Notes: generated by a model not told the origin, from the letters alone. 64,000 nucleotides of DNA from Gemmatimonas sp. (GCA_031414535.1 JANNVQ010000054.1:96001-160000), one strand, 5' to 3'. Shown: positions 1-64,000, numbered from the stretch's first letter. Translations and numbers: made by a program.

Positions 1-2
1 TC

Positions 3-1736
3 GCGTCCGCCCAGCGCGGTTATGTCCTGACGAGCGAACCCGATCAACTCCTGCGCTATGAGTCGGCGCTGAGGGCGTTTCGGTCCGATGCGACGGTGAT
101 TCGGGAGCAGATGCGCCACAACTTAGCCGTACTTAATCGGCTCGAGCGTGTTCAGGAGCAGGCCGTCCGCTACGACACGGAGATTGCCCGGCCAAACTTC
201 GTGGAAGTCCGCTCGAGTGGCCTGCTTGGATTTTCCCCGGGCTCGCCAGGGGCAGCGCGCGTGCGGCGTGGCATCGCACTCATGGAGAGCGTGCGCGTGG
301 AACACGCGCTCATGCTCAGAGAAGTGCGTGAGAACCGAACGCAGCTTGAGGCCGAGATTGAATTGGGGGAAGCCGCCGATGAATGGGAGAGCTTTCTCAT
401 TCGCGCGGCCGCCGTGGCGATTTTCTTTCTCGCCCTCATTCTTGTCATGCGCCTGCTCTCGCGCTCACTTTCCAAAGTGGTCGGAGCGGCCGAGGCGCTT
501 GAGGCAGGCCGCTACGACGAAGCGCGCCTGCCCTACCACCAGCGCGCTCCCAACGCGGAAATGGCGCGACTCGGTCTCACCTTCGACCGACTTGCCATCA
601 GCATTGCCACCCGCGAGCGGCAGCTGCAGGACGACATCGAACAGTTAAAAGATCTCGAACGCCTGAAGACGGACTTCGTCTCGACGGTGAGCCACGAGTT
701 GCGCACGCCACTGACCTCGATGCGCGGGGCGCTCGGGCTACTGCTCGGCGGTGCCGGCGGCGACTTGAGCCCCAAAGGCCGCGAGTTGTTGCGCATCGCG
801 CTCACCAACACCGACCGGCTGATTCGGCTCATCAACGACATTCTCGACATCGAAAAAATTGACGCCGGACACGTGCAGATTCGGCGCGACCGCTTGCTTC
901 TTCGTCCCCTGCTCGAAACGACGCTGGCCGGCCTCGATGGGTATGCCCGCGATGCCGGCGTCACGCTCGAGTTGCGCGACGTCCCCGAGCTGGAGCTTAT
1001 CGGCGACGGTGACCGCCTGATCCAGGTGTTCACGAACCTGATTTCGAATGCTGTGAAGTTCTCGCCGAGGGAAGCGGCTGTGGAGGTGCGGGCACTCGTC
1101 GAAGGCGATGCCGTGCGGGTCTGCGTGCGCGACCACGGCCAAGGCATCCCAGCGGAGTTTGCCTCACGCATCTTCGGGCGCTTCCAGCAGGCTGGCGGTG
1201 CCGCCTCGCGTCGTAGCGGAGGCACGGGCCTCGGGCTCAGCATTGCGAAGGCCATCACAGAACTGCACGGCGGACGCATCGGCTTCGAGAACGCTGAGGG
1301 TGGCGGTACGGTGTTCCAAGTACAACTGCCCATCGCCCCGGCGCCGGAAGGCAATGAGGATGCGCGCCCCGTGCTGCTCATCGTCGAGGACGACGATTCC
1401 ATGCGTACGGTTATGTCCACGCTGTTCGGGCCCTACGCGCATTCGATCACGGTGCCTGATGCCGTCGGTGCCATGAAGGCCTTGAACAAGCACAAGGTGC
1501 GCGTGCTCATCGTGGACCACGGCCTGCCGGGCATGGATGGCCTAGCCTTCTCGCGACGTCTGCGCGCGGACCCGCGGTTCCGCGCCCTGCCCATCATCCT
1601 CTACTCGGCCATCGAGTTCTCGCAAGAGGATCTGCGGGACTCGGGGATTCGCATTGGCGATGCCTTCGTGAAGACCCGGGACTCGGAGCAGTCGCTGCTG
1701 GAGCGGGTGAAACGCGAGATTCAGGGCAGTACCTGA
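3..1736 (+). CDS. Hybrid sensor histidine kinase (CHASE3-TM-HAMP-HisKA-HATPase-REC); 5' end lies outside the window
   Basis: Frame is open from the window edge (ASAQRGYVLT, CHASE3-like). H-box VSHELRTPLTS, N-box NLISNAVKFS, G1 DHGQGI, G2 GGTGLGL, C-terminal receiver (IVEDDD...IVDHGLPGMDG). Confidence 0.9.
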   Translation, partial: ASAQRGYVLTSEPDQLLRYESALRAFRSDATVIREQMRHNLAVLNRLERVQEQAVRYDTEIARPNFVEVRSSGLLGFSPGSPGAARVRRGIALMESVRVEHALMLREVRENRTQLEAEIELGEAADEWESFLIRAAAVAIFFLALILVMRLLSRSLSKVVGAAEALEAGRYDEARLPYHQRAPNAEMARLGLTFDRLAISIATRERQLQDDIEQLKDLERLKTDFVSTVSHELRTPLTSMRGALGLLLGGAGGDLSPKGRELLRIALTNTDRLIRLINDILDIEKIDAGHVQIRRDRLLLRPLLETTLAGLDGYARDAGVTLELRDVPELELIGDGDRLIQVFTNLISNAVKFSPREAAVEVRALVEGDAVRVCVRDHGQGIPAEFASRIFGRFQQAGGAASRRSGGTGLGLSIAKAITELHGGRIGFENAEGGGTVFQVQLPIAPAPEGNEDARPVLLIVEDDDSMRTVMSTLFGPYAHSITVPDAVGAMKALNKHKVRVLIVDHGLPGMDGLAFSRRLRADPRFRALPIILYSAIEFSQEDLRDSGIRIGDAFVKTRDSEQSLLERVKREIQGST

Positions 1737-1757
1737 GGGACGCTCAATCCAAGAAAC

Positions 1758-3191
1758 TCAGCTGGGCTTCTTCGTGCCGAAGCCTTCGCGCGTCATCTTG
1801 CCCCAGCTCTCGACGCCTCGCAGATGCTTCCAGAAGCCCTCAAGGCGGTAGAGCACGGTCATCTGGCGGTAGCCGAGTCCTTCGATGAGGGCAAAGCCGA
1901 TGAGCACCCAAAAGTCGCTGCGTCGCCGGTAGCGCTTGAAGCTGACCTCCTCTAGCACCACGGCCCAGATGGAGAGGATGGTGCCGTAGCCAATGGCCAC
2001 GCCAAAGAAGAGGACGGCGAAGCCAGGGTCCACGGCACCGAGCGCGAGGCCAATGAACAATGCCACCCATCCAATCATTTCCACGACCGGCGCAATCATC
2101 TCACCAAAGACATAAAACGGAACGGCGAGCATGCCGATGCTGCCGTAGCGCGGATTGAACAACATGGTGCGATGCGTCCACATGGTCCCGATGAGTCCGC
2201 GATGCCATCGCTCGCGCTGACGACGCAGCACCAAGGTCGAGGCGGGGACCTCGGTCCACGCCACAGGATCGGGAATGAATGGCATCGTGGCCTTGATCCG
2301 ATTCTCGCGCAGGTACCGATGCAGCCGGACGACGAGGTCCATGTCCTCGGTCACGTTGCCCGTCTTGTAGCCTCCGATGGCGAGCAGGTACTCCTTGCGA
2401 AATAGACCGAAGGCGCCGGAGATGATGAGGTTGCCGCCAAGTTTGTTCCAGCCGAGTCGGCCGAACAGGAAGGCGCGGAGATACTCCACGACCTGACAGC
2501 CCACGAGCCATTGACGTGAGACGCGCGCATCCGTCACGCGTCCCATCTCGACGGTGCACGCGTTGGCCACGCGAATGGTTCCACCCACGGCCGCCACGTT
2601 GCTGCCGAGCAGGAAGGGTCGTGCCAAGCGCATCAAGGCATCGGGCTCAATCAGCGTGTCGGCATCCACCGCGACCACGAAGGGGTGACGCGCCGCATTC
2701 ATAGCCGCGTTGAGCGAGTCGGCCTTGCCCCCATTTTCCTTGTCAATGACGAGCAGCCGCGCGTGGCGGCGCGACCGATAGTACGCGCGCACATCCTTGG
2801 TACGAATGGTCACCGGAAACGCCGGCGGCACTTCGTACAGGTCAAACTCCTTCACAAGCGAGTTCATGGTCCCGTCTTTGGAGCCGTCGTTGACCACGAC
2901 GATTTCCAACTGGGGATACTCCAGCGTGAGGAAGGAGAGCAAGCTGGCCCCGATGGTCACTTCTTCGTTGTACGCTGGTACGAGGAGTGATAGGGGTGGC
3001 AGCGAGTCCGACGACAGCAGGCGCTGGAGATGCTCGTCGGCGGCGAGACGCCAGTGGCTCCAGAGCTCAGGAATGGAGAGCAAGAGCAGCACCGCGTAGC
3101 CCGTGCTCAGGATGAGCAAGTAGACGAGCGCGGTGACGTCGGTCCAGTACAGGACGTTGCGGATGGCTTCGACGATATTGGCGCCGCTCAT
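1758..3191 (-). CDS. Processive family-2 glycosyltransferase (PgaC/IcaA/cellulose-synthase-like membrane synthase)
   Basis: VPAYNEE, VNDGSKD, GGKADSLN, DADT (DxD), TEDMD, QRERW (QxxRW); one N-terminal and several C-terminal TM segments. Confidence 0.9.
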   Translation of the reverse strand: MSGANIVEAIRNVLYWTDVTALVYLLILSTGYAVLLLLSIPELWSHWRLAADEHLQRLLSSDSLPPLSLLVPAYNEEVTIGASLLSFLTLEYPQLEIVVVNDGSKDGTMNSLVKEFDLYEVPPAFPVTIRTKDVRAYYRSRRHARLLVIDKENGGKADSLNAAMNAARHPFVVAVDADTLIEPDALMRLARPFLLGSNVAAVGGTIRVANACTVEMGRVTDARVSRQWLVGCQVVEYLRAFLFGRLGWNKLGGNLIISGAFGLFRKEYLLAIGGYKTGNVTEDMDLVVRLHRYLRENRIKATMPFIPDPVAWTEVPASTLVLRRQRERWHRGLIGTMWTHRTMLFNPRYGSIGMLAVPFYVFGEMIAPVVEMIGWVALFIGLALGAVDPGFAVLFFGVAIGYGTILSIWAVVLEEVSFKRYRRRSDFWVLIGFALIEGLGYRQMTVLYRLEGFWKHLRGVESWGKMTREGFGTKKPS

Positions 3192-4258
3192 CCCTGCCCC
3201 ATCTCAAGAATGGCGCCATCCGAGAGGCCCGAGACCATCGTGGCCATGTCGCGGGCAAATCGATCGTCACCCTCCCGGGCGACGCGCAAGGCGGCACGGC
3301 CACGTTCTCCGAGTTGCGCGAGTGCGAGCGCAGCATGCAGGCGCACTTGCCACACGGGATCCCGTATCAGCGGGGCGAGCAATGGCGTGGCGCCGCTGGC
3401 GCCGAGTTCGCCGAGGGAGCGCGCCGCGGCCGCACGCACGGTCGCGTCGGGGTCGCCCACCAGCTGGGCGAGGGCGCGCGCCGCTTCGGGGCCGGCAAAG
3501 CGTCCAAGCGCACGCGCCACGGTGCGCCGCACGAATGCCGCGGGATGCGCGATGTGCGCGAGTGACGACGCAATCGCGCGCGGATCATCCAACGACGCCG
3601 CGAGCGAGATCCATGCCGCGAGCTCATTGGGTCTGGCCCCGGCGCGAATTCGCTGCGCCAATTGCTCACCCGCGGCTGTCGCGCGCTGACGGAGCACCGT
3701 GGTGAGAAAGTTGCGCGTCACCTTGGGCATGGAGAACAGGTCATCCATCACCTGGCCAAAGAGTGCGGCATCGGCCACGCGCGGGAGTGCCGACACCGCG
3801 GCGATCTGCACGGCCGGATGCTGGTCGCGCAGGAGTTCCCGCACCGCCTCGCTGTCCTTTGACGTCCCGATAATCGAAAGCGCGCGGCCGGCCTCCAGCC
3901 TCCGCCACCAAAAGCGCGACCGCCGACGCTCCACCGCAACGCGCATCCACGGTTCCCCGCGCAATGCGACGGCCAACTCGTTTCGCTGCGACTCCGGAAT
4001 CGTCTGCCGCGCCAGCAACGAGATGTAGCCAACCGCCGTGCCCCGAGGAAGCGCACGCAGTGCGCGCACCACCGGCTCCGGGTGCGCGCCGGCCACAATC
4101 CAGTCGCGCAAGGGACCCTCAAGTGCCGCACGGCCAGCCACGAAGGCCGTGCGCCGCTCGCGATCGTAGCGTCGGCGGACCAAGACAAAACCCAAGAGCA
4201 GCACCAGAAAAATCACCTGGACGATGCCGACGACCGCGAGGATGAAGGCGGCGTTCAC
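3188..4258 (-). CDS. Membrane-anchored HEAT-repeat protein
   Basis: N-terminal TM followed by RRR. Repeats DQHPAVQIAAVSAL, HPAAFVRRTVARAL, DPDATVRAAAARSL, DPVWQVRLHAALAL. Overlaps both neighbours by 4 nt. Confidence 0.85.
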   Translation of the reverse strand: MNAAFILAVVGIVQVIFLVLLLGFVLVRRRYDRERRTAFVAGRAALEGPLRDWIVAGAHPEPVVRALRALPRGTAVGYISLLARQTIPESQRNELAVALRGEPWMRVAVERRRSRFWWRRLEAGRALSIIGTSKDSEAVRELLRDQHPAVQIAAVSALPRVADAALFGQVMDDLFSMPKVTRNFLTTVLRQRATAAGEQLAQRIRAGARPNELAAWISLAASLDDPRAIASSLAHIAHPAAFVRRTVARALGRFAGPEAARALAQLVGDPDATVRAAAARSLGELGASGATPLLAPLIRDPVWQVRLHAALALAQLGERGRAALRVAREGDDRFARDMATMVSGLSDGAILEMGQG

Positions 4259-6177
4259 GCCGCCGGACCTCGCGTGCGCCAGCCCGCAATTTTCGCCATC
4301 AGCACCCGGAGGCTGACCGGTTTGGAGAGATAGTCCAAGGCCCCCGCGCGAATGGCCCGCAGTTGATCCGATTCCGTGGAATGCACCGACACGAACACCA
4401 CGCGGAACACACCAGGACGCTCGACGCGAAGGCGCTCATGCAGTGAGAATCCATCGAGGCCCGGAAGGTCCACATCGAGCAGCACCAGCGGAGAACGGCC
4501 TCGCACGCGCATGCCTCGCAACGCATCGAGCGCCTCGGGGCCATTCTGGTAGCGTGCCCAAGTGAGTCCACGGGCCGCCATGGCGAAGGTCATGAGGTCC
4601 GCGAGCGCGGCATCGTCCTCCACCACAATGACGTCCGGTGCGATGCCCGCGTCCGCGGGGTCCCAGCGGCGTACATAGGCGCCGGTGTCGCGCGCGGCGA
4701 GCCACGCTTCATCGGCAAGGCCCGCTAAGCGGATAGCCGAGGGATCAGCGCCGGGCGAGAGTTCCGCGATGCCAGCGCTCCACGGCACCACATCCACACG
4801 CGACGCTTCGGCGTACTGCTCCAGGCGCGTCAGCGCGACCGCGGCCTTCATCGGGAACAAGAACATCGCCGCCGTCTCATCATGGAAGCCCGCGAGCACC
4901 TGCTCAATGCCGAGGGCCGCGGCGAGCAGGCGCAACTCACGATGCCACAGCGCGGCGCGCTTCACGCCATCGGGTGGGTCAAGCGGTCGTACCACGGCCA
5001 AGGACATCGGGTTCGCGAGCGCTGCAGCGGCCGCCAATGCTTCATCGAAGGCCCGCACGGTGCGCTGGGGCAGCAGCAATCCCGTACCTGGGTGCACCCC
5101 GCTGGAGAGTTGGCGCTGACGCGACACCTCTAGCAGGCGCTCGATGCGCCGCAGGAGTTCCTCCGCCACCACGGGCTTGGACTGAAAGTCGTCGGCGCCC
5201 GCGACGAAGGCCGCGGTACGGGTGTCCACATCGGTGGAGCCAGACACCAGCACGATGGGAAGGTCCCGGTAGCGGTCGTCGCTCCTCAGCTGCTTGGTCA
5301 CCACCAATCCGTTGACGCCTGGCAACTCGATGTCGAGCAGGACCAGACCCGGCCGAACCTCGTCAATGGTGTTGATGATGTCGCGGGCATCGGTGCGGGA
5401 CTCCACAAACATCCCTTGGCGTTCGCACATGGCCCGCAGGAGGTCAATCATCGCGACATCATCGTCCACAATGAGCAGCGAGACGCCGACCAAACCCGTG
5501 TGCGTGGCCAAGGACTCCGCCATCAGCATGATCTCGCGCGGGTCGGTGCTCGCTTCGAGTAGGCGTGAGGACGCCGACCGCGGCGCGACGGCTCCATCTT
5601 TGCCCCGTAGTAGCAGGAGGGGCACACCCTCAGGCACTGAGAGCGCGACGTGGGCGCCCGCGACGACGATGGTGGGTTGCGTTGCTTCGAACACGGCGGC
5701 CACGCCCTGCGCGGTTACCTGCTCCACGGCATAGCCGCGGTGCATGGCCTCGGCCACGATGCCCGGTGCGACCTCTTCTGATACCTCCACGAGCAGCAGG
5801 CGCTGCTCCGGAACCTCGCCAGCGGGCGCAGGTGTTTCGGCGCCCTCGGGACGCAGCGAAGCACCAAGCGCGCGTACAAACTGGCGCACGATTCCAGCGC
5901 GCCGATCGTGGTCCATAGATGCATCCGCTGCCCAACGCACGGCGACCGGCTCCAAGGCGCCGGCCAAACGGCTCGCTTCGTGAAATCCATATGACCCGGC
6001 GGTGCCGTGCACGCGATGCAGCTCACGGCGAAGCGCATCCACGACCTCGGGAGCGGCCGGGTCTCGACTCAACTGCTCGGCGAGTTGGGAAAAGGCCGTC
6101 AGCGTGTTGCCACTCGAGGCCAGATACTTCTCACGGAGTTGTTTGAGGACTGCCGAGAGATCTGCCGGGCCGACCAT
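4255..6177 (-). CDS. Multidomain phosphorelay protein: Hpt - pseudo-REC - REC - degenerate GGDEF - REC
   Basis: Hpt LHRVHGTAGSYGF; REC IVDDD/LLDIELPG/SKP; GGDEF remnants HPGTGL...FHDET...SAGIA...ADEAWLAARDTG; terminal REC VVEDD/LLDVDLPG/SKP. Start moved to ATG 6177 because the track extension overlaps the opposite-strand REC gene. Confidence 0.8.
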   Translation of the reverse strand: MVGPADLSAVLKQLREKYLASSGNTLTAFSQLAEQLSRDPAAPEVVDALRRELHRVHGTAGSYGFHEASRLAGALEPVAVRWAADASMDHDRRAGIVRQFVRALGASLRPEGAETPAPAGEVPEQRLLLVEVSEEVAPGIVAEAMHRGYAVEQVTAQGVAAVFEATQPTIVVAGAHVALSVPEGVPLLLLRGKDGAVAPRSASSRLLEASTDPREIMLMAESLATHTGLVGVSLLIVDDDVAMIDLLRAMCERQGMFVESRTDARDIINTIDEVRPGLVLLDIELPGVNGLVVTKQLRSDDRYRDLPIVLVSGSTDVDTRTAAFVAGADDFQSKPVVAEELLRRIERLLEVSRQRQLSSGVHPGTGLLLPQRTVRAFDEALAAAAALANPMSLAVVRPLDPPDGVKRAALWHRELRLLAAALGIEQVLAGFHDETAAMFLFPMKAAVALTRLEQYAEASRVDVVPWSAGIAELSPGADPSAIRLAGLADEAWLAARDTGAYVRRWDPADAGIAPDVIVVEDDAALADLMTFAMAARGLTWARYQNGPEALDALRGMRVRGRSPLVLLDVDLPGLDGFSLHERLRVERPGVFRVVFVSVHSTESDQLRAIRAGALDYLSKPVSLRVLMAKIAGWRTRGPAA

Positions 6178-6210
6178 AGCGAAGCAAAGGGTTAGAGGGA
6201 CAGCGCCGTC

Positions 6211-6216
6211 TATAAT
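6211..6216 (+). promoter_or_regulatory. Possible sigma70 -10 box in the divergent intergenic region
   Basis: Exact TATAAT in GC-rich DNA, 110 nt upstream of the 6326 start; no clear -35. Confidence 0.35.
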
Positions 6217-6325
6217 GCAGGAAGTATCGCCCGCTCTCGGCCCGCCGGACACCCCCACTGTCAGAAAGAAACGCAAAGTGAATCCAGCCGTTGCCCCACC
6301 CGACGCGGCCCCACACTTTTCGTAG

Positions 6326-6691
6326 ATGAAACTGCTCTGCGCCGACGACGAACCCGACATCCGCATCATTCTGGAACTGGCACTCGGCCTTGAGCCAAGA
6401 ATCCACGCCGAAGTCCTCGCCTCTGGCATCGAGTTGCTGGAAAAGGTGAAGAACTTCAAGCCGGACGCTATTCTGCTCGACGCGATGATGCCCGACGTGG
6501 ACGGATACGAGACGTGTCGGCGCTTGAAGGCGGATCCCGAGACGGCGGCCATACCCGTGGTGTTTCTCACGGCTCGGGCGCAACGCGGCGAGCAGGACAC
6601 CGCCATCGAGGTTGGTGCGGTGGCCTGCATGACCAAGCCGTTTGATCCACTCACGCTTGCCGGCGAGTTACTAGTCACGCTCGGCCGCTGA
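6326..6691 (+). CDS. Single-domain CheY-like response regulator
   Basis: ADDEPD, LLDAMMPDVDG, FLTA, TKPFD; 121 aa. Confidence 0.92.
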   Translation: MKLLCADDEPDIRIILELALGLEPRIHAEVLASGIELLEKVKNFKPDAILLDAMMPDVDGYETCRRLKADPETAAIPVVFLTARAQRGEQDTAIEVGAVACMTKPFDPLTLAGELLVTLGR

Positions 6692-6741
6692 GCTGACCCG
6701 TTGTGATCACTGCGCGGCGCATTTCAGGGCAGGTTTGGATT

Positions 6742-9411
6742 ATGCGAACTGCCACGCTCGCGCTGGGTGCTTGCGTATGCGTCAGCGCTGTGCTTGGCGC
6801 CCAGCAGCCGGCCTCCTCCACACGCTGCGACATCAGCACTGCCAACGCGGCGATTGACGCCGGCTGGGAGGCGTGGCGCCTCAACAACATTGCGAGGGCC
6901 GATTCCCTTTTTCGCCGTGGGGTCATTGCCTGCCGGGAGGCGAGGCGCGGCTGGACTGGTCTGGGTTATGTGGCCCTCCGTCGTGACTTACTTCCGCTCT
7001 CGGTAGCGCGCTTCGACACAGCCTTCGCCGTCGACAGCACCCGCGACGCAGACGAAGCCATTGGCCTCGGCCTCGCGACCTTCCGTTTAGGCAACTTCGC
7101 GCGCGCGCGTGCAGCGTTTCTTCTCGCGGATTCGCTTGCACCGGGAGATGCACTCGTTGCCGACTACCTGCGACGCCTCCCCGCCCCCGTTGATGCGGCG
7201 GCCCTGCCGACGCGCCCGCGACCCACGGAGCGCGTGATTGCCGCGCGGACGGGCAAGCGCATACTCGAAGTCCCCGATGGCCGCGGTGGATGGCGGCCAT
7301 TGTGGGTGAAGGCCGTGAACCTCGGCGCCGCACTTCCCGGTAAACATCCCAGCGAGTTTCCACCGGATGATGGCACATACGAGGGCTGGATTCGCGACAT
7401 CGCTGAGATGGGCGCCAACAGCGTTCGCGTCTATACCATTCATCCACCGCACTTCTACCGTGCGCTACGCGAGTGGAACACCACGCGCCCGGATTCCACG
7501 CTCTGGTTGATTCACGGGGTGTGGACGGAGCTTCCTCCGGGAGTGAAGGAAGAGCGCTACGATGATGTCAGGTGGAACGCCGCGTTCTTAGCGGAGATGC
7601 AACGCGTTGTTGATCTCCTGCACGGCCACGCCGCTATCGCGCCGCGTCCTGGGCATGCCAGCGGGATGTACACGGCAGACGTGTCGAGTTGGACCATTGG
7701 CTACATCCTCGGGCGCGAGTGGGAGCCTTACTCCGTACAGGCTTACGCCGCCCTGCATCCGACGCGTCGCACGTTTGCCGGCCGCTACGTGCAGCTACAG
7801 AATGGCAATGCCGTGGACGTCTGGCTCGCTCAGGTCGCAGATTCTACCATCAGCTACGAGATGGCGCGCTGGAATACACAGCGCCCGATGGCCTACACCA
7901 ATTGGCCGACGCTCGATCCGCTGCGGCATCCAACTGAGACCTCGCGCGCCGAGGAAGCCGCGTGGCTCCAGCGTCGTCGTGAACGCGTACCAGAAGTTTC
8001 TAAGGAATACGACAACGACGTCATCGCACTCGACGCCACGTTGATGCGCAGCACCGCGGCGTTTCCTGCGGGACTCTTCGCATCGTTCCATGCGTATCCG
8101 TACTACCCAGAGTTCATGGTGCTTGATTCGGCGTACGCATCAGCTCGTTCTCCCGAGGGACCAAGCGCCTACTTTGGCTACCTGCAGGAGTTGGTGGCAT
8201 ATCACGGCGACATGCCCGTGATCATCTCGGAGTACGGTGTGCCGAGCTCGCGCGGCAACGCGCACTTGCAACCGCAGGGCTGGCATCACGGCGGGCACGA
8301 TGAACAGGCGCAGGCGGCCATCAATGCAAGGCTCACGCGAGACATCGCCGCGAGTGGTGCAGCCGGTGCAGGATTATTTGCCCTGATTGACGAGTGGTTC
8401 AAGAAGAACTGGCTGGTGATTGACTTTGAGCGCCCAGCTGAACGGAATCGTCTGTGGCTCAACGCGCTCGACGCCGAGCAGAACTACGGCGTGATTGCGC
8501 TGCGGGCGGGGCGCCGCGACTCCGCGATTGTCATTGATGGTCGCGGTGACGATTGGCGCGGACGTACGCCGATGTACCAGCAATCCGCCGACGCAGCGGC
8601 CACCTCAGATGCGCAGCGCGTGGAGGCCTTCTGGGTGCATTCCGATGAGGCCTACGTGTACCTGCGCGTAGATATGGGGCGCGTCGACTGGACGAGCACG
8701 CGAGTACTCGTGGGCATCGACACCTATCAGGCCTCACTCGGCGACACGCAGTTGCCGCGCGGCGGGAGCCGCGCGCCGGTAGGCATGGAATTTGTGCTCG
8801 ACCTTGGGGGGCCCAGCGACGCACGTCTCTTAGTGGACCGCGCGTACAACCTGTATCGCGCGGCGCCAATCGTCGGCACGCGGCCTCTGCGCACGCAGTC
8901 GGTGTACAACCGACCATTCCGTAGCCGCGCCAATACCGATGGGCTCTACGACACGCTCTGGGTCACGCCGAACCGCCGCACCTTTGGGCGCGACGGCCGC
9001 GTGTATGAAGCGCAGCGTCTAGAACGCAACCTGCTGCGGCACGCCCGGCAGCAGGAGACCACGCTGGCCGACTGGTACGCGGATTCGGCCACCGGTGTGA
9101 TTGAGATCCGGCTGCCCTGGGGGATGCTGCATGTCACCGATCCGTCGTCGCATCAAGTGCTGTTTGGTCTCGATGGCACGTACCCGGCGTCCGTGACGAC
9201 AGACGGGTTTCGATTCGTGGTGCAGGCAGTCGATAAGGCAACGCAGCAGCCGCAAGCATCGCTCCCGAGCGCAGCGGCCGGATTCGCCACACCGCCGCTA
9301 TGGCGATGGGCCGGCTGGGAGGAGCCGCGTTGGTACGCGGAGCGGAAGCCAGTGTTTGATGCGATGCGCGAAACCTTCCGTGCTATTCCCGACGCGGGAA
9401 TCCCGCGCTAA
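6742..9411 (+). CDS. Secreted TPR + clan GH-A TIM-barrel glycoside hydrolase/transglycosylase + C-terminal carbohydrate-binding (CBM9/DOMON-like) domain
   Basis: Signal peptide; TPR helices; KAVNLG, MGANSVRVYT, LGREWEP (candidate acid/base Glu), ISEYGVP (candidate nucleophile), DEWFK...EQNYG; IDGRGDDW...DEAYVYLRVD. Confidence 0.7.
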   Translation: MRTATLALGACVCVSAVLGAQQPASSTRCDISTANAAIDAGWEAWRLNNIARADSLFRRGVIACREARRGWTGLGYVALRRDLLPLSVARFDTAFAVDSTRDADEAIGLGLATFRLGNFARARAAFLLADSLAPGDALVADYLRRLPAPVDAAALPTRPRPTERVIAARTGKRILEVPDGRGGWRPLWVKAVNLGAALPGKHPSEFPPDDGTYEGWIRDIAEMGANSVRVYTIHPPHFYRALREWNTTRPDSTLWLIHGVWTELPPGVKEERYDDVRWNAAFLAEMQRVVDLLHGHAAIAPRPGHASGMYTADVSSWTIGYILGREWEPYSVQAYAALHPTRRTFAGRYVQLQNGNAVDVWLAQVADSTISYEMARWNTQRPMAYTNWPTLDPLRHPTETSRAEEAAWLQRRRERVPEVSKEYDNDVIALDATLMRSTAAFPAGLFASFHAYPYYPEFMVLDSAYASARSPEGPSAYFGYLQELVAYHGDMPVIISEYGVPSSRGNAHLQPQGWHHGGHDEQAQAAINARLTRDIAASGAAGAGLFALIDEWFKKNWLVIDFERPAERNRLWLNALDAEQNYGVIALRAGRRDSAIVIDGRGDDWRGRTPMYQQSADAAATSDAQRVEAFWVHSDEAYVYLRVDMGRVDWTSTRVLVGIDTYQASLGDTQLPRGGSRAPVGMEFVLDLGGPSDARLLVDRAYNLYRAAPIVGTRPLRTQSVYNRPFRSRANTDGLYDTLWVTPNRRTFGRDGRVYEAQRLERNLLRHARQQETTLADWYADSATGVIEIRLPWGMLHVTDPSSHQVLFGLDGTYPASVTTDGFRFVVQAVDKATQQPQASLPSAAAGFATPPLWRWAGWEEPRWYAERKPVFDAMRETFRAIPDAGIPR

Positions 9412-12188
9412 CGCCGCGGTAGACGCCGCAACTCCGCGCGCACCGCAACGGGATTGAGGTACAGCGACGACGCATCACGCGGTGCGCGCGCCGCAGCCTC
9501 CAGCCACGTCCGCGCCTCGGCGGTCCGACCGAGCGCGACGAGCGACTTCGCGAGATACCAGTTGCTCCGCGTGAAGCCGAGGCTCGGAAACACGATCGCC
9601 CGGCGGAACTCCGCCGCCGCATTCTCGTAGCGCTGGCGCGCCAGCCACGCGAGGCCCCGCACGTGATGATGCAGGTAATGGTCGCGCACATAACGACTCC
9701 GCGGCCCAAGTACCGCCAGCGTATCGGCGAGCGCGAACAAGCCGGTCGTGTCACCCGCCTCGTAACGGGCGGTCGCCGCGAGCGTGCGATTCCACACCAC
9801 GCGACGCGCCCGACCGGCTTCGGACTCGACGACTTGCGGGCGCGCGAACGCGATGGAATCGAAGATCGCCGCGGCCTGCGCACCGGCACCCCGCTCGAGG
9901 TGCACCACGGCCTCAAGCACCGTCGGCGGCGTCGTACCCGGACCGGCGCTTTGGCTGACCCGGCGATACGCTTGCGCCGCCGCAAGTGCACGATCGAATG
10001 CACCGGCATTCCGGTACATGATGGCACGATCCCAGAGCGAGGTTGGCGTTCGCCCGGCACTCGCGGGATCGAGTGTCGCTTCCACACCGGAAAAGGCCGC
10101 CGTATCGCCGCGCCTGCTGGCAGCCTGTAGCAGCCAGCCGCGCGATGCGGGAAATCCACGGTCGACATTCTCGGACACCAGCTTCTCCAACTCTCGGTGG
10201 CGATTCACATCGCGCTCCAAGAGGGACGCGAGGCGATGCCAGGCGAGGACGTCGTTGGGCGCGAGCTTGAGATACCGCTTCATCCAGCTCTCTGCCGCAG
10301 CCAAGGAATCTTGGTTCTCCGCCACCGTGACGATGTGCTGCACGGCTTCGCAGGCGTAGCAGCGGCCAGCGCCGCGGCCGATGCGTGCGCTGTCCGCCAC
10401 CCATACGGACAGCAGCGCCGCGTGCGCCCGTGCGAAGTCGCCCCGCTGGAACAGTGCGGGGCCGGCCGTGCCCATTCGCACTTCAAGGTCGTTGGGATAA
10501 CGCGCCGCCAAGGTGTCGAAAATCGCATCGGCCGCCGGATCATTCATCTCGACGAGCCACGTCGCCCGGATCAGCATTGCGTCGCGCGGCGCGGCGCGTT
10601 GCTGCATGCGCATGGCAAGTTCGAGGAAGGCGCGCGATTCCCGGCCGCCCTCGGGGAGCATGCCCGACAGCGCCAGCGCAGCGAGCGCGAAGGTGCTGTC
10701 CTCGGCCAAGGCGCCGCGTAGCTGAGCGCGCGCCGCGTCATCCCGGCCCTCGGATTGGGCGCGACGCGCGGCTTGGTAGAGGCGCCAGGCCTCGAGCGAT
10801 TTGGTGGAGACTTCCGCCACGGAAGTGCTCGGTGCGCTGCGCGAGAGGGATTGCAGCAGCTGCACCGACGCAGAGTCCACGAGCGCGAACGCCCCGCTGG
10901 CCTCGCTCCGATACGCAGCCACAACCACACCCCGCGTGAGTTCGATGCGCCGCAGATCGAGCCGCCAACGCGCCCCGTCGCGCAGGATAGTCCCCTCGAT
11001 GAGTTCTTGCGCGCCTGCCTCACGCGCCGCGCGAAGCGAGGCCCCGGCCGCGGCTTCGGCCCCCGCCTGCAGTTCCATCATCCGCGCGGCACTCACCACC
11101 GCGATTCCCTCCGCGCGCGCGAGATTCGTGGCGAGCATGCTCGCGATCGTTTCCCCAATTGCGTCGCCACCGATGGTACCGACGGCGAGCACGGGCACCG
11201 TGTCAGCCACCGCCGCTTGCGGCGCTCCGTCCTTCCCCACTCCTCGCAAGCCGAGCGCAACAATCGCCATCACCACCGCGAACACGGAGACGATGGCAAA
11301 CACCGGCCAACGCGGCGGTGCGGGCCTCGGGGCCGCCACTGGCTCTTTGTCCTCGCGAATCTCGGCAACAGGATCGGCAACTCTTTGCGATGCCACCGGC
11401 ACTTCCACTGCAGGCATCGTCGGTGCAAGCATCGTTGGCGCAGGAGGCGGCGACGACACCTCGCCGCGCTGCAACTCCTCCATCAGCCTCAGCACCTCCG
11501 CCGAGGGGGCCGCCTCCAGTTCCTGCTGCACAAGCACAGCGTGGATACGAAGCTGCCGGATCCCGGCCTCACGGTCACCTGAGGCCACCAGAGCACGCGC
11601 AAAGTCCACGGCGGCTCGTCCCGAGAGCGGATCTGCATTTGCGAGGAGCCGCCGGAGCCGCACCGACCGGACGGAGTCGCCTGCGCGTGCCGCTTGCTCT
11701 GCAACGCGGCTCGCGACGGCCCTCCATTTCTGTTCGCATTCATTACGGGATTCCTCGGACCAGAACTCGAATTCCCGCACTTCTGGTAGTTCAAATCCTT
11801 CAAGCAGCGGTGCCGTCCGGAGGTCAGCGGCGGCTCCTTCGGCACCCTCCTTTACCTGCCGCAGAAAATCCCAGTAGTCGCACGACAGCCGATCCTCGTT
11901 CAGCCGGAGATCGGTGGAGCCGAGCACCACATCGTCAGTGCCCAAGTCGCGGCGAATCGCATACAAGGCCTGACTCAACGCTGCTCGGCCACGCTCCTGA
12001 TCATCCCCAGGCCAAAGGATGGAGAGCAGACGCTCGCGCGAGACCGCCGGCCTCCCTGGGGGAGCCTCGACCGCCAACACCGCCACCAGTGCGAGCCGGC
12101 GCCGTTGGGCCAGCGAGCCGCCGACTTGGGCCCCGTCTCGCCAAACACCGGGCGCACCGAAGAGCTGTATTCGCAACGAGTTAGGCAC
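9408..12188 (-). CDS. Transmembrane SARP/BTAD-family transcriptional regulator with extracytoplasmic TolB_N/FlgO-like and TPR region
   Basis: N-terminal wHTH (SRERLLSILWP...ALSQALYAIRRDLG), BTAD (DPLSGRAA...ELEAAPS), Pro-rich linker, TM WPVFAIVSVFAVVMAIVALGL, STKSLEAWRLY, TPRs. Confidence 0.8.
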   Translation of the reverse strand: MPNSLRIQLFGAPGVWRDGAQVGGSLAQRRRLALVAVLAVEAPPGRPAVSRERLLSILWPGDDQERGRAALSQALYAIRRDLGTDDVVLGSTDLRLNEDRLSCDYWDFLRQVKEGAEGAAADLRTAPLLEGFELPEVREFEFWSEESRNECEQKWRAVASRVAEQAARAGDSVRSVRLRRLLANADPLSGRAAVDFARALVASGDREAGIRQLRIHAVLVQQELEAAPSAEVLRLMEELQRGEVSSPPPAPTMLAPTMPAVEVPVASQRVADPVAEIREDKEPVAAPRPAPPRWPVFAIVSVFAVVMAIVALGLRGVGKDGAPQAAVADTVPVLAVGTIGGDAIGETIASMLATNLARAEGIAVVSAARMMELQAGAEAAAGASLRAAREAGAQELIEGTILRDGARWRLDLRRIELTRGVVVAAYRSEASGAFALVDSASVQLLQSLSRSAPSTSVAEVSTKSLEAWRLYQAARRAQSEGRDDAARAQLRGALAEDSTFALAALALSGMLPEGGRESRAFLELAMRMQQRAAPRDAMLIRATWLVEMNDPAADAIFDTLAARYPNDLEVRMGTAGPALFQRGDFARAHAALLSVWVADSARIGRGAGRCYACEAVQHIVTVAENQDSLAAAESWMKRYLKLAPNDVLAWHRLASLLERDVNRHRELEKLVSENVDRGFPASRGWLLQAASRRGDTAAFSGVEATLDPASAGRTPTSLWDRAIMYRNAGAFDRALAAAQAYRRVSQSAGPGTTPPTVLEAVVHLERGAGAQAAAIFDSIAFARPQVVESEAGRARRVVWNRTLAATARYEAGDTTGLFALADTLAVLGPRSRYVRDHYLHHHVRGLAWLARQRYENAAAEFRRAIVFPSLGFTRSNWYLAKSLVALGRTAEARTWLEAAARAPRDASSLYLNPVAVRAELRRLPRR

Positions 12189-12284
12189 AGGTGAGACTGA
12201 GGTGAGAGCCTGGGCGAATCGGCGTGAGGGCGCCGACGAATATATCGCCGCGTCCCTTACTCACAACCTGTTTTGGAGGTTCCA

Positions 12285-13214
12285 GTGTTCCGTTCTACTC
12301 GACTCACCGCATCGCTACTGCTGGCCGTGCTGGCTGCCTGCGACCCGGCATCAGCACCGCTCACTCCGCCCCTCGAGCCACTGCCGCCGCCGCTGACGCC
12401 GGGCGTCTGGCATCTCGTGCAGGCCGACGGCCAGCCCCTTCCTGCCTACGTCGCTCACCGCCTCGTCGGAGGACAGCTTGAGCAGGTGTACGTAGACTCC
12501 GCGCGCATTGAACTCGACCAACAAGGCCGGTGGACTCAAAGCATCTTCCGCCGCGTCCTTCGCGACGGCCAACTGCAGTACCGCGAAGTGTGGTTCGATC
12601 AAGGCGTCTCCACTCCCTCCGCAGAGACCTACACCTTCACGTCAAATGGCGGGAGCCGAGTCGCGACGGTCAACAACCGTACGGCTGGGCGCCTAGACGT
12701 GATTGAGCCCATGGTCGTGTGGCCGGGTTCCGGACTCGTGGCCTCGAGATACGAACCGCGTCGCAGCGTAACCGTCCCCCCAGGGGACTCGTCTGGCACG
12801 GTTGTCACCATGACGGCGTTCCGTGCCGTGTCAGCGAACGGCGCAGCGCTGCCTGCGGTTGTGCTTGAGATCGACGACGAGCCAGCGGAAGGTAACGGGA
12901 CGAGATTCCTGCTCGACTCGGCGTGGGTGAGCCTTTCCAGCGACGGCACATATCGCCGTACGGTGGCCTACTCGGAGTGGCAGTCGCCGAACCCAGCGCT
13001 GGGATTGGGATGGACGAAGTTCGGAAGCACGAGGCGCTTGGACTGGGGCAGCTTCACGCGGAACGACAAGAACATCACGCTCACCAGCGCGTACTTCCAG
13101 AATTTCGTCGTGACGGGCGAGCTGCGCGCTGACGGCAAGCTGCTGCTGCAGCATGGGCTTGAGCCGCGTGATGAGATGTCGCTCACGGTGTCCTACGATC
13201 GCATCATACCGTGA
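12285..13214 (+). CDS. Lipoprotein with two tandem lipocalin-like beta domains
   Basis: GGAGG RBS before GTG 12285; lipobox VLAAC; internal repeat (ADGQPLPA...DSARIELDQQG...DQG vs ANGAALPA...DSAWVSLSSDG...DWG). Confidence 0.7.
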   Translation: MFRSTRLTASLLLAVLAACDPASAPLTPPLEPLPPPLTPGVWHLVQADGQPLPAYVAHRLVGGQLEQVYVDSARIELDQQGRWTQSIFRRVLRDGQLQYREVWFDQGVSTPSAETYTFTSNGGSRVATVNNRTAGRLDVIEPMVVWPGSGLVASRYEPRRSVTVPPGDSSGTVVTMTAFRAVSANGAALPAVVLEIDDEPAEGNGTRFLLDSAWVSLSSDGTYRRTVAYSEWQSPNPALGLGWTKFGSTRRLDWGSFTRNDKNITLTSAYFQNFVVTGELRADGKLLLQHGLEPRDEMSLTVSYDRIIP

Positions 13215-14116
13215 GCGCCGTGTCCCTCAGGAGATTCGGGTTCTGTAGCCTCGTCGTGGCGCTGAGTGCCTGTGCCACGACGGGGGCTACGCTGGGCAGC
13301 GGTGTGGGCGATGCGATGCTCTCGCAGCCTCCTTGGTACGCGGGAGCACGCACCACGCCCACTAGCCGCCCCGACGTGCCCGTCGGCGCCTTGCCCATCA
13401 TGTACCAGACGCGAGACGGACGCGGGGAGATCTTCGATCCGCAGGGTGCCCCGGGTTCAGCGATTGCGACCCTGCTGGAGGAGATGAACGCGTTCTTGCC
13501 TTCGCTCACGGCGAGCAACGCAGTCCCCCTGCGACTGCTCTCCGGCGCGTCGGTGGGAACGCCGCCGGACGTCCGCTTTGGTTGTTTGACGGAGGGTAAT
13601 CTGCCGGGCGAGGAGTGCGTCGCGCGGGGCGATAGCGTCTTGGGTCGCATTCCAAACCTCAATCAGATGAAGCTCGAAGTCGGCCGGCCGTCGCCCGAGT
13701 GGACGGCCTCGGCCTCGGCGGAGGCGGCGAAGCATGGCGTGGACTACACGCTCGTCATCGCATTGGAAGTCGGCGAGTACGTCATCCGTCAGACGGGAAT
13801 GGCTGGCAACAAGTCCGTGGACCTCGGCAGCAACCACGTCCAGTCTCTGCCTTGGCTGACATCACTAGAGCAACCGGTCCAAGTGCTTCAGCTGACCGGG
13901 GCACTGGTGGGTCGAGATGGCAAGGCGATTCGGATCGGTGCCGAAGGCGTGATCGCGAAGCGTACGCCCATCGTTGCGAGCGGCTTTGGGGTGAGCGCAT
14001 TGATTAGCGACGCCGATGTCGAGCTGCTGCGTACACGGCGACGGGAGGACTTACCCGGTAATCCGCTCGCGTGGCAGGAAGCGCTGCGTGAGCTCGTGCG
14101 GGGACTCACTCGCTAA
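13211..14116 (+). CDS. Hypothetical lipoprotein
   Basis: Lipobox ALSAC; GTGA overlap with the upstream gene. Confidence 0.7.
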   Translation: MSAVSLRRFGFCSLVVALSACATTGATLGSGVGDAMLSQPPWYAGARTTPTSRPDVPVGALPIMYQTRDGRGEIFDPQGAPGSAIATLLEEMNAFLPSLTASNAVPLRLLSGASVGTPPDVRFGCLTEGNLPGEECVARGDSVLGRIPNLNQMKLEVGRPSPEWTASASAEAAKHGVDYTLVIALEVGEYVIRQTGMAGNKSVDLGSNHVQSLPWLTSLEQPVQVLQLTGALVGRDGKAIRIGAEGVIAKRTPIVASGFGVSALISDADVELLRTRRREDLPGNPLAWQEALRELVRGLTR

Positions 14117-14151
14117 GGATTCTGGACGTGCTGGAGGCATCTTGCGATGCT

Positions 14152-15687
14152 CTAGAACGTCCAGCGCCCCGTGAGCGTCGCTGCGCCGTAACGATAGTCG
14201 CTCGCCGTGATAGCACCCGCACCAGCCACGTTTGCGTAGACGAGCCCGAACACGAGTTCGCGGCCCGGCGCGACCCTGTAGCCCACGCGCATCGCGCCGC
14301 GCGGGACCACACTGCGACTCACCGGATTGCTCTCGAATGCGACACCCTGGCTTGCGAGCGCGAGGTCACCCGCAAGCACGAGCCCGAGTTCAGCAGGCCG
14401 CTCCCAACTGAGCGCCGCCTCCGTGATGGACCATGTCTGTGGCGCGAAAAATACCCCGAACTCCGGAGCGTCCCAGGATACTTGGCGCTGCGAGAGCGAG
14501 AGTTGCGTGCCGCGGCGTGGGAGGAATCGCAAGGATCCCATGATCGTGCTCCGCGACGCGATGACGTCGGGGCTGCCATCCACGACGCCGGCGGTTCCAG
14601 ACAGACCAAGGTGCCAGCGCGGAGCCAGAATGTAGTTGGCGTCCACATCGAACACGCTAAACATCAGTCCGCGAGACGCGGTGCTCAGTACTTCGTCGAA
14701 CGGTTCGCGATTGCCTCCCGCCGATAGGCGGAGCTTGCCACCGACGACACCGGCCCCTCGTACGCCACCGCGCAGACGCAGCGTCTCACCGGGAACGGTG
14801 GACGGGAAAGACACCGCCCCAAAGTCAGCTCGCCACGTGATGCCGAGTGCCGCAGGCCGCCAAGAGGCGTGAATCAGCGCACCCGGCACCACGATGGCAT
14901 CCACGTCCGAGACGCTCGCTTCGCGCAGACGCGCCGTAGCGCCAGCGCGAACCCCATGCCACATCGGGAGCAGCACGCCAACTTCACGATGCCAGAGCGT
15001 GTTGCGCTCGGAATCCTTTGCCCCGACCATCTGAAAGGTGGCCGCAAGATTCAGATCCGCTTTCACCCACGCCATCTGCTCTCGTGCCGCGCGATCATTC
15101 GGGGCAATCGCGAGCGCGCGCGTCAGTGCCTGCTCCGCCGCGCGCGTTTCGCCCCGCCAGCGACGGAATTGCCCGAGAAGAGTCCAGGCTTCGGTATCGT
15201 CCGCGCGGCGCTCCACCCAGCGCTCGAGTGTCGCTTCGCCCTCGGGGATGCGGTCACTCCAGGCGAGGGTCTGCGCTCGGCCCAGCACCGCGTCCCGATA
15301 ATTGGCGTCGCGCGCGAGCACCGAGTCGTACTGCGCCAGCGATTCGGGAATGCGCGAGGCCCACGCGTAGGTGCGACCCAGCGCAACGCGCCCCTCGAGA
15401 TCATCAGGCTCGGCGCGTATGTAGCGCCGCTGTGCAGCGATGGCAGCGCCAAAACGATTGCTCCAGGCGTGCAGCAACCCAACGCGGAAGAGCGCACGCG
15501 TGGAATACACGGAATCCGCCCGCACCACGGCGTCGTAGGCCGTGAATGCCGCAGGATGGTCTTCGCGCGTCCAGGCTGAATCGCCACGCGCGAGCAGCGT
15601 CGCAAGATCATCACGCGACGGCGGCGACTGCGCGGCCACACTCCCTGCCCAGAAGGCGAGGGCAAGGAGTGTCGACGCGCCCTGCAT
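14152..15687 (-). CDS. TPR + outer-membrane beta-barrel protein (PgaA/BcsC/YaiO-like architecture)
   Basis: Signal peptide; TPRs with a recurring Trp (LLHAWSNR, TYAWASR, TLAWSDR, FRRWRGE); amphipathic beta strands; C-terminal beta-signal ATLTGRWTF; TAATG overlap with the upstream gene. Confidence 0.75.
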   Translation of the reverse strand: MQGASTLLALAFWAGSVAAQSPPSRDDLATLLARGDSAWTREDHPAAFTAYDAVVRADSVYSTRALFRVGLLHAWSNRFGAAIAAQRRYIRAEPDDLEGRVALGRTYAWASRIPESLAQYDSVLARDANYRDAVLGRAQTLAWSDRIPEGEATLERWVERRADDTEAWTLLGQFRRWRGETRAAEQALTRALAIAPNDRAAREQMAWVKADLNLAATFQMVGAKDSERNTLWHREVGVLLPMWHGVRAGATARLREASVSDVDAIVVPGALIHASWRPAALGITWRADFGAVSFPSTVPGETLRLRGGVRGAGVVGGKLRLSAGGNREPFDEVLSTASRGLMFSVFDVDANYILAPRWHLGLSGTAGVVDGSPDVIASRSTIMGSLRFLPRRGTQLSLSQRQVSWDAPEFGVFFAPQTWSITEAALSWERPAELGLVLAGDLALASQGVAFESNPVSRSVVPRGAMRVGYRVAPGRELVFGLVYANVAGAGAITASDYRYGAATLTGRWTF

Positions 15688-16253
15688 TACTTGGCCGACC
15701 AATCCGCCGCGAGGTCAAGACGGCCCCAGCTGATGCTGAGCACGCCGCGCGCGGAAGTACCGTCAACCGGCACCATCACGATCTGCAGGGACTCCTGCAC
15801 TTCCGTGCGCGTACGAGCGCGCAGCGGCACGCGGGCAAAGTCCTTGGTGGCATCGTACTCCGTGCCCCACTGGCCCGTGTTGTTGTTGATGATGAGGATG
15901 TACTGCCCGTTCTCGCGGATGGTGTAAAGCGAGTAGTCACCGGCCGGCACATCCTTGCCACCGATGACGAGGTCAGTCTGCGTGCGCAGGGTGGTGGCAG
16001 CGTTGGCACCGGTGCGCCAGATCGTGCCGTCCGCCGCCAGCTCGGACGGGACGTCACGCCCGCGGGCGTGCGGTTGGCCGTATTCGATGGTGACATTCTT
16101 GGGCGTGGGCGCAGGCTGACCCTGCACACGGGCGGTGGCGAGAGGCATCGTGAAGACGACGCGCGTGCTCAACGGGGCGCGGAGGCCGCTCTGCTGAGCG
16201 GCGAGCGGAGCGGAGACGAGCGCGAGAAGGGCGAGGGCCAGAACCGGACGCAT
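15687..16253 (-). CDS. DUF2911 family secreted protein
   Basis: Signal peptide; YGQPHARGR, WRTGANAAT, PAGDYSLYTI, QWGTEYD. Confidence 0.85.
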   Translation of the reverse strand: MRPVLALALLALVSAPLAAQQSGLRAPLSTRVVFTMPLATARVQGQPAPTPKNVTIEYGQPHARGRDVPSELAADGTIWRTGANAATTLRTQTDLVIGGKDVPAGDYSLYTIRENGQYILIINNNTGQWGTEYDATKDFARVPLRARTRTEVQESLQIVMVPVDGTSARGVLSISWGRLDLAADWSAK

Positions 16254-16360
16254 TGGTTTTTGTTATTGAAGGTGAATTCCGAGCGCCACAATCAGGGGCG
16301 CAGCACCGTTAAGATACCCCAGAGCAGGATGGGCGTCCAAGCTCCTGCCCACCGCTCCTT

Positions 16361-16382
16361 TTCCGTCATCCGTCATCCGTCC
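16361..16382. repeat. Heptamer REP-like repeat, family A, single arm
   Basis: TTCCGTC ATCCGTC ATCCGTC C, ending 1 nt before the ATG at 16384. Confidence 0.75.
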
Positions 16383-16383
16383 A

Positions 16384-16824
16384 ATGTCATCCACCCATCC
16401 CGCCGCCCCAGACCACCACGACGCCGAGCTCGTCCTCAAGCTGTACGAACTCCGCCGCGAACCCGTAATGCGCGAGTCTCGCGATGCCATCAACGGTCAG
16501 TTCATGCCTCGCTCCTTTGAGGACGTGGCGGCCATCGCCAAGACAGACCACCCGCTCAACCGTGCCTACCGCCAGGTGAACACGTACTGGGAGATGGCCT
16601 ACGGCCTCATCAAGCACGGCACCCTGAACGCCGACCTCGCCATGGAGAGCAACGGCGAGGGCCTGCTGCTGCTCGCCAAGGTCTGGCCGTGGATGGACCG
16701 CATCCGGACCGAGCTGAACCCACGCTCCTTCCGGAACGCCGAGTGGGTGGCCACCCAGACTGATGCCGGGAAGTACGTATTTAGCCTTTTCCAGGCCCGA
16801 ATCGAAAAACAGCGCGGAACCTGA
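16384..16824 (+). CDS. Conserved hypothetical helical protein (DUF4760-like)
   Basis: DAELVLKLYELRREPVMRESR...RQVNTYWEMA; strong GC3 codon bias. Confidence 0.65.
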   Translation: MSSTHPAAPDHHDAELVLKLYELRREPVMRESRDAINGQFMPRSFEDVAAIAKTDHPLNRAYRQVNTYWEMAYGLIKHGTLNADLAMESNGEGLLLLAKVWPWMDRIRTELNPRSFRNAEWVATQTDAGKYVFSLFQARIEKQRGT

Positions 16825-16890
16825 ACGGGCAGACGACGGGAACCTTTTGTTAAGCAAAGAGTAAGTTATTCGCTGGACAGGACATCACCT

Positions 16891-16939
16891 GTTCGGACAA
16901 TTGCTTGACAGAATGAAACTCCGTCCATATTCTTAGACC
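16891..16939 (+). promoter_or_regulatory. Sigma70 promoter of carH (probably leaderless) with candidate CarH operator repeats
   Basis: TTGACA (16905-16910)-N17-TATTCT (16928-16933); ATG 7 nt after the -10; no RBS. GACA cores at 16896 and 16907, 11 nt apart. Confidence 0.7.
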
Positions 16940-17896
16940 ATGCCTGTCTCAAGCGGACTCCACCCGGTACGCATTGTCTCTCAGCGCACCGGCCTCACGC
17001 CAGATGTACTTCGCGCTTGGGAACGTCGCTACCACGCCATTCAACCGGTGCGTTCCCCGGGCGGACAGCGGCACTACAGCGACGCGGATATTGAGCGCCT
17101 CACGTTATTGTCCCGCGCGTCGCGAGCAGGACGGCAAATTGGTCAGCTCGTGCCGCTCGGCAACGAGGAGCTGCAAAAGCTCATCGATGGCGATGAGCGC
17201 CAGTCTCGAGAGCGGGTGGGCCTCGGGCCAGATCAACCAGCCATTGAATCCTATCTCTCCTCGGCCCTGATCGCGGTCGAGGAGTTTGATGGACATCGGC
17301 TCGAACAGACGCTCCGTTCGGCCGTACTCCGCATGCCCAGCGACGAAGTGCTCGACCAGGTCGTTGGTCCCCTGCTCTTCACCATTGGTTCGCTCTGGCA
17401 TCAGGGACTTCTACGTCCTGCGAATGAACACCTCGCGACTACGACGATCCGTCGGGTGCTCGTGTGGATGTCAGACCTTGCCGTACCCGATGCGACGTCG
17501 CCCATCATCGTGATTGGCACGCCGGCGCATCAGATGCATGAGCTCGGCGCGATGCTGGCGGCCACCACGGCGGCCAGCTCGGGGTGGCGGGTTGCCTATC
17601 TTGGCCCGAATCTGCCCGCCGGTGAACTCGCGCGGGCCGTACGCCACGCACGTGCCTCAGCGATTGCGCTCTCCATTGTGTATCCCACGGACGATCCCGG
17701 CCTGCACGGGGAGTTGCGCGAGTTGAAGGCAGCCTTGCCAAGCGAGACGGGCATTATCGTAGGCGGCAGCGGTGCTGCGGGCTACACGGAGACCATCCGT
17801 GAGATTGGCGCGCAGCCGGCGACCTCGCTTGCCGGCATGCGCCAGTGGCTGCGTCAGCGCGCGGTTACGGCGCTTTCGGGTCGAGCTGTTCGATAG
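16940..17896 (+). CDS. carH: MerR-family cobalamin-binding regulator (CarH/LitR-like photoreceptor)
   Basis: MerR HTH (LRAWERRY...RSPGGQRHYS), W-x9-EH motif (WHQGLLRPANEH), B12-binding Rossmann domain (HELG...YLGPNLP). Confidence 0.82.
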   Translation: MPVSSGLHPVRIVSQRTGLTPDVLRAWERRYHAIQPVRSPGGQRHYSDADIERLTLLSRASRAGRQIGQLVPLGNEELQKLIDGDERQSRERVGLGPDQPAIESYLSSALIAVEEFDGHRLEQTLRSAVLRMPSDEVLDQVVGPLLFTIGSLWHQGLLRPANEHLATTTIRRVLVWMSDLAVPDATSPIIVIGTPAHQMHELGAMLAATTAASSGWRVAYLGPNLPAGELARAVRHARASAIALSIVYPTDDPGLHGELRELKAALPSETGIIVGGSGAAGYTETIREIGAQPATSLAGMRQWLRQRAVTALSGRAVR

Positions 17897-19091
17897 ATGC
17901 GGTGGATGGCGCGCGCTGCGTCTGCAGCCGCGCCGCCACTTGCTCGGCCCGCGTCATCGCACGGAGGATGTTCTCTCCCGCGAGCTTGCGGAGGTCTGCC
18001 TCGCTCCAGCCACGGCGCGAGAGTTCGGCAAAGAGCCGCGGATAGCTCGCGACGTCTTCGAGCCCGACGACCACCTCTTCGATGCCATCGAAATCGCCGC
18101 CGATGCCAACGTGATCCACGCCGGCCACGCGCCGGATGTGATCAATATGATTGGCGACCTGCGCGAGTGTGGCTGAGGGGCGCGCGCCGCTGCGCTGGGC
18201 CTCGGGCGTGCGGTTCCAGTCAATTTGTGCTTGCGACACGAAGCCGGGCACGAAGGTCACCATCACCACGCCGCCATTGCGCGGCAAGCGCGCGAGAATC
18301 GAATCCGGCACGTTGCGGGTGTGGTTGGCCACCGCGAACGCATTGGAGTGCGACCAGATTACCGGAGCCTCAGACGCATCGAGCGCGTCACTCATTGTGC
18401 CCGGAGAGGTGTGCGAGAGATCCACGAGCATGCCGAGGCGGTTCATCTCGCGCACGACTTCCTTTCCAAAGGCCGTGAGGCCCGCGTGCTGCGGATTCGC
18501 CACATGCGAGTCCACCCAATCGAGATGCACGTTGTGCGTGAGCGTCATGTAGCGCACACCCATGGCGTAATAGGCGCGCAGTGCCCCAAGCGAATTCTCA
18601 ATCGCGTGTCCGCCTTCCATCCCCATCACCGAACCGATGCGACCGCGAGCGAAGGCATCGCGGAAGCCCTGCGCGGTAGTCACGGGCTGCAAGACATCCG
18701 GATACTTGGCGAAGACGCGCTGGGCGATGTCAATCTCCTCAAGCTGCACGCGCGCGTAGCCGAGGGCCTTGTAGGTGGATTCTCCTGGCACGTACACGGA
18801 CCAGAACTGTCCGCCTAGGCGGCCCTCGCGCATGCGCGCGACATCCGTGTGGCCGATGGTGCGCTGGCGTAGGTCATAGCGTTCGACGTCCATCGGCGCG
18901 GCGGCGAAGTTGCGAATCGCCCAAGGCAAATCATTGTGGCCATCAATGAGCGGCACCGCGCGGAGCACTCGCTCGGCGCGGGCCATGTGTTGATCAGCCG
19001 GTGCGGATTGCGAGGCCTGGGCACAGGCCACGGAGGGCGCCGCAACGAACACGGCGAGAAGGGCGTGAAAGAGATTGGCGGATGGTCGCAT
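17865..19091 (-). CDS. Membrane/renal-type dipeptidase (peptidase M19)
   Basis: DGHNDLPW, GGQFWSVY, MEGGH, TLTHN, DLSH, SHS, GGDFDG; signal peptide. Confidence 0.92.
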   Translation of the reverse strand: MRPSANLFHALLAVFVAAPSVACAQASQSAPADQHMARAERVLRAVPLIDGHNDLPWAIRNFAAAPMDVERYDLRQRTIGHTDVARMREGRLGGQFWSVYVPGESTYKALGYARVQLEEIDIAQRVFAKYPDVLQPVTTAQGFRDAFARGRIGSVMGMEGGHAIENSLGALRAYYAMGVRYMTLTHNVHLDWVDSHVANPQHAGLTAFGKEVVREMNRLGMLVDLSHTSPGTMSDALDASEAPVIWSHSNAFAVANHTRNVPDSILARLPRNGGVVMVTFVPGFVSQAQIDWNRTPEAQRSGARPSATLAQVANHIDHIRRVAGVDHVGIGGDFDGIEEVVVGLEDVASYPRLFAELSRRGWSEADLRKLAGENILRAMTRAEQVAARLQTQRAPSTASIEQLDPKAP

Positions 19092-19113
19092 CCCGCCAAT
19101 CTACAGCATCCTG

Positions 19114-19314
19114 CTAGATATCGCGGCGCAATCCGCAGGTGTTGAAGCCAAACACGGAGTAGAGTGGGCACCATCCCATGGCGGCGGTGCCGAGCGGAAT
19201 AAGGCCGAGCCATCCCCACGGCGTTTGTGGTCCCATGAAGACAAAGGAAAGAATCACCGCGCCAAAAACGGCGCGCATCGTGCGATCAGTGGTGCCTTCG
19301 TTGACCTTGAACAT
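19114..19314 (-). CDS. DUF2892 (YgaP-like) small membrane protein
   Basis: NEGTTDRTMR...GWCPLYSVFGFNTC; CAGGAG RBS. Confidence 0.85.
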   Translation of the reverse strand: MFKVNEGTTDRTMRAVFGAVILSFVFMGPQTPWGWLGLIPLGTAAMGWCPLYSVFGFNTCGLRRDI

Positions 19315-19492
19315 TGGGTGCTCCTGTCGGGGAACGCGCTGCTTCATTGCGCTGGATGTATCCTGCCGCTTTACCCCTCGTTCCGGTATCCGTCTTCGGG
19401 CCTATTTCGTGCGAGGGAAACCCTCACCTTGCTCGGCGGTATATTCTCAAGGCTCGCAGTACTCATCGCCCTGCCCTCAACCCCTTTGGCCG

Positions 19493-21502
19493 ATGCCCCG
19501 CGCCCTTCTGGCATGCTTGCTTCTCTCCGCCCCTGTGCTCTCGGCGCAGGATCCTACTCCCTCGCCCATCGCAAGGATTGTGGTGCTGCCGCTGCAGCGC
19601 GTCGTCGCGGCCGGTGACACGCTTCGCCTTCGCGCCGAGGCGCGTGACGCCGCGGGCAACTTGGTCCCGAATGTGAGCTTCCGCTTTGCTCAATCGGGAG
19701 CGCGCTTTGAGGGCGCCGTGTCAGCCGACGGTCTGGTGACGTCGGGTTCAACGGGCGTGCTGCCCGCTGCGGTGGTGGCGGTGCTCCCGGGTCAGCAGCC
19801 CAAGGTGGAGCGATTCGAGATTCGCATGGTGGCTGGGCCAGCGGCGCGGATTGCGCTCACACCAGCGCTGACGCGTCTCGTGCCGGGGCAGCGCATTCGT
19901 TTGAATGCCGACGTGCGCTCGGCCATCGGCGACGTGCGCAATGATCGCGTGACGTGGAATTCATCGAATGCGGCAGTGCTGCGCGTGAACGAAGTGGGGC
20001 TCGTGACGGCGGTGGCGGCAGGCCGCGCTCGGATCACGGCACGTGCGGGCGAGGTCACGCAGGCACTCGAGCTGCAAGTGGTCGCGAGCACGGTGGCGTC
20101 GTTCAGTGTGGAGCCGGGGGTCACAGACGCGCGCACGGGCGATGTCATTCGCTTTAAGGCCGTGGCACGCGATGCGCAGGGTCGCGAGATCGTGGGTGTC
20201 ACGCCAGTGTGGAGCTTCTCGCCAGGCCAAGGCATGATTGAGTCCGATGGTGCCTTCGTGGGCTATGAGGCCGGGAGTTACACCGTCACGGCCTCGCTCG
20301 GCAATCGCTCGGCGGACGCGGTCGTGTCGCTCGCCGCGCGCGACGTGCGCCGGCCGCTTTCAGTCGTGGGCCGCCTTCCGCGCACGCGCTTCAATACGGA
20401 AGAAGTCTGGCTGCATCCCAACGGTCAGGTGGCCTACCTCGGCTCGGGCGGCGGCGGCGACGTGTTGTACACGATTGACATCTCGAATCCCGCTGCGCCG
20501 ATGGTGACGGACTCCATCATCGCCAACACGCGTCGTGTGAACGACGTGATGACGACGCCTGACGGCAAGTACCTCGTGTTCACGCGTGAAGGTGCGGCGG
20601 ACCGGCGCAACGGCGTCGTGTTCGCCTCGTTAGAAGATCCGCGCCATCCGAAAGTCATTAGCGAGTTCACGCAGGGCGTCACGGCCGGCGTGCACTCCAG
20701 CTTCATCTATAAAGATCCCCGTTACGGCCAGCACGTCTTCCTCACCAATGACGGCACCGGCGCGCTGCACGTGCTCAACATTGATGATCCGGCCAACCCA
20801 CGCGAAGTCGCGCAGTGGAAGACGGAGAACCGGCCCGACGCTGGGCGCACGCTGCACGACATTGACGTGCAGGATGGTCTACTCTACGGCAGCTGGTGGA
20901 ATGACGGGCTCGTGATTCTCGACGTGGGCAACGGCATCAAGGGCGGCACGCCGTCCAATCCCGTGTTGGTCACGCAGTACAAGTACGACTTGAATGCCTT
21001 GTACCGCGATGTGGAGGCGACTGGCGGGCCCGGCTTCATTCGCGGCACGCACACGGCGTGGCGCCATCGCAACTACGTGTTTATCGCCGACGAGGTGTTC
21101 CCATCGAGTGGCGTGCAGGGTGCCAAGGACGCCGCCGCAGGCCGCGCCTACGGGAGACTGCAAGTCATTGATATCTCCGACCTGAACGCGCCCAAGTCCG
21201 TGGCATGGTACGAGCCAGAGTATGGTGGCGTGCACAACGTATGGGTGGCGGGTGATTCGCTGTACATCGGCGCGTACAATGCGGGCTTCCGCGTGTTTGA
21301 CGTCTCTGGTGAGCTACGCGGTGACTTGCGCGCGCAGGGCAGAGAGATTGGCCATCTGAACACCGCCGACATGGACGGCCGCGCGCGCAACACGGCGATG
21401 ACGTGGGGTGTGGTCGTGCGCGACGGCTTGGCCTATGTGAATGACATGAACAACGGCCTGTGGATTGTGCGTATTGAACCGAAATCCAGCGTGGTGCCGT
21501 GA
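19493..21502 (+). CDS. Secreted protein with Ig-like (Big_2) domains and an LVIVD-repeat beta-propeller
   Basis: Signal peptide; VTWNSSNAAVLRVNEVGLVTAV; repeats YTIDISNPAAP, HVLNIDDPANP, VILDVGN, QVIDISDLNAP. Confidence 0.8.
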   Translation: MPRALLACLLLSAPVLSAQDPTPSPIARIVVLPLQRVVAAGDTLRLRAEARDAAGNLVPNVSFRFAQSGARFEGAVSADGLVTSGSTGVLPAAVVAVLPGQQPKVERFEIRMVAGPAARIALTPALTRLVPGQRIRLNADVRSAIGDVRNDRVTWNSSNAAVLRVNEVGLVTAVAAGRARITARAGEVTQALELQVVASTVASFSVEPGVTDARTGDVIRFKAVARDAQGREIVGVTPVWSFSPGQGMIESDGAFVGYEAGSYTVTASLGNRSADAVVSLAARDVRRPLSVVGRLPRTRFNTEEVWLHPNGQVAYLGSGGGGDVLYTIDISNPAAPMVTDSIIANTRRVNDVMTTPDGKYLVFTREGAADRRNGVVFASLEDPRHPKVISEFTQGVTAGVHSSFIYKDPRYGQHVFLTNDGTGALHVLNIDDPANPREVAQWKTENRPDAGRTLHDIDVQDGLLYGSWWNDGLVILDVGNGIKGGTPSNPVLVTQYKYDLNALYRDVEATGGPGFIRGTHTAWRHRNYVFIADEVFPSSGVQGAKDAAAGRAYGRLQVIDISDLNAPKSVAWYEPEYGGVHNVWVAGDSLYIGAYNAGFRVFDVSGELRGDLRAQGREIGHLNTADMDGRARNTAMTWGVVVRDGLAYVNDMNNGLWIVRIEPKSSVVP

Positions 21503-22707
21503 TTAGCCTAGGCTCGCGGCTCTCACTCGCCATGGCGCTCGCCGCAGGGATGCTCGGCTGTCAGCCGAGCATTCCAGCGGCGAACGTGCGTCCCCGCGTA
21601 CTCACGGAGACTATGGCGCCGAGCGCGGTGAGCGCACCGACGCGGCGCTACGAGGCCATCGTCGTCTCGGAGTCGGTGGACGAGATTGCGCGTATTGAGT
21701 TCGGGCCTGAGGGCGCGCGCGTGGTACGCACCGTGCCGGTTGGCATGTCGCTGATTGATCCAGATGGTCCGCACGGCGTCGCTCTGTCTCCGGATGGCCA
21801 GCATTACTACGTGAGCACCGCGCACGGCTTACCCGGCGGTTCGTTGTGGAAGTTCCGGACCATTGATGACGTGGCCGTATCGCGTGCGACGCTCGGTCTC
21901 TTCCCCGCGACCACACAAGTGAGCCCGGACGGCTACTACGCTTGGGTGGTGAACTTCAACCTCCACGGCGATATGGTGGCATCAAGCGTATCGGTGGTAG
22001 AGACGGGCGAGATGCTGGAGATTGCGCGCATTCCCACCTGCACGATGCCACATGGATCGCGACTCAATGCGGCCGGGACTCGGCACTATTCCGCGTGCAT
22101 GATGGACGAGGAGCTGGTGGAGATTGATGCACAGAAGTTCGAGGTGTCCCGGCACTTCTTTCTCACCAAGGGAAAGGAGACGGGCATGAACGGCGCTCCG
22201 CCGCGGCGCGGTGCCAGTGCGCACGCGGATCACGACATGGGCGGACACGGCATGGAGCCGCCCGCTCTGGGTGATGTGAGTTGCTCGCCAACGTGGGCGC
22301 AGCCGTCACCCGATGGCGCGCGCGTGTGGGTGGCCTGCAATCGGTCAAGCGAGATCGTGGAGATTGACGTCGCGAGCTGGTCGCTCGTGCGCCGCATTCC
22401 GGCAGGTGAGGGCGTATACAATCTCGCGGTCACCGGCGACGGGCACCTTCTCGTAGCGACCAACAAGCGCGGGCGCTCGGTGAGCGTGTTCGATGTGGCG
22501 AGCGGCCGCGAGCTCGCCCGCATCCCGACCTCGAGGCGCGTGGTGCACGGCGCAGCAATCTCCTCGGATAATCGCTACGCGTTCATCTCCAACGAAGGCG
22601 TCGGCTCGGAGAAGGCCACCGTGGACATCGTGGACCTGCGTACCCTGCAATTGGTCGCCACCGTTGAGGTGGGCCAGCAGGCGGGCGGCATCGACGTGCT
22701 ACGCTGA
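21499..22707 (+). CDS. YncE/YVTN beta-propeller lipoprotein
   Basis: Lipobox MLGC; PHGVALSPDG-type blades; GTGA overlap with the upstream gene. Confidence 0.8.
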   Translation: MISLGSRLSLAMALAAGMLGCQPSIPAANVRPRVLTETMAPSAVSAPTRRYEAIVVSESVDEIARIEFGPEGARVVRTVPVGMSLIDPDGPHGVALSPDGQHYYVSTAHGLPGGSLWKFRTIDDVAVSRATLGLFPATTQVSPDGYYAWVVNFNLHGDMVASSVSVVETGEMLEIARIPTCTMPHGSRLNAAGTRHYSACMMDEELVEIDAQKFEVSRHFFLTKGKETGMNGAPPRRGASAHADHDMGGHGMEPPALGDVSCSPTWAQPSPDGARVWVACNRSSEIVEIDVASWSLVRRIPAGEGVYNLAVTGDGHLLVATNKRGRSVSVFDVASGRELARIPTSRRVVHGAAISSDNRYAFISNEGVGSEKATVDIVDLRTLQLVATVEVGQQAGGIDVLR

Positions 22708-22710
22708 GCC

Positions 22711-24273
22711 TCAGCCTGCCCGGCGGGCGTCGCCCACGTTAGGAGCGACCACGGGAAGGTGTTGCACCTCTGTTCCCGCGACTGGGAAGTAGAGTTGCAC
22801 GACCGTTCCGCTCCCTGCTTTGCTGTGTACTTGGACCATCCCCTCGTGATCCTTCATCATGCCGTACACCATCGTTAGGCCGAGTCCGGCACCCGCTACC
22901 GCCCCTTTGGTGGTGAAGAACGGTTCAAACATCCGCTCGGCGGTTGCCTCGTCCATGCCGACGCCGGTATCGCTCACGGAGACGCAGATGTAGTTGCCGG
23001 GCTTCAGCCAAGGATGCGACGCGCGATAGCGCGCGTCGAGCGCGCTCGCGCGGCACGCGATGTCTATAGTGCCACCATCGGGCATGGCGTCGCGGGCATT
23101 GGTGCACAGGTTGGCAAGAATCTGCTCAAAGGCACCCACGTCGATGAGGGCGGCTTCATCGCCCTCAATTGCCGTGGCCTCCAGCCTGATGTTGTCAGGC
23201 AGTATTCCTGCGATGATGTGCATGAATCCACTGACGGCCGCGTGTACATCAACGCGTTCCCGACGCAACAGCCCGCGGCGACTGAAGCTCACGAGCTGAC
23301 CAATCATGGTCGCGCCGCGCTGCGTGGCCCAGCGGATTTCCTTGAACTCCTGCTTGTCTGAGACGTGCAGCGCGTCTTCTGCGGCCAGCAACTCGGCATT
23401 CGTACGAATCGTGCTCAGTACGCTGCTAAACTCCTGCACAATGCCGGCGGTGACGAGTCCCAAGGCCTCCATCTTCTGGACCTGTCGGCGTTGCTCCTCC
23501 AGAGTGACGCGCGCTGTGAGGTCGCGCAGCACACCGCTGGCATCCAACGCGTAGCCCTGCTCCGGTGGATCGTCACCAGTGTTGCGGACGGCCGCGGTGG
23601 GAATGGCGTTCGCCTGGTTTCTCTTGCGAATCACTGCCCCCAGCCCGAGGGCCAACAGCAGCAGACCGCTTCCTGCAGATACAACTAGAGCGCGTGACCC
23701 AACGAGCGACACCGATTCCACCTGCGCCCTATCTCGAGATAGCACGGACTGTTCGTCCATCACAATCGTCTTGATCGCGGCACGCAGCGAGTCGGTAAGC
23801 TCCCGCCCCCGGAAACCCGCGATGAGCGTTGCCGCATCGCCGGCCCGCAGCGCTTGGCGGAGGGCAACCGTTCTCGACATATGCGCGCGCTGCGATGCCA
23901 GCGCCTCGCGAACATCCGCCAGCATGGGTGCTCGCTCCAGGTCACGGGCGTACAGCACCTCAAGCTTCGCCATCTCCTCGGCTTCAATTTCCAAGGCCCT
24001 TTCGTAGGGGGCGAGGAATCCAGCGTCTCCCGTGATGACGTAGCCGTGCGAACAGGACTCGGCGTCAGTCGCCGCCACAAGCAGGGCGGTCAATTGGACG
24101 ATACGCGAGGCGGCAGCTGTTCTCGAACCGTCGTCGCCAGCCAGCGCGCGGGGGGCGTTGGCGGCGGCGCGCGTGGCAGCCGCCAGGAGCAACACGCCTA
24201 CGACAAAGGCAGCCACCACAGGCCATTTGCTGTGGGATTCAGCCGAGTCCTCGGACGTCTCTAGGTGTTGCAA
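22711..24273 (-). CDS. CHASE3 sensor kinase-like protein lacking the phospho-acceptor His (pseudokinase or decaying gene)
   Basis: GAAGGAG RBS + TTG; CHASE3 AESCSHGYVITGD; QKMEALGLVTAGIVQEFSSVL (family consensus GGIAHDFNNLL); intact NLCTNARDAM, DTGVGMD, FEPFFTTK, GLGL. Confidence 0.75.
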   Translation of the reverse strand: MQHLETSEDSAESHSKWPVVAAFVVGVLLLAAATRAAANAPRALAGDDGSRTAAASRIVQLTALLVAATDAESCSHGYVITGDAGFLAPYERALEIEAEEMAKLEVLYARDLERAPMLADVREALASQRAHMSRTVALRQALRAGDAATLIAGFRGRELTDSLRAAIKTIVMDEQSVLSRDRAQVESVSLVGSRALVVSAGSGLLLLALGLGAVIRKRNQANAIPTAAVRNTGDDPPEQGYALDASGVLRDLTARVTLEEQRRQVQKMEALGLVTAGIVQEFSSVLSTIRTNAELLAAEDALHVSDKQEFKEIRWATQRGATMIGQLVSFSRRGLLRRERVDVHAAVSGFMHIIAGILPDNIRLEATAIEGDEAALIDVGAFEQILANLCTNARDAMPDGGTIDIACRASALDARYRASHPWLKPGNYICVSVSDTGVGMDEATAERMFEPFFTTKGAVAGAGLGLTMVYGMMKDHEGMVQVHSKAGSGTVVQLYFPVAGTEVQHLPVVAPNVGDARRAG

Positions 24274-24423
24274 ACGATCTCCTTCGCGTTGAAACGGGAG
24301 GCGAGCATTTATACAGGAAATACTCGCTGCCCTGCGCAGGCGCACAATCACCCGAAGCCTCGCACAATTGGGCTAGCCCACTCCTCATCCTTCGCTCCGT
24401 TACAAACAGGTGGGAGACACCTA

Positions 24424-24498
24424 GACGGCAGCGGAGACGGAAGAAGGGGCGGCAGACTTTGGTCTGCCGCCCCTTCTTCCGTCATCCGTCTTCCGTCC
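24424..24498. repeat. Family A REP-like palindrome with a perfect 22-bp stem; probable ahcY terminator
   Basis: GACGGAAGAAGGGGCGGCAGAC-tttg-GTCTGCCGCCCCTTCTTCCGTC (24436-24483) followed by ATCCGTC TTCCGTC. Confidence 0.8.
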
Positions 24499-24504
24499 AG
24501 CGTG

Positions 24505-26022
24505 CTAGTAGCGATAGTGATCCGGCTTGTACGGACCATCCACCGGCACGCCGATGTACCCAGCCTGCTTTTCGCTGAGCTTGGTGAGCTTCACGCCAAG
24601 CTTATCGATGTGCAGACGCGCGACCTTCTCGTCGAGCTTCTTTGGCAGCACGTACACCTTGTTCGCGTCGTAGGACGTGCCCGACACGGTCGGCTTGCCC
24701 TGCGCGGCGAGGTGCAGGTCAATCTGCGCCACCACCTGATTGGTGAACGAGCAGCTCATCACGAACGACGGGTGGCCGGTGGCGCAACCGAGGTTCAACA
24801 GGCGGCCTTCGGCGAGGATCAACACCGAGTGCCCGTCCGGGAAAATCCACTCATCGAACTGCGGCTTGATGTTGTTGCGCTTGATGCCCTTCAGGTTCTT
24901 CAGGCCAGCCATGTCGATTTCGTTATCGAAGTGGCCGATGTTTCCGACGATTGCCTTGTCCTTCATCTTGGCCATGTGCTCGACCGTGATGATGTCGGCG
25001 TTGCCGGTGGCGGTGATAAAGACGTCAGCGGTGCTGACGACATCGTCCAGCGTGGTGACCTGGTAGCCTTCCATCGCGGCCTGCAGCGCGCAGATGGGGT
25101 CCACTTCGGTGACGACGACGCGCGCGCCCTGCGCACGCAGCGACTGCGCCGAGCCCTTGCCCACATCGCCGTAGCCCATGACGACGGCAACCTTGCCGGC
25201 GAGCATGACGTCGGACGCGCGGAGGATGCCGTCGGTGAGCGAGTGACGGCAGCCGTAGAGGTTGTCGAACTTGGACTTGGTCACGGCGTCGTTCACGTTG
25301 ATCGCCGGGAAGAGCAGCGAACCAGCCTGCATCATCTCGTAGAGGCGGTGCACACCGGTGGTCGTCTCCTCAGAAACGCCCTTGATGGCCTTCCCCACAT
25401 TGGTCCAACGCTTCGGATCCTGCTTGAGGGTCGTGCGGAGCAGCTCAAGGATGACGCCCCACTCTTCGGGCTCGTTGGCCGCGTCAAACGCTGGAACAAC
25501 ACCAGTGGCCTCGTACTCGGTGCCCTTGTGCACGAGCATCGTGGCGTCGCCGCCGTCATCAAGAATGAGGTTCGGGCCGGCGCCATCGGGCCACATCAGC
25601 GCCTGCTCGGTGCACCACCAGTATTCCTCGAGCGTCTCGCCCTTCCAGGCGAAGACGGGCGTGCCACGCGGCTGCTCAATGCTGCCATCCTTTCCCACGA
25701 CAACGGCAGAGGCGGCGTGATCCTGCGTCGAGAAGATGTTGCAGGAGACCCAGCGCACGTCGGCGCCGAGGTCCGTGAGCGTCTCGATGAGGACCGCGGT
25801 CTGGATGGTCATGTGGAGCGAGCCCATGATGCGGGCGCCGGCAAGCGGCTTCTTGCCCTTGTACTCCTCGCGCAGAGCCATGAGGCCCGGCATCTCGTAC
25901 TCGGCGAGGCGGATTTCCTGACGGCCCCAATCGGCGAGGGTGATGTCGGCGACCTTGTAGCCAGGACGGCCGTTCTTTTCGGATGCGGCGAACGCGTGAA
26001 CCTGTGGAGCGATGGCGGTCAT
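24505..26022 (-). CDS. ahcY: Adenosylhomocysteinase (SAH hydrolase)
   Basis: [72 protein letters not shown]. Confidence 0.98.
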
Positions 26023-26053
26023 TGTTTGAACCTCGGACTGTGTTGTGAAAATT

Positions 26054-26123
26054 GGACGGAAGACGGATGACGGATGATTGGGGAGACGGCGACCATCAAG
26101 CTTCCGTCTTCCGTCATCCGTCC
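26054..26123. repeat. Family A REP-like palindrome between sahR and ahcY
   Basis: GGACGGAAGACGGATGACGGATGA...CTTCCGTCTTCCGTCATCCGTCC. Confidence 0.8.
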
Positions 26124-26125
26124 TG

Positions 26126-27064
26126 TTACAAACTGAGAACTGCGCTGAACAACGTGGGGCCCTTCGAGGTGGAGCTGGGTGGAAGCGCGTGGATGCGCGT
26201 GTGTGCGAACCCGGCCTCCTTCCCCCATTCCTTAATCTGTTCCGCATCGAAGCCCAACCAGACATGGCCCATCGTCTGACGATATTCGGCGCGGTCGTGC
26301 GGGAGCATGTCTACGAGCAGCAACTTGCCGCCCTTTGTGTTCAGCGTGCGGCGGATGCCGATGAGTACCGCCACCGGATCCGCCACGTAGTGCAACACCA
26401 GCGAGAGAATGGCGACGTCGAGCGTGTTGGCATCGATGGGAAGTTCCTCAATGCTTCCGGCGCGCAACTCGACGTTATCGAGAGAAGCGAGCCTTGCCTT
26501 TGCCGCCTTCAACATCGCCGACGATTCATCCACAGCGATCACCTGCTGTACGAACGGCGCCATCACTTCGGCGAGCTGACCGGTGCCACAACCGAGGTCA
26601 CCAATGACCTGCGATTCATTGAGCAAACCGACGAGAGCGAATAACTCCGTTCGCGTACCAAACAGTTCCGCACGGACTTTGTCCCACTGCGCCGCCGAAC
26701 TCGCAAAGAACTGTTGCGAACGCGTATGACGATCCGCCAGTACTCCCTTCACGCGTTGCGCGTCGCGGGCGGCGGCCGTGAGGGCCTCCGCTTCGTCACG
26801 CACCGCTGCCCACAACTTCCGCGTGCCGGCGTCTAGGGCTTTCGCATCCACGCGGTAGCGATTGCTCGTCCCGTCCTCTCGCGCCTGCAACCAGCCCGCG
26901 TCGGTCAGCACCTTTAAGTGTCGACTCACCGTGGACTGCGGCAACTGCAACACCGTGCGCAGTTCCGACACCGTTAGCTCGTGGCGCTCCAGCAGTAGGA
27001 GGAGCCGCGAGCGAATCGGGTCGGCCAAGGCCGACAACCGGTCGAAGAGGGGGGAACGCTTCAT
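26126..27064 (-). CDS. sahR: ArsR-HTH/SAM-binding methyltransferase-fold regulator (SahR-like)
   Basis: [11 protein letters not shown]...[18 protein letters not shown]; directly upstream of ahcY. Confidence 0.85.
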
Positions 27065-27081
27065 CCGTATATCCGGATGAA
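27060..27081. promoter_or_regulatory. Palindromic operator overlapping the sahR start codon
   Basis: TTCATCCG-tatatc-CGGATGAA, perfect 8-bp arms. Confidence 0.75.
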
Positions 27082-27084
27082 AGG

Positions 27085-27726
27085 TTACAACGCGGCGGCC
27101 ATCCGCGCAAGTCGAACGGGGTCCAAGTGGCCACCCCGGCGCACCCCCGAGCACACGTCCACACCGTGCGGGCGCACCGTGGCCACGGCCTCGGCGACGT
27201 TTTCGGCGTGGAGGCCGCCGGCCAGCCACACGGGGACGGCGGCGGCGCGCACGATGCGGGCGCTCAGGCTCCAGTCGTGCACGCGACCCGTGCCACCCAA
27301 CTCCTTGACGGCCGCGTTGGGATTGCCAGAGTCGAGCAGGAGTTCATCTACGTACGGCGCGAGCGCGATGGCCTCGGCGACGTCAGCCGCACCGCGCACG
27401 TGAATCACTTGCACGATGTGCACGTCCGGCGCGAGGCGCCGCAACTCGGCGTGTGCCCCTGCTGCGAGGGCGTCTACGAGTTGCACAGTCTCCGGCTGCA
27501 ACACACGCAGTTGCGCAGCGATGGCGGCTGGCTCGGTGCGTGACGTGAGCAGGAACGTTCGCGCGCGGCCTCTCGCCCACTGCGTGACATCGCGAATGAC
27601 ATCGTCATTCACGACGCCAGGGCCACTCGGCATATCCGAGACCAAGCCGAGCGCAGTGGCTCCGTGATGGAGCGCGAGTTCGGCCTCCGCAATGCTGGCA
27701 ATGCAACAGATCTTCAGCTGGGTCAT
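27085..27726 (-). CDS. trpF: Phosphoribosylanthranilate isomerase
   Basis: LKICCI, LLLDSG, GGTGRVHDW, LAGGL..ENV, GVDVCSGV. Confidence 0.85.
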   Translation of the reverse strand: MTQLKICCIASIAEAELALHHGATALGLVSDMPSGPGVVNDDVIRDVTQWARGRARTFLLTSRTEPAAIAAQLRVLQPETVQLVDALAAGAHAELRRLAPDVHIVQVIHVRGAADVAEAIALAPYVDELLLDSGNPNAAVKELGGTGRVHDWSLSARIVRAAAVPVWLAGGLHAENVAEAVATVRPHGVDVCSGVRRGGHLDPVRLARMAAAL

Positions 27727-27737
27727 ACCGGGCGGAC

Positions 27738-28361
27738 TCAGGCTCGACGCTCAAGCGCCGCGGTGTTCTCGCGCAGCGCGTCGCCAACCCAACAGTGCAT
27801 CCCCACCCCGACCAAGCCAGCCTTACCGAATACCTTGCCATAGGCCGCCGCCGAGCGCTCGTGCCACGCAGCACGATCGCCTTCGATGGAATCGTCGGTG
27901 GTGTACGCCTCGAGGTACGCCACCCCGCCAAGCAACTCCGCAATGGCACGAAGCCCAGGCATGAGTTCCGCGTCTGGCACGTACTGCAGCACGTCGCAGA
28001 CCACGATGACATCGTAGGGCCCATCGAGGGCAACATCGGCAAGTGTACCGAAGCTGCCGGAGCGAATGTCGCGGGTGCGGCCAAAGCGCCCAATCACGTA
28101 CTCGCTGGAATCAACGCCCGTGTAGCGGAGATTCGGCCGCTCTCGGCGTAGATGCTCGCGCCAGGACCCTTCGCCGCATCCAATATCGAGCACGCTGCGC
28201 ACGGGCCGCTCCAGCAGCACCTCCGCGACGCTGAGCACGAGCCGAACCTTGCGTGCAACAGCCGCCGGAGTGATGACGCGGCGATCAGGGTCGTGGTACC
28301 ACTGTTCATAGTACGCCGCGTCGTACCGCTTGCTCACCTGCTTGCTCACCTGCTTGCTCAC
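27738..28361 (-). CDS. Class I SAM-dependent methyltransferase
   Basis: VLDIGCGEG, GVDSS, YDVIVVCDVLQY. Confidence 0.85.
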   Translation of the reverse strand: MSKQVSKQVSKRYDAAYYEQWYHDPDRRVITPAAVARKVRLVLSVAEVLLERPVRSVLDIGCGEGSWREHLRRERPNLRYTGVDSSEYVIGRFGRTRDIRSGSFGTLADVALDGPYDVIVVCDVLQYVPDAELMPGLRAIAELLGGVAYLEAYTTDDSIEGDRAAWHERSAAAYGKVFGKAGLVGVGMHCWVGDALRENTAALERRA

Positions 28362-28362
28362 C
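28329..28362. repeat. 12-bp tandem repeat (about 2.8 copies) at a gene junction
   Basis: (CTTGCTCACCTG)n, encoding MSKQVSKQVSK. Confidence 0.85.
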
Positions 28363-29092
28363 GCGCTTCTCCTAGCGCCGCACGGATCTCGGCCACATCG
28401 GCCACGGCCTTGGCATCTCGCGACATCAAGGCCAGCCCCACCATCCCCTCCGCGAGTTGTGAGCCGCTGAGTGTCGCGTATCGATCACGCAGCTTGCCGC
28501 CGCCAACTGCGGCGACGCCGGCGAGTAGGGCGGCCATGGCGCTCGCGAGGAATCGCTCGACGGGCCGGTCCTCAGGGCGGTCGTCGCCCGTGATAAAGGC
28601 GGGGCGCACGATTAGATACGGCAGCCCGCTTGCGAGTAGTTCACGCTCGAGGCGCCCACGCGCGGCGAGATACGGCGTGGGCGAAGGATCCTTGGCACCG
28701 ATGGCGGAGAGATACACGAAACGCGGCGAGTGCCCAGCGGCCATCGCGGCGTCCAACACCTGCTTGGTAAGTCCGTAGTCCACGCGCTCGTACGGCTTCT
28801 CAATGCCCTCTTGGGCGGCGCGGCGACGCGTCGTCCCGAGGCAGGAGAAAATCACCGTGGGTTTGTGCGCGGCAACCATTGCAGCAATCGCGGCCGGCTC
28901 CCAGGGCGACTCGTCCACCGTGGCGCCGAGTATACTGAATCGTTCGCGCCACGCGGCGGCGTCTGACGACCCGGGACGCAGGTGCGCGACCGTGCTTACG
29001 TTACGCGAGCGCAAGGCTGCGACGAGGGCGCTGCCCGTGTATCCTGTGGCCCCCACGACAAGGGCCTTGGCGGTTGAGAAGCTGGTAGCCAT
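28358..29092 (-). CDS. NAD(P)-binding Rossmann protein (atypical SDR, TIP30/YraR-like)
   Basis: VVGATGYTG, SCLGTT, VDYG, YLSAIG, IVRP. Confidence 0.82.
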   Translation of the reverse strand: MATSFSTAKALVVGATGYTGSALVAALRSRNVSTVAHLRPGSSDAAAWRERFSILGATVDESPWEPAAIAAMVAAHKPTVIFSCLGTTRRRAAQEGIEKPYERVDYGLTKQVLDAAMAAGHSPRFVYLSAIGAKDPSPTPYLAARGRLERELLASGLPYLIVRPAFITGDDRPEDRPVERFLASAMAALLAGVAAVGGGKLRDRYATLSGSQLAEGMVGLALMSRDAKAVADVAEIRAALGEAR

Positions 29093-29132
29093 CGCGCGGA
29101 AACTAGCGCCAAGTTCGTATCATTGTATCCCT

Positions 29133-30389
29133 ATGGCGACGACTGAGGTAGTAATCATCGGGGGCGGGCTCTCCGGGCTCGCGGCTGCACAGACGCTTTC
29201 CGCAGCGGGCCTCACTCCCCTGCTGCTCGAGGCGCAGTCCGAGGTGGGCGGACGCGTGGCGACGGATTCAGTAGATGGATTCCTGCTCGACCGCGGCTTT
29301 CAGGTCTTCCTAGACTCCTATCCCGAAGCGCGCCAGCAACTCGATCTGCCCGCGCTCCAACTGCGGCGCTTCGCCCCTGGCGCGCAGATTTGGCGCGGTG
29401 ACGGGTTTGGCCGCGTCGCGGACCCGTGGCGCGATCCGGTGGCCGGCGTCGGCTCGCTCTTCTCCGGTGTGTTCACGCTGGGGGATGCCTTCCGTATGCT
29501 CAAACTGCGCTCCGACAGCGTCCTCGCGCTCGAAGGTGATGCCATCGCTCACGGTGAGGAGACGGCCGCGCGTGCTCTGCACCGCCGTGGATTCTCCGAC
29601 CGCGCGATCGAAGGATTCTTCCGGCCATTCTTCGGCGGCGTCTTCTTGGATGGCCAACTCACCGCCCCGTTGCATTGGTTCAACTTCCTCTTTGGGATGT
29701 TCGCCACCGGGAGCGCGACCCTGCCCGCGGGCGGCATGCAGGCGATTCCTCGCCAACTGGCCGCCGCGCTCCCGCCGGGTTCGCTGCGACTGAACGCGCG
29801 GGTGCGTGCGCTCAATGGGCGCCGCGTGGAGCTCGCAGACGGCGAGGTAGTCGAGGCCAGGGCGGTTGTTCTCGCAACAGACGCAAGGCAAGCGTCGGTT
29901 TTGGTGCCCGGTTCACGCGCAACGTCGTGGGCGGCCTGTGCGACGCTCTACTACGCGGCGCCCGAGTCGCCGGTGGGAGCACCGCTGCTGGTGCTCAACG
30001 GCGCCGGACGCGGAGGACCTGTGAATCACGTGTGCGTCCCCAGCGATGTGCAAGCGAGTTACGCTCCGCCTGAGCAGGCGCTTATCTCAGCCACTGTTCT
30101 CGAGAACGCCAACGCCGACGACGGGGCGCTCGACCACGAAGCGCGGCTGCAACTGGCGCAGTGGTTTGGCGAGAAGCGGGTGCAGCACTGGCGCTTGCTG
30201 CGCGTGGCTCGCGTGCCGTTCTCGCTCCCCCGCAACCTGCCGCGGCCTGACGCGATTGCCGAGGCGGTGCGCATCTCGGACGGATTATACGCCTGTGGCG
30301 ACTACCTCGAGACGCCGTCCATCAACGGTGCACTCCGCAGCGGACGTCGCGCGGCGGAGGCACTATTGGCGGATCTCAGCCGGCGCTGA
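29133..30389 (+). CDS. FAD-dependent oxidoreductase (amine oxidase/phytoene-desaturase-like superfamily)
   Basis: IIGGGLSGL, EAQSEVGGRV, DRGFQVF, CGDYLETPSINGALRSGRRAA. Start set to ATG 29133. Confidence 0.85.
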   Translation: MATTEVVIIGGGLSGLAAAQTLSAAGLTPLLLEAQSEVGGRVATDSVDGFLLDRGFQVFLDSYPEARQQLDLPALQLRRFAPGAQIWRGDGFGRVADPWRDPVAGVGSLFSGVFTLGDAFRMLKLRSDSVLALEGDAIAHGEETAARALHRRGFSDRAIEGFFRPFFGGVFLDGQLTAPLHWFNFLFGMFATGSATLPAGGMQAIPRQLAAALPPGSLRLNARVRALNGRRVELADGEVVEARAVVLATDARQASVLVPGSRATSWAACATLYYAAPESPVGAPLLVLNGAGRGGPVNHVCVPSDVQASYAPPEQALISATVLENANADDGALDHEARLQLAQWFGEKRVQHWRLLRVARVPFSLPRNLPRPDAIAEAVRISDGLYACGDYLETPSINGALRSGRRAAEALLADLSRR

Positions 30390-30408
30390 GCACCGGCACA
30401 GGTGCTCA
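30387..30408. terminator. Hairpin between convergent genes
   Basis: TGAGCACC-ggcaca-GGTGCTCA; no U-tract. Confidence 0.45.
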
Positions 30409-30426
30409 GACGGCGTTGAGGACGCC

Positions 30427-31086
30427 TTAGACGGCGTTAAGCACGCCGCAGCCCAGCTGCTGCGCGTGGCAGGTGGCGAAGACGCCAGTCGGCATGCGAT
30501 AGATGCCGGCAATCAGATTGGCATTCACCAGCGCCGCTGCGTCCTGACGCGGAATCTTGCGATGGTTTGCGATGCGACCGGTGAAGTTGCGCAGGGCGAG
30601 GTCGCAGGCGAGCACGATGACACCGCGGGAAATCAGGGTGTCGAGTGCCCCGTCCGCCCACGTGAGCGCGTGCGGCGCGCCCACGGGAATGTTTACAAAC
30701 GGATTGCGCTTGGTGGGCTCACCGGTGACGGGATCCTTGAGCGTCGAGCCCTCGGCGAGAAATCCATCGGCCCACAGGGTGTCGTTCATCACCATCGGCA
30801 CGGCGCCGTGACGAATCACGAGCACAGCAGAGACATCGCGGTCCGCGAGCCCGTACACCTCTTTGTAGCCCTGAATGAACGAGCGCGCCTGATGCAGGCA
30901 CACGCCGTCCGAAATCTCATGCGCATCAAAGCACATCTTGTGGCGCCCGGTGACGCGCTCGGTCCAGGACATATCCCAGCTGCCCTGCGCGACGGGTGCA
31001 GGCGCCTGTGCCTCGAGGGAGCCCGCGGCCACCGTACCGGCGGCGAGAACAGAGGCTTTGCGGAGAAAATCGCGACGCTGCGTCAT
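30427..31086 (-). CDS. Tat-exported DsrE/DsrF-like protein
   Basis: Twin-arginine signal TQRRDFLRK; VIRHGAV; LACDLAL; ATGA overlap with lspA. Confidence 0.65.
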   Translation of the reverse strand: MTQRRDFLRKASVLAAGTVAAGSLEAQAPAPVAQGSWDMSWTERVTGRHKMCFDAHEISDGVCLHQARSFIQGYKEVYGLADRDVSAVLVIRHGAVPMVMNDTLWADGFLAEGSTLKDPVTGEPTKRNPFVNIPVGAPHALTWADGALDTLISRGVIVLACDLALRNFTGRIANHRKIPRQDAAALVNANLIAGIYRMPTGVFATCHAQQLGCGVLNAV

Positions 31087-31649
31087 TGCTCGGGGCTCTG
31101 GTCGGTGAGGGAAGTTACTTGGAGCGTACTCGCCACTCGGTCTTCGCGCCATAGGAGCAGGGCCAAGAGCGCGGCGCCACAGGTCACACCAATGTCGGCC
31201 ACGTTAAAGATCCAGAAGCGCCATCCCGACGTGCCGACGTCAATAAAATCCACGACGCCGAGGGTGTGGCGGAGACGATCTACGAGATTGCCGAGCGCGC
31301 CAGCCGTGATGAGGGCGAGCGCCAAGGGCACGGCGCGCGCATCCCGCGCGGTGCCGCGGAGCAGCCTGAAGAGGTACACGACCATCAGGATGGCCACGAT
31401 GCTGAAGAACGGACGCGACAGATTGCCAATCGAAAGGCTCATCGCCGCGCCGGTGTTGTACGTGAGCGTCCAGCGTAGCGCGGCACCGAGCACGTCCACG
31501 GGAACGTGCAACTCCAGCGCGCGTTCGGCCCAACGCTTGGTGATGACGTCGAGCGTCAGCACGCTGAGCATCACGGACCAGAAAATCAGGTCGCGGGAGC
31601 CGCGGACGGACTTCGCTGATGAGGGTGCGGTCAAGTCAGATTCGGTCAT
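31083..31649 (-). CDS. lspA: Lipoprotein signal peptidase II
   Basis: DVITK, YNTGAAMS, GALGNLVDR, VVDFID, FNVAD. Confidence 0.95.
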   Translation of the reverse strand: MTESDLTAPSSAKSVRGSRDLIFWSVMLSVLTLDVITKRWAERALELHVPVDVLGAALRWTLTYNTGAAMSLSIGNLSRPFFSIVAILMVVYLFRLLRGTARDARAVPLALALITAGALGNLVDRLRHTLGVVDFIDVGTSGWRFWIFNVADIGVTCGAALLALLLWREDRVASTLQVTSLTDQSPEQ

Positions 31650-31734
31650 GGCAGTCACAGAGTGCGTCAGTCGTCGTAATTTACCCCACGCTTCTCCCTC
31701 GGTGTACGCCGCACCGCGGGCGGGTGTTTCCTGA

Positions 31735-34248
31735 ATGCCTCTTTTAAACGCGCCCCTGCTTCCCGTTGATGAGGTGCTGCCTGCGCTGCAGGCTGCACTG
31801 GCGCAGCACGGTCACGCGGTGCTCGTGGCGGCGCCGGGGGCGGGCAAAACCACGCGCGTGCCTCTGGCACTGCTTGACGCGCCGTGGCGAGGGGACGGAC
31901 GCATCCTCGTGTTGGAACCGCGTCGGTTAGCGGCACGCGCCGCCGCCGAACAGATGTCGAGGCTGCTTGGCGAAGCGGTGGGGCGCCAGGTGGGCTACCG
32001 CGTGCGCTTAGAATCGCGGGTGAGCGCGCAGACGCGCGTCGAGGTCATCACGGAGGGCATCTTCACGCGGATGGTGCAGGAAGATCCGTCGCTCGAAGGC
32101 GTGGCAGCCGTGCTCTTCGACGAATTCCACGAGCGGCATCTGACGAGTGATTTGGGCTTGGCACTGGCGCTCGAGACGCGGCAGATACTGCGCGAGGATC
32201 TGCGCATCGTAGTGATGTCGGCGACGCTCGAGGCAGCGCCGGTGGCGCGATTGCTCAGCGCCGCGTCAGGAACGGAAGCGCCGACCATCGTCAGTGAGGG
32301 GCGCTCGTTTCCGGTGACCACCGAGCAGAGGCCAATGCGTGAGGGTATACCCTTTGCCCGCGCCGTGGCGCAGGCGGTACGCGCCGCTCGACGCGAGCAC
32401 CCGGGGGACGTGCTGGTGTTTTTGCCAGGCATCGCGGAGTTGCAGCGGACGAAGACTGCGCTCGAGGAGGAACAACTCGACGCACGGGTAGAACTGTTGC
32501 ACGGCTCGCTCACGCTTGAGGATCAGAACCGCGTGCTGCGGCCTCGCGAGACTGGTGCGCGAGTCATTTTGAGCACATCCATCGCGGAATCGTCGGTGAC
32601 GCTCGATGGTGTGCGCGTCGTGGTAGACGCTGGGCTCGCGCGCGTGCCGCGCTACGACCCGCGCAGCGGGATGTCGAGGCTGGAGACGGTTCGCGTGTCG
32701 CAGGCCTCGGCAGATCAGCGGCGTGGACGCGCGGGACGGACGGCGCCGGGACACTGCATTCGCCTCTGGGATGGAGCGCAGCACGCATCTCTGCCGGCGC
32801 GCAGTACGCCTGAGATGTTGGAAGCCGACCTCACCCCGCTCGCGCTCGAACTCGCGTGCGCAGGCGTGAGCGATGCATCCGCGCTGGCCTGGTTGGACCA
32901 GCCACCGCTGGGCGCACTCGCACAGGGTCGCGCACTGCTTCGCAACTTGGGCGCGCTCGATGCCGACGGGCGTGTAACCCCGCACGGTCGCGCGATGGCC
33001 GCGCTCGGTATCGCACCGCGATTAGCACATCTCGTGCTCATTGGTGCTGCGCAGGAGATGGCGACGCTTTCCTGCGAAGTGGCCGCGCTACTCGCCGAGC
33101 GTGACATCTTTCGGCGTGAGGCATCGGAGCAGGATGCCGATCTGCGCACCCGGGTGGACGCGCTGCGTGGACGCGAGCGCGCCGGTGCCGACGCAGGGCG
33201 TGCGCAGCGCGTGCGGCAGGAAGCACAGGCGCTCCGGCGCTCGCTCGCGAAAGCCAGCGACGCGGGGGAAGATTTGGACGCACTGGGAGAACTGGTCGCG
33301 CTCGCCTACCCGGACCGCGTGGCACAGCGGCGCAGCGGTGCCGCGCAACGATACCTGCTCCGCAACGGACGCGGCGCAAAGTTCGCGATGCAGCAGCCGC
33401 TTGGGCGTGCGCCTTTTCTCGCCATCGCGGACTTGGATGGCGACCCCGCCGAGAGTCGCATCTGGCTGGCCGCCGAACTGGATGAGGCCGCGCTACGGCG
33501 TGTAGCGGGACGTGCGGTCACTACGCGGCGTCAGGTGGAATGGGATGACGCGGTAGAGCGCGTGCGCGCCTCCGAGGTGGAATCGCTGGGGGCCATCACT
33601 CTGCGTGAACGGCCTTTGCGAGACGTGCTACCCGAAGATGTGTCCGCGGCCTTGCTGAGCGCGGTACGACGCCGCGGCATCGCGGCGCTCCCGTGGTCGG
33701 AGGCGGACGCGGCACTGCGCAAACGCCTGCAGTTTGCGCAACACCACATTGGCGATCCGTTTCCCGACGTCACCGATGCCGCATTGCTCGCACGCCTCGA
33801 TCACTGGTTGGGCCCCTCGCTCGTGGCCGCGCGCAGATGGTCCGACCTCGCGCAGCTATCTCTCGGCGACGCGTTGCTCGCCGCGCTTCCGTGGGCGCAG
33901 CGTGAGCGTTTGGATCGTGTGGCTCCAACTCACATCGAGGTGCCTAGCGGTTCACGTATCCGCGTAGACTACGAAGATCCGTCGCAGCCGGTGCTCGCGG
34001 TGAAGCTGCAAGAATGCTTCGGGATGACTGAGACTCCTCGGCTCGCCGAAGGACGCGTGCCGGTGACCATGCATCTGCTCTCGCCGGCCGGGCGCCCCGT
34101 ACAAGTGACCAAGGATCTCGCGAGCTTTTGGCGGGATGGATACTTCGAGGTCCGCAAGGATCTGAAGGGCCGCTACCCTCGGCACCCCTGGCCCGATGAC
34201 CCGCTCACAGCTCCCGCCACCCGACGCGCCAAGCCGCGCGGGACCTGA
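31735..34248 (+). CDS. hrpB: ATP-dependent RNA helicase HrpB
   Basis: GAGKTT, DEFHER, MSAT, QRRGRAGR, HrpB C-terminus LLSPAGRPVQVTKDLASFW...GRYPRHPWP. Confidence 0.96.
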   Translation: MPLLNAPLLPVDEVLPALQAALAQHGHAVLVAAPGAGKTTRVPLALLDAPWRGDGRILVLEPRRLAARAAAEQMSRLLGEAVGRQVGYRVRLESRVSAQTRVEVITEGIFTRMVQEDPSLEGVAAVLFDEFHERHLTSDLGLALALETRQILREDLRIVVMSATLEAAPVARLLSAASGTEAPTIVSEGRSFPVTTEQRPMREGIPFARAVAQAVRAARREHPGDVLVFLPGIAELQRTKTALEEEQLDARVELLHGSLTLEDQNRVLRPRETGARVILSTSIAESSVTLDGVRVVVDAGLARVPRYDPRSGMSRLETVRVSQASADQRRGRAGRTAPGHCIRLWDGAQHASLPARSTPEMLEADLTPLALELACAGVSDASALAWLDQPPLGALAQGRALLRNLGALDADGRVTPHGRAMAALGIAPRLAHLVLIGAAQEMATLSCEVAALLAERDIFRREASEQDADLRTRVDALRGRERAGADAGRAQRVRQEAQALRRSLAKASDAGEDLDALGELVALAYPDRVAQRRSGAAQRYLLRNGRGAKFAMQQPLGRAPFLAIADLDGDPAESRIWLAAELDEAALRRVAGRAVTTRRQVEWDDAVERVRASEVESLGAITLRERPLRDVLPEDVSAALLSAVRRRGIAALPWSEADAALRKRLQFAQHHIGDPFPDVTDAALLARLDHWLGPSLVAARRWSDLAQLSLGDALLAALPWAQRERLDRVAPTHIEVPSGSRIRVDYEDPSQPVLAVKLQECFGMTETPRLAEGRVPVTMHLLSPAGRPVQVTKDLASFWRDGYFEVRKDLKGRYPRHPWPDDPLTAPATRRAKPRGT

Positions 34249-34266
34249 CGCGCCGCTCGTGCTCGG

Positions 34267-34815
34267 TCAGCGCAACCAGCTCGGCCGTTCGATTCGCTGC
34301 CAACTCGACTCTCCGTGCGAATAGCCAAGCCACAGGGTGTCGCCCGCGGCTGTGGGAAACGCGCGGACCAGCTGGTTGGCACCACCAAATCCAAAGCGAT
34401 CTTTGCCGCCGTAGTTCGCCATCTGCTCGGCACTCAGTGCTGCGAGGTTGAACGGGGCAATTCCCTCAAGACCGTCGGTGTAGGCGTAAAGCGTACCGGC
34501 GCGCGTGGAGTCTTCGGCGTAGGTGGCAACGAAGAACTCGCCGCGTCCGTCGCCGTCAACATCGGCTGTGCCAATGAATCCCACAGTGCCCGTCCGCGTC
34601 TCGGTGAGCGCCTGGAGCGTGTCCGCCCCTCGCGTGAAGACCAACGTGAAGGAACCTGAGGCGCAGGACTCACCGGGGGGAATCACCACTTCTGCCGCTA
34701 AGTCACGGTACGAGAGGATTCGCGTGCCGAAGCAGGAGGTATCGGCAGTCGGCACCGGGGATTCGGGCTTGCAGGCCAGAGTCAAGACGGCGAGTGCAGC
34801 GGCAATGTGGCGCAT
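34267..34815 (-). CDS. Lipoprotein resembling PliI-family lysozyme inhibitors
   Basis: Lipobox TLAC; GESCASGSFTL, DVDGDGRGEF, NYGGKDRF, LVRAFP. Confidence 0.5.
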   Translation of the reverse strand: MRHIAAALAVLTLACKPESPVPTADTSCFGTRILSYRDLAAEVVIPPGESCASGSFTLVFTRGADTLQALTETRTGTVGFIGTADVDGDGRGEFFVATYAEDSTRAGTLYAYTDGLEGIAPFNLAALSAEQMANYGGKDRFGFGGANQLVRAFPTAAGDTLWLGYSHGESSWQRIERPSWLR

Positions 34816-34913
34816 CGGGGCTTCTCCGAGTCGGAATGTCTTGGGTCGTGTACTAGAATATATGAAGGCCCGCTCGCCCCTGCCTCAGTTCGGGCTGTCC
34901 CCCACTCTCCTCG

Positions 34914-37121
34914 ATGCCTCTCGTCATTCTCCGCGCCCTCGTCCTTCTACTGCTCGCCGCCGTCCCCGCGGCAGCCCAGAACGTCGAGTGCACGCGGTTT
35001 CGGCCGCGCGTCGAGAAGCTGAATATCGTCGGCAACAAGTCCATCAAGGACTTTGACCTTCAGCAGATTCTCTACACGGAGCGGGCGGGCCGCTTGCGCC
35101 GCTGGTTTGGCTGGAATGTTGGCAGCACCGCCTGCCTCGATACGCTCGAGCTTTCGCGCGATGAGCGTCGCATCGCTTCGTGGTACTCGATGCGCGGCTA
35201 TCCGGGGACTGCGGCCACGGCAACGGTCGCACGCACGAGTTCGCGCACCGCCATCGTGAAGTTTGTGGTGCGGGAGACGGCACCCGTGGTGATTGACTCG
35301 CTACGGCTCGTGGGCATTCCTGCCGGTGTACTGGACCGGGCGCGACTTGTGCGCACTCTGCGAGGCGCGCCGCTGGATGACTCCGTGCTCGTGGCCGTGC
35401 TCGATTCCGTACAGCAAATTCTGCGCGCTGAGGGCTACGCGCGAGCGCGCCCGCCAAAGCGGCAAGTGCAAGTAGACAGCGCGGCACGACGCGCCCGCGT
35501 TACGATGACCTTCACTCCTGGGAATCCAATTCGCGTCGGCGCAATTGAAGTCGCCATGACTTCCAATGGCGGCGGAAGCCCCGCGTTGGACGAGCCGGAC
35601 ATCCGCAAACTCCTCCGCTTTGAGCAAGGGGACATCTACAGCTCGCGTGCGGTGGCATCGAGTCAGCAGCTTCTCTACTCCTACGATCTCTATCGCACCG
35701 TTGCCATTGACACGCTGTCTGCGCAGTCTCGCGGCGACACGCTCCCCGTGCGGGTGCGATTAGTTGAGGGCCGCCACAACTCGCTACGCGTTGGCGCGGG
35801 CTGGGGCACTATCGACTGCTTCCGCACGCGCTCTCGCTTCGTCGAGCAAAACCTGCTCGGCCGCGGGCATCGGTTGCAGATGGATCTGCGCCTGTCCAAG
35901 ATCGGAGTCGGCGCACCGCTGAATGGATTCCCCGATCTCTGCGCGCCATCCGTGCGTGCCGACTCCTTTAGTCTCAAGCTCAACTACTACCTCGGGGCCA
36001 CCGTCTCCTTGCGCGGTGTCATCGGCGACCGCTGGCACCCGGTGGGCACGCTGTACAGTGAGCGTCGCACGGAGTTCCAAAGCTATGTGCGCGAAACGAG
36101 CATCGGCGCCGTAGGCTCCTTCGACCGGCCCATCGTGCCGCGCGTGAACACCACCTTCACCTATCGCTTCGATGCGGGCCGCACCACGTCCGATGCCGCG
36201 GTGTCCTGCGGTACCTTTGGCCTCTGCCGATTCAACGACCGGTTCCTACTCAACTCGCCGAGCGTGCTGCACGCTGCGGGCGCGACGTTCTCTCGCTCGG
36301 CGCCGTCGCTCACTGCGTTTGCCACGAATGACGAGCGGTGGGCCATCGAGTCGCGCATCGGCACCGTGCGCGTGGGTCGGCCAGGCACCCGCATCAACTT
36401 CAATCGGACGCAGTTAGAGTACGCGTTTTACCGGCCGCTCTCTCGCACTTTGATTGGCGCCGCACGTCTCTCGGCGGGGTTCATCGCCACTGCGCGCGAC
36501 TTGGAAGGCCTCGTGCCTCCGCAGGAGCGTTTCTACTCCGGTGGGCAGAACTCGGTGCGCGGTTACAACCAAGGCCAGCTTGGCCCCACGGTGTACATCG
36601 TGCGCGCGCCCACCGACACCATCTCGGTCGGTGGCCAAAGTGTGGGCATTGCTGATCCCGCCCGAGGATTTGATCGCACCTCGCCCGCTGGTGGCACAGC
36701 GTCCGCCCTGCTCAACCTCGAATTGCGATCGCGCGTCGGCTGGCCCACGGATCTCCTGCGCTGGGTGATCTTCCTCGACGCGGGGCGCGTCTGGAACAAC
36801 TCGGGTAATTACGCAGTGACCGGCTTGCGCGCCACGCCGGGAGTCGGCGTGCGCCTCGTGACGCCGCTCGGCCCGTTTCGAGTGGACATCGGCTACAACC
36901 CACATCAGCGCGAGGCCGGACCCGCGTTCTATCTGCAGCGCGCGACCTCCACTGTAGCCGGGCGAGCCATCTGCGTATCGCCGGGCAGCGTAGAACCATT
37001 GAATGATGCGGCTGCAGATGCACTGGGTCCCGTGGCCTGTCCGTCGTCCTTTCGCCCACCCGTGGCGCGCGGTTTGTTTCCCCGCCTGACCTTCCACTTC
37101 AGCATCGGCGAGGCCTTCTAG
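34914..37121 (+). CDS. tamA: Omp85 family (TamA-like) outer-membrane protein with POTRA domains
   Basis: POTRA repeats, FYSGGQNSVRGY, TPLGPFRVDIGY, C-terminal FHFSIGEAF; adjacent to tamB. Confidence 0.8.
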   Translation: MPLVILRALVLLLLAAVPAAAQNVECTRFRPRVEKLNIVGNKSIKDFDLQQILYTERAGRLRRWFGWNVGSTACLDTLELSRDERRIASWYSMRGYPGTAATATVARTSSRTAIVKFVVRETAPVVIDSLRLVGIPAGVLDRARLVRTLRGAPLDDSVLVAVLDSVQQILRAEGYARARPPKRQVQVDSAARRARVTMTFTPGNPIRVGAIEVAMTSNGGGSPALDEPDIRKLLRFEQGDIYSSRAVASSQQLLYSYDLYRTVAIDTLSAQSRGDTLPVRVRLVEGRHNSLRVGAGWGTIDCFRTRSRFVEQNLLGRGHRLQMDLRLSKIGVGAPLNGFPDLCAPSVRADSFSLKLNYYLGATVSLRGVIGDRWHPVGTLYSERRTEFQSYVRETSIGAVGSFDRPIVPRVNTTFTYRFDAGRTTSDAAVSCGTFGLCRFNDRFLLNSPSVLHAAGATFSRSAPSLTAFATNDERWAIESRIGTVRVGRPGTRINFNRTQLEYAFYRPLSRTLIGAARLSAGFIATARDLEGLVPPQERFYSGGQNSVRGYNQGQLGPTVYIVRAPTDTISVGGQSVGIADPARGFDRTSPAGGTASALLNLELRSRVGWPTDLLRWVIFLDAGRVWNNSGNYAVTGLRATPGVGVRLVTPLGPFRVDIGYNPHQREAGPAFYLQRATSTVAGRAICVSPGSVEPLNDAAADALGPVACPSSFRPPVARGLFPRLTFHFSIGEAF

Positions 37122-40100
37122 GTGAGAGCGCGCCTGCGCCGCTTGCTCAAACTCACGCTCGTGATGAGCGTGGTGTCTGTGCTTGCCGCGGCCGCCGCCC
37201 TCACGGTCGCCCTCAAGACCGACTGGGGACGCGAGTTCACGACGCGTCGCGTCATCTCCTTGCTGACGGACCAACTGGCCCCCGGTGCGCAGTTGGGGAT
37301 TCACGGGCTCATCCTCACGCCCATCGGCTCGGTGCAACTGGACTCATTGGTCCTCCGCGACTCCGCAGGCGTGCCACTCGGCACCGTGCGCGGCCTCCGG
37401 CTCGGCGTGAACATCAGGGCCGCGTTCGCTCGCGAGTTGCATCTCAGGTCTGTAGTGATTGAGCAACTCGACTTGAACCTCGTGCAGAATGCTGGCGGAC
37501 GCTGGAACTATGCATCCATCACTCGTAGGGCGGATTCCACCATGCGCCGCGACGCACCGCGCGCCGCAAGGCCCTGGCGAATTCGCATTGATACGCTGTC
37601 GTGGCTCGATGGCAGCATCGCGCTGACTCGGCCAGAGAGCCTCCCGACGCTGCCGCCGCGACAGGATGTCGCGACCGAAATAAAGCTTGAATTGGGCCCC
37701 AGCAACATCAACACCGGCGGCCCCAAGGGTAGCATCGTGGTGGCGCGAGCGCAGGGAACCATCGTCGTAACGGATGCGGGCAATAACATCGGTGCGCCCG
37801 CATCGGGCCGGCAATCGCTGCGACTCAGCGCAGAGCGCGGAACCGTGACGCTAGACAACAGCACGGCCGTGCTCGCCTTCCCTGCCTTGCATGCGGGAGC
37901 ATCTCTCGTCTCGCTCGATGGCAGCGTCAACTGGTCCGACGAGACGCGAGACGCGCGGCTTGCGCTTGACCTTGGCGCCACGGAGATCACTCTCGCGGAT
38001 GTCGCGTGGTTTAACCCGCTCATTCCCCGAGATGGCCGCGCCACCGCGCGCTTGCGTATCGAGAATGGGAAGAGCGACGGCAACTACCGCGCTACGGTAG
38101 AGCGCTTCGTGGTTGAGGCCACGGGATCCCGTGTGCAGGGCCAGCTCGTCGCCGAGTTTGGGGATACGCTTGCGGTACGCGATCTCGATGTCACAGCGGC
38201 GCCGCTGGACTTCCAATTGATTCGAGAAATCTTCGGAGCAGACAAGCCACCAGCCCCTTGGGATGGCACCGTTGCCGGACGACTCCGTGGGCCTGGGGGA
38301 CCGCTCCGCGCATTTCGCGTGGACGAATCCACCTTGGAGTTCACCGATCGTCGTATCGGTAGCGCCGTGTCACGGCTCACCATCAGTGGCGAGCTCGACC
38401 TCCAAGCGGAGCAGGCGGTGTTTAAGCCACTGACCGTGCGCATTGACTCGTTGGATGTTCGCACCGTAGGCGCGGTCACCGATGTCGCCGACAGCCTCTC
38501 GGGTTACCTCCGCGGCGCCGTCGTGCTAAACGGGCCCATCAATAACGTGCGCTTCCGCGACCTCGACCTTCTGCACATTGACGGAAATCTTCCGCGTTCA
38601 CACGTGCGCGGCGCCGGACGCATCGCTGAGGACACGGCCAGCACCTGGCTTGAAGCCGCGTTGGTGTTTGACACACTCGGGCTTGCCGCGCTTGGTCCCG
38701 CAATTGTTGACGAGCCTTTGCGCGGCACGCTCTCGGGAACGTTGACCACCGCCGTTCGTGGCGACTCAGTATGGCTCGATCTCGCACTCAGCGGCGAGGG
38801 CGCGACGATGCAGTTCCTGGGTTCCACGTCGATGGACACCGCGCGCCTCGTGGCCAATGGTGTGCTCACGCTCGGGACCTTGGACGCCGGGCGCCTCTTG
38901 CCCGCGCGCACCCTGCCCTCGCACTCGGTGACTGGCGTCGTGAACTTGGGGCTCGACGGCCCCTTCGAGGAGCCCACCGGACCCTTCGCCTTCCAACTCG
39001 ACACCGCCTCGCGCTTCTTGGACCTTCCTGTGCGCAGCGCAGCCGGCGCGATGTACTTGGAGCCGGGCGGTCTCCGCGTGGATTCACTCCTGTTCGCGAT
39101 GGACGCGGGCCGAGTCTCGGCGGAGGGGCATCTGTCCCGGGATCCCGCAGTGCGGGATACCCTGCGTTTCTTAGCCACGCTCGACTCCCTCCACACGCTC
39201 GCGCCCTTGCTCGGCGATTCGCTGGCCACGCTCTGGGGCGACTCCATCAGCGGCACTCTCCGCGTGGAAGGCATCGCAGTGGGTTCGCTCGATACCGTGG
39301 ACCTTCGAGCCATCCTTGAGGGCGATTCCTTACGCCTCGCGAGCATCAGCATCGCGTCCATGTCGGGCGAGGTACTGCTCGATGGCATGCCGAGCGCAAC
39401 ACAAGGCATCGCGTCCTTCGCAGTATCCAATGCGCGAGTTGGGGAAGCAGTCGTACATGGATTGAGCGTGGAAGCCAATCTGCGAGAGGCCAAGTGGGTG
39501 GACGCCGCGTTCCGCGTCATTGTGCAAGACACCCTCTACGTCCAAGGCCGAGCCGACATCCATTTGATGGGAGACAGTCTTGAAATCGCGCTCGACTCTC
39601 TGACGGCGAAGACGCGCGAAGCCGACTGGCGACTCGCCCGTCCTACGGGGATGTTCCGTGGTCCCGATCGCTTCGTCGTAGACTCCTTGCTCCTCCTGAG
39701 CCAAGACGGCGCGCGCTTTGCGCTCTCGGCGCGTCTCGATTCGGCGGGTCCCCTCTCGGTGGTCGCACAAGCCGTCCGTGTCCCGCTCTCTCATGCGCGC
39801 TTCACAGGCTACATGCCGCCGCGCGTGGACGGATTGATTTCTCTGGACGCGACGCTTGCCGGCACCTTCGCGTCGCCACTGCTCGACCTCACGATGCGGC
39901 TCGACTCCACGCTCGTGGACGCGAGGGCCGCACCGGAACTTGAAGCGACTGCCCACTACGCAAACCTCAGGGCGGATGTCACCATCAATGGCCGCGTGCT
40001 CCAGCGTGACGGATTCTCTATTGTCGCCGAACTGCCGCTCGACCTGGCGCTCGAAGCGCGCTCGCTGAATGAGCGACTGCTACAGAGCGACGTGTACCTA

Positions 40101-41501
40101 CGACTGACGGCCAATGGGACGCCACTCGCAGGTTTCGAGGCTTTAATGCCCGAAGTGCGCGACCTCAGCGGAGTCCTCGAAGCCGACGTGCAGATTACGG
40201 GGACTTGGCGTGACCTCGAGCCGCGTGGCATCTTGCTGGTGCGCGACGGGGCATTCACGGTTCCGGCGCTTGGTACTGGCTTCCGCGAGCTACTCGTCGA
40301 CGTCTCGTTGACGCCGGACTCGGTCATCATCCAGCGCGCGCGCTTGGCCGGTGAACGGTCCCTCAACGACACGGCGTCCATCGAGGGCGTTATCTACCAC
40401 ACGAGCAGCGGTTGGCGCACCGACATCCAGAGCGTTGCGCGCAGCCTTCGCGTGATTGACGATCCCCGCGTTGCGGAAGCGGACCTGTCTTGGGTACTGC
40501 GCTTGCGCGGACCGCTCGATACGCTCACGCTCGGTGGGGACGTCACCGTACCGCGGGCAAACCTCTTCATCGGGCGGCAGCGAAGGCAGGCGCTCGCGCT
40601 CGCTGAGGATTCGCTGACGAACGAGGGCGCATCGAAGTACGCGCCCCGGCTCGAGGGCATTCGACTGCGCTTGGGCAATGAGGTGCGCCTGCGCTCAACG
40701 GAAGCCAATGTGCAACTCACGGGCGAGGTCGCGGCAGCCGGGACACTCGACGAGCCCGATGTTCGCGGCGAGATCTTCGCCGGGCGTGGTTCCTTCCGCC
40801 TGGACCTTGGCTTGCTGCAGCGCACCTTCCAAGTAGACTCGGGGCTGGTGCGCTTGAACGGGCCGCTGAGCATCTCGCCCACGCTCGACATCCACACCTC
40901 GTACACCGTGCGGCAGGCGGAACGTGAGGATGTGAAAATCGGCGCCCGACTCACGGGCCCGGTGGACGCACCACGATTGGTGCTCTCGTCCGGTGATCTT
41001 GGCAGCACGGCCAGCGAGACCGAGATTATCTCGTACTTGCTCTTCGGCGCACCGAGCTTCGCACTCGATGGCCAGAGCGCGTCGGCGGTACGACTTGCCA
41101 CGGCGGCCCTCGTGCCTTCGCTCGGAGGCGCGGCGGAACGTGCCTTGGGCGCGCGCCTGCCCTTCCTCAGCGAGCTGCAGGTGGTGACCGTCGCCGGTGA
41201 TTCACCGCGTGACTTCACGCTCAACTCCTTTGAAGGATTGCTCAACTCCTTCGCGCTCACCGCTGGCACGCAGATTGGTACGGATTCCTACCTGCGCCTG
41301 TCTGGCGGCGTGTGCCGCGGCGACAACCGCGCGGCCCAATCACTGCCGGCGTGGTTCGGAATCTCGGGTGAGTATCGGCCGCGTGAACGACTGTCCGCGG
41401 AGGTCTCGCTGACGCCAGGTTCTTCGCCATGCAATCGCATTGGCACATTCACGCAGATCTACCAGCTGGGCTTTGACCTGTACAAAGATTGGCGCTGGTA
41501 G
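37122..41501 (+). CDS. tamB: Translocation/assembly module TamB (AsmA-like) protein
   Basis: N-terminal TM anchor, long beta-taco repeats, C-terminal DUF490-like region (PTLDI...LTGPVDAPRLVLSS...EIISYLLFG). Confidence 0.82.
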   Translation: MRARLRRLLKLTLVMSVVSVLAAAAALTVALKTDWGREFTTRRVISLLTDQLAPGAQLGIHGLILTPIGSVQLDSLVLRDSAGVPLGTVRGLRLGVNIRAAFARELHLRSVVIEQLDLNLVQNAGGRWNYASITRRADSTMRRDAPRAARPWRIRIDTLSWLDGSIALTRPESLPTLPPRQDVATEIKLELGPSNINTGGPKGSIVVARAQGTIVVTDAGNNIGAPASGRQSLRLSAERGTVTLDNSTAVLAFPALHAGASLVSLDGSVNWSDETRDARLALDLGATEITLADVAWFNPLIPRDGRATARLRIENGKSDGNYRATVERFVVEATGSRVQGQLVAEFGDTLAVRDLDVTAAPLDFQLIREIFGADKPPAPWDGTVAGRLRGPGGPLRAFRVDESTLEFTDRRIGSAVSRLTISGELDLQAEQAVFKPLTVRIDSLDVRTVGAVTDVADSLSGYLRGAVVLNGPINNVRFRDLDLLHIDGNLPRSHVRGAGRIAEDTASTWLEAALVFDTLGLAALGPAIVDEPLRGTLSGTLTTAVRGDSVWLDLALSGEGATMQFLGSTSMDTARLVANGVLTLGTLDAGRLLPARTLPSHSVTGVVNLGLDGPFEEPTGPFAFQLDTASRFLDLPVRSAAGAMYLEPGGLRVDSLLFAMDAGRVSAEGHLSRDPAVRDTLRFLATLDSLHTLAPLLGDSLATLWGDSISGTLRVEGIAVGSLDTVDLRAILEGDSLRLASISIASMSGEVLLDGMPSATQGIASFAVSNARVGEAVVHGLSVEANLREAKWVDAAFRVIVQDTLYVQGRADIHLMGDSLEIALDSLTAKTREADWRLARPTGMFRGPDRFVVDSLLLLSQDGARFALSARLDSAGPLSVVAQAVRVPLSHARFTGYMPPRVDGLISLDATLAGTFASPLLDLTMRLDSTLVDARAAPELEATAHYANLRADVTINGRVLQRDGFSIVAELPLDLALEARSLNERLLQSDVYLRLTANGTPLAGFEALMPEVRDLSGVLEADVQITGTWRDLEPRGILLVRDGAFTVPALGTGFRELLVDVSLTPDSVIIQRARLAGERSLNDTASIEGVIYHTSSGWRTDIQSVARSLRVIDDPRVAEADLSWVLRLRGPLDTLTLGGDVTVPRANLFIGRQRRQALALAEDSLTNEGASKYAPRLEGIRLRLGNEVRLRSTEANVQLTGEVAAAGTLDEPDVRGEIFAGRGSFRLDLGLLQRTFQVDSGLVRLNGPLSISPTLDIHTSYTVRQAEREDVKIGARLTGPVDAPRLVLSSGDLGSTASETEIISYLLFGAPSFALDGQSASAVRLATAALVPSLGGAAERALGARLPFLSELQVVTVAGDSPRDFTLNSFEGLLNSFALTAGTQIGTDSYLRLSGGVCRGDNRAAQSLPAWFGISGEYRPRERLSAEVSLTPGSSPCNRIGTFTQIYQLGFDLYKDWRW

Positions 41502-41522
41502 GAGCATCGCGCCGCGCGAAGC

Positions 41523-41966
41523 CTAGACTCCAAACTGCCGCAGATGATGGTCCGTGTGTTTGTACAGCAACACGCCCCAGTCCCCGTGCGACATCTCGCC
41601 AAAGATTGGATGATCGCCCACGGGCGCACTCGCGGCTGGCTGCTCGCTTGCAAGAATGAGAGCGCGAAGTGCCGCAACGTCAGCATCCCAGGTGCTAGGC
41701 TTTCGCGCGAGCAACTCCTTGGCCGTCGGTGCACCCTTGGGAAACGGCAGGACGTGGAGCATCAACCACTTCACCAGCGGCCGCAACGGCATCTTGCGCC
41801 GACGAATGGCGAGTTCTCCGCCCGGCATCCGATACGCCTCAATCAAATGCGTGACCATCTGCGGGGCGCGCATCTTCCCCCAGTGAGGCTGCCGATCATG
41901 GGGCAGGACGGCGAGACGGCTGGCAAGGGATTCGCGCCAAGCGCGGTCGTAAATGGAAGCGGCCAT
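41523..41966 (-). CDS. DinB-superfamily DUF1569 protein
   Basis: WGKMRAPQMVTHL, HPIFG, KHTDHHLRQFGV. Confidence 0.85.
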   Translation of the reverse strand: MAASIYDRAWRESLASRLAVLPHDRQPHWGKMRAPQMVTHLIEAYRMPGGELAIRRRKMPLRPLVKWLMLHVLPFPKGAPTAKELLARKPSTWDADVAALRALILASEQPAASAPVGDHPIFGEMSHGDWGVLLYKHTDHHLRQFGV

Positions 41967-42050
41967 ACGGTAGAACTACTGCCTCCTGAGCCACCCCGCC
42001 AGCGCCGGACTGCGCTATTTTTTCTCGGTCACTCCCACCTTCCCGAGACT

Positions 42051-42776
42051 ATGTCCCGACTGCCCCACCTCGTCCCCGCCCTGCTCGCATTCTTCGCCAC
42101 CCCACTACTGGCGCAGGAGCCCACGCCGGTGGTCACAAAAATCACTGCCGACCTTGGCTACGTGCAGGCCAGCGGCAACAGCGAGGTCACCACGACGAGC
42201 TTCAACCAAAAGCTCACGCAACAGCGCGGCAAGCTCGGCTTGGAGCAAACGTTCAACTTCGTGTACGGCGAACAGGACGGTGCGGTGAACACCAACTTCC
42301 TTCGCGTCGCCGTGCGCGCCGATTTCAAACTCGGCGGTCGCCTCTCGACGTTCGCGACCCTGGCGTACGACCGCAACATCTTTGCGGGTATCCAGCGGCG
42401 CTTTGAAGAGAACCTTGGTCTTGCGTATCAAGCGATTGACGCGCCACACGACACGCTCCGCTTTGAAGCCGGCTTCTCCGTCACGCAGCAAACGGCACTG
42501 GATGGCACGAGCAACGACTTCCCTGCTGGCCGCGCAGCAGTGGCATACAAGCACGCATTCTCTCCGACGACCTACTTTGTGCAGGCCGCTGAGTTCATTC
42601 CGAATTTCCAGGAACACAATGACTACCGCGTGAACACGGAGTCGGCAATCGTGGCACCGGTGTCGGCACGAGTGAATCTGAAGGTGGCGTACCTGATTCG
42701 CTACGACAACCTGCCCGAGCCGACGTTCAAGACGACGGACCGCGTGTTCACGACCGGCATTCAGATCACCTTCTGA
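42051..42776 (+). CDS. DUF481 (YdiY-like) outer-membrane beta-barrel
   Basis: Signal peptide; LGYVQASGNS; C-terminal TTGIQITF. Confidence 0.85.
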   Translation: MSRLPHLVPALLAFFATPLLAQEPTPVVTKITADLGYVQASGNSEVTTTSFNQKLTQQRGKLGLEQTFNFVYGEQDGAVNTNFLRVAVRADFKLGGRLSTFATLAYDRNIFAGIQRRFEENLGLAYQAIDAPHDTLRFEAGFSVTQQTALDGTSNDFPAGRAAVAYKHAFSPTTYFVQAAEFIPNFQEHNDYRVNTESAIVAPVSARVNLKVAYLIRYDNLPEPTFKTTDRVFTTGIQITF

Positions 42777-42788
42777 CCCGATGGGCCG

Positions 42789-44351
42789 CTACGAGCTGTG
42801 GGGCAGAGCAAAAAAGAAACTGCTGCCCTGCCCCACCTCGGACTCCACCCACATTCGACCCCCGTGAGCGAGGACGATAGCCCGGGCGATGTTCAGTCCC
42901 AGTCCCGTGCCGCCCTTCTCCACCGCGTCTGAGCGCGCAATCTGCGTGAAGCGTTCAAAAATGCGCTCGATGGCTTCGGGCGGGATTCCGCGTCCCTCGT
43001 CTTGCACCCGCACTTGGCACTCGTCGAGCGTGTGGGACGCCGTGATAATGACACGCTTTCCGGCGGGTGTGAATTTGACGGCATTGCCCACCAGATTGAT
43101 GATCACGCGTGCAATGCGATCGGGGTCAGCAAAGACCATTTCGTCGCCCGGCATCCACTCAACCGTGACACCGCTTTGTTCGGCGTGGGGTGCTGTGGCA
43201 TCCTTCGCAACGCTGAAGACCTCCGCAAGCGATATCGCGCGCCTCTCCATCGTGAGCTGACCCGCCTCGAGACGCTCGAGGTCGAGCAAGTCATTCACCA
43301 AGGCGAGCAGTCGCGCCGCGTTCCGCGATGCCAGCGCCATCAGCTCTTTCGGCTTCGGTTCGAGGTTCGCGGGCAGCAGGCGGGAGAGCAGTTGTAGCGC
43401 GCCCTGGACCGCCCCAATCGGCGTTCGCAGTTCGTGACTGACCACGCCAATCAGTTGATCCTTTGCGCGCTCAATCTGCCGCGCCGCCGTGACATCGATT
43501 CCGTAGAATTGAATTCCACGCAGGGTACCGCGGCGCACGGCGGGTACGAGGCGTCCTTCCACTTCCACCGGCGCGCCCTCGGCCGGAAGGAAGCGCAGTT
43601 CCACCGGCGTCTCTTGGCCAAGCTCGCGCGCCATCGTCCACGCCACATCGAATCGTGCGCGACTCGCCACATCCATCCGCGGTGTCATCCATCCCGGAGT
43701 CGGCGCGAGAGGCGGCTCGCCGACGGCGCGTCGGAAGGCGGCGTTTGCGTAACGGATTGCGCAATCCGGGCCGAGACGCACCACGAACTCACGCGTGCTC
43801 TCAAGCAGCGACTCCAACTGCGCACCTTGCTCCTCGAGCAAGCGCATGGTCGAGCGAAGCTCAATCTCCGTCATCGCGGCCTGCGCAAGGTCCTGCAGCG
43901 CGTCCAAGTCCTCCTGTCGCCACTCACGCCCCTCGCTGTCAAACACGCAGAACGAGCCGAGGACCTGGCCGTCGGATGTGCGCAAGGGCATTCCGGCGTA
44001 GGCGTGGATGCCGTACTCGTTGATGGAGTGATTGTCGTGCACGAGAGGATGCACGCTAGAATTTGGAACGATCAGCGGGGCGCCCGTAGACACCACGTGC
44101 TGACAGAACGAGTAGTCGAGGGTCGTCTCTCGCGCCGCCACCAAGGCGGCGTTCAATCCGCTGTGGGCCGCAAAGAACTGCCGGTTGCGATCCACGAGCG
44201 ACACCACGGCCGTGGGCACGCCGAGCATGCGGCGCGTGAGGCGCGTGAGACGTTCAAGGGCTGGGTCCACTGGGCCGTCCAACAGCCCCGTCTCCTGCAA
44301 CGCCTCTAGCCGTTTTGGAGACTCAATATTGAGACGGTCGGCTAGAGGCAT
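42789..44351 (-). CDS. Cytoplasmic GAF-PAS sensor histidine kinase
   Basis: GAF (RLEALQETGLLD...SFCQHVV...YAGMPL), PAS, VSHELRTP, NLVGNAVKFT, GGTGLGL. Confidence 0.92.
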   Translation of the reverse strand: MPLADRLNIESPKRLEALQETGLLDGPVDPALERLTRLTRRMLGVPTAVVSLVDRNRQFFAAHSGLNAALVAARETTLDYSFCQHVVSTGAPLIVPNSSVHPLVHDNHSINEYGIHAYAGMPLRTSDGQVLGSFCVFDSEGREWRQEDLDALQDLAQAAMTEIELRSTMRLLEEQGAQLESLLESTREFVVRLGPDCAIRYANAAFRRAVGEPPLAPTPGWMTPRMDVASRARFDVAWTMARELGQETPVELRFLPAEGAPVEVEGRLVPAVRRGTLRGIQFYGIDVTAARQIERAKDQLIGVVSHELRTPIGAVQGALQLLSRLLPANLEPKPKELMALASRNAARLLALVNDLLDLERLEAGQLTMERRAISLAEVFSVAKDATAPHAEQSGVTVEWMPGDEMVFADPDRIARVIINLVGNAVKFTPAGKRVIITASHTLDECQVRVQDEGRGIPPEAIERIFERFTQIARSDAVEKGGTGLGLNIARAIVLAHGGRMWVESEVGQGSSFFFALPHSS

Positions 44352-44461
44352 CCTTCAATATTCCCCAATCGGGGAGCGATTGCGAGGGTCTCGGTCGGGG
44401 CAATCCCTGACGCTGGACAACTACCTCGACAGACTCGCCCCCGGAGCGGCAATTGGGTGCA

Positions 44462-46861
44462 TCAGGGCCAAGGGAGTGCGATGATGGCGTAGCGCGTGCG
44501 GTTGCCAGGCTGGTCCTCGCCATCCATGATAATCTTGATCTCGCGTATCGCCGCGGCACGGAGCGCATCGTTCGCCACGTTGCCGGATGGCGCCGCCGAC
44601 TCCAGGCGCGCCGCGAGCATCTCGAGGTGGAGGGCCACCACCTGCCGCACATCTGCGGTTGCCCGCGCGTCACCGGCGCGGTCAAGCATGGTGTTGAGCA
44701 CCACGCGCCGCACCACGCGCTGGAGCGCGAGCGCACTCGGCCCCTGAGCATCCGGCGCGTGCCACGTGCGTTGGAGAATGGTCTCCATCAGTTCGTTGAG
44801 ATTCATCTGCTGCGCATCGCGCGCAAAGAACAGCGATACGCGGTTCATGCGCTCGCGATCCATCAGGCCCTCGATGACTTCCGTGGCGAGGCCGCCAGCG
44901 AGCGCCACTTGATCGACCGTGGTTCCGGCGCGCGGCAGCCAGTCGTAGCCCGCATCACCTCCGGGCGGAACAGGCGGAATGAGCGCTAGCACGCGCTCCG
45001 GCACTTCGAGCAGGGCCGGTTGCAGCGCATCGAGCACTAGCGTGAGCGCCGCACGCTGCTCGGCCACAGGAATCACCGTCGTGGGAACCTGGCCATCGCC
45101 ACGCATGGCATAGCGGAAGTCCATGCCGCCTACGTACTTGATGGCACCCTCCAGCGAATAGCGATGATGCAGGTATACATGCAGAAATCGCATGGAGAGC
45201 AGGTACATCGGCTCGCCAGGCTGAATAGCACGCTCGTCAAAGGCACGCATGGCCACGCGGCGCACCGCCACCGTGCGATTCACCGCGTCCATCATCGTCG
45301 CACCCTCCTCCCAGCGCGTCGCGTTGGGAATGGAGCCATCGGCACCCGCGTGCTGATCGGCAACAAAGCGCACGTCACGGCGAATGCCCTCTTGCACGAT
45401 GCGCGCGAGTCCTTCGGCCTCCGCACGCTCGTTGGCGTACCACGTATAGCCGTAGCGAATTGCCAGCGAATCCCAAGCGCCAGCCATCGGCGCATAGGCC
45501 TTGCTCAAGTCCAACGCGCCATTCGCATCAACCGTGATGAGCGGGAACGGATAATCCATCACCGACGAACGGCCCTGCGATGAGGCGATGTAGTTGTGCG
45601 ACAGGCCGAGCGTGTGACCAATCTCGTGCGCCGTGTGCTGCTTGCGGCGCTCCATGGCAAACGCCTCTGCGGTCACGTTCAAGCCACGAGTGCCAGCGGC
45701 GGGAACGAGGCCGGCCCAGATATTGTAGTCCACAAGCGACCGATACGAATCCATGCGCACCACAGTGCGCACAATCTCACCCGTGCGCGGATCGGAGAAC
45801 GAGGGGCCCACCGAGGGGCCGAAGCTGTTGCGGTGCACCCAGTAGATGAGGTTGTAGCGCGCGTCCATCGGGTCGGCGCCAGCGGGGAGGTCGAGGACTT
45901 GGAACGCGTTCCGGAAACCCGCCGCCTCAAACACCTTGTTCCACCACATGCCGCCTTCGCGGAAGGCCGACTTGTAGGGCTCGGGAATCCCAGGGTCCAG
46001 ATAGTAGACCACCGGATTCACCGGCTCCGTCAACTGACCGCGCGCATAGGCGGCAGGATCGCGCGGCACGAGCCGCCAACGATTGATCACGCTGCCGCGA
46101 TACGTGCCGTCGAATCCTTGCGAGAAATCTAGGAAGCCTTGTCCGAAGTAGCCCGAGCGCGGGTCGCCCACACGAGGACGGAATCCTTGGGCATCCGGCA
46201 GCGCGACGATTGAGTGATGAATTTCAAACACCGGGCTGCTCGCGTCCGCGGCAAAGCGACGCAGTGCCCCGCCGGCGTTGTCCACGTTGAAGGTCAGCAC
46301 CGCGTGAATCTCTGCGTTCCGTGGAAAAGCCTTGGTGCGCTCGGTATCGAACCAGCTGCGCGTTGCATCCACGCGCGCACTGCCCTGCTGCGCGCGGCGG
46401 AGCGACTCACCCACGCCGTAGGTGTCGGAGAGAAAAAAGCTCGTAGCGTCCACCACGAGACGGCCGCCCGTATCGGACTCGATGGGGAACGAGGCGAGCA
46501 CCGCCCGCGGGAACGCCTCCGCCGCCGCGCGCTGTCCCGCCGCGTCGGCAGCCGGTGCGCGCGTAATCTGATTGTCCGCCACCATCAGGACGCGACGACC
46601 GCGGCGCTCAAGGCGGATGATGGTTGCCTCGCCGGTCTGGCCGCGGTCGAGTCCAAGTGCGGCAACGCCCGCACCCGTGGCAAGCACGCTCTGGTGTAAC
46701 AAGTCCTTGTCGAGTTGCCCGATGGGAATCTCGAGCAAGAGCTTGTTGCGGTCGGCGTCCACGCGCACACCGACGAGTGGCGCGGGGGACTGGGCGGCGA
46801 GCGAGGCGGCCGCGCAAGCGACGAGGACCAGCACACGGAATGCCTGACGGGCGTATCGCAT
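44462..46861 (-). CDS. Secreted zinc metalloprotease (metzincin, DUF5117/DUF4953 EcxA-like)
   Basis: Signal peptide; HEIGHTLGLSHN; Met-turn SSVMDY. Confidence 0.88.
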   Translation of the reverse strand: MRYARQAFRVLVLVACAAASLAAQSPAPLVGVRVDADRNKLLLEIPIGQLDKDLLHQSVLATGAGVAALGLDRGQTGEATIIRLERRGRRVLMVADNQITRAPAADAAGQRAAAEAFPRAVLASFPIESDTGGRLVVDATSFFLSDTYGVGESLRRAQQGSARVDATRSWFDTERTKAFPRNAEIHAVLTFNVDNAGGALRRFAADASSPVFEIHHSIVALPDAQGFRPRVGDPRSGYFGQGFLDFSQGFDGTYRGSVINRWRLVPRDPAAYARGQLTEPVNPVVYYLDPGIPEPYKSAFREGGMWWNKVFEAAGFRNAFQVLDLPAGADPMDARYNLIYWVHRNSFGPSVGPSFSDPRTGEIVRTVVRMDSYRSLVDYNIWAGLVPAAGTRGLNVTAEAFAMERRKQHTAHEIGHTLGLSHNYIASSQGRSSVMDYPFPLITVDANGALDLSKAYAPMAGAWDSLAIRYGYTWYANERAEAEGLARIVQEGIRRDVRFVADQHAGADGSIPNATRWEEGATMMDAVNRTVAVRRVAMRAFDERAIQPGEPMYLLSMRFLHVYLHHRYSLEGAIKYVGGMDFRYAMRGDGQVPTTVIPVAEQRAALTLVLDALQPALLEVPERVLALIPPVPPGGDAGYDWLPRAGTTVDQVALAGGLATEVIEGLMDRERMNRVSLFFARDAQQMNLNELMETILQRTWHAPDAQGPSALALQRVVRRVVLNTMLDRAGDARATADVRQVVALHLEMLAARLESAAPSGNVANDALRAAAIREIKIIMDGEDQPGNRTRYAIIALPWP

Positions 46862-46889
46862 TGTGGGGACGGGTTGAGGTATTGAGATT

Positions 46890-48056
46890 CTAGTGTCCGC
46901 CGCCCGCGCTCGCCATCGAAAGATCGATGCCGGCGACGGTGACGAGGATGTTGCGACGAGGTGCGTCTTCCAGAAAGCCCGCGATGACCTCCTTGATGAC
47001 GCCCTTGAGGAGATCGAGTGCGAGCACAGCCGCCAATGCGGCGAGCGGAATCCGGGTCAGCAACGCACCGGCGAACACGACGGCCAAAACCAGCAGCACA
47101 CCGTGTACCAAGGCCGACAAGCGTTCGCGTCCACCGGCCGCCACGTTCGCGCCTCCGCGCACAATCACCGCCGTCACCGGCAAGCCACCCAAGAAACCCG
47201 AGACTGCATTCGCGGCGCCCTGCGCCATCAGTTCGCGGTCCAGCGGGCTCGTGCGACGCAGCGGATCTAATCGATCCACCGCTTGCAACGAGAGAAGGGT
47301 CTCGATGCTCGCCACGACGGCGATCGTCGCGGCGGCGAGCCAAACCGCCGGATTGCCGATTCCCGCCAAGTCCGGGCGAGGCAGCGCGGCCACGAGCGCC
47401 AACACACCACCAAGCGGCAAGTCCACAAGCTGCGAAGATGCGAGCGCGAGGCTCGGGTGCTCTCCGAAAAGCAGGCCAAGCACACTGGTCAGTACGACCA
47501 CCACGAGGGCGGGCGAAACTAGCTTCATCTTGCTGAGCGGCGTGTGGCGCCAGCCGAAGAGCACGAGGAGCGACAAGGCGGTGAGAAGAGTTGCGCCTAG
47601 GTGGAACTGCAAGCCGATATCCCGAAAATCTCCCGTCGCGCCGAAGGCGGCAGGTAATTGCTTCCAGATGATGGTGATGCCGATTGCCGCGAGCATGCCC
47701 TTGATAACACTCGAGGGCACGAGGCTCGCCAAACGACCCGTGCGCAACACGCCGAGGAGAATCTGCAGGCCCCCCGAGAGCAGTGTGGCCGTCAGGAAAA
47801 GCTCCAATGAGCCAAGCGCGGCGATTTCCGCAATGACGATGGCCGTCAGACCAGCCGCTGGGCCGGTCACGGAGAGCGGTGAGCGACTCAGCCAGGGGAC
47901 GAGCAAACCGCCCACGGCGCCCGCCACGAGTCCCGAGATTGGTGGCACGCCACAAGCCAGCGCGATGCCCAGACACAGGGGGAGTGCCACCAAGAACACC
48001 ACTACTCCCGCTACGACGTCCTGCCGAGGATAGGAGAACATATTGGCGGAGGGCAT
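46890..48056 (-). pseudogene. SulP/SLC26 anion permease with two apparent in-frame internal deletions
   Basis: DVVAGVVVFLVALPLCLGIA, GPAAG, ASIETLLS, RELMAQGAAN; only 388 aa; IPLAALAAVL runs directly into ALDLLKGVI and then into the STAS tail KEVIAGFLEDAPRRNI. Confidence 0.65.
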
Positions 48057-48088
48057 CTCGAAGAATACGCTTCCCGCCTGCTTGATGT

Positions 48089-48700
48089 TCAGAAACCCTG
48101 CTTATCGCTCCGCGGGATCTGTTCAGGCTCTACGGCACGGTTGGCCAAGAGCTGCGTCACGAAGCGCTGCCCCTCGCCAACGCGCTCAATTTCAACGGCA
48201 GTAGCTTCGACGGCTCGCTCAATCGAGTCCAGTCGCTGAGTGAGTTCCGACGTCATGGTGAGGGTGACCGCCGATTTTCTCCACAAGCGTCTCGCAAAGG
48301 CGATGACGAGCGGGAACCCAAGTACGAGCGTGATGACAAGTGTGCCGACCATAACCATCTCGAAGCGCTCATTGGACGCATCGGCTACCGACGGCTGCGT
48401 GCTGCCAGGGAGAGCCGCGCTCTGTGCCTCATGCACCTGCGCCGCCGCAAGTTGCTCGCGCAAATCAAGCAGCCGCGCATCGGCAGCTTTGAGGCGCTGC
48501 TCCAAGCCCTTGTAATCCTCTCCAACCACATTTGGCTGGCGCAGTTCCTGCGCAATCTGGCTGCGCTCGTTCTCCGCGTCGTTCAATTGGTCTCGAATGA
48601 GCCGGCGCTGGGTCTGGGCAGCTTCGTACATCTGAGACGCCGTATAGGGCCCATTGGGGGCGGGCGGTGCGACAATCGCGGCGGGCTGTGCTTGAAGCAT
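48089..48700 (-). CDS. Hypothetical coiled-coil single-TM membrane protein
   Basis: Coiled coil, TM, then RLDSIERAVEATAVEIERVGEGQRFVTQLL (recalled as common in Gemmatimonadota). Confidence 0.7.
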   Translation of the reverse strand: MLQAQPAAIVAPPAPNGPYTASQMYEAAQTQRRLIRDQLNDAENERSQIAQELRQPNVVGEDYKGLEQRLKAADARLLDLREQLAAAQVHEAQSAALPGSTQPSVADASNERFEMVMVGTLVITLVLGFPLVIAFARRLWRKSAVTLTMTSELTQRLDSIERAVEATAVEIERVGEGQRFVTQLLANRAVEPEQIPRSDKQGF

Positions 48701-48814
48701 CGGAGTGCTGGGAGAGAGTGGCGAGCCGTGCGGTAAACTGGCTTACGAGCCCGCGTGCCAGCAAGATTCGCCGCTCAAGGCATCAGACAAATGCATTGAC
48801 TGCCCTTCCTCGCG

Positions 48815-51076
48815 CTACTCAGGCTTGCCGTAGCGCCGCTCGATTGCGTCGGCTTCCCCGGCGCGGCCTCTGGCCCGCAACAGATCCGCCAAGGCCTTGG
48901 CCGATTCCAAAACGTTCGCGTTCCCTGCCGGATACGCGCTGGCCCGAAGATCAAGCGCTCGCCGAAGCGCCGCTTCCGCGCCGCGAACATCACCGCGAGC
49001 AAGCATCACGCCTCCCAGAGCGTGCAAGGTCACGGCGAGCGAGGGATCCGTGGCTACGAGCCGCGCCTGCTTAATCGCCAAGGCCTGCCGCAAGAGTGGC
49101 TCCGCTTCGTTGAGTCGTCCAAGCCGCCACTGCGACTCACCAATATTGTTGAGCACGGAGGCCATATTCGGATGATCCGCATCCAGCGTGCGTCTATAGA
49201 TGCCAAGCGTGCGCCCGTAGTGCTGTAGCGCTTCCTCGTAGCGACCGAGCGAGTAGTACACCGCTCCGAGATTGTTCAACACACTCGCAAGTTCGGGGTG
49301 ATCAGGCCCGAGCTTGGCCTCTCGCACTTCAAGCGCGCGCTTGAGGTAGGCCTCGGCGTCCTGCGAACGCCCCTGTGCCAAATAAATAATCCCGAGCCCC
49401 ATCAAGTCGCGGGCAAGACGCGGATGATCTGGTTCTAGCGACGCGTCATCAATGCGCACGACGCGCAAAAACAAGCTCTCCGCCTCGGCAAAGCGGCCTT
49501 GGCGCCAACGCACGAGTCCGATGGCGGCAAGCAGCTGTGCGGACTCCGAGCTATTCACACCATGCTGCTTTTCGCGAATGACCAGCGCTTTGGTGAAGTT
49601 GAGGTCTGCCTCGTCGTACTTCCCGAGTGCCCGCGCCGCTTGGCCCAATGCGTAGTACGTCGTCGCGAGATCAGGAGAGTCCGCGGGCAAGACGGTCTCA
49701 CGGGCGTCACGGGCCGCCTCAAGCTGCGTGACGGCGTCGTTGAAAAGTCCAAGCGAGAGATACGCGTCGCCGATGGTGTGCAGGATGCGTCCGCGCTGCT
49801 CCGGCTGCTCGGCCAGCTCACTGCGGGCCCGCAGGGCGCCGCGCGTCAGTAACTCGCGCGCCGTGATGTCGCCCGCCGGCACGGTGCCGCGCGGAGACTC
49901 ACGGTCAAACACCGCGAAGAGCTCCACGACGAAGTCCGTAACGGAACGCGCCGCCTGCGCCTCGGCCGCCGCACGTTGCTCCGCTTGACGCGCACGCACC
50001 AATCCAACCGTCGCCAAGACGGCGCTCGATACGAGGGCCGCCGCCGCCAGCACGGCGGTGAGGACGCCGGCCCGATGCCGGCGCACGAACTTGCGCACCC
50101 GATACGCCGTCGACGGCGGCCGGGCCGACACGGGCTCATCAGCACGGGCACGCTGCAAGTCGAGCAGCAACGCGTTTGCCGTGGGATAGCGGCGTGCACG
50201 GTCCGGTTCGAGGGCCAGTAACACAATCCAATCCAAATCGCCGTGGAGATCGCGAATCAGGCGATCGGGTTCCGTGCGACGCAGGTGCGAGATTGTGGTG
50301 CGCTCGTATTCCAATGACGCGTAGCGTGCGCTTGGCAAGGGCGTGGTCCATTCACGCGACGCGAGGCGCACGAGGAACGCGTGGTAGCCCATGGCTTCGG
50401 GATCAATCGGCAGCTTCCCGACGAGCAACTCGTACAGAATGACGCCAAGCGAGTAAATGTCGGCGCGCGTATCCACGTCGAGGCCGGCTCCCTCGGCCTG
50501 CTCAGGACTCATGTACGCAGCAGTACCCAGCGCGACACCCACGTTCGTGATGAGCGTATTCTCGGTCAGCGGGCGCCCCACCGCCTTGGCGATACCGAAG
50601 TCAATGACCTTCGGCCGCGGCACACCATCCTCTTCTACCACAAGGATGTTGCTTGGCTTGAGATCACGATGGATCACGCCTTTCTGATGCGCGTGCTGAA
50701 CGGCGTGACAGACCTGGATGAAGAGGTCCACACGCTGTTCAATGGTCAGGCGGTGGAAGTCGCAGTAACTGGTGAGCGGCATGCCGCGCACCAGTTCCAT
50801 CACTACGTAAGGATGGCCTGCGTCCGTCTCGCCGGCGGCGAGCACTTTCGCGATGCCGGCGTGGTCCATCAAGGCTAAAGCCTGGCGCTCAGCCTCGAAG
50901 CGCGCGACGACCTCGCGGGTCGCGAAGCCCGCACGAATGACTTTGATGGCGACGCGACGGCGGACGGATCCCGTCTCGTCTGCTTCGTACACAATCCCCA
51001 TCCCACCCTCGCCAAGGAGGCCGAGGATGCGATAGGGACCGATGCGTTCTGGTAACGTCTCCGGAGGTGCCGTCAA
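48815..51076 (-). CDS. Hanks-type Ser/Thr protein kinase with TM and TPR repeats
   Basis: LGEGGMGIVY, VAIK, HRDLKPSN, DFGIAK, YMSPEQ, DIYSLG; hydrophobic segment; repeats LGPDHPELASVLNNLG. Confidence 0.93.
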   Translation of the reverse strand: MTAPPETLPERIGPYRILGLLGEGGMGIVYEADETGSVRRRVAIKVIRAGFATREVVARFEAERQALALMDHAGIAKVLAAGETDAGHPYVVMELVRGMPLTSYCDFHRLTIEQRVDLFIQVCHAVQHAHQKGVIHRDLKPSNILVVEEDGVPRPKVIDFGIAKAVGRPLTENTLITNVGVALGTAAYMSPEQAEGAGLDVDTRADIYSLGVILYELLVGKLPIDPEAMGYHAFLVRLASREWTTPLPSARYASLEYERTTISHLRRTEPDRLIRDLHGDLDWIVLLALEPDRARRYPTANALLLDLQRARADEPVSARPPSTAYRVRKFVRRHRAGVLTAVLAAAALVSSAVLATVGLVRARQAEQRAAAEAQAARSVTDFVVELFAVFDRESPRGTVPAGDITARELLTRGALRARSELAEQPEQRGRILHTIGDAYLSLGLFNDAVTQLEAARDARETVLPADSPDLATTYYALGQAARALGKYDEADLNFTKALVIREKQHGVNSSESAQLLAAIGLVRWRQGRFAEAESLFLRVVRIDDASLEPDHPRLARDLMGLGIIYLAQGRSQDAEAYLKRALEVREAKLGPDHPELASVLNNLGAVYYSLGRYEEALQHYGRTLGIYRRTLDADHPNMASVLNNIGESQWRLGRLNEAEPLLRQALAIKQARLVATDPSLAVTLHALGGVMLARGDVRGAEAALRRALDLRASAYPAGNANVLESAKALADLLRARGRAGEADAIERRYGKPE

Positions 51077-51082
51077 GAAGCG

Positions 51083-51520
51083 TTAGAGGTCAATGATGAT
51101 GTCTGGATCGATTTCTGCCTTCTCTGGCCCGCGGCACCGCCCCTTGATCTCGTACCGGTAGAGGCCCTCGGCGTCGGGCTTCATATCATTGCCCCTCGCG
51201 GGGTTGCCCGGAGCGCCTTCAACTTCAGACCGCTGAAACAGCCAGCGTCCGAAGAAATTCTTCTTCTTGACTTTGAAGCCCTCGACATCGGACTCGGGCG
51301 TCAGCACCCACTCGATGGTATCGCCGCGCTTCGCCGTCACGGACGAGTCGCTCACCCAATCATCGGTATCGTTGCCGCAGGTCAGGTTCACCGTAACAGT
51401 GTGCGTCTCACTGCGCCTCACGCCCACTTTTGACGAAGCCTCACGGGGCCGTGCTGGCATCGCGGCAAAGCCCACAGCAAAAATCGCGAGGACGAGAATC
51501 AGCGCACGATTTCTGGGCAA
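51083..51520 (-). CDS. Small secreted beta-sandwich protein (cupredoxin-like fold possible)
   Basis: GGAG + TTG start, signal peptide, two Cys, AKRGDTIEW, YRYEI, C-terminal IDPDIIID; stop 6 nt upstream of the kinase start. Confidence 0.6.
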   Translation of the reverse strand: MPRNRALILVLAIFAVGFAAMPARPREASSKVGVRRSETHTVTVNLTCGNDTDDWVSDSSVTAKRGDTIEWVLTPESDVEGFKVKKKNFFGRWLFQRSEVEGAPGNPARGNDMKPDAEGLYRYEIKGRCRGPEKAEIDPDIIIDL

Positions 51521-51568
51521 AGAGGAACTCCGGTCGTTGGGGTTGCTAGAGGATGGGTGTTCGCCCCC

Positions 51569-51584
51569 TGTGACGCAAGTCACT
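51569..51584. promoter_or_regulatory. CRP/FNR-family-like site
   Basis: TGTGA-cgcaag-TCACT (9/10 match to TGTGA-N6-TCACA) between divergent genes. Confidence 0.4.
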
Positions 51585-51666
51585 CTGTTGCGAACTTGTG
51601 GGGGTATCACCACGTTCATCCGTCTCCAGCCTGCCACCACCCGCCTGCCCCCCGGGACATTCCCCA

Positions 51667-52107
51667 ATGCGCTTTCGCTCTAAATTCTTCGCTTTTCTCC
51701 TCGTCCTCGGCGCCGCATCGGCCCCGCTTTCGGCCCAGGGCAGTGCCCCCGCCCCGCAGCCGCAGCCGCCGGCTCCGGAGATCTTCTTCCGCGCCCCCGC
51801 CGACGGTGCCACGGTTGGGCAGACCTTCCCTGTGGTGTTTGGGCTCCGCAACTACGGCGTCGCGCCGGCCGGCCTTCAGTATCCGCGCACCGGGCACTTT
51901 CACGTATTGATCAACGTGGAGCCGCCAGCCGCGGGTGTCGTGATTCCCGCCGACTCCCTGCACCGCCACTACGGCGCCGGCCAAATCGAGACCTCGCTCA
52001 ACTTGGCACCGGGGACCTACACGCTGCGTCTCGTCCTCGCCGATTTCGAACACAAGGTCATCGGCCCGCAGCTGACGTCGCGGCCCATCCGCATCACGGT
52101 TCGCTGA
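51667..52107 (+). CDS. DUF4399 family secreted protein
   Basis: FGLRNYGVAPAG, TGHFHVLIN, HYGAGQIET, LAPGTYTLRL. Confidence 0.88.
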   Translation: MRFRSKFFAFLLVLGAASAPLSAQGSAPAPQPQPPAPEIFFRAPADGATVGQTFPVVFGLRNYGVAPAGLQYPRTGHFHVLINVEPPAAGVVIPADSLHRHYGAGQIETSLNLAPGTYTLRLVLADFEHKVIGPQLTSRPIRITVR

Positions 52108-52114
52108 GCCGCAC

Positions 52115-52519
52115 GTGGCCTTCTATCTCAAGCTCTACGCCGCCTGCACGGCCGTGTTCTTCGCCCTCGACATCACCTGGCTGGGATTCGTCGCCAAGGG
52201 CTTCTACCAGCGCCAGATGGGGCATTTACTCGCCGACGAAACCAAGTGGGGCGCCGCCGTCGCGTTCTATTTGATTTACGTGGCGGCCATCGTTGTGCTC
52301 TGCGTGATTCCCGCCGTGGAGAAGCAGAGCGTGGCGCGTGCACTCGCGCTTGGTGCGGTGTTTGGGCTCGCGGCCTACGCGGCCTTTGACCTCACCTCGC
52401 TGGCGCTACTCAAAGGATTCCCCGGGGGCGTGGTGCCCATCGACCTCGCCTGGGGTGTCGTGCTCACCGCTTCAGTGAGCGCCGCCGGCTATTACGCCGC
52501 AGGTTGGTTGCAGCGGTAG
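52115..52519 (+). CDS. DUF2177 family membrane protein
   Basis: LDITWLG, FYLIY, AYAAFDLTSLA, DLAWG. Confidence 0.88.
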   Translation: MAFYLKLYAACTAVFFALDITWLGFVAKGFYQRQMGHLLADETKWGAAVAFYLIYVAAIVVLCVIPAVEKQSVARALALGAVFGLAAYAAFDLTSLALLKGFPGGVVPIDLAWGVVLTASVSAAGYYAAGWLQR

Positions 52520-52530
52520 GACACTGCGGG

Positions 52531-52661
52531 TCACCACGGAGGCACGGAGACGCAGAGAACCGCAGAGTCTACAATGAGGGGGCTCGCACCGATGATTCGG
52601 AGCGAGCCCCCTTCAAGTACCTCGATGTTGCTGTCTCTGAGCCTCCGTGCCTCCGTGGTGA
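52531..52661. repeat. MITE-like element, family B, copy 1
   Basis: 28-bp terminal inverted repeats TCACCACGGAGGCACGGAG(A/G)C(G/T)CAGAGA (26/28 match); internal hairpin AGGGGGCTCGC...GCGAGCCCCCT. Confidence 0.8.
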
Positions 52662-52670
52662 AAAAGCCGC

Positions 52671-54710
52671 TCAGCTTTCTCGCCGCACCAACGTCAGAAT
52701 GGAATACAGCGCCACCGCTTCGTCATTCTGATTCATGACCTCGACGTCCCACTCCACCACACCCTGCGGAATTCCACCCTCGGGCGTCTCCTTCGCCGTC
52801 TTCTGCTTGACGGTAAGGCGCACGTGAATGGAATCGCCGGGATACACCGGCTTAGTGAAGCGCAGATTCTCGAGCCCGTAGTTCGCAAGCACCGGGCCGA
52901 GTGACGGTTCCACGAACAGCCCCGCCGCCGCCGACACAATGAAGTACCCGTGCGCCACGCGGCCTTCGAAGATGCCATTCGAGCGCGCCTCTTCGTCGTT
53001 CATGTGCGCGTAGAACTTGTCGCCCGAGAGCTCTGCAAACTTCACGATATCATCGAGCGTGATGGTGCGCGTCCCCGTCAGCAGCGTGTCGCCGATATGC
53101 AGCTGGTCGAAAGTCTTGCGGAATGGATGCACCGTATCGGTGGTCTCCGCCGCACCCTTGCTCCACTCGCGCGTGATGGCCGCGAGCACGCTCGGGCTTC
53201 CTTGGATGGCCGTGCGCTGCATGTAGTGCAGCACGCCACGCGCGCCGCCCATTTCCTCACCACCGCCGGCGCGCCCGGGGCCGCCGTGCACGAGGTTCGG
53301 CAACGGAGAACCGTGCCCCGTGCTCTCCTTCGCGCTCGAGCGATCGAGCACCAAGAGGCGTCCGTGATATGGCGCGACGCCGAGCACCACCTTGCGTGCA
53401 ACGTCGGCGTCGGCGGTCACGAGTGACCCGCAGAGCGAGCCGCGCCCGCGGCGCGCCAGCTCGATAGCCTCGTCCAAGTTGCGATACGGCATCACCGTAT
53501 TGACCGGACCGAAGGCCTCAACGTCGTGCGGCTCAGAACGCTCCAGCGGATTCGCGAAGTACATCAACTCCGGCTGATAAAACGCGCCCTTCTCGCGATC
53601 TGCACCCAGCACCGCAAAATCACCGCCGCCCACAACACGCTCCGCCGCCGTGCGAATGCGATCAGCCGCGAGACCCACATCGCGCACCTGCGCATGGCTT
53701 ACCAGCGGACCCATCTTCACGCCTTCCACAGCGGGGTCACCCACGACCGTCTTCTCAAGTCGTGAGCGGATCGCCTTGATGACATCTTCTTCCATTCCAG
53801 CAGGCACAATCGTGCGGCGCACCGCCGTGCACTTCTGCCCGGCCTTCACCGTCATCTCCCGCACCACTTCCTTAATGAAGAGATCGAACTCCTCCGTGCC
53901 GGGCGCCGCATCCGGCCCGAGGATCGCGCAGTTGAGCGAATCTGCTTCCATGTTGAAGCGCACCGCGTGCTCCACCACGGCCTTGGATTCCTTCAGCATG
54001 CGGCCCGTCGCTGCCGAGCCCGTGAAGGCCACAGCGTCCTGCTCGCTCACATGGTCGAGCAGATCACCCGCGCTACCGCAAATCAGCTGCACCGCCCCCG
54101 CTGGCAGGATGCCCGAGGCAATCATCTCCTTGAACACGGCCTCGGTGAGATAGCTCGTCGCCGTGGCCGGCTTCACGATGGCCGGCACACCTGCCAAAAG
54201 CGTGGGCGCGAGCTTCTCCATCATGCCCCACACGGGGAAGTTGAAGGCATTGATATGTACCGCGACGCCTTCAAGCGGTACGCAGATGTGGCGACCTACA
54301 AAGGTGCCGCCCTTGGACAGCGGCTCCGTCGGACCCTCTACATGGAAGGTCTCGTTCGGAAACTCGCGTCGGCCGCGGCTCGCGTATGCAAAGAAAGTGC
54401 CGAAGCCACCGTCAATATCAATCCAGCTGTCAATCTTCGTAGCGCCCGTGGCCGCGCTCACCGTGTAGAACGCATCCTTGCGCTCCATCAGATACTTCGC
54501 CACGGCCTTCAGCATCGCCGCGCGCTGATGGAAGGTCATCGCGCGAAGCTTGGGACCGCCCACGCGCCGCGCATACTCAGTCATCGCCTTGAAATCCAAG
54601 CCGCCGCTCGATGCCTCAGCGACCGGCTCACCCGTCACGGCGTGCAGGAGCAGCGCGGACTTCCCCGTTCCCTCGACCCACTGGCCGAGTGCGTAGTTTT
54701 TGAGCTTCAT
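52671..54710 (-). CDS. paaZ: Bifunctional oxepin-CoA hydrolase/aldehyde dehydrogenase
   Basis: INAFNFPVWG, MEADSLN, KAGQKCTA, EAFGPV, HGGPGRAGGGEE, MaoC domain (GDKFYAH, ANYGLENLRF). Confidence 0.96.
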   Translation of the reverse strand: MKLKNYALGQWVEGTGKSALLLHAVTGEPVAEASSGGLDFKAMTEYARRVGGPKLRAMTFHQRAAMLKAVAKYLMERKDAFYTVSAATGATKIDSWIDIDGGFGTFFAYASRGRREFPNETFHVEGPTEPLSKGGTFVGRHICVPLEGVAVHINAFNFPVWGMMEKLAPTLLAGVPAIVKPATATSYLTEAVFKEMIASGILPAGAVQLICGSAGDLLDHVSEQDAVAFTGSAATGRMLKESKAVVEHAVRFNMEADSLNCAILGPDAAPGTEEFDLFIKEVVREMTVKAGQKCTAVRRTIVPAGMEEDVIKAIRSRLEKTVVGDPAVEGVKMGPLVSHAQVRDVGLAADRIRTAAERVVGGGDFAVLGADREKGAFYQPELMYFANPLERSEPHDVEAFGPVNTVMPYRNLDEAIELARRGRGSLCGSLVTADADVARKVVLGVAPYHGRLLVLDRSSAKESTGHGSPLPNLVHGGPGRAGGGEEMGGARGVLHYMQRTAIQGSPSVLAAITREWSKGAAETTDTVHPFRKTFDQLHIGDTLLTGTRTITLDDIVKFAELSGDKFYAHMNDEEARSNGIFEGRVAHGYFIVSAAAGLFVEPSLGPVLANYGLENLRFTKPVYPGDSIHVRLTVKQKTAKETPEGGIPQGVVEWDVEVMNQNDEAVALYSILTLVRRES

Positions 54711-54738
54711 CGGAATAATCTCGGTGAGCGCAGAGCGG

Positions 54739-55341
54739 CTATTTCCGCTCGCGCGTTTCGTTCCAGGTTTTGAGCACATTGGACTGCGTGGGCCGATTCG
54801 TCGGTATCGCGCGAAGCGGTTCCACTTCGCGCCAACTGCCGCGCATCGCCGCGGGCAGCCGTTGATACAGGGCCGTACCCTCGCTCTTCCACGCGAGCAT
54901 CTCGTCGCTCACGTCCTTCACAACCTTTGCCGGATTGCCAACCACAACCGAGCGCGGCGGAATCTGCATCTCGGCCGGCACGAAGCAGAGCGCCCCCACG
55001 ATGCTGCCCGCTCCCACCACGGCATTGTCCATCACTACCGCGTTCATGCCAATGAGCGCGTTGGCGCCAATGCGCGCACCATGCACCACGGCGCCGTGGC
55101 CGATGTGGGCGCCCGCTTCGAGCACCACGACTACGCCAGGGAACATGTGAATGGTGCAGTTCTCCTGGATGTTGCAACCATCCTCAATCACGATGCCACC
55201 CCAGTCACCACGAATGGCCGCACCCGGGCCAACGTACACATCCTTCCCAATGATGACATTGCCGGTCACCGACGCCTTCGGATGCACGAAGGCGCTCTCG
55301 TGCACCACAGGAATGAAATCATCGAATGCGTAGATGCTCAT
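54739..55341 (-). CDS. paaY: PaaY (gamma-carbonic anhydrase-like hexapeptide protein)
   Basis: PVVHESAFVHP, IRGDWG, HIGHGAVVHG, WKSEGTALYQ; paa context. Confidence 0.9.
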   Translation of the reverse strand: MSIYAFDDFIPVVHESAFVHPKASVTGNVIIGKDVYVGPGAAIRGDWGGIVIEDGCNIQENCTIHMFPGVVVVLEAGAHIGHGAVVHGARIGANALIGMNAVVMDNAVVGAGSIVGALCFVPAEMQIPPRSVVVGNPAKVVKDVSDEMLAWKSEGTALYQRLPAAMRGSWREVEPLRAIPTNRPTQSNVLKTWNETRERK

Positions 55342-55348
55342 CTCAGCG

Positions 55349-56560
55349 TTACACGCGCTCAAGGATCACAGCGTAGCCCTGCCCCACGCCAATGCACATG
55401 GTGCAGAGGGCGTAGCGACCCTTCGTGCGCTGCAGTTGCCGAGCGGCCGTGAGTGCGAGCCGCGCACCACTCATGCCCAACGGATGCCCAAGCGCAATCG
55501 CACCGCCGTTTGGGTTCACTCGCGCGTCGTCATCAGCAATGCCCAGTTCGCGCAAGCAGGCCAAGCCCTGTGCGGCAAACGCTTCGTTGAGCTCAATGAC
55601 ATTCATCTGGTCCAGCGTGAGCCCTGCGCGCTTGAGCGCAAGCCTCGTGGCAGGCACGGGACCCATGCCCATGATGCGCGGCTCCACTCCGGCGGCCGCG
55701 CTCGCCACCACGCGGGCAATCGGCTTCAGCTGATGCGACTTGAGCGCGGCGTCCGAGGCAATGAGCAAGGCCGCCGCACCATCATTTAAGCCGGAGCTAT
55801 TGCCGGCGGTCACCGAGCCCTGACCATCGTGGCGGAACGCCGGCTTCAGCTTGCCGAGCTTCTCCAACGTCGAATCCGGGCGAATGAACTCATCGTGTTG
55901 GAACGGCAACGGATCGCCCTTCTTCTGCGGGATGAGCACCGGGACAATCTCTTCTGCGAGCCGCAGGTCATTGCGCGCCGCCAGCGCCTTTTGCTGCGAG
56001 CGCAGCGCAAACGCATCCTGATCCGCCCGGCTGATGTGATAGCGAGCCGCCACATTCTCGGCCGTCTCGCCCATCGAGTCCGTGCCGTGGGCCTGCTTCA
56101 TCGCGGGATTCACGAAGCGCCAGCCGAGCGCGGTATCAAACAGCTGCATATCGCGGCCAAATGGCTGCGCACTCTTGCTGAGCACATAGGGTGCCCGTGT
56201 CATGCTCTCCACGCCGCCCGCCACGTAGAGGTCGCCCTCGCCGCTTTTGATGGCACGAGTGGCATTGGCCACGGCGCTCAATCCAGACGCGCAGAGACGG
56301 TTCACCGTCTCGCCTGGTACGGTCTGCGGCACGCCCGCGAGCAGGAGCGCCATACGCGACACATTGCGATTGTCCTCGCCCGCTTGATTGGCGCAACCGA
56401 GGATAACGTCCACGATGGCCGCCGGATCGAGTCCCGGATGACGGCGCATCAGTTCTTTGATAGCGTGGGCGCCGAGATCGTCGGGGCGCACGGTGCTGAG
56501 CGAACCACCGAGGTTTCCAATCGGTGTGCGAACGCCGTCTACAATGAAGGCATCAGTCAT
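55349..56560 (-). CDS. paaJ: 3-oxoadipyl-CoA/3-oxo-5,6-dehydrosuberyl-CoA thiolase
   Basis: NQAGEDNRNV, NRLCASG, NEAFA, GHPLGMSG, CIGVGQG. Confidence 0.93.
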   Translation of the reverse strand: MTDAFIVDGVRTPIGNLGGSLSTVRPDDLGAHAIKELMRRHPGLDPAAIVDVILGCANQAGEDNRNVSRMALLLAGVPQTVPGETVNRLCASGLSAVANATRAIKSGEGDLYVAGGVESMTRAPYVLSKSAQPFGRDMQLFDTALGWRFVNPAMKQAHGTDSMGETAENVAARYHISRADQDAFALRSQQKALAARNDLRLAEEIVPVLIPQKKGDPLPFQHDEFIRPDSTLEKLGKLKPAFRHDGQGSVTAGNSSGLNDGAAALLIASDAALKSHQLKPIARVVASAAAGVEPRIMGMGPVPATRLALKRAGLTLDQMNVIELNEAFAAQGLACLRELGIADDDARVNPNGGAIALGHPLGMSGARLALTAARQLQRTKGRYALCTMCIGVGQGYAVILERV

Positions 56561-56964
56561 CGGTGTGGCTTTTGGGTGCGGTACACGGTGCCGCGGAAAT
56601 GTCCCACGGTCACCCCGTCCTGGTTGGTTACGGTCACTCTGGCAAATCCCACTTTGCGGGACGTCGTTTCCTGCTCACCAACGGCCGTGAGCACGTCACC
56701 GGGCTTCACGGCGGCCGGATAACTGATGGTGCAGTCGAGCGCGACGCTAATCTCGCCGCTGGCGTTGGTGCAGAACGCGTGTGCGGTATCGGCGAACGAG
56801 AACACGATGCCACCATGCGCCGTTCCGAAGCCATTCGTCATCTCCTCGCGCACCGTCATCTGCAGTTCGCAGTAGCCCTCGCGCACAACGAGCACCTTGA
56901 CGCCCAGCCACTGCGAGAACGCATCCTGCGCGAACATCTTCGCGATGACTTCGTTGGCGCTCAC
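56557..56964 (-). CDS. paaI: Phenylacetyl-CoA thioesterase (hotdog fold)
   Basis: DAFSQWLG, NGFGTAHGGIVFSFADT; GTGA overlap with paaH. Confidence 0.9.
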   Translation of the reverse strand: MSANEVIAKMFAQDAFSQWLGVKVLVVREGYCELQMTVREEMTNGFGTAHGGIVFSFADTAHAFCTNASGEISVALDCTISYPAAVKPGDVLTAVGEQETTSRKVGFARVTVTNQDGVTVGHFRGTVYRTQKPHR

Positions 56965-58157
56965 GGCAGCAACTTCCCACCGCTCTTCGCCACACGGCGC
57001 AGCAGCGGACTCGGGCGATAACGATCCTCCCCGTACTCCTCTTGCAGCGACTCCAGCGTGGCTAACACACCCGCCGCGCCAATGGCGTCGCCCCATTCAA
57101 GCAGGCCGCGGGGATAGTTCACGCCCTTAGTCATCGCGGTTTCGATGTCTGCGGGTGATGCCACGCGCAGTTGCACCGCGTCCACCGCTTCATTGATCAG
57201 CATCGCCAACACGCGGTCGCGCACGGCACGCCCGAGCTGTTCGTCCTCAGTTGGCTTTGGCGCCACGGCGCCATCACGATAGTCGTAGTAGCCGCGCTTG
57301 GCCTTCCGCCCCAGCCACGCGGACTCCACCAAGCGCCGCTGTGTCAGCGCAGGCCGATAGCGTGGGTCAAAGTACATCGCCTCAAACACGGATTTGGTGA
57401 CAGCATAGTTCACGTCGTTGCCAATCAAGTCCATCAGTTCGAACGGACCCATCTTAAAGCCGCCCAGCGTGCGCATCGCCCAGTCGATGGTCGGCACATC
57501 CGCGATGCCTTCCTCGAGAATCCGCAGCGACTCGCCGTAGTACGGTCGCGCGATGCGATTCACGATGAAGCCCGGCGTGTCCGACGCCACGACCGGCAGC
57601 TTGCCCCAGCGCTCGATGAGCGCGCGGCACTGCGCGAGCACGTCCGGATCGGTGGCGAGCGCGGGAATCACTTCCACCAAGGCCATCACGGGCGCGGGGT
57701 TGAAGAAATGGATGCCAACCACGCGTTCACTCTTTTCACAACCACCGGCGATGGCGGCGATGCTCAAAGAAGATGTATTCGACGCGAGCACCGCGTCGGC
57801 CGCCACAACGGACTCGAGCGCGCGAAACAGGCCCTGCTTTACGCCCAAGTCTTCGACGATGGCTTCAATTACGAGCCCACAACTTGCAAAGGCTTCGAGG
57901 TCGCTTGGCGAGACGCCAGCCACGTACGTGATACGCGAGAGCACGGCGTCGGCCTCAGACTGCGTGAGGCGCGCCTTCTCGACTTCGCGCGCCAAGGCCT
58001 TCTCGTGTCCGGCCTTTGCGCTCTTCACCGCTCCCGCAGAAGCGTCCGCGAGCACCGTCGCGTGCCCACGCATGGCGGCCACCTGCGCAATGCCGGCTCC
58101 CATCGTCCCCGCTCCCACCACACCGATGCGCGTCTGGGCGCCGAGTACGCGCGCCAT
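56961..58157 (-). CDS. paaH: 3-hydroxyacyl-CoA dehydrogenase
   Basis: GAGTMGAGIA, EAIVE, SNTSSLS, HFFNPAP, PGFIVNR, GVNYPRG. Confidence 0.92.
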   Translation of the reverse strand: MARVLGAQTRIGVVGAGTMGAGIAQVAAMRGHATVLADASAGAVKSAKAGHEKALAREVEKARLTQSEADAVLSRITYVAGVSPSDLEAFASCGLVIEAIVEDLGVKQGLFRALESVVAADAVLASNTSSLSIAAIAGGCEKSERVVGIHFFNPAPVMALVEVIPALATDPDVLAQCRALIERWGKLPVVASDTPGFIVNRIARPYYGESLRILEEGIADVPTIDWAMRTLGGFKMGPFELMDLIGNDVNYAVTKSVFEAMYFDPRYRPALTQRRLVESAWLGRKAKRGYYDYRDGAVAPKPTEDEQLGRAVRDRVLAMLINEAVDAVQLRVASPADIETAMTKGVNYPRGLLEWGDAIGAAGVLATLESLQEEYGEDRYRPSPLLRRVAKSGGKLLP

Positions 58158-58159
58158 CG

Positions 58160-58945
58160 CTAGCGTCCCTTGTAGGTGGGTGCGCGCTTCTCAAGAAAGG
58201 CGCGTACGCCTTCTTCATAGTCGGCGGTGCTACCCGCCTCCTGCATACAGCGCGCTTCCATCTCAAGTTGCTCGTCGAGTGAGTTGGCCCAAGACGCGTT
58301 CATCGCACGCTTGGTCAGACCGAAGCCACGCGTAGCCTGCGTGGCCAGCGAGGCCGCAAGCGCCCGCGTAGTGCTCATCAAGTCCGCAGCCGGTGCGACG
58401 TCCCAAATGAGCCCCCAGTCCCTGGCCTGCTTTGCGCTCATCTTCCCGGCGAGAAAAAACATCCCCGTCGCGCGTTGCGAGCCCACCAAGCGGGGCACGA
58501 AGAAGGTCCCGCTAGTGTCTGGGATGAGCCCGAGCTTCGCAAAGCTCTCTACGAAGCTTGCCTCCTCCGCCGCAATCGTGAGGTCGCAGGCAAAGGCCAA
58601 GTTCGCCCCGGCACCGGCGGCAATTCCGTTCACCGCACAAATCACCGGCTTCTCGAGCGAACGAATCGCACGGATGATTGGATTGTACGAGGCACGGACC
58701 ACCTCGGAGATGTCAGGCATCGGTCCATCACCCACGGGGAGCACTTCCTGGAGATCTTGCCCCGCGCAGAAGCCCCGGCCTGCCCCCGTGAGCAGGACAG
58801 CCCGAATGTCGGAACCCGCCGCCGCGCGCGCCAACTCCACTTGCAGCGCCTGCGCCATCGCGCGGTCAAAACTGTTGAGAACCTCGGGACGGTTCAGTGT
58901 TAGTTCGAGGACCCCGTCCTTGAGCTCGCTCAGGATGCTTGGCAT
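58160..58945 (-). CDS. paaG: 1,2-epoxyphenylacetyl-CoA isomerase (crotonase fold)
   Basis: FCAGQDL, AAGAGANLA, GLIPDTSGT. Confidence 0.9.
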   Translation of the reverse strand: MPSILSELKDGVLELTLNRPEVLNSFDRAMAQALQVELARAAAGSDIRAVLLTGAGRGFCAGQDLQEVLPVGDGPMPDISEVVRASYNPIIRAIRSLEKPVICAVNGIAAGAGANLAFACDLTIAAEEASFVESFAKLGLIPDTSGTFFVPRLVGSQRATGMFFLAGKMSAKQARDWGLIWDVAPAADLMSTTRALAASLATQATRGFGLTKRAMNASWANSLDEQLEMEARCMQEAGSTADYEEGVRAFLEKRAPTYKGR

Positions 58946-58966
58946 GGGCCGAAATCTACTGCTTGT

Positions 58967-59104
58967 TCACCACGGAGACACGGAGGCTCAGAGACGACTG
59001 AAGAAGGGCCTCCGAGGGTCGCACAATGAGGCGACGGGACGCCACGGCCGGCAGGGGCTCTCCCTCGGAATTTCTGTCTCCGAGCCTCTGTGTCTCCGTG
59101 GTGA
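58967..59104. repeat. MITE-like element, family B, copy 2
   Basis: 29-bp terminal inverted repeats TCACCACGGAGACAC(G/A)GAGGCTC(A/G)GAGAC (27/29 match). Confidence 0.8.
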
Positions 59105-59136
59105 TGGCCGGTGTCTTATTGCTAGATTTCGACCCG

Positions 59137-61239
59137 ATGCCTCCCCAGACGAAAACCCCCGCCGCACCCGCCATCGATTGGCGCAAGGTCGCGTACAACC
59201 TACTCTGCTCCCGTGCGCTCGACGACGCCGAGGAACAGACCAATCGGAACCGCGCCACCGTCCCCAAGGACCACGTGGTGCTCTACCAGTTCTCAGCGCG
59301 CGGCCACGACTTGGCGCAGGTCATCCTCGGCCAGTTGCTGACCGGCAAGCGCGATGCCGCGGGCGCCTACTATCGCAGCCGGCCGCTCCTCTTGTCTCTT
59401 GGCCTCTCACTCGAGGATGCCTTTGGCTCACCGCTCGGCCGCGCCGGCGGCTTTTCTGACGGCCGCGACATCGGCGTTGTCTGCAACTTCCCGCGCGAGG
59501 AAGGCTGCATCGTCCTGCCGATGGCCGGTGATGTGGGCTCCCAATACACCCCGACGGCGGGCTGGGCGCAGGGCATCCTCTACAACAGCGAGATTCTCAA
59601 GGACCATCGCTATCACAAGTCCATCGGCGTCGCGCTCGGCGGTGATGCGTCGGTGGCGACGAGCGGATTCTGGTCGGCCCTCACAATGGCCACCACGCTC
59701 AAGTTGCCGATGCTGTTCTATATCGAAGACAACAACCTCGGCATTTCCGTCTCGGGCGATTTCCAGACACCCGGCGGCGATATCGCAGCCAATCTCTCGT
59801 CGTTTAAGAATCTGCTGATTCGCAACGGCGATGGCACGAACCCCGCGGATAGCGCTGAGAAGTTGACCGAAGCTGTTGCGCATGTGCGCTCTGGCAAGGG
59901 CCCTGCCCTCGTGCGTCTCACCGTGCCACGTCTGTCCTCGCACTCGGGGCCGGACAACCAGAAAGGCTATCGCTCGGACGCGGAGATCGCCGCCGACCAG
60001 CAGCGCGACCCGTTGCCTCGGCTCCGAAGCTTTCTTGTGCCCTCGCAGTTGAGCGCGGCCGAGTGGAGCCAACTCGAAGCAGACGTCTCACGCGATGTGG
60101 AACGCGCACTCTCAGCCGCGCGCACTCGCCCAAAGCCCGACCCGGCCAAGATTGCGATGTACATCCACGCCGACGATACCGACGGCGCTCCGGAAGCCTT
60201 CGGGGGCCTGCGCCGCAGCGAGCGCTTTGCGCAGAAGCGCAGCGAAAGCGCCGCCGAGAACGGTGAGATGCTTCGCTTTGCCGAGGCCGTGCGCCGCACG
60301 CTGCGCCATGAACTGCAGGTCAATCCCAAGGTCGTGGTCTTCGGCGAGGATGTGGGCAAGAAGGGTGGCGTACACCTCGTCACTGAAGGCCTGCAAAAAT
60401 CCTTCGGCAGCGATCGCGTGTTCGACACCTCGCTCAGCGAAGAAGGCATCATTGGCCGCGCCGCCGGACTCGCCATCGCGGGCCTCATGCCGGTGGCGGA
60501 GATTCAGTTTCGAAAGTACGCTGACCCCGCCACCGAGCAACTCAACAACGCCGGCACCCTGCGTTGGCGCACCGCGAATCGTTTTGCCTCGCCGATGGTG
60601 GTGCGTATGCCCGGGGGCTACGGCAAGGACGTGGGCGATCCTTGGCATTCACTGAGCGACGAGGTGCGCTTTGCGCACGCCTATGGTTGGCAGCTCGCCA
60701 TTCCATCCAACGCCGCCGACGCAGTGGGCCTGCTGCGTACGGCCATGCGTAGCCCCAACCCCACGGTGTTCTTCGAGCATCGTTCACTGCTGATGACCGG
60801 CGACGGCAGCGCGCGCTATCCTGGCGACGACTACGTGATTCCCTTTGGCCGCGCCCGCGTGGTGCAGCCGGGCAAGTCACTCACCATGGTGAGCTGGGGC
60901 GCCATGGTGCATCGCTGCGCCGAGGCTGCCGCTCAACTCGGCGACGCTGTAGAGTTGCTGGACCTTCGCACGATTGCGCCTTGGGACCGCGACGCGGTGC
61001 TTGCGAGCGTGCGAAAGACCGGCCGCTGCTTGATTGTGCACGAGGACAATCTCACCGCGGGCTTTGGTGCTGAAGTCGCGGCGACCATTACGCAGGACGC
61101 CTTCTGGTACTTGGATGCGCCGGTGGAGCGTCTCGCCCCAAAGGACATCCCAATGCCGTATCACCCGGATCTGTTGGCCGCAGTGCTCCCAGATGTGCCG
61201 GAGATACTGGCGTGTGCGGAACGAGTGCTGCGTACCTAG
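59137..61239 (+). CDS. 2-oxoacid dehydrogenase E1, fused alpha/beta (branched-chain/aromatic type)
   Basis: YYRSR, TPP motif GDASVATSGF...EDNN, RLSSHSGPD; beta part FGEDVGKKGGV, DTSLSEEGIIG, EIQF, DLRTIAPWD, VHED. Confidence 0.9.
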   Translation: MPPQTKTPAAPAIDWRKVAYNLLCSRALDDAEEQTNRNRATVPKDHVVLYQFSARGHDLAQVILGQLLTGKRDAAGAYYRSRPLLLSLGLSLEDAFGSPLGRAGGFSDGRDIGVVCNFPREEGCIVLPMAGDVGSQYTPTAGWAQGILYNSEILKDHRYHKSIGVALGGDASVATSGFWSALTMATTLKLPMLFYIEDNNLGISVSGDFQTPGGDIAANLSSFKNLLIRNGDGTNPADSAEKLTEAVAHVRSGKGPALVRLTVPRLSSHSGPDNQKGYRSDAEIAADQQRDPLPRLRSFLVPSQLSAAEWSQLEADVSRDVERALSAARTRPKPDPAKIAMYIHADDTDGAPEAFGGLRRSERFAQKRSESAAENGEMLRFAEAVRRTLRHELQVNPKVVVFGEDVGKKGGVHLVTEGLQKSFGSDRVFDTSLSEEGIIGRAAGLAIAGLMPVAEIQFRKYADPATEQLNNAGTLRWRTANRFASPMVVRMPGGYGKDVGDPWHSLSDEVRFAHAYGWQLAIPSNAADAVGLLRTAMRSPNPTVFFEHRSLLMTGDGSARYPGDDYVIPFGRARVVQPGKSLTMVSWGAMVHRCAEAAAQLGDAVELLDLRTIAPWDRDAVLASVRKTGRCLIVHEDNLTAGFGAEVAATITQDAFWYLDAPVERLAPKDIPMPYHPDLLAAVLPDVPEILACAERVLRT

Positions 61240-61291
61240 GACGGATGACGGATGACGGAAGCTTGTTGCATCCGTCATCCGTCATCCGTCC
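61239..61291. repeat. Family A REP-like palindrome after the E1 gene
   Basis: (cta)GGACGGATGACGGATGACGGAAgcttgttgcATCCGTCATCCGTCATCCGTCC. Confidence 0.85.
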
Positions 61292-61302
61292 CCCATCAAG
61301 CA

Positions 61303-61331
61303 TTGCCCAACTTCGTCCCAGCACGTATTTT
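61303..61331 (+). promoter_or_regulatory. Candidate sigma70 promoter of the MATE leader
   Basis: TTGCCC-N17-TATTTT. Confidence 0.5.
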
Positions 61332-61363
61332 CTTAACCGTTCCCCCAACCTGAGCCCGCTAAG

Positions 61364-61450
61364 ATGATCCTGCTCGCCCCAACCATGCGCCCGGTACCGA
61401 CCGCCGTCGGTGTCGTAGTGCGTGCGCGCGAAGCAGGGCACCTCGGGTAG
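61364..61450 (+). CDS. Putative leader peptide (uORF) MILLAPTMRPVPTAVGVVVRAREAGHLG
   Basis: ATG 61364 (second in-frame ATG at 61385), TAG 61448-61450; overlaps the antiterminator arm; no strong RBS. Confidence 0.45.
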   Translation: MILLAPTMRPVPTAVGVVVRAREAGHLG

Positions 61451-61481
61451 CAGCGACACTTCCGTCGCGCCTCGCGGATCC

Positions 61482-61524
61482 ACGCCCCTCCTGCTTCGTA
61501 CAGCGGATGGGGCGTTTTCATTTT
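61482..61524 (+). terminator. Intrinsic terminator (attenuator) upstream of the MATE gene
   Basis: ACGCCCC-TCC...GGA-T-GGGGCGT followed by TTTCATTTT; the 5' arm can pair instead with CGAAGCAGG at 61429-61437. Confidence 0.7.
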
Positions 61525-61543
61525 GACTCCGTGAGTGTTCCCT

Positions 61544-62965
61544 ATGCATACCAGTCCTAACTCCACGCCCACTACCGAGCCCACGAGCGTCTGGCGCGAT
61601 ATCCGCGACGCCATTCGTGGCTCGGAGCACGACTACACGCAGGGCCCAATCGGTCGCGCAATCTTCTTGCTCGCCGTTCCCATGGTGCTCGAGATGTCCA
61701 TGGAGAGCATCTTCGCCGTCGTTGATGCCTTCTTCGTCGGACGGCTTGGGCCTGCCGCGGTGGCCACGATCGGTCTCACCGAATCACTGATGGTCGTCAT
61801 CTATACTGTGGCGATGGGGCTCAGCATCGGTGCCACCGCCACCGTCGCACGCCGCATCGGCGAGAAGGATCCCGATGGTGCCGCGCGCGCTACCGTTCAG
61901 GCGCTCATGCTCGGCCTTCTTCTCTCCACGGTGCTCGGCGTGTTCGGTGCGATCTATGCACCGGAGTTGCTCGCCCTCATGGGCGCCGATGCCGAGGTGC
62001 TGGCGGTGGGCACAGGCTTCGCTCGCGTCTCGCTCGCGTGCAACGGTGGCGTCTTCCTGCTCTTCCTCATCAATGCCGCGTTCCGAGGCGCCGGCGACGC
62101 GGCCGTGGCCATGCGCGTGCTGGTGTTGGGCAATGCCATCAACATCGTGCTCGACCCGCTTCTCATCTTTGGCGTGGGATTCTTTCCTGAGATGGGGCTC
62201 GTGGGTGCGGCGTGGGCAACTGTCATCGGCCGCGTGACCGGTTTCCTCTGGGCGCTTTGGCACTTGAGCGCTGGTGAGGGCAACCTGCACGTGCACAAAC
62301 ATCACGTGGTCGTGGAGCCTAAGGAGATGCTGAGCATCGCCAAGCTCTCGGGCTGGGGCACCTTCCAAGTCGCACTGAGCTCAATGAGTTGGATTGCACT
62401 TGTGCGTCTGACCTCGACCTTTGGCGCAGCGACATTGGCTGGGTACACCATCTCCATCCGCATTCTGCTCTTCGCGCTCATGCCGGCCTATGGCGTGGGA
62501 GCCGCGGCCGCGACGATGGTGGGCCAAGCACTCGGCGCCCAGAACCCCGACCGCGCCGAGCAATCGGTGTGGGTGGCGGCGCGGATGAACATGCTGCTCC
62601 TCGGCCTCACCGGCGTGCTCTTCTGGATTTTCGCGCCCACGATGGTCAGCTGGTTCAGCGATACGGCGGAAGTGCGCATCGTCGCGAGCTATGCGCTGCG
62701 TACCATGTCACTGGGCTTCCCACTCTATGCGCTCGGCATGGTGCTGGAGCAGTCCTTCAACGGCGCGGGAGACACGCGCACGCCAAGCTGGATCAACTTC
62801 TTCGTGTTCTGGGTCTTCCAGATTCCACTGGCCTGGTGGATGTCGCAGCGCACGGACTTGGGCTTCCGCGGCGTGTTCATTGCGGTGCCGATGGCGTACT
62901 CGGCGCTGGCGATTGTGAGTGCGATTTTGTTCCGGCGGGGGAGCTGGAAGCAAAGGCGTATCTAG
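61544..62965 (+). CDS. MATE family efflux transporter
   Basis: LAVPMVLEM, VDAFFVGRLG, FRGAGDA, NIVLDPLLIFG, FNGAGDTRTP; about 12 TM. Confidence 0.93.
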   Translation: MHTSPNSTPTTEPTSVWRDIRDAIRGSEHDYTQGPIGRAIFLLAVPMVLEMSMESIFAVVDAFFVGRLGPAAVATIGLTESLMVVIYTVAMGLSIGATATVARRIGEKDPDGAARATVQALMLGLLLSTVLGVFGAIYAPELLALMGADAEVLAVGTGFARVSLACNGGVFLLFLINAAFRGAGDAAVAMRVLVLGNAINIVLDPLLIFGVGFFPEMGLVGAAWATVIGRVTGFLWALWHLSAGEGNLHVHKHHVVVEPKEMLSIAKLSGWGTFQVALSSMSWIALVRLTSTFGAATLAGYTISIRILLFALMPAYGVGAAAATMVGQALGAQNPDRAEQSVWVAARMNMLLLGLTGVLFWIFAPTMVSWFSDTAEVRIVASYALRTMSLGFPLYALGMVLEQSFNGAGDTRTPSWINFFVFWVFQIPLAWWMSQRTDLGFRGVFIAVPMAYSALAIVSAILFRRGSWKQRRI

Positions 62966-63030
62966 GACGGATGACGGATGACGGCTACACAGGCGGTCTG
63001 TGCGCATCCGTCATGCGTCATCCGTCCTAG
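62962..63030. repeat. Family A REP-like palindrome between convergent MATE and paaD
   Basis: CTAGGACGGATGACGGATGACGG...ATCCGTCATGCGTCATCCGTCCTAG; both terminal CTAG supply the stop codons. Confidence 0.85.
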
Positions 63031-63524
63031 ATCGCCTTAAACTCGTCAAACGGCTGCTTGCAGTCCTTACACACGTGAATCGCTTTGCAAGCCGTTGATC
63101 CAAACTCGCTCTTGAGCGAGGTGTTCCGCGATCCACACCACGGGCACTGCACAGGGGGCTTGGCACGCACCAGCGTGACCAAGCCTCCGTCGTCTGCGCG
63201 GCCTGGCGGTGCAATTCCGTACTTGCGAAGCTTTTCGCGCGCCGACTCAGGAATCCAATCGGTGGTCCAGGCCGGCGAGAGCACGGTCTTCACCTCCACC
63301 GATGTCGCGCCAGCGGCCTCAAGCGCGGAAATCACGTCGCGCTCAATCTCGAACATCGCGGGGCAGCCGCTATACGTGGGCGTGATGGTCACTTCCACGC
63401 CGCCATCCTCGCGCTGATGCGCATCGCGCACGATGCCGAGTTCCACAACGGAAATCACTGGCACCTCGGGATCCGGGACGGTCCCAAGGATTGCGAAGAG
63501 TTGATCGCGGCTGAACGTCGTCAT
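63027..63524 (-). CDS. paaD: Phenylacetyl-CoA epoxidase maturation subunit PaaD
   Basis: VPDPEVPVISVVELGIVR, TPTYSGCPA, PAWTTDW, CPWCGS, FGSTACKA, C..C.QPFDEFK. Confidence 0.95.
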   Translation of the reverse strand: MTTFSRDQLFAILGTVPDPEVPVISVVELGIVRDAHQREDGGVEVTITPTYSGCPAMFEIERDVISALEAAGATSVEVKTVLSPAWTTDWIPESAREKLRKYGIAPPGRADDGGLVTLVRAKPPVQCPWCGSRNTSLKSEFGSTACKAIHVCKDCKQPFDEFKAI

Positions 63525-63561
63525 GTGAGATGAACGCGACAGTGTGGCGCCGCGTTCGCGC

Positions 63562-64000
63562 TTACCAGGTCGCGCCAGGGTGGGCCCGCGCCACGCTCTG
63601 CATCGTGGCCAACAGATGCCCGATGTGTTCCGTATGCCGACCGCGGCGTCCGCCCTGCTGCATGGCCCCGTCAGCCGGACGCACAAGCGTCGCGCGCGCG
63701 AAGACGTCGTTGACCAGCGAATCCCAACGCGACTTGATACCCGCCACATCAACGGTGATGCCCGCGGCCTGAGCAGCCACGTCAATTTCGTCGGTCACGA
63801 ACATCTCGCCTGTGTACGGCCACAAGCGATCCACCGACGCCTGCACGCGCGCGTGACTCTCCGCGGTACCATCGCCGAGGCGCACCACCCATTCACTGGA
63901 ATGCCGGAGGTGGTACTTGTCTTCCTTGAGCGCCTTGGCGGCAATCGCCGCGAGCTGGGCGTGCCCGCACCGCGTGAACTCGTCAAGCAGCAGCACGCTG
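63562..64000 (-). CDS. paaC: Phenylacetyl-CoA epoxidase subunit PaaC (5' end outside the window)
   Basis: IAAKALKEDKYHLRHS, RLGDGTAES, GRHTEHIGHLLATMQ...HPGATW. Confidence 0.93.
   Translation of the reverse strand, partial: SVLLLDEFTRCGHAQLAAIAAKALKEDKYHLRHSSEWVVRLGDGTAESHARVQASVDRLWPYTGEMFVTDEIDVAAQAAGITVDVAGIKSRWDSLVNDVFARATLVRPADGAMQQGGRRGRHTEHIGHLLATMQSVARAHPGATW

Follow-up and report, generated by a model that had tools for sequence, protein, structure and literature searches.

A predicted synthase-dependent polysaccharide locus with a HEAT-repeat partner and phosphorelay proteins in Gemmatimonas sp.

The locus lies at the start of a 64,000-nt stretch of Gemmatimonas sp. DNA (GCA_031414535.1, JANNVQ010000054.1:96001-160000), here called the window. 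The following genes and domains were recognised, each given with strand and basis of assignment:

3..1736, plus strand: hybrid sensor kinase with CHASE3, transmembrane (TM) segment, HisKA, HATPase and C-terminal REC (Pfam)
1758..3191, minus strand: processive-type family-2 glycosyltransferase (GT2, the synthase), 477 aa (Pfam, NCBIfam, motifs)
3188..4258, minus strand: membrane-anchored HEAT-repeat partner, 356 aa (Pfam HEAT_2)
4255..6177, minus strand: relay protein Hpt-REC-(decayed GGDEF)-REC, 640 aa (Pfam and positional homology)
5833..6177, minus strand: Hpt domain of the relay protein (Pfam Hpt, 1.8e-7)
5122..5481, minus strand: REC1, first receiver of the relay protein (Pfam Response_reg)
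4642..5109, minus strand: decayed GGDEF-like domain of the relay protein (positional homology, hhalign, Atlas lead)
4258..4641, minus strand: REC2, C-terminal receiver of the relay protein (Pfam Response_reg, conserved acceptor residues)
6326..6691, plus strand: single-domain CheY-like receiver (NCBIfam and Pfam receiver matches)
6742..9411, plus strand: predicted secreted TPR-glycosidase-fold protein (AF2 model, fold comparison)
9408..12188, minus strand: BTAD-like/TM/TPR protein of an insertion (weak Pfam BTAD and TPR matches)
12273..13214 and 13211..14116, plus strand: two open reading frames of the insertion without family match
14152..15687, minus strand: predicted TPR-barrel outer-membrane export porin (AF2 model, Foldseek)

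All genes named in the original prediction turned out to be real open reading frames with family or fold support, and the proposed layout was confirmed as well. Coordinates and families agree on an operon running from the relay protein through the TM-HEAT protein to the GT2, with a 4-nt overlap at each junction. The convergent CHASE3 hybrid kinase was recovered by Pfam; its gene faces the GT2 gene across a 21-nt gap and crosses the window edge, its 5′ end lying 241 nt before the window, and the full-length protein has 658 aa. The CheY-like gene diverges from the operon and lies upstream of the gene for the secreted protein, as anticipated, and the TPR/beta-barrel gene was found at the expected distance of about 4.7 kb past the latter. 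This gap (9408..14116) holds three genes, homologues of which are present in none of the 12 loci of relatives; in relatives the barrel gene comes directly after the glycosidase-fold gene or the CheY-like gene. Judged from this comparison of gene content, the three-gene block is a lineage-specific insertion outside the system. An 807-aa open reading frame reaching position 6678 was discarded as an artefact: it overlaps the CheY-like gene on the opposite strand, and the relay protein starts at 6177. A promoter and terminator scan of positions 1..17000 gave counts not clearly above those of shuffled sequence.

The GT2 matched Pfam Glyco_tranf_2_3 at 4e-26. Its best NCBIfam match was PgaC_IcaA (TIGR03937) with 125.1 bits against a cut-off of 422.3, so the protein is not a PgaC/IcaA equivalog. 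A single N-terminal hydrophobic segment and a C-terminal hydrophobic cluster flank the glycosyltransferase domain. Across 50 relatives, residues D102, D176/D178, E282-D283 and Q325-R-E-R-W329 show no or almost no variation, and the D,D,D,QxxRW motifs claimed for a processive enzyme are borne out by this conservation. The protein has what defines a synthase, that is a membrane-embedded processive GT2 with D, DxD, ED and QxxRW. The family comprises 1434 representatives at E≤1e-30. Searches of the PDB with the single sequence and with a profile found no close solved relative, only partial matches to GT2 enzymes; profile segments around QxxRW matched BcsA.

The HEAT protein (Pfam HEAT_2 at 4e-21) has a TM segment at residues 1-31 followed by an Arg-rich stretch, an order that predicts a cytoplasmic location for the HEAT domain. 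Among 30 long GT2 relatives, HEAT is fused to the GT2 in six, a YaiO barrel in four and TPR in four, and none of the 30 showed a fused receiver, either as receiver-GT2 or as receiver-HEAT. A HEAT profile search of longer proteins was flooded by generic HEAT-repeat proteins; among the 120 listed, none had a GT2 or receiver Pfam identifier. As sequence evidence, the HEAT-GT2 fusions support a predicted physical HEAT-GT2 pair.

The AF2 model of the protein encoded at 14152..15687 (pLDDT 91) consists of a signal peptide, about six TPR units and a 16-strand beta-barrel, as in a TPR-containing outer-membrane barrel porin. Its top five Foldseek matches in the PDB were BcsC (9b8a, 9b8h and 6tzk), PelBC (9h80) and PgaA (4y25, TMt 0.76). 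Against the PgaA model TIGR03939 the sequence reached 37 bits, the cut-off being 367, and an Atlas lead pointed to PgaA_barrel.

The secreted protein was more difficult to place, as sequence searches of Pfam, NCBIfam and the PDB gave no match (in the PDB at chance level only). It is laid out as a signal peptide, TPR at 31-145, a (beta/alpha)8 core at about 175-545 and a C-terminal beta-sandwich region (AF2 model, pLDDT 83). The core matched GH157 (VIA) with Z 26.7 and rmsd 3.2 over 308 residues, and GH2, GH5, GH72 and GH164 (VIA) with Z 22-25. In the model it has the marks of clan GH-A, namely a (beta/alpha)8 barrel with an acid/base Glu after strand 4 and a nucleophile Glu on strand 7. The two residues, E328 (WEP, after strand 4, strand 318-323) and E497 (SEYG, strand 7, strand 493-498), are invariant in 35 sequences, and with the modelled GH-A fold they would fit a retaining glycosidase. 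By Pfam, NCBIfam and PDB sequence searches the core was not assignable to any existing GH family, and the protein may define a new one. Of the secreted TPR-GH-A-CBM architecture proposed earlier, the signal peptide, the TPR and the GH-A fold hold, while the supposed CBM is just the beta-sandwich region of the model.

In the Hpt domain of the relay protein, His54 lies within LHRxxGTAGxxG and is invariant in 11 sequences. The acceptor Asp282 of REC1 is nearly invariant, with REC1 degenerate in two of 11 genus relatives; H54, D568, S597 and K619 are all invariant or nearly so within the genus. The parts of a predicted multi-step His-Asp phosphorelay are complete, with a kinase carrying a REC, an Hpt with its His and a terminal receiver with Asp/Thr/Lys. 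The region between Hpt and REC1 (residues 124-232) was considered as a pseudo-receiver and rejected (hhalign probability 1.9% against a receiver alignment).

In the middle domain of the relay protein, FHDET replaces GG(D/E)EF and LGIE replaces RxxD. Pfam gave no GGDEF match even at E≤10, and a PDB profile search was also blank. Alignment to GGDEF by hhalign reached a probability of 61% (E 8e-5, 139 columns), an Atlas lead pointed to GGDEF in 29 of 30 matches, and the domain is positionally homologous to the Pfam GGDEF found in 21 of 58 related regulators. It has neither the PF00990 match nor the GG(D/E)EF of a diguanylate cyclase, and is related to GGDEF by remote homology only. The original prediction of a dead GGDEF is right in that catalytic motif and RxxD are both lost; that the domain is a GGDEF at all is read from remote and positional homology, not from Pfam detection. 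We infer that the GGDEF of the ancestral regulator, which resembles a REC-GGDEF cyclase, is a relic in the present lineage.

By family and fold, the locus combines a processive-type GT2, a partner in the inner membrane, a glycosidase-fold protein predicted to be periplasmic and a TPR/porin. We read the locus as a synthase-dependent machine, likely making and exporting a beta-linked polysaccharide, and we predict that its synthase is switched when the receiver encoded just upstream of the HEAT partner becomes phosphorylated; we place moderate confidence in this reading. GT2 and HEAT would form the inner-membrane synthase. Phosphate would pass from the CHASE3 kinase to its own REC, then to the Hpt and the C-terminal REC of the relay protein, with the CheY-like protein serving as a further acceptor or as a sink for phosphate. 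Once phosphorylated, the REC would start polymerisation through the HEAT domain in the cytoplasm or through the GT2. In the periplasm the chain would be trimmed or set free by the TPR-glycosidase, with export through the TPR-barrel. It is plausible that a phosphorelay takes the place of the usual c-di-GMP signal in gating the synthase.

HEAT is present in all 12 loci of relatives and GT2 in 11, the twelfth contig ending first. The long relay protein and the CheY-like gene each occur in ten of the 12, and a full or partial kinase homologue lies in the same place in nine. The glycosidase-fold gene was found in seven and the barrel also in seven, with two weaker matches in addition. Within the genus, the glycosidase-fold gene is absent from three of ten loci and one locus lacks both it and the barrel, so these two genes are accessory. 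Two relatives from another family of Gemmatimonadales keep only Hpt-REC, HEAT and GT2, with no barrel or glycosidase-fold gene nearby with the queries used, and in monoderm Actinomycetota and a haloarchaeon the core cassette has no barrel with it. Such loci would suit a GT2 product that is a periplasmic, wall-linked or lipid-linked glycan and not a secreted exopolysaccharide, the barrel and glycosidase-fold genes being neighbours with another role. We regard this as very unlikely, because some relatives have the GT2 fused to barrel or TPR modules, the best structural matches of the porin are exactly exopolysaccharide porins, and genes for the barrel and the glycosidase-fold protein are repeatedly found beside the cassette.

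A wider set of 80 loci came from Gemmatimonadota, Acidobacteriota, Chloroflexota, Nitrospirota, Actinomycetota, Cloacimonadota, Bacteroidota and Ignavibacteria. In 73 of these loci HEAT is the immediate upstream neighbour of GT2; two more show it among the listed genes, upstream DNA is lacking for four, and L099 alone is without HEAT. Directly upstream of HEAT on the same strand, 58 of the 80 loci encode a receiver protein. All 58 regulators match Pfam Response_reg and all 57 that were aligned end in a receiver, with the acceptor Asp kept in 52 of 58, the Lys in 57 of 58 and the Thr/Ser in 57 of 58. This C-terminal REC is the sole part of the regulator that is never lost, being kept even where the regulator is shortened to Hpt-REC or to REC alone. 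About 20 of the 80 loci have kinase-core homologues within 7 kb, and 27 have small CheY-like open reading frames beside the cassette.

The receivers carry no output domain, and this, along with the lack of receiver fusions among the 30 long relatives scanned, would be expected if the relay protein and the CheY-like protein never touched the synthase; they would be co-transcribed signalling proteins acting elsewhere (e.g. as a phosphate sink or on another output), and HEAT would be a constitutive structural subunit. This arrangement is quite improbable in our view, given the persistence of the C-terminal receiver, the gene junctions (the receiver gene stops at or overlaps the HEAT start across phyla in the 58 loci, with 4-nt overlaps in the present one) and the kinase and CheY-like genes that accompany the cassette in distant phyla (e.g. 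L053, L057, L059, L075 and L076).

The gene-neighbourhood check proposed with the original prediction came out in its favour, as the genes co-occur across genomes in both the 12 relatives and the 80 wider loci. Going by the loci compared, the system is a widespread cassette and not unique to the present locus, and lineages of soil, sediment and freshwater commonly have it. On Mesorhizobium ciceri pMESCI01 it reads kinase, RR, RR, YaiO, HEAT, GT2, Hpt, and it is also carried by cultured Deinococcus radiophilus and a haloarchaeon, in all these cases with generic annotation only; further cultured carriers are in Pseudarthrobacter and Solirubrobacter. Full-text searches of freely readable literature found no paper on a HEAT-partnered GT2 synthase or such a system, in agreement with the earlier statement that no characterised system has this make-up; what matched in PMC12419801 and PMC10434189 proved irrelevant. 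The glycosidase-fold family also adjoins GT2 in three Actinomycetota loci (L078, L090 and L103). Pfam placed most of 60 open reading frames downstream of GT2 in other loci in no family and revealed no consistent extra component; scattered matches were GH16 (L090) and, in Bacteroidota, sulfatase-TPR and YaiO-TPR. Hints to the polymer are in conflict: GlcNAc is suggested by PgaC-like similarity and by a glmS adjoining the haloarchaeal cassette, a beta-glucan by GH157 likeness and the GH16 neighbour.

To our knowledge, all synthase-dependent exopolysaccharide systems described so far (cellulose, PNAG, Pel and alginate) are activated through c-di-GMP receptors. PilZ was found neither among the locus proteins (Pfam) nor in the 98%-complete genome, which extends the earlier remark that the GT2 has none. 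Going by recognisable sites, no c-di-GMP receptor stands on or beside the synthase, there being no PilZ and a GGDEF relic without RxxD. In the wider set, 21 of 58 regulators keep a Pfam GGDEF as middle domain between two receivers. RxxD, at the I-site position, is kept in 20 of these 21, five of which have a canonical GG(D/E)EF, and persists even where GG(D/E)EF has decayed to GG[A/S/P][D/E]F. Within the cassette family c-di-GMP may thus be the real activator.

For the present locus, c-di-GMP might still be what activates: messenger from other cyclases would bind to the GT2-HEAT pair or to the regulator, and the receiver protein would mainly be a tether that once brought a local cyclase, phosphorylation only tuning the output. 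Nine GGDEF matches elsewhere in the genome could supply the messenger, and PgaCD binds c-di-GMP at its subunit interface without a PilZ domain. We nevertheless rate this as rather unlikely, as the relic of the present lineage has lost both GG(D/E)EF and RxxD, 37 of 58 regulators are Hpt-REC or REC without any GGDEF, no PilZ was found in the genome, and an acceptor Asp kept in most receivers would be needless for a mere tether.

Returning to gating by the receiver, we put forward tentatively a third switching mode, in which the phosphorylated receiver docks on the HEAT subunit in the cytoplasm and thereby opens a PgaC-like synthase independently of c-di-GMP; the cassette would be ancient, occurring in more than 10 phyla including haloarchaea, would have repeatedly shed its original cyclase domain and would come with a glycosidase family new to clan GH-A. 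Should the synthase be gated by the receiver directly, this would be a new post-translational control mode that ties matrix production straight to a sensor kinase, and the graded GGDEF decay across relatives would be a natural series on how one control mode replaces another.

The synthase-dependent systems for cellulose, PNAG, Pel and alginate are the main models of biofilm matrix building. One of the closest is Pga/Hms/Ica (PgaABCD / HmsHFRS / IcaADBC, poly-beta-1,6-GlcNAc): PgaC_IcaA is the best named family of the GT2, a small inner-membrane partner gene lies beside the synthase, and the porin with TPR and 16-strand barrel matches PgaA 4y25. However, GT2 (125 against 422 bits) and porin (37 against 367) both stay below their cut-offs. 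The present locus has no PgaD and no PgaB-type deacetylase: neither family was found among the locus proteins scanned (13 with Pfam, 10 with NCBIfam), nor was any other deacetylase family, as first noted. It has a 356-aa TM-HEAT protein as partner and a periplasmic protein that joins TPR to a clan GH-A fold, and a phosphorelay protein stands where c-di-GMP control would.

Bcs consists of BcsA-PilZ, BcsB, BcsZ, BcsC and BcsE, the last with degenerate REC and GGDEF domains. Shared with it are a processive GT2, a periplasmic glycosidase (here predicted from the fold) and a porin with TPR and barrel, the three best fold matches of which are BcsC structures; the decayed-GGDEF regulator is reminiscent of BcsE. 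Unlike Bcs, the present locus has neither PilZ nor BcsB, its match to the CelA model TIGR03030 is 40 bits against a cut-off of 699, the glycosidase fold is clan GH-A and not GH8, and the decayed GGDEF has no RxxD-type site.

Pel includes the degenerate-GGDEF receptor PelD, PelB with TPR and barrel, and the hydrolase PelA. It resembles the present locus in the dead GGDEF of a regulatory subunit and in PelBC as the fourth-best porin match, but PelD binds c-di-GMP at a retained I-site, whereas the present relic has lost that site. The synthase is a GT2 here and the GT4 PelF in Pel, and receivers, Hpt and HEAT have no counterpart there. A REC-GGDEF protein of the PleD/WspR type is a phosphorylation-activated cyclase, and relatives of the present regulator resemble it, with Hpt-REC-GGDEF-REC, intact GG(D/E)EF and RxxD, and a separate CheY-like gene. 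In contrast, the cassette regulator always has an extra C-terminal receiver abutting the HEAT gene, and in the present locus the cyclase domain has decayed past Pfam detection. In its predicted components, the cassette follows the same overall logic as the synthase-dependent systems, but its partner in the inner membrane is another one (HEAT), and receiver/Hpt proteins would supply the input.

The genes of the locus were called from the ORF listing together with Pfam and NCBIfam, in a Gemmatimonadaceae genome of 3.7 Mb that is 98% complete; the window covers 96001-160000 of its contig C54. They are the following.

3..1736, + strand, hybrid sensor kinase with CHASE3, TM, HisKA, HATPase and REC; the gene is cut by the window edge, full length 658 aa
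1758..3191, - strand, family-2 glycosyltransferase (GT2), 477 aa, convergent with the kinase, gap 21 nt
3188..4258, - strand, HEAT-repeat protein, 356 aa, with a single hydrophobic segment at the N-terminus and an Arg-rich stretch after it
4255..6177, - strand, relay protein, 640 aa
6326..6691, + strand, CheY-like receiver, 121 aa, divergent from the operon
6742..9411, + strand, glycosidase-fold protein, 889 aa, no match in Pfam, NCBIfam or PDB sequences
14152..15687, - strand, TPR protein (porin gene), separated from the glycosidase-fold gene by three other genes

By the ORF coordinates, the GT2 and HEAT genes overlap by 4 nt and so do the HEAT and relay genes, in agreement with the operon proposed in the original prediction. 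The convergent CHASE3 hybrid kinase was also correctly recognised, as Pfam found its domains and the gene faces the GT2 across the 21 nt. Two reading frames were rejected: an 807-aa ORF reaching 6678 (4255..6678) is a high-G+C artefact whose first 167 residues correspond to the CheY gene read from the opposite strand, and an Arg-rich ORF of 324 aa (15546..16520) is a spurious high-G+C frame that has no family match and overlaps the start of the porin gene.

We compared the neighbourhood with that of 12 relatives, of which ten belong to the genus itself and two to a different family within the order. The HEAT gene was found in all 12 and the GT2 gene in 11, the twelfth contig stopping before it. 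The long relay protein and the CheY were each present in 10 and the kinase in nine, and the two genomes of the other family retain no more than HEAT, GT2 and a short Hpt-REC protein. The expected co-occurrence of the glycosidase-fold and barrel genes with GT2 and HEAT held in part: each was found in seven of the 12 (the barrel at good score, with two further weaker matches). In most relatives the barrel gene adjoins the glycosidase-fold gene or the CheY. In the window, 9408..14116 contains a 926-aa protein (weak BTAD match, one TM, TPRs) and two ORFs, 313 and 301 aa long, that match no family. These three genes, lying between the glycosidase-fold and porin genes, are a local insertion, because none of the 12 relatives' loci has counterparts. 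The barrel gene thus exists about 4.7 kb past the hydrolase, as predicted, but this spacing has no functional meaning.

Past the porin gene, a CarH-like MerR/B12-binding regulator (16940..17896) and an M19 membrane dipeptidase (17865..19091) hold the same position in most genus relatives, and 19178..21502 encodes a probable surface protein of 774 aa that contains Big_2 and LVIVD repeats. Upstream of the kinase (L105 = G000:C54:90001-97800, 37..5884) are a transaldolase, a pyruvate kinase, a metallo-beta-lactamase-fold protein, a phosphoglucose isomerase and, as a separate protein, a REC-Hpt of 288 aa; in locus L036 the genes immediately behind the GT2 are those for transaldolase and pyruvate kinase.

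The best named family for the GT2 is PgaC_IcaA, yet its 125 bits fall below the NCBIfam cut-off of 422. The D,D,D,QxxRW motifs noticed originally are conserved across 50 relatives, with D102, D176/D178, E282-D283 and Q325-R-E-R-W329 invariant or nearly so. The family is large, since of 1.84 billion representatives scanned by HMMER 22,098 matched at E<=1e-3, and 1,434 of them still did so at E<=1e-30. Among 30 unusually long GT2 relatives scanned for fusions, HEAT repeats were fused before or after the GT2 in six (P0256, P0278, P0313, P0336, P0348, P0368), a YaiO barrel in four, TPRs in four, a sulfatase-type domain in three and SPOR in one; a receiver was fused in none of the 30. The HEAT-GT2 fusions give Rosetta-stone support to the view that the two proteins form a physical pair. 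Another Gemmatimonadales family has a GT2 of 711 aa (L015:15347-17482; L032-L034; P0242), extended at the C-terminus by ~240 residues in which Pfam recognised nothing.

The core of the locus, a regulator ending in a receiver followed by HEAT and GT2, is widespread. A pattern scan with one genome per species gave 599 matching stretches, and the best 80 loci of these were retained; these are spread over Gemmatimonadota, Acidobacteriota, Chloroflexota, Nitrospirota, Actinomycetota (among them Pseudarthrobacter sp. L19 and Solirubrobacter soli DSM 22325), Cloacimonadota, Bacteroidota and Ignavibacteria. By local HMMs, the ORF immediately preceding the GT2 is a HEAT ORF in 73 of these best 80 of 599. 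Two others have HEAT but a GT2 truncated where the contig stops, in four the sequence does not extend upstream, and L099 is the only one of the 80 without HEAT although 2 kb of its upstream sequence is available. HEAT is in turn immediately preceded, on its own strand, by a receiver-type ORF in 58/80; in most of the other loci upstream DNA is absent or the receiver is one gene away from HEAT. The suspected association of GT2 and HEAT with receivers is found well outside the genus. Pfam recognised Response_reg in all 58 regulators, Hpt in 28 and GGDEF in 21. Kinase-core homologues occur within 7 kb in ~20 of the 80 loci and small CheY-like ORFs in 27, and the order kinase, CheY, regulator, HEAT, GT2 on one strand is seen in several distant phyla (L053, L057, L059, L075, L076).

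Plasmid records of cultured strains hold the same cassette under generic product names only. Mesorhizobium ciceri WSM1271 pMESCI01 (MESCI_RS31990-32020) has a kinase, two RRs, a YaiO barrel, HEAT and GT2, plus Hpt, and Deinococcus radiophilus ATCC 27603 pRadio2 has TPR, HEAT and GT2. A plasmid of the haloarchaeon Halosolutus gelatinilyticus (L107, 7606..10580) carries RR and a hypothetical gene ahead of HEAT and GT2; behind these lie a sugar-phosphate nucleotidyltransferase and glmS, which hint at a hexosamine product.

In the relay protein (Hpt, REC1, a middle domain and REC2), the middle domain (residues 357-512) had no Pfam match at E<=10 and none by PDB profile search. It occupies exactly the position of the Pfam GGDEF in the 21 related regulators. 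Reading the alignment of those 21 domains, we found canonical GG(D/E)EF in five, GGEEI in three, AGEEF in one, [G/A]G[A/S/P][D/E]F in nine and other variants in three, with RxxD at I-site spacing kept in 20. The window lineage has FHDET in place of GG(D/E)EF and LGIE in place of RxxD, so both motif and I-site are lost. Aligned by hhalign with the true GGDEF domains of relatives, the middle domain gave prob 61% and E 8e-5 over 139 columns; an Atlas feature search, taken as a lead only, put GGDEF clusters in 29/30 matches. Judging from position and sequence, the middle domain appears to be a relic GGDEF from an Hpt-REC-GGDEF-REC ancestor, as the suggestion of a dead GGDEF had it, and the window regulator stands at the far end of this decay series. 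A pseudo-receiver between Hpt and REC1 was rejected (hhalign prob 1.9%).

In the genus alignment, Hpt His54 is invariant, REC1 is degenerate in 2/11 sequences and REC2 is invariant at all key positions. Over the last 130 residues of the window protein and 57 relatives, REC2 has the acceptor Asp in 52/58, Lys in 57/58 and Thr/Ser in 57/58. Phosphorylated REC2 may directly gate the synthase, as the operon couples them, REC2 is the sole regulator part never lost, and its acceptor residues are conserved. The main rival is control of the synthase by c-di-GMP: many relatives retain the cyclase or at least its I-site, and nine GGDEF matches lie elsewhere in the genome. However, PilZ, already noted as missing from the GT2, is absent from the whole 98%-complete genome. 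To the whole reading, direct gating by REC2 included, we would give roughly an even chance.

The AF2 model of the glycosidase-fold protein (pLDDT 83) has a signal-like N-terminus, TPR helices at 31-145, a core of alternating strands and helices at ~175-545 and a beta-rich C-terminal region. Its top PDB match by Foldseek is GH157 (E 2e-8; VIA-align Z 26.7, rmsd 3.2, 308 residues), and VIA-align gave Z 22-25 to GH2 glucuronidases, GH5 mannanases, GH72 and GH164, all these matches belonging to clan GH-A. E328 (REWEP, just past strand 318-323) and E497 (SEYG, inside strand 493-498) are invariant in 35 sequences and occupy the places of the acid/base and the nucleophile in clan GH-A. The TPR and GH-A parts of the original assignment thus stand; for its CBM label the model offers only the beta-rich region. 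The family is large and very conserved (2,691 proteins at E<=1e-3, the best 120 at least 67% identical over the core), and the predicted enzyme belongs to no known family. A homologue is also present in Pseudogemmatithrix spongiicola, a cultured member of Gemmatimonadaceae. The protein is part of the system, though accessory, because three Actinomycetota loci (L078, L090, L103) have homologues without TPR beside their GT2. In one of them, from Rubrobacteraceae (L090:5618-8946), GT2 and glycosidase-fold homologue are followed by a GH16 enzyme, a hint of a beta-glucan product.

Very probably the locus encodes a synthase-dependent system whose polymer is beta-linked, the linkage being inferred from an inverting GT2 paired with a retaining clan GH-A fold. 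A full-text literature search found no description of a HEAT-partnered GT2 synthase system, in line with the earlier impression that no system of such make-up has been characterised. In the Bacteroidota loci L081 and L085, the GT2 is followed by TPR-bearing proteins of the sulfatase family and by a TPR-YaiO barrel, an arrangement reminiscent of polymer-modifying transferases of other systems. What the window adds is a complete locus, with a porin of BcsC/PgaA type by predicted fold and a predicted enzyme of clan GH-A fold from outside the known families. The porin model (AF2, pLDDT 91) combines about six TPR units with 16 beta-strands, its five best PDB matches are BcsC (9b8a, 9b8h, 6tzk), PelBC (9h80) and PgaA (4y25; TMt 0.76, rmsd 3.9, 311 columns), and an Atlas lead agrees, so that the proposed TPR/beta-barrel identity is upheld.
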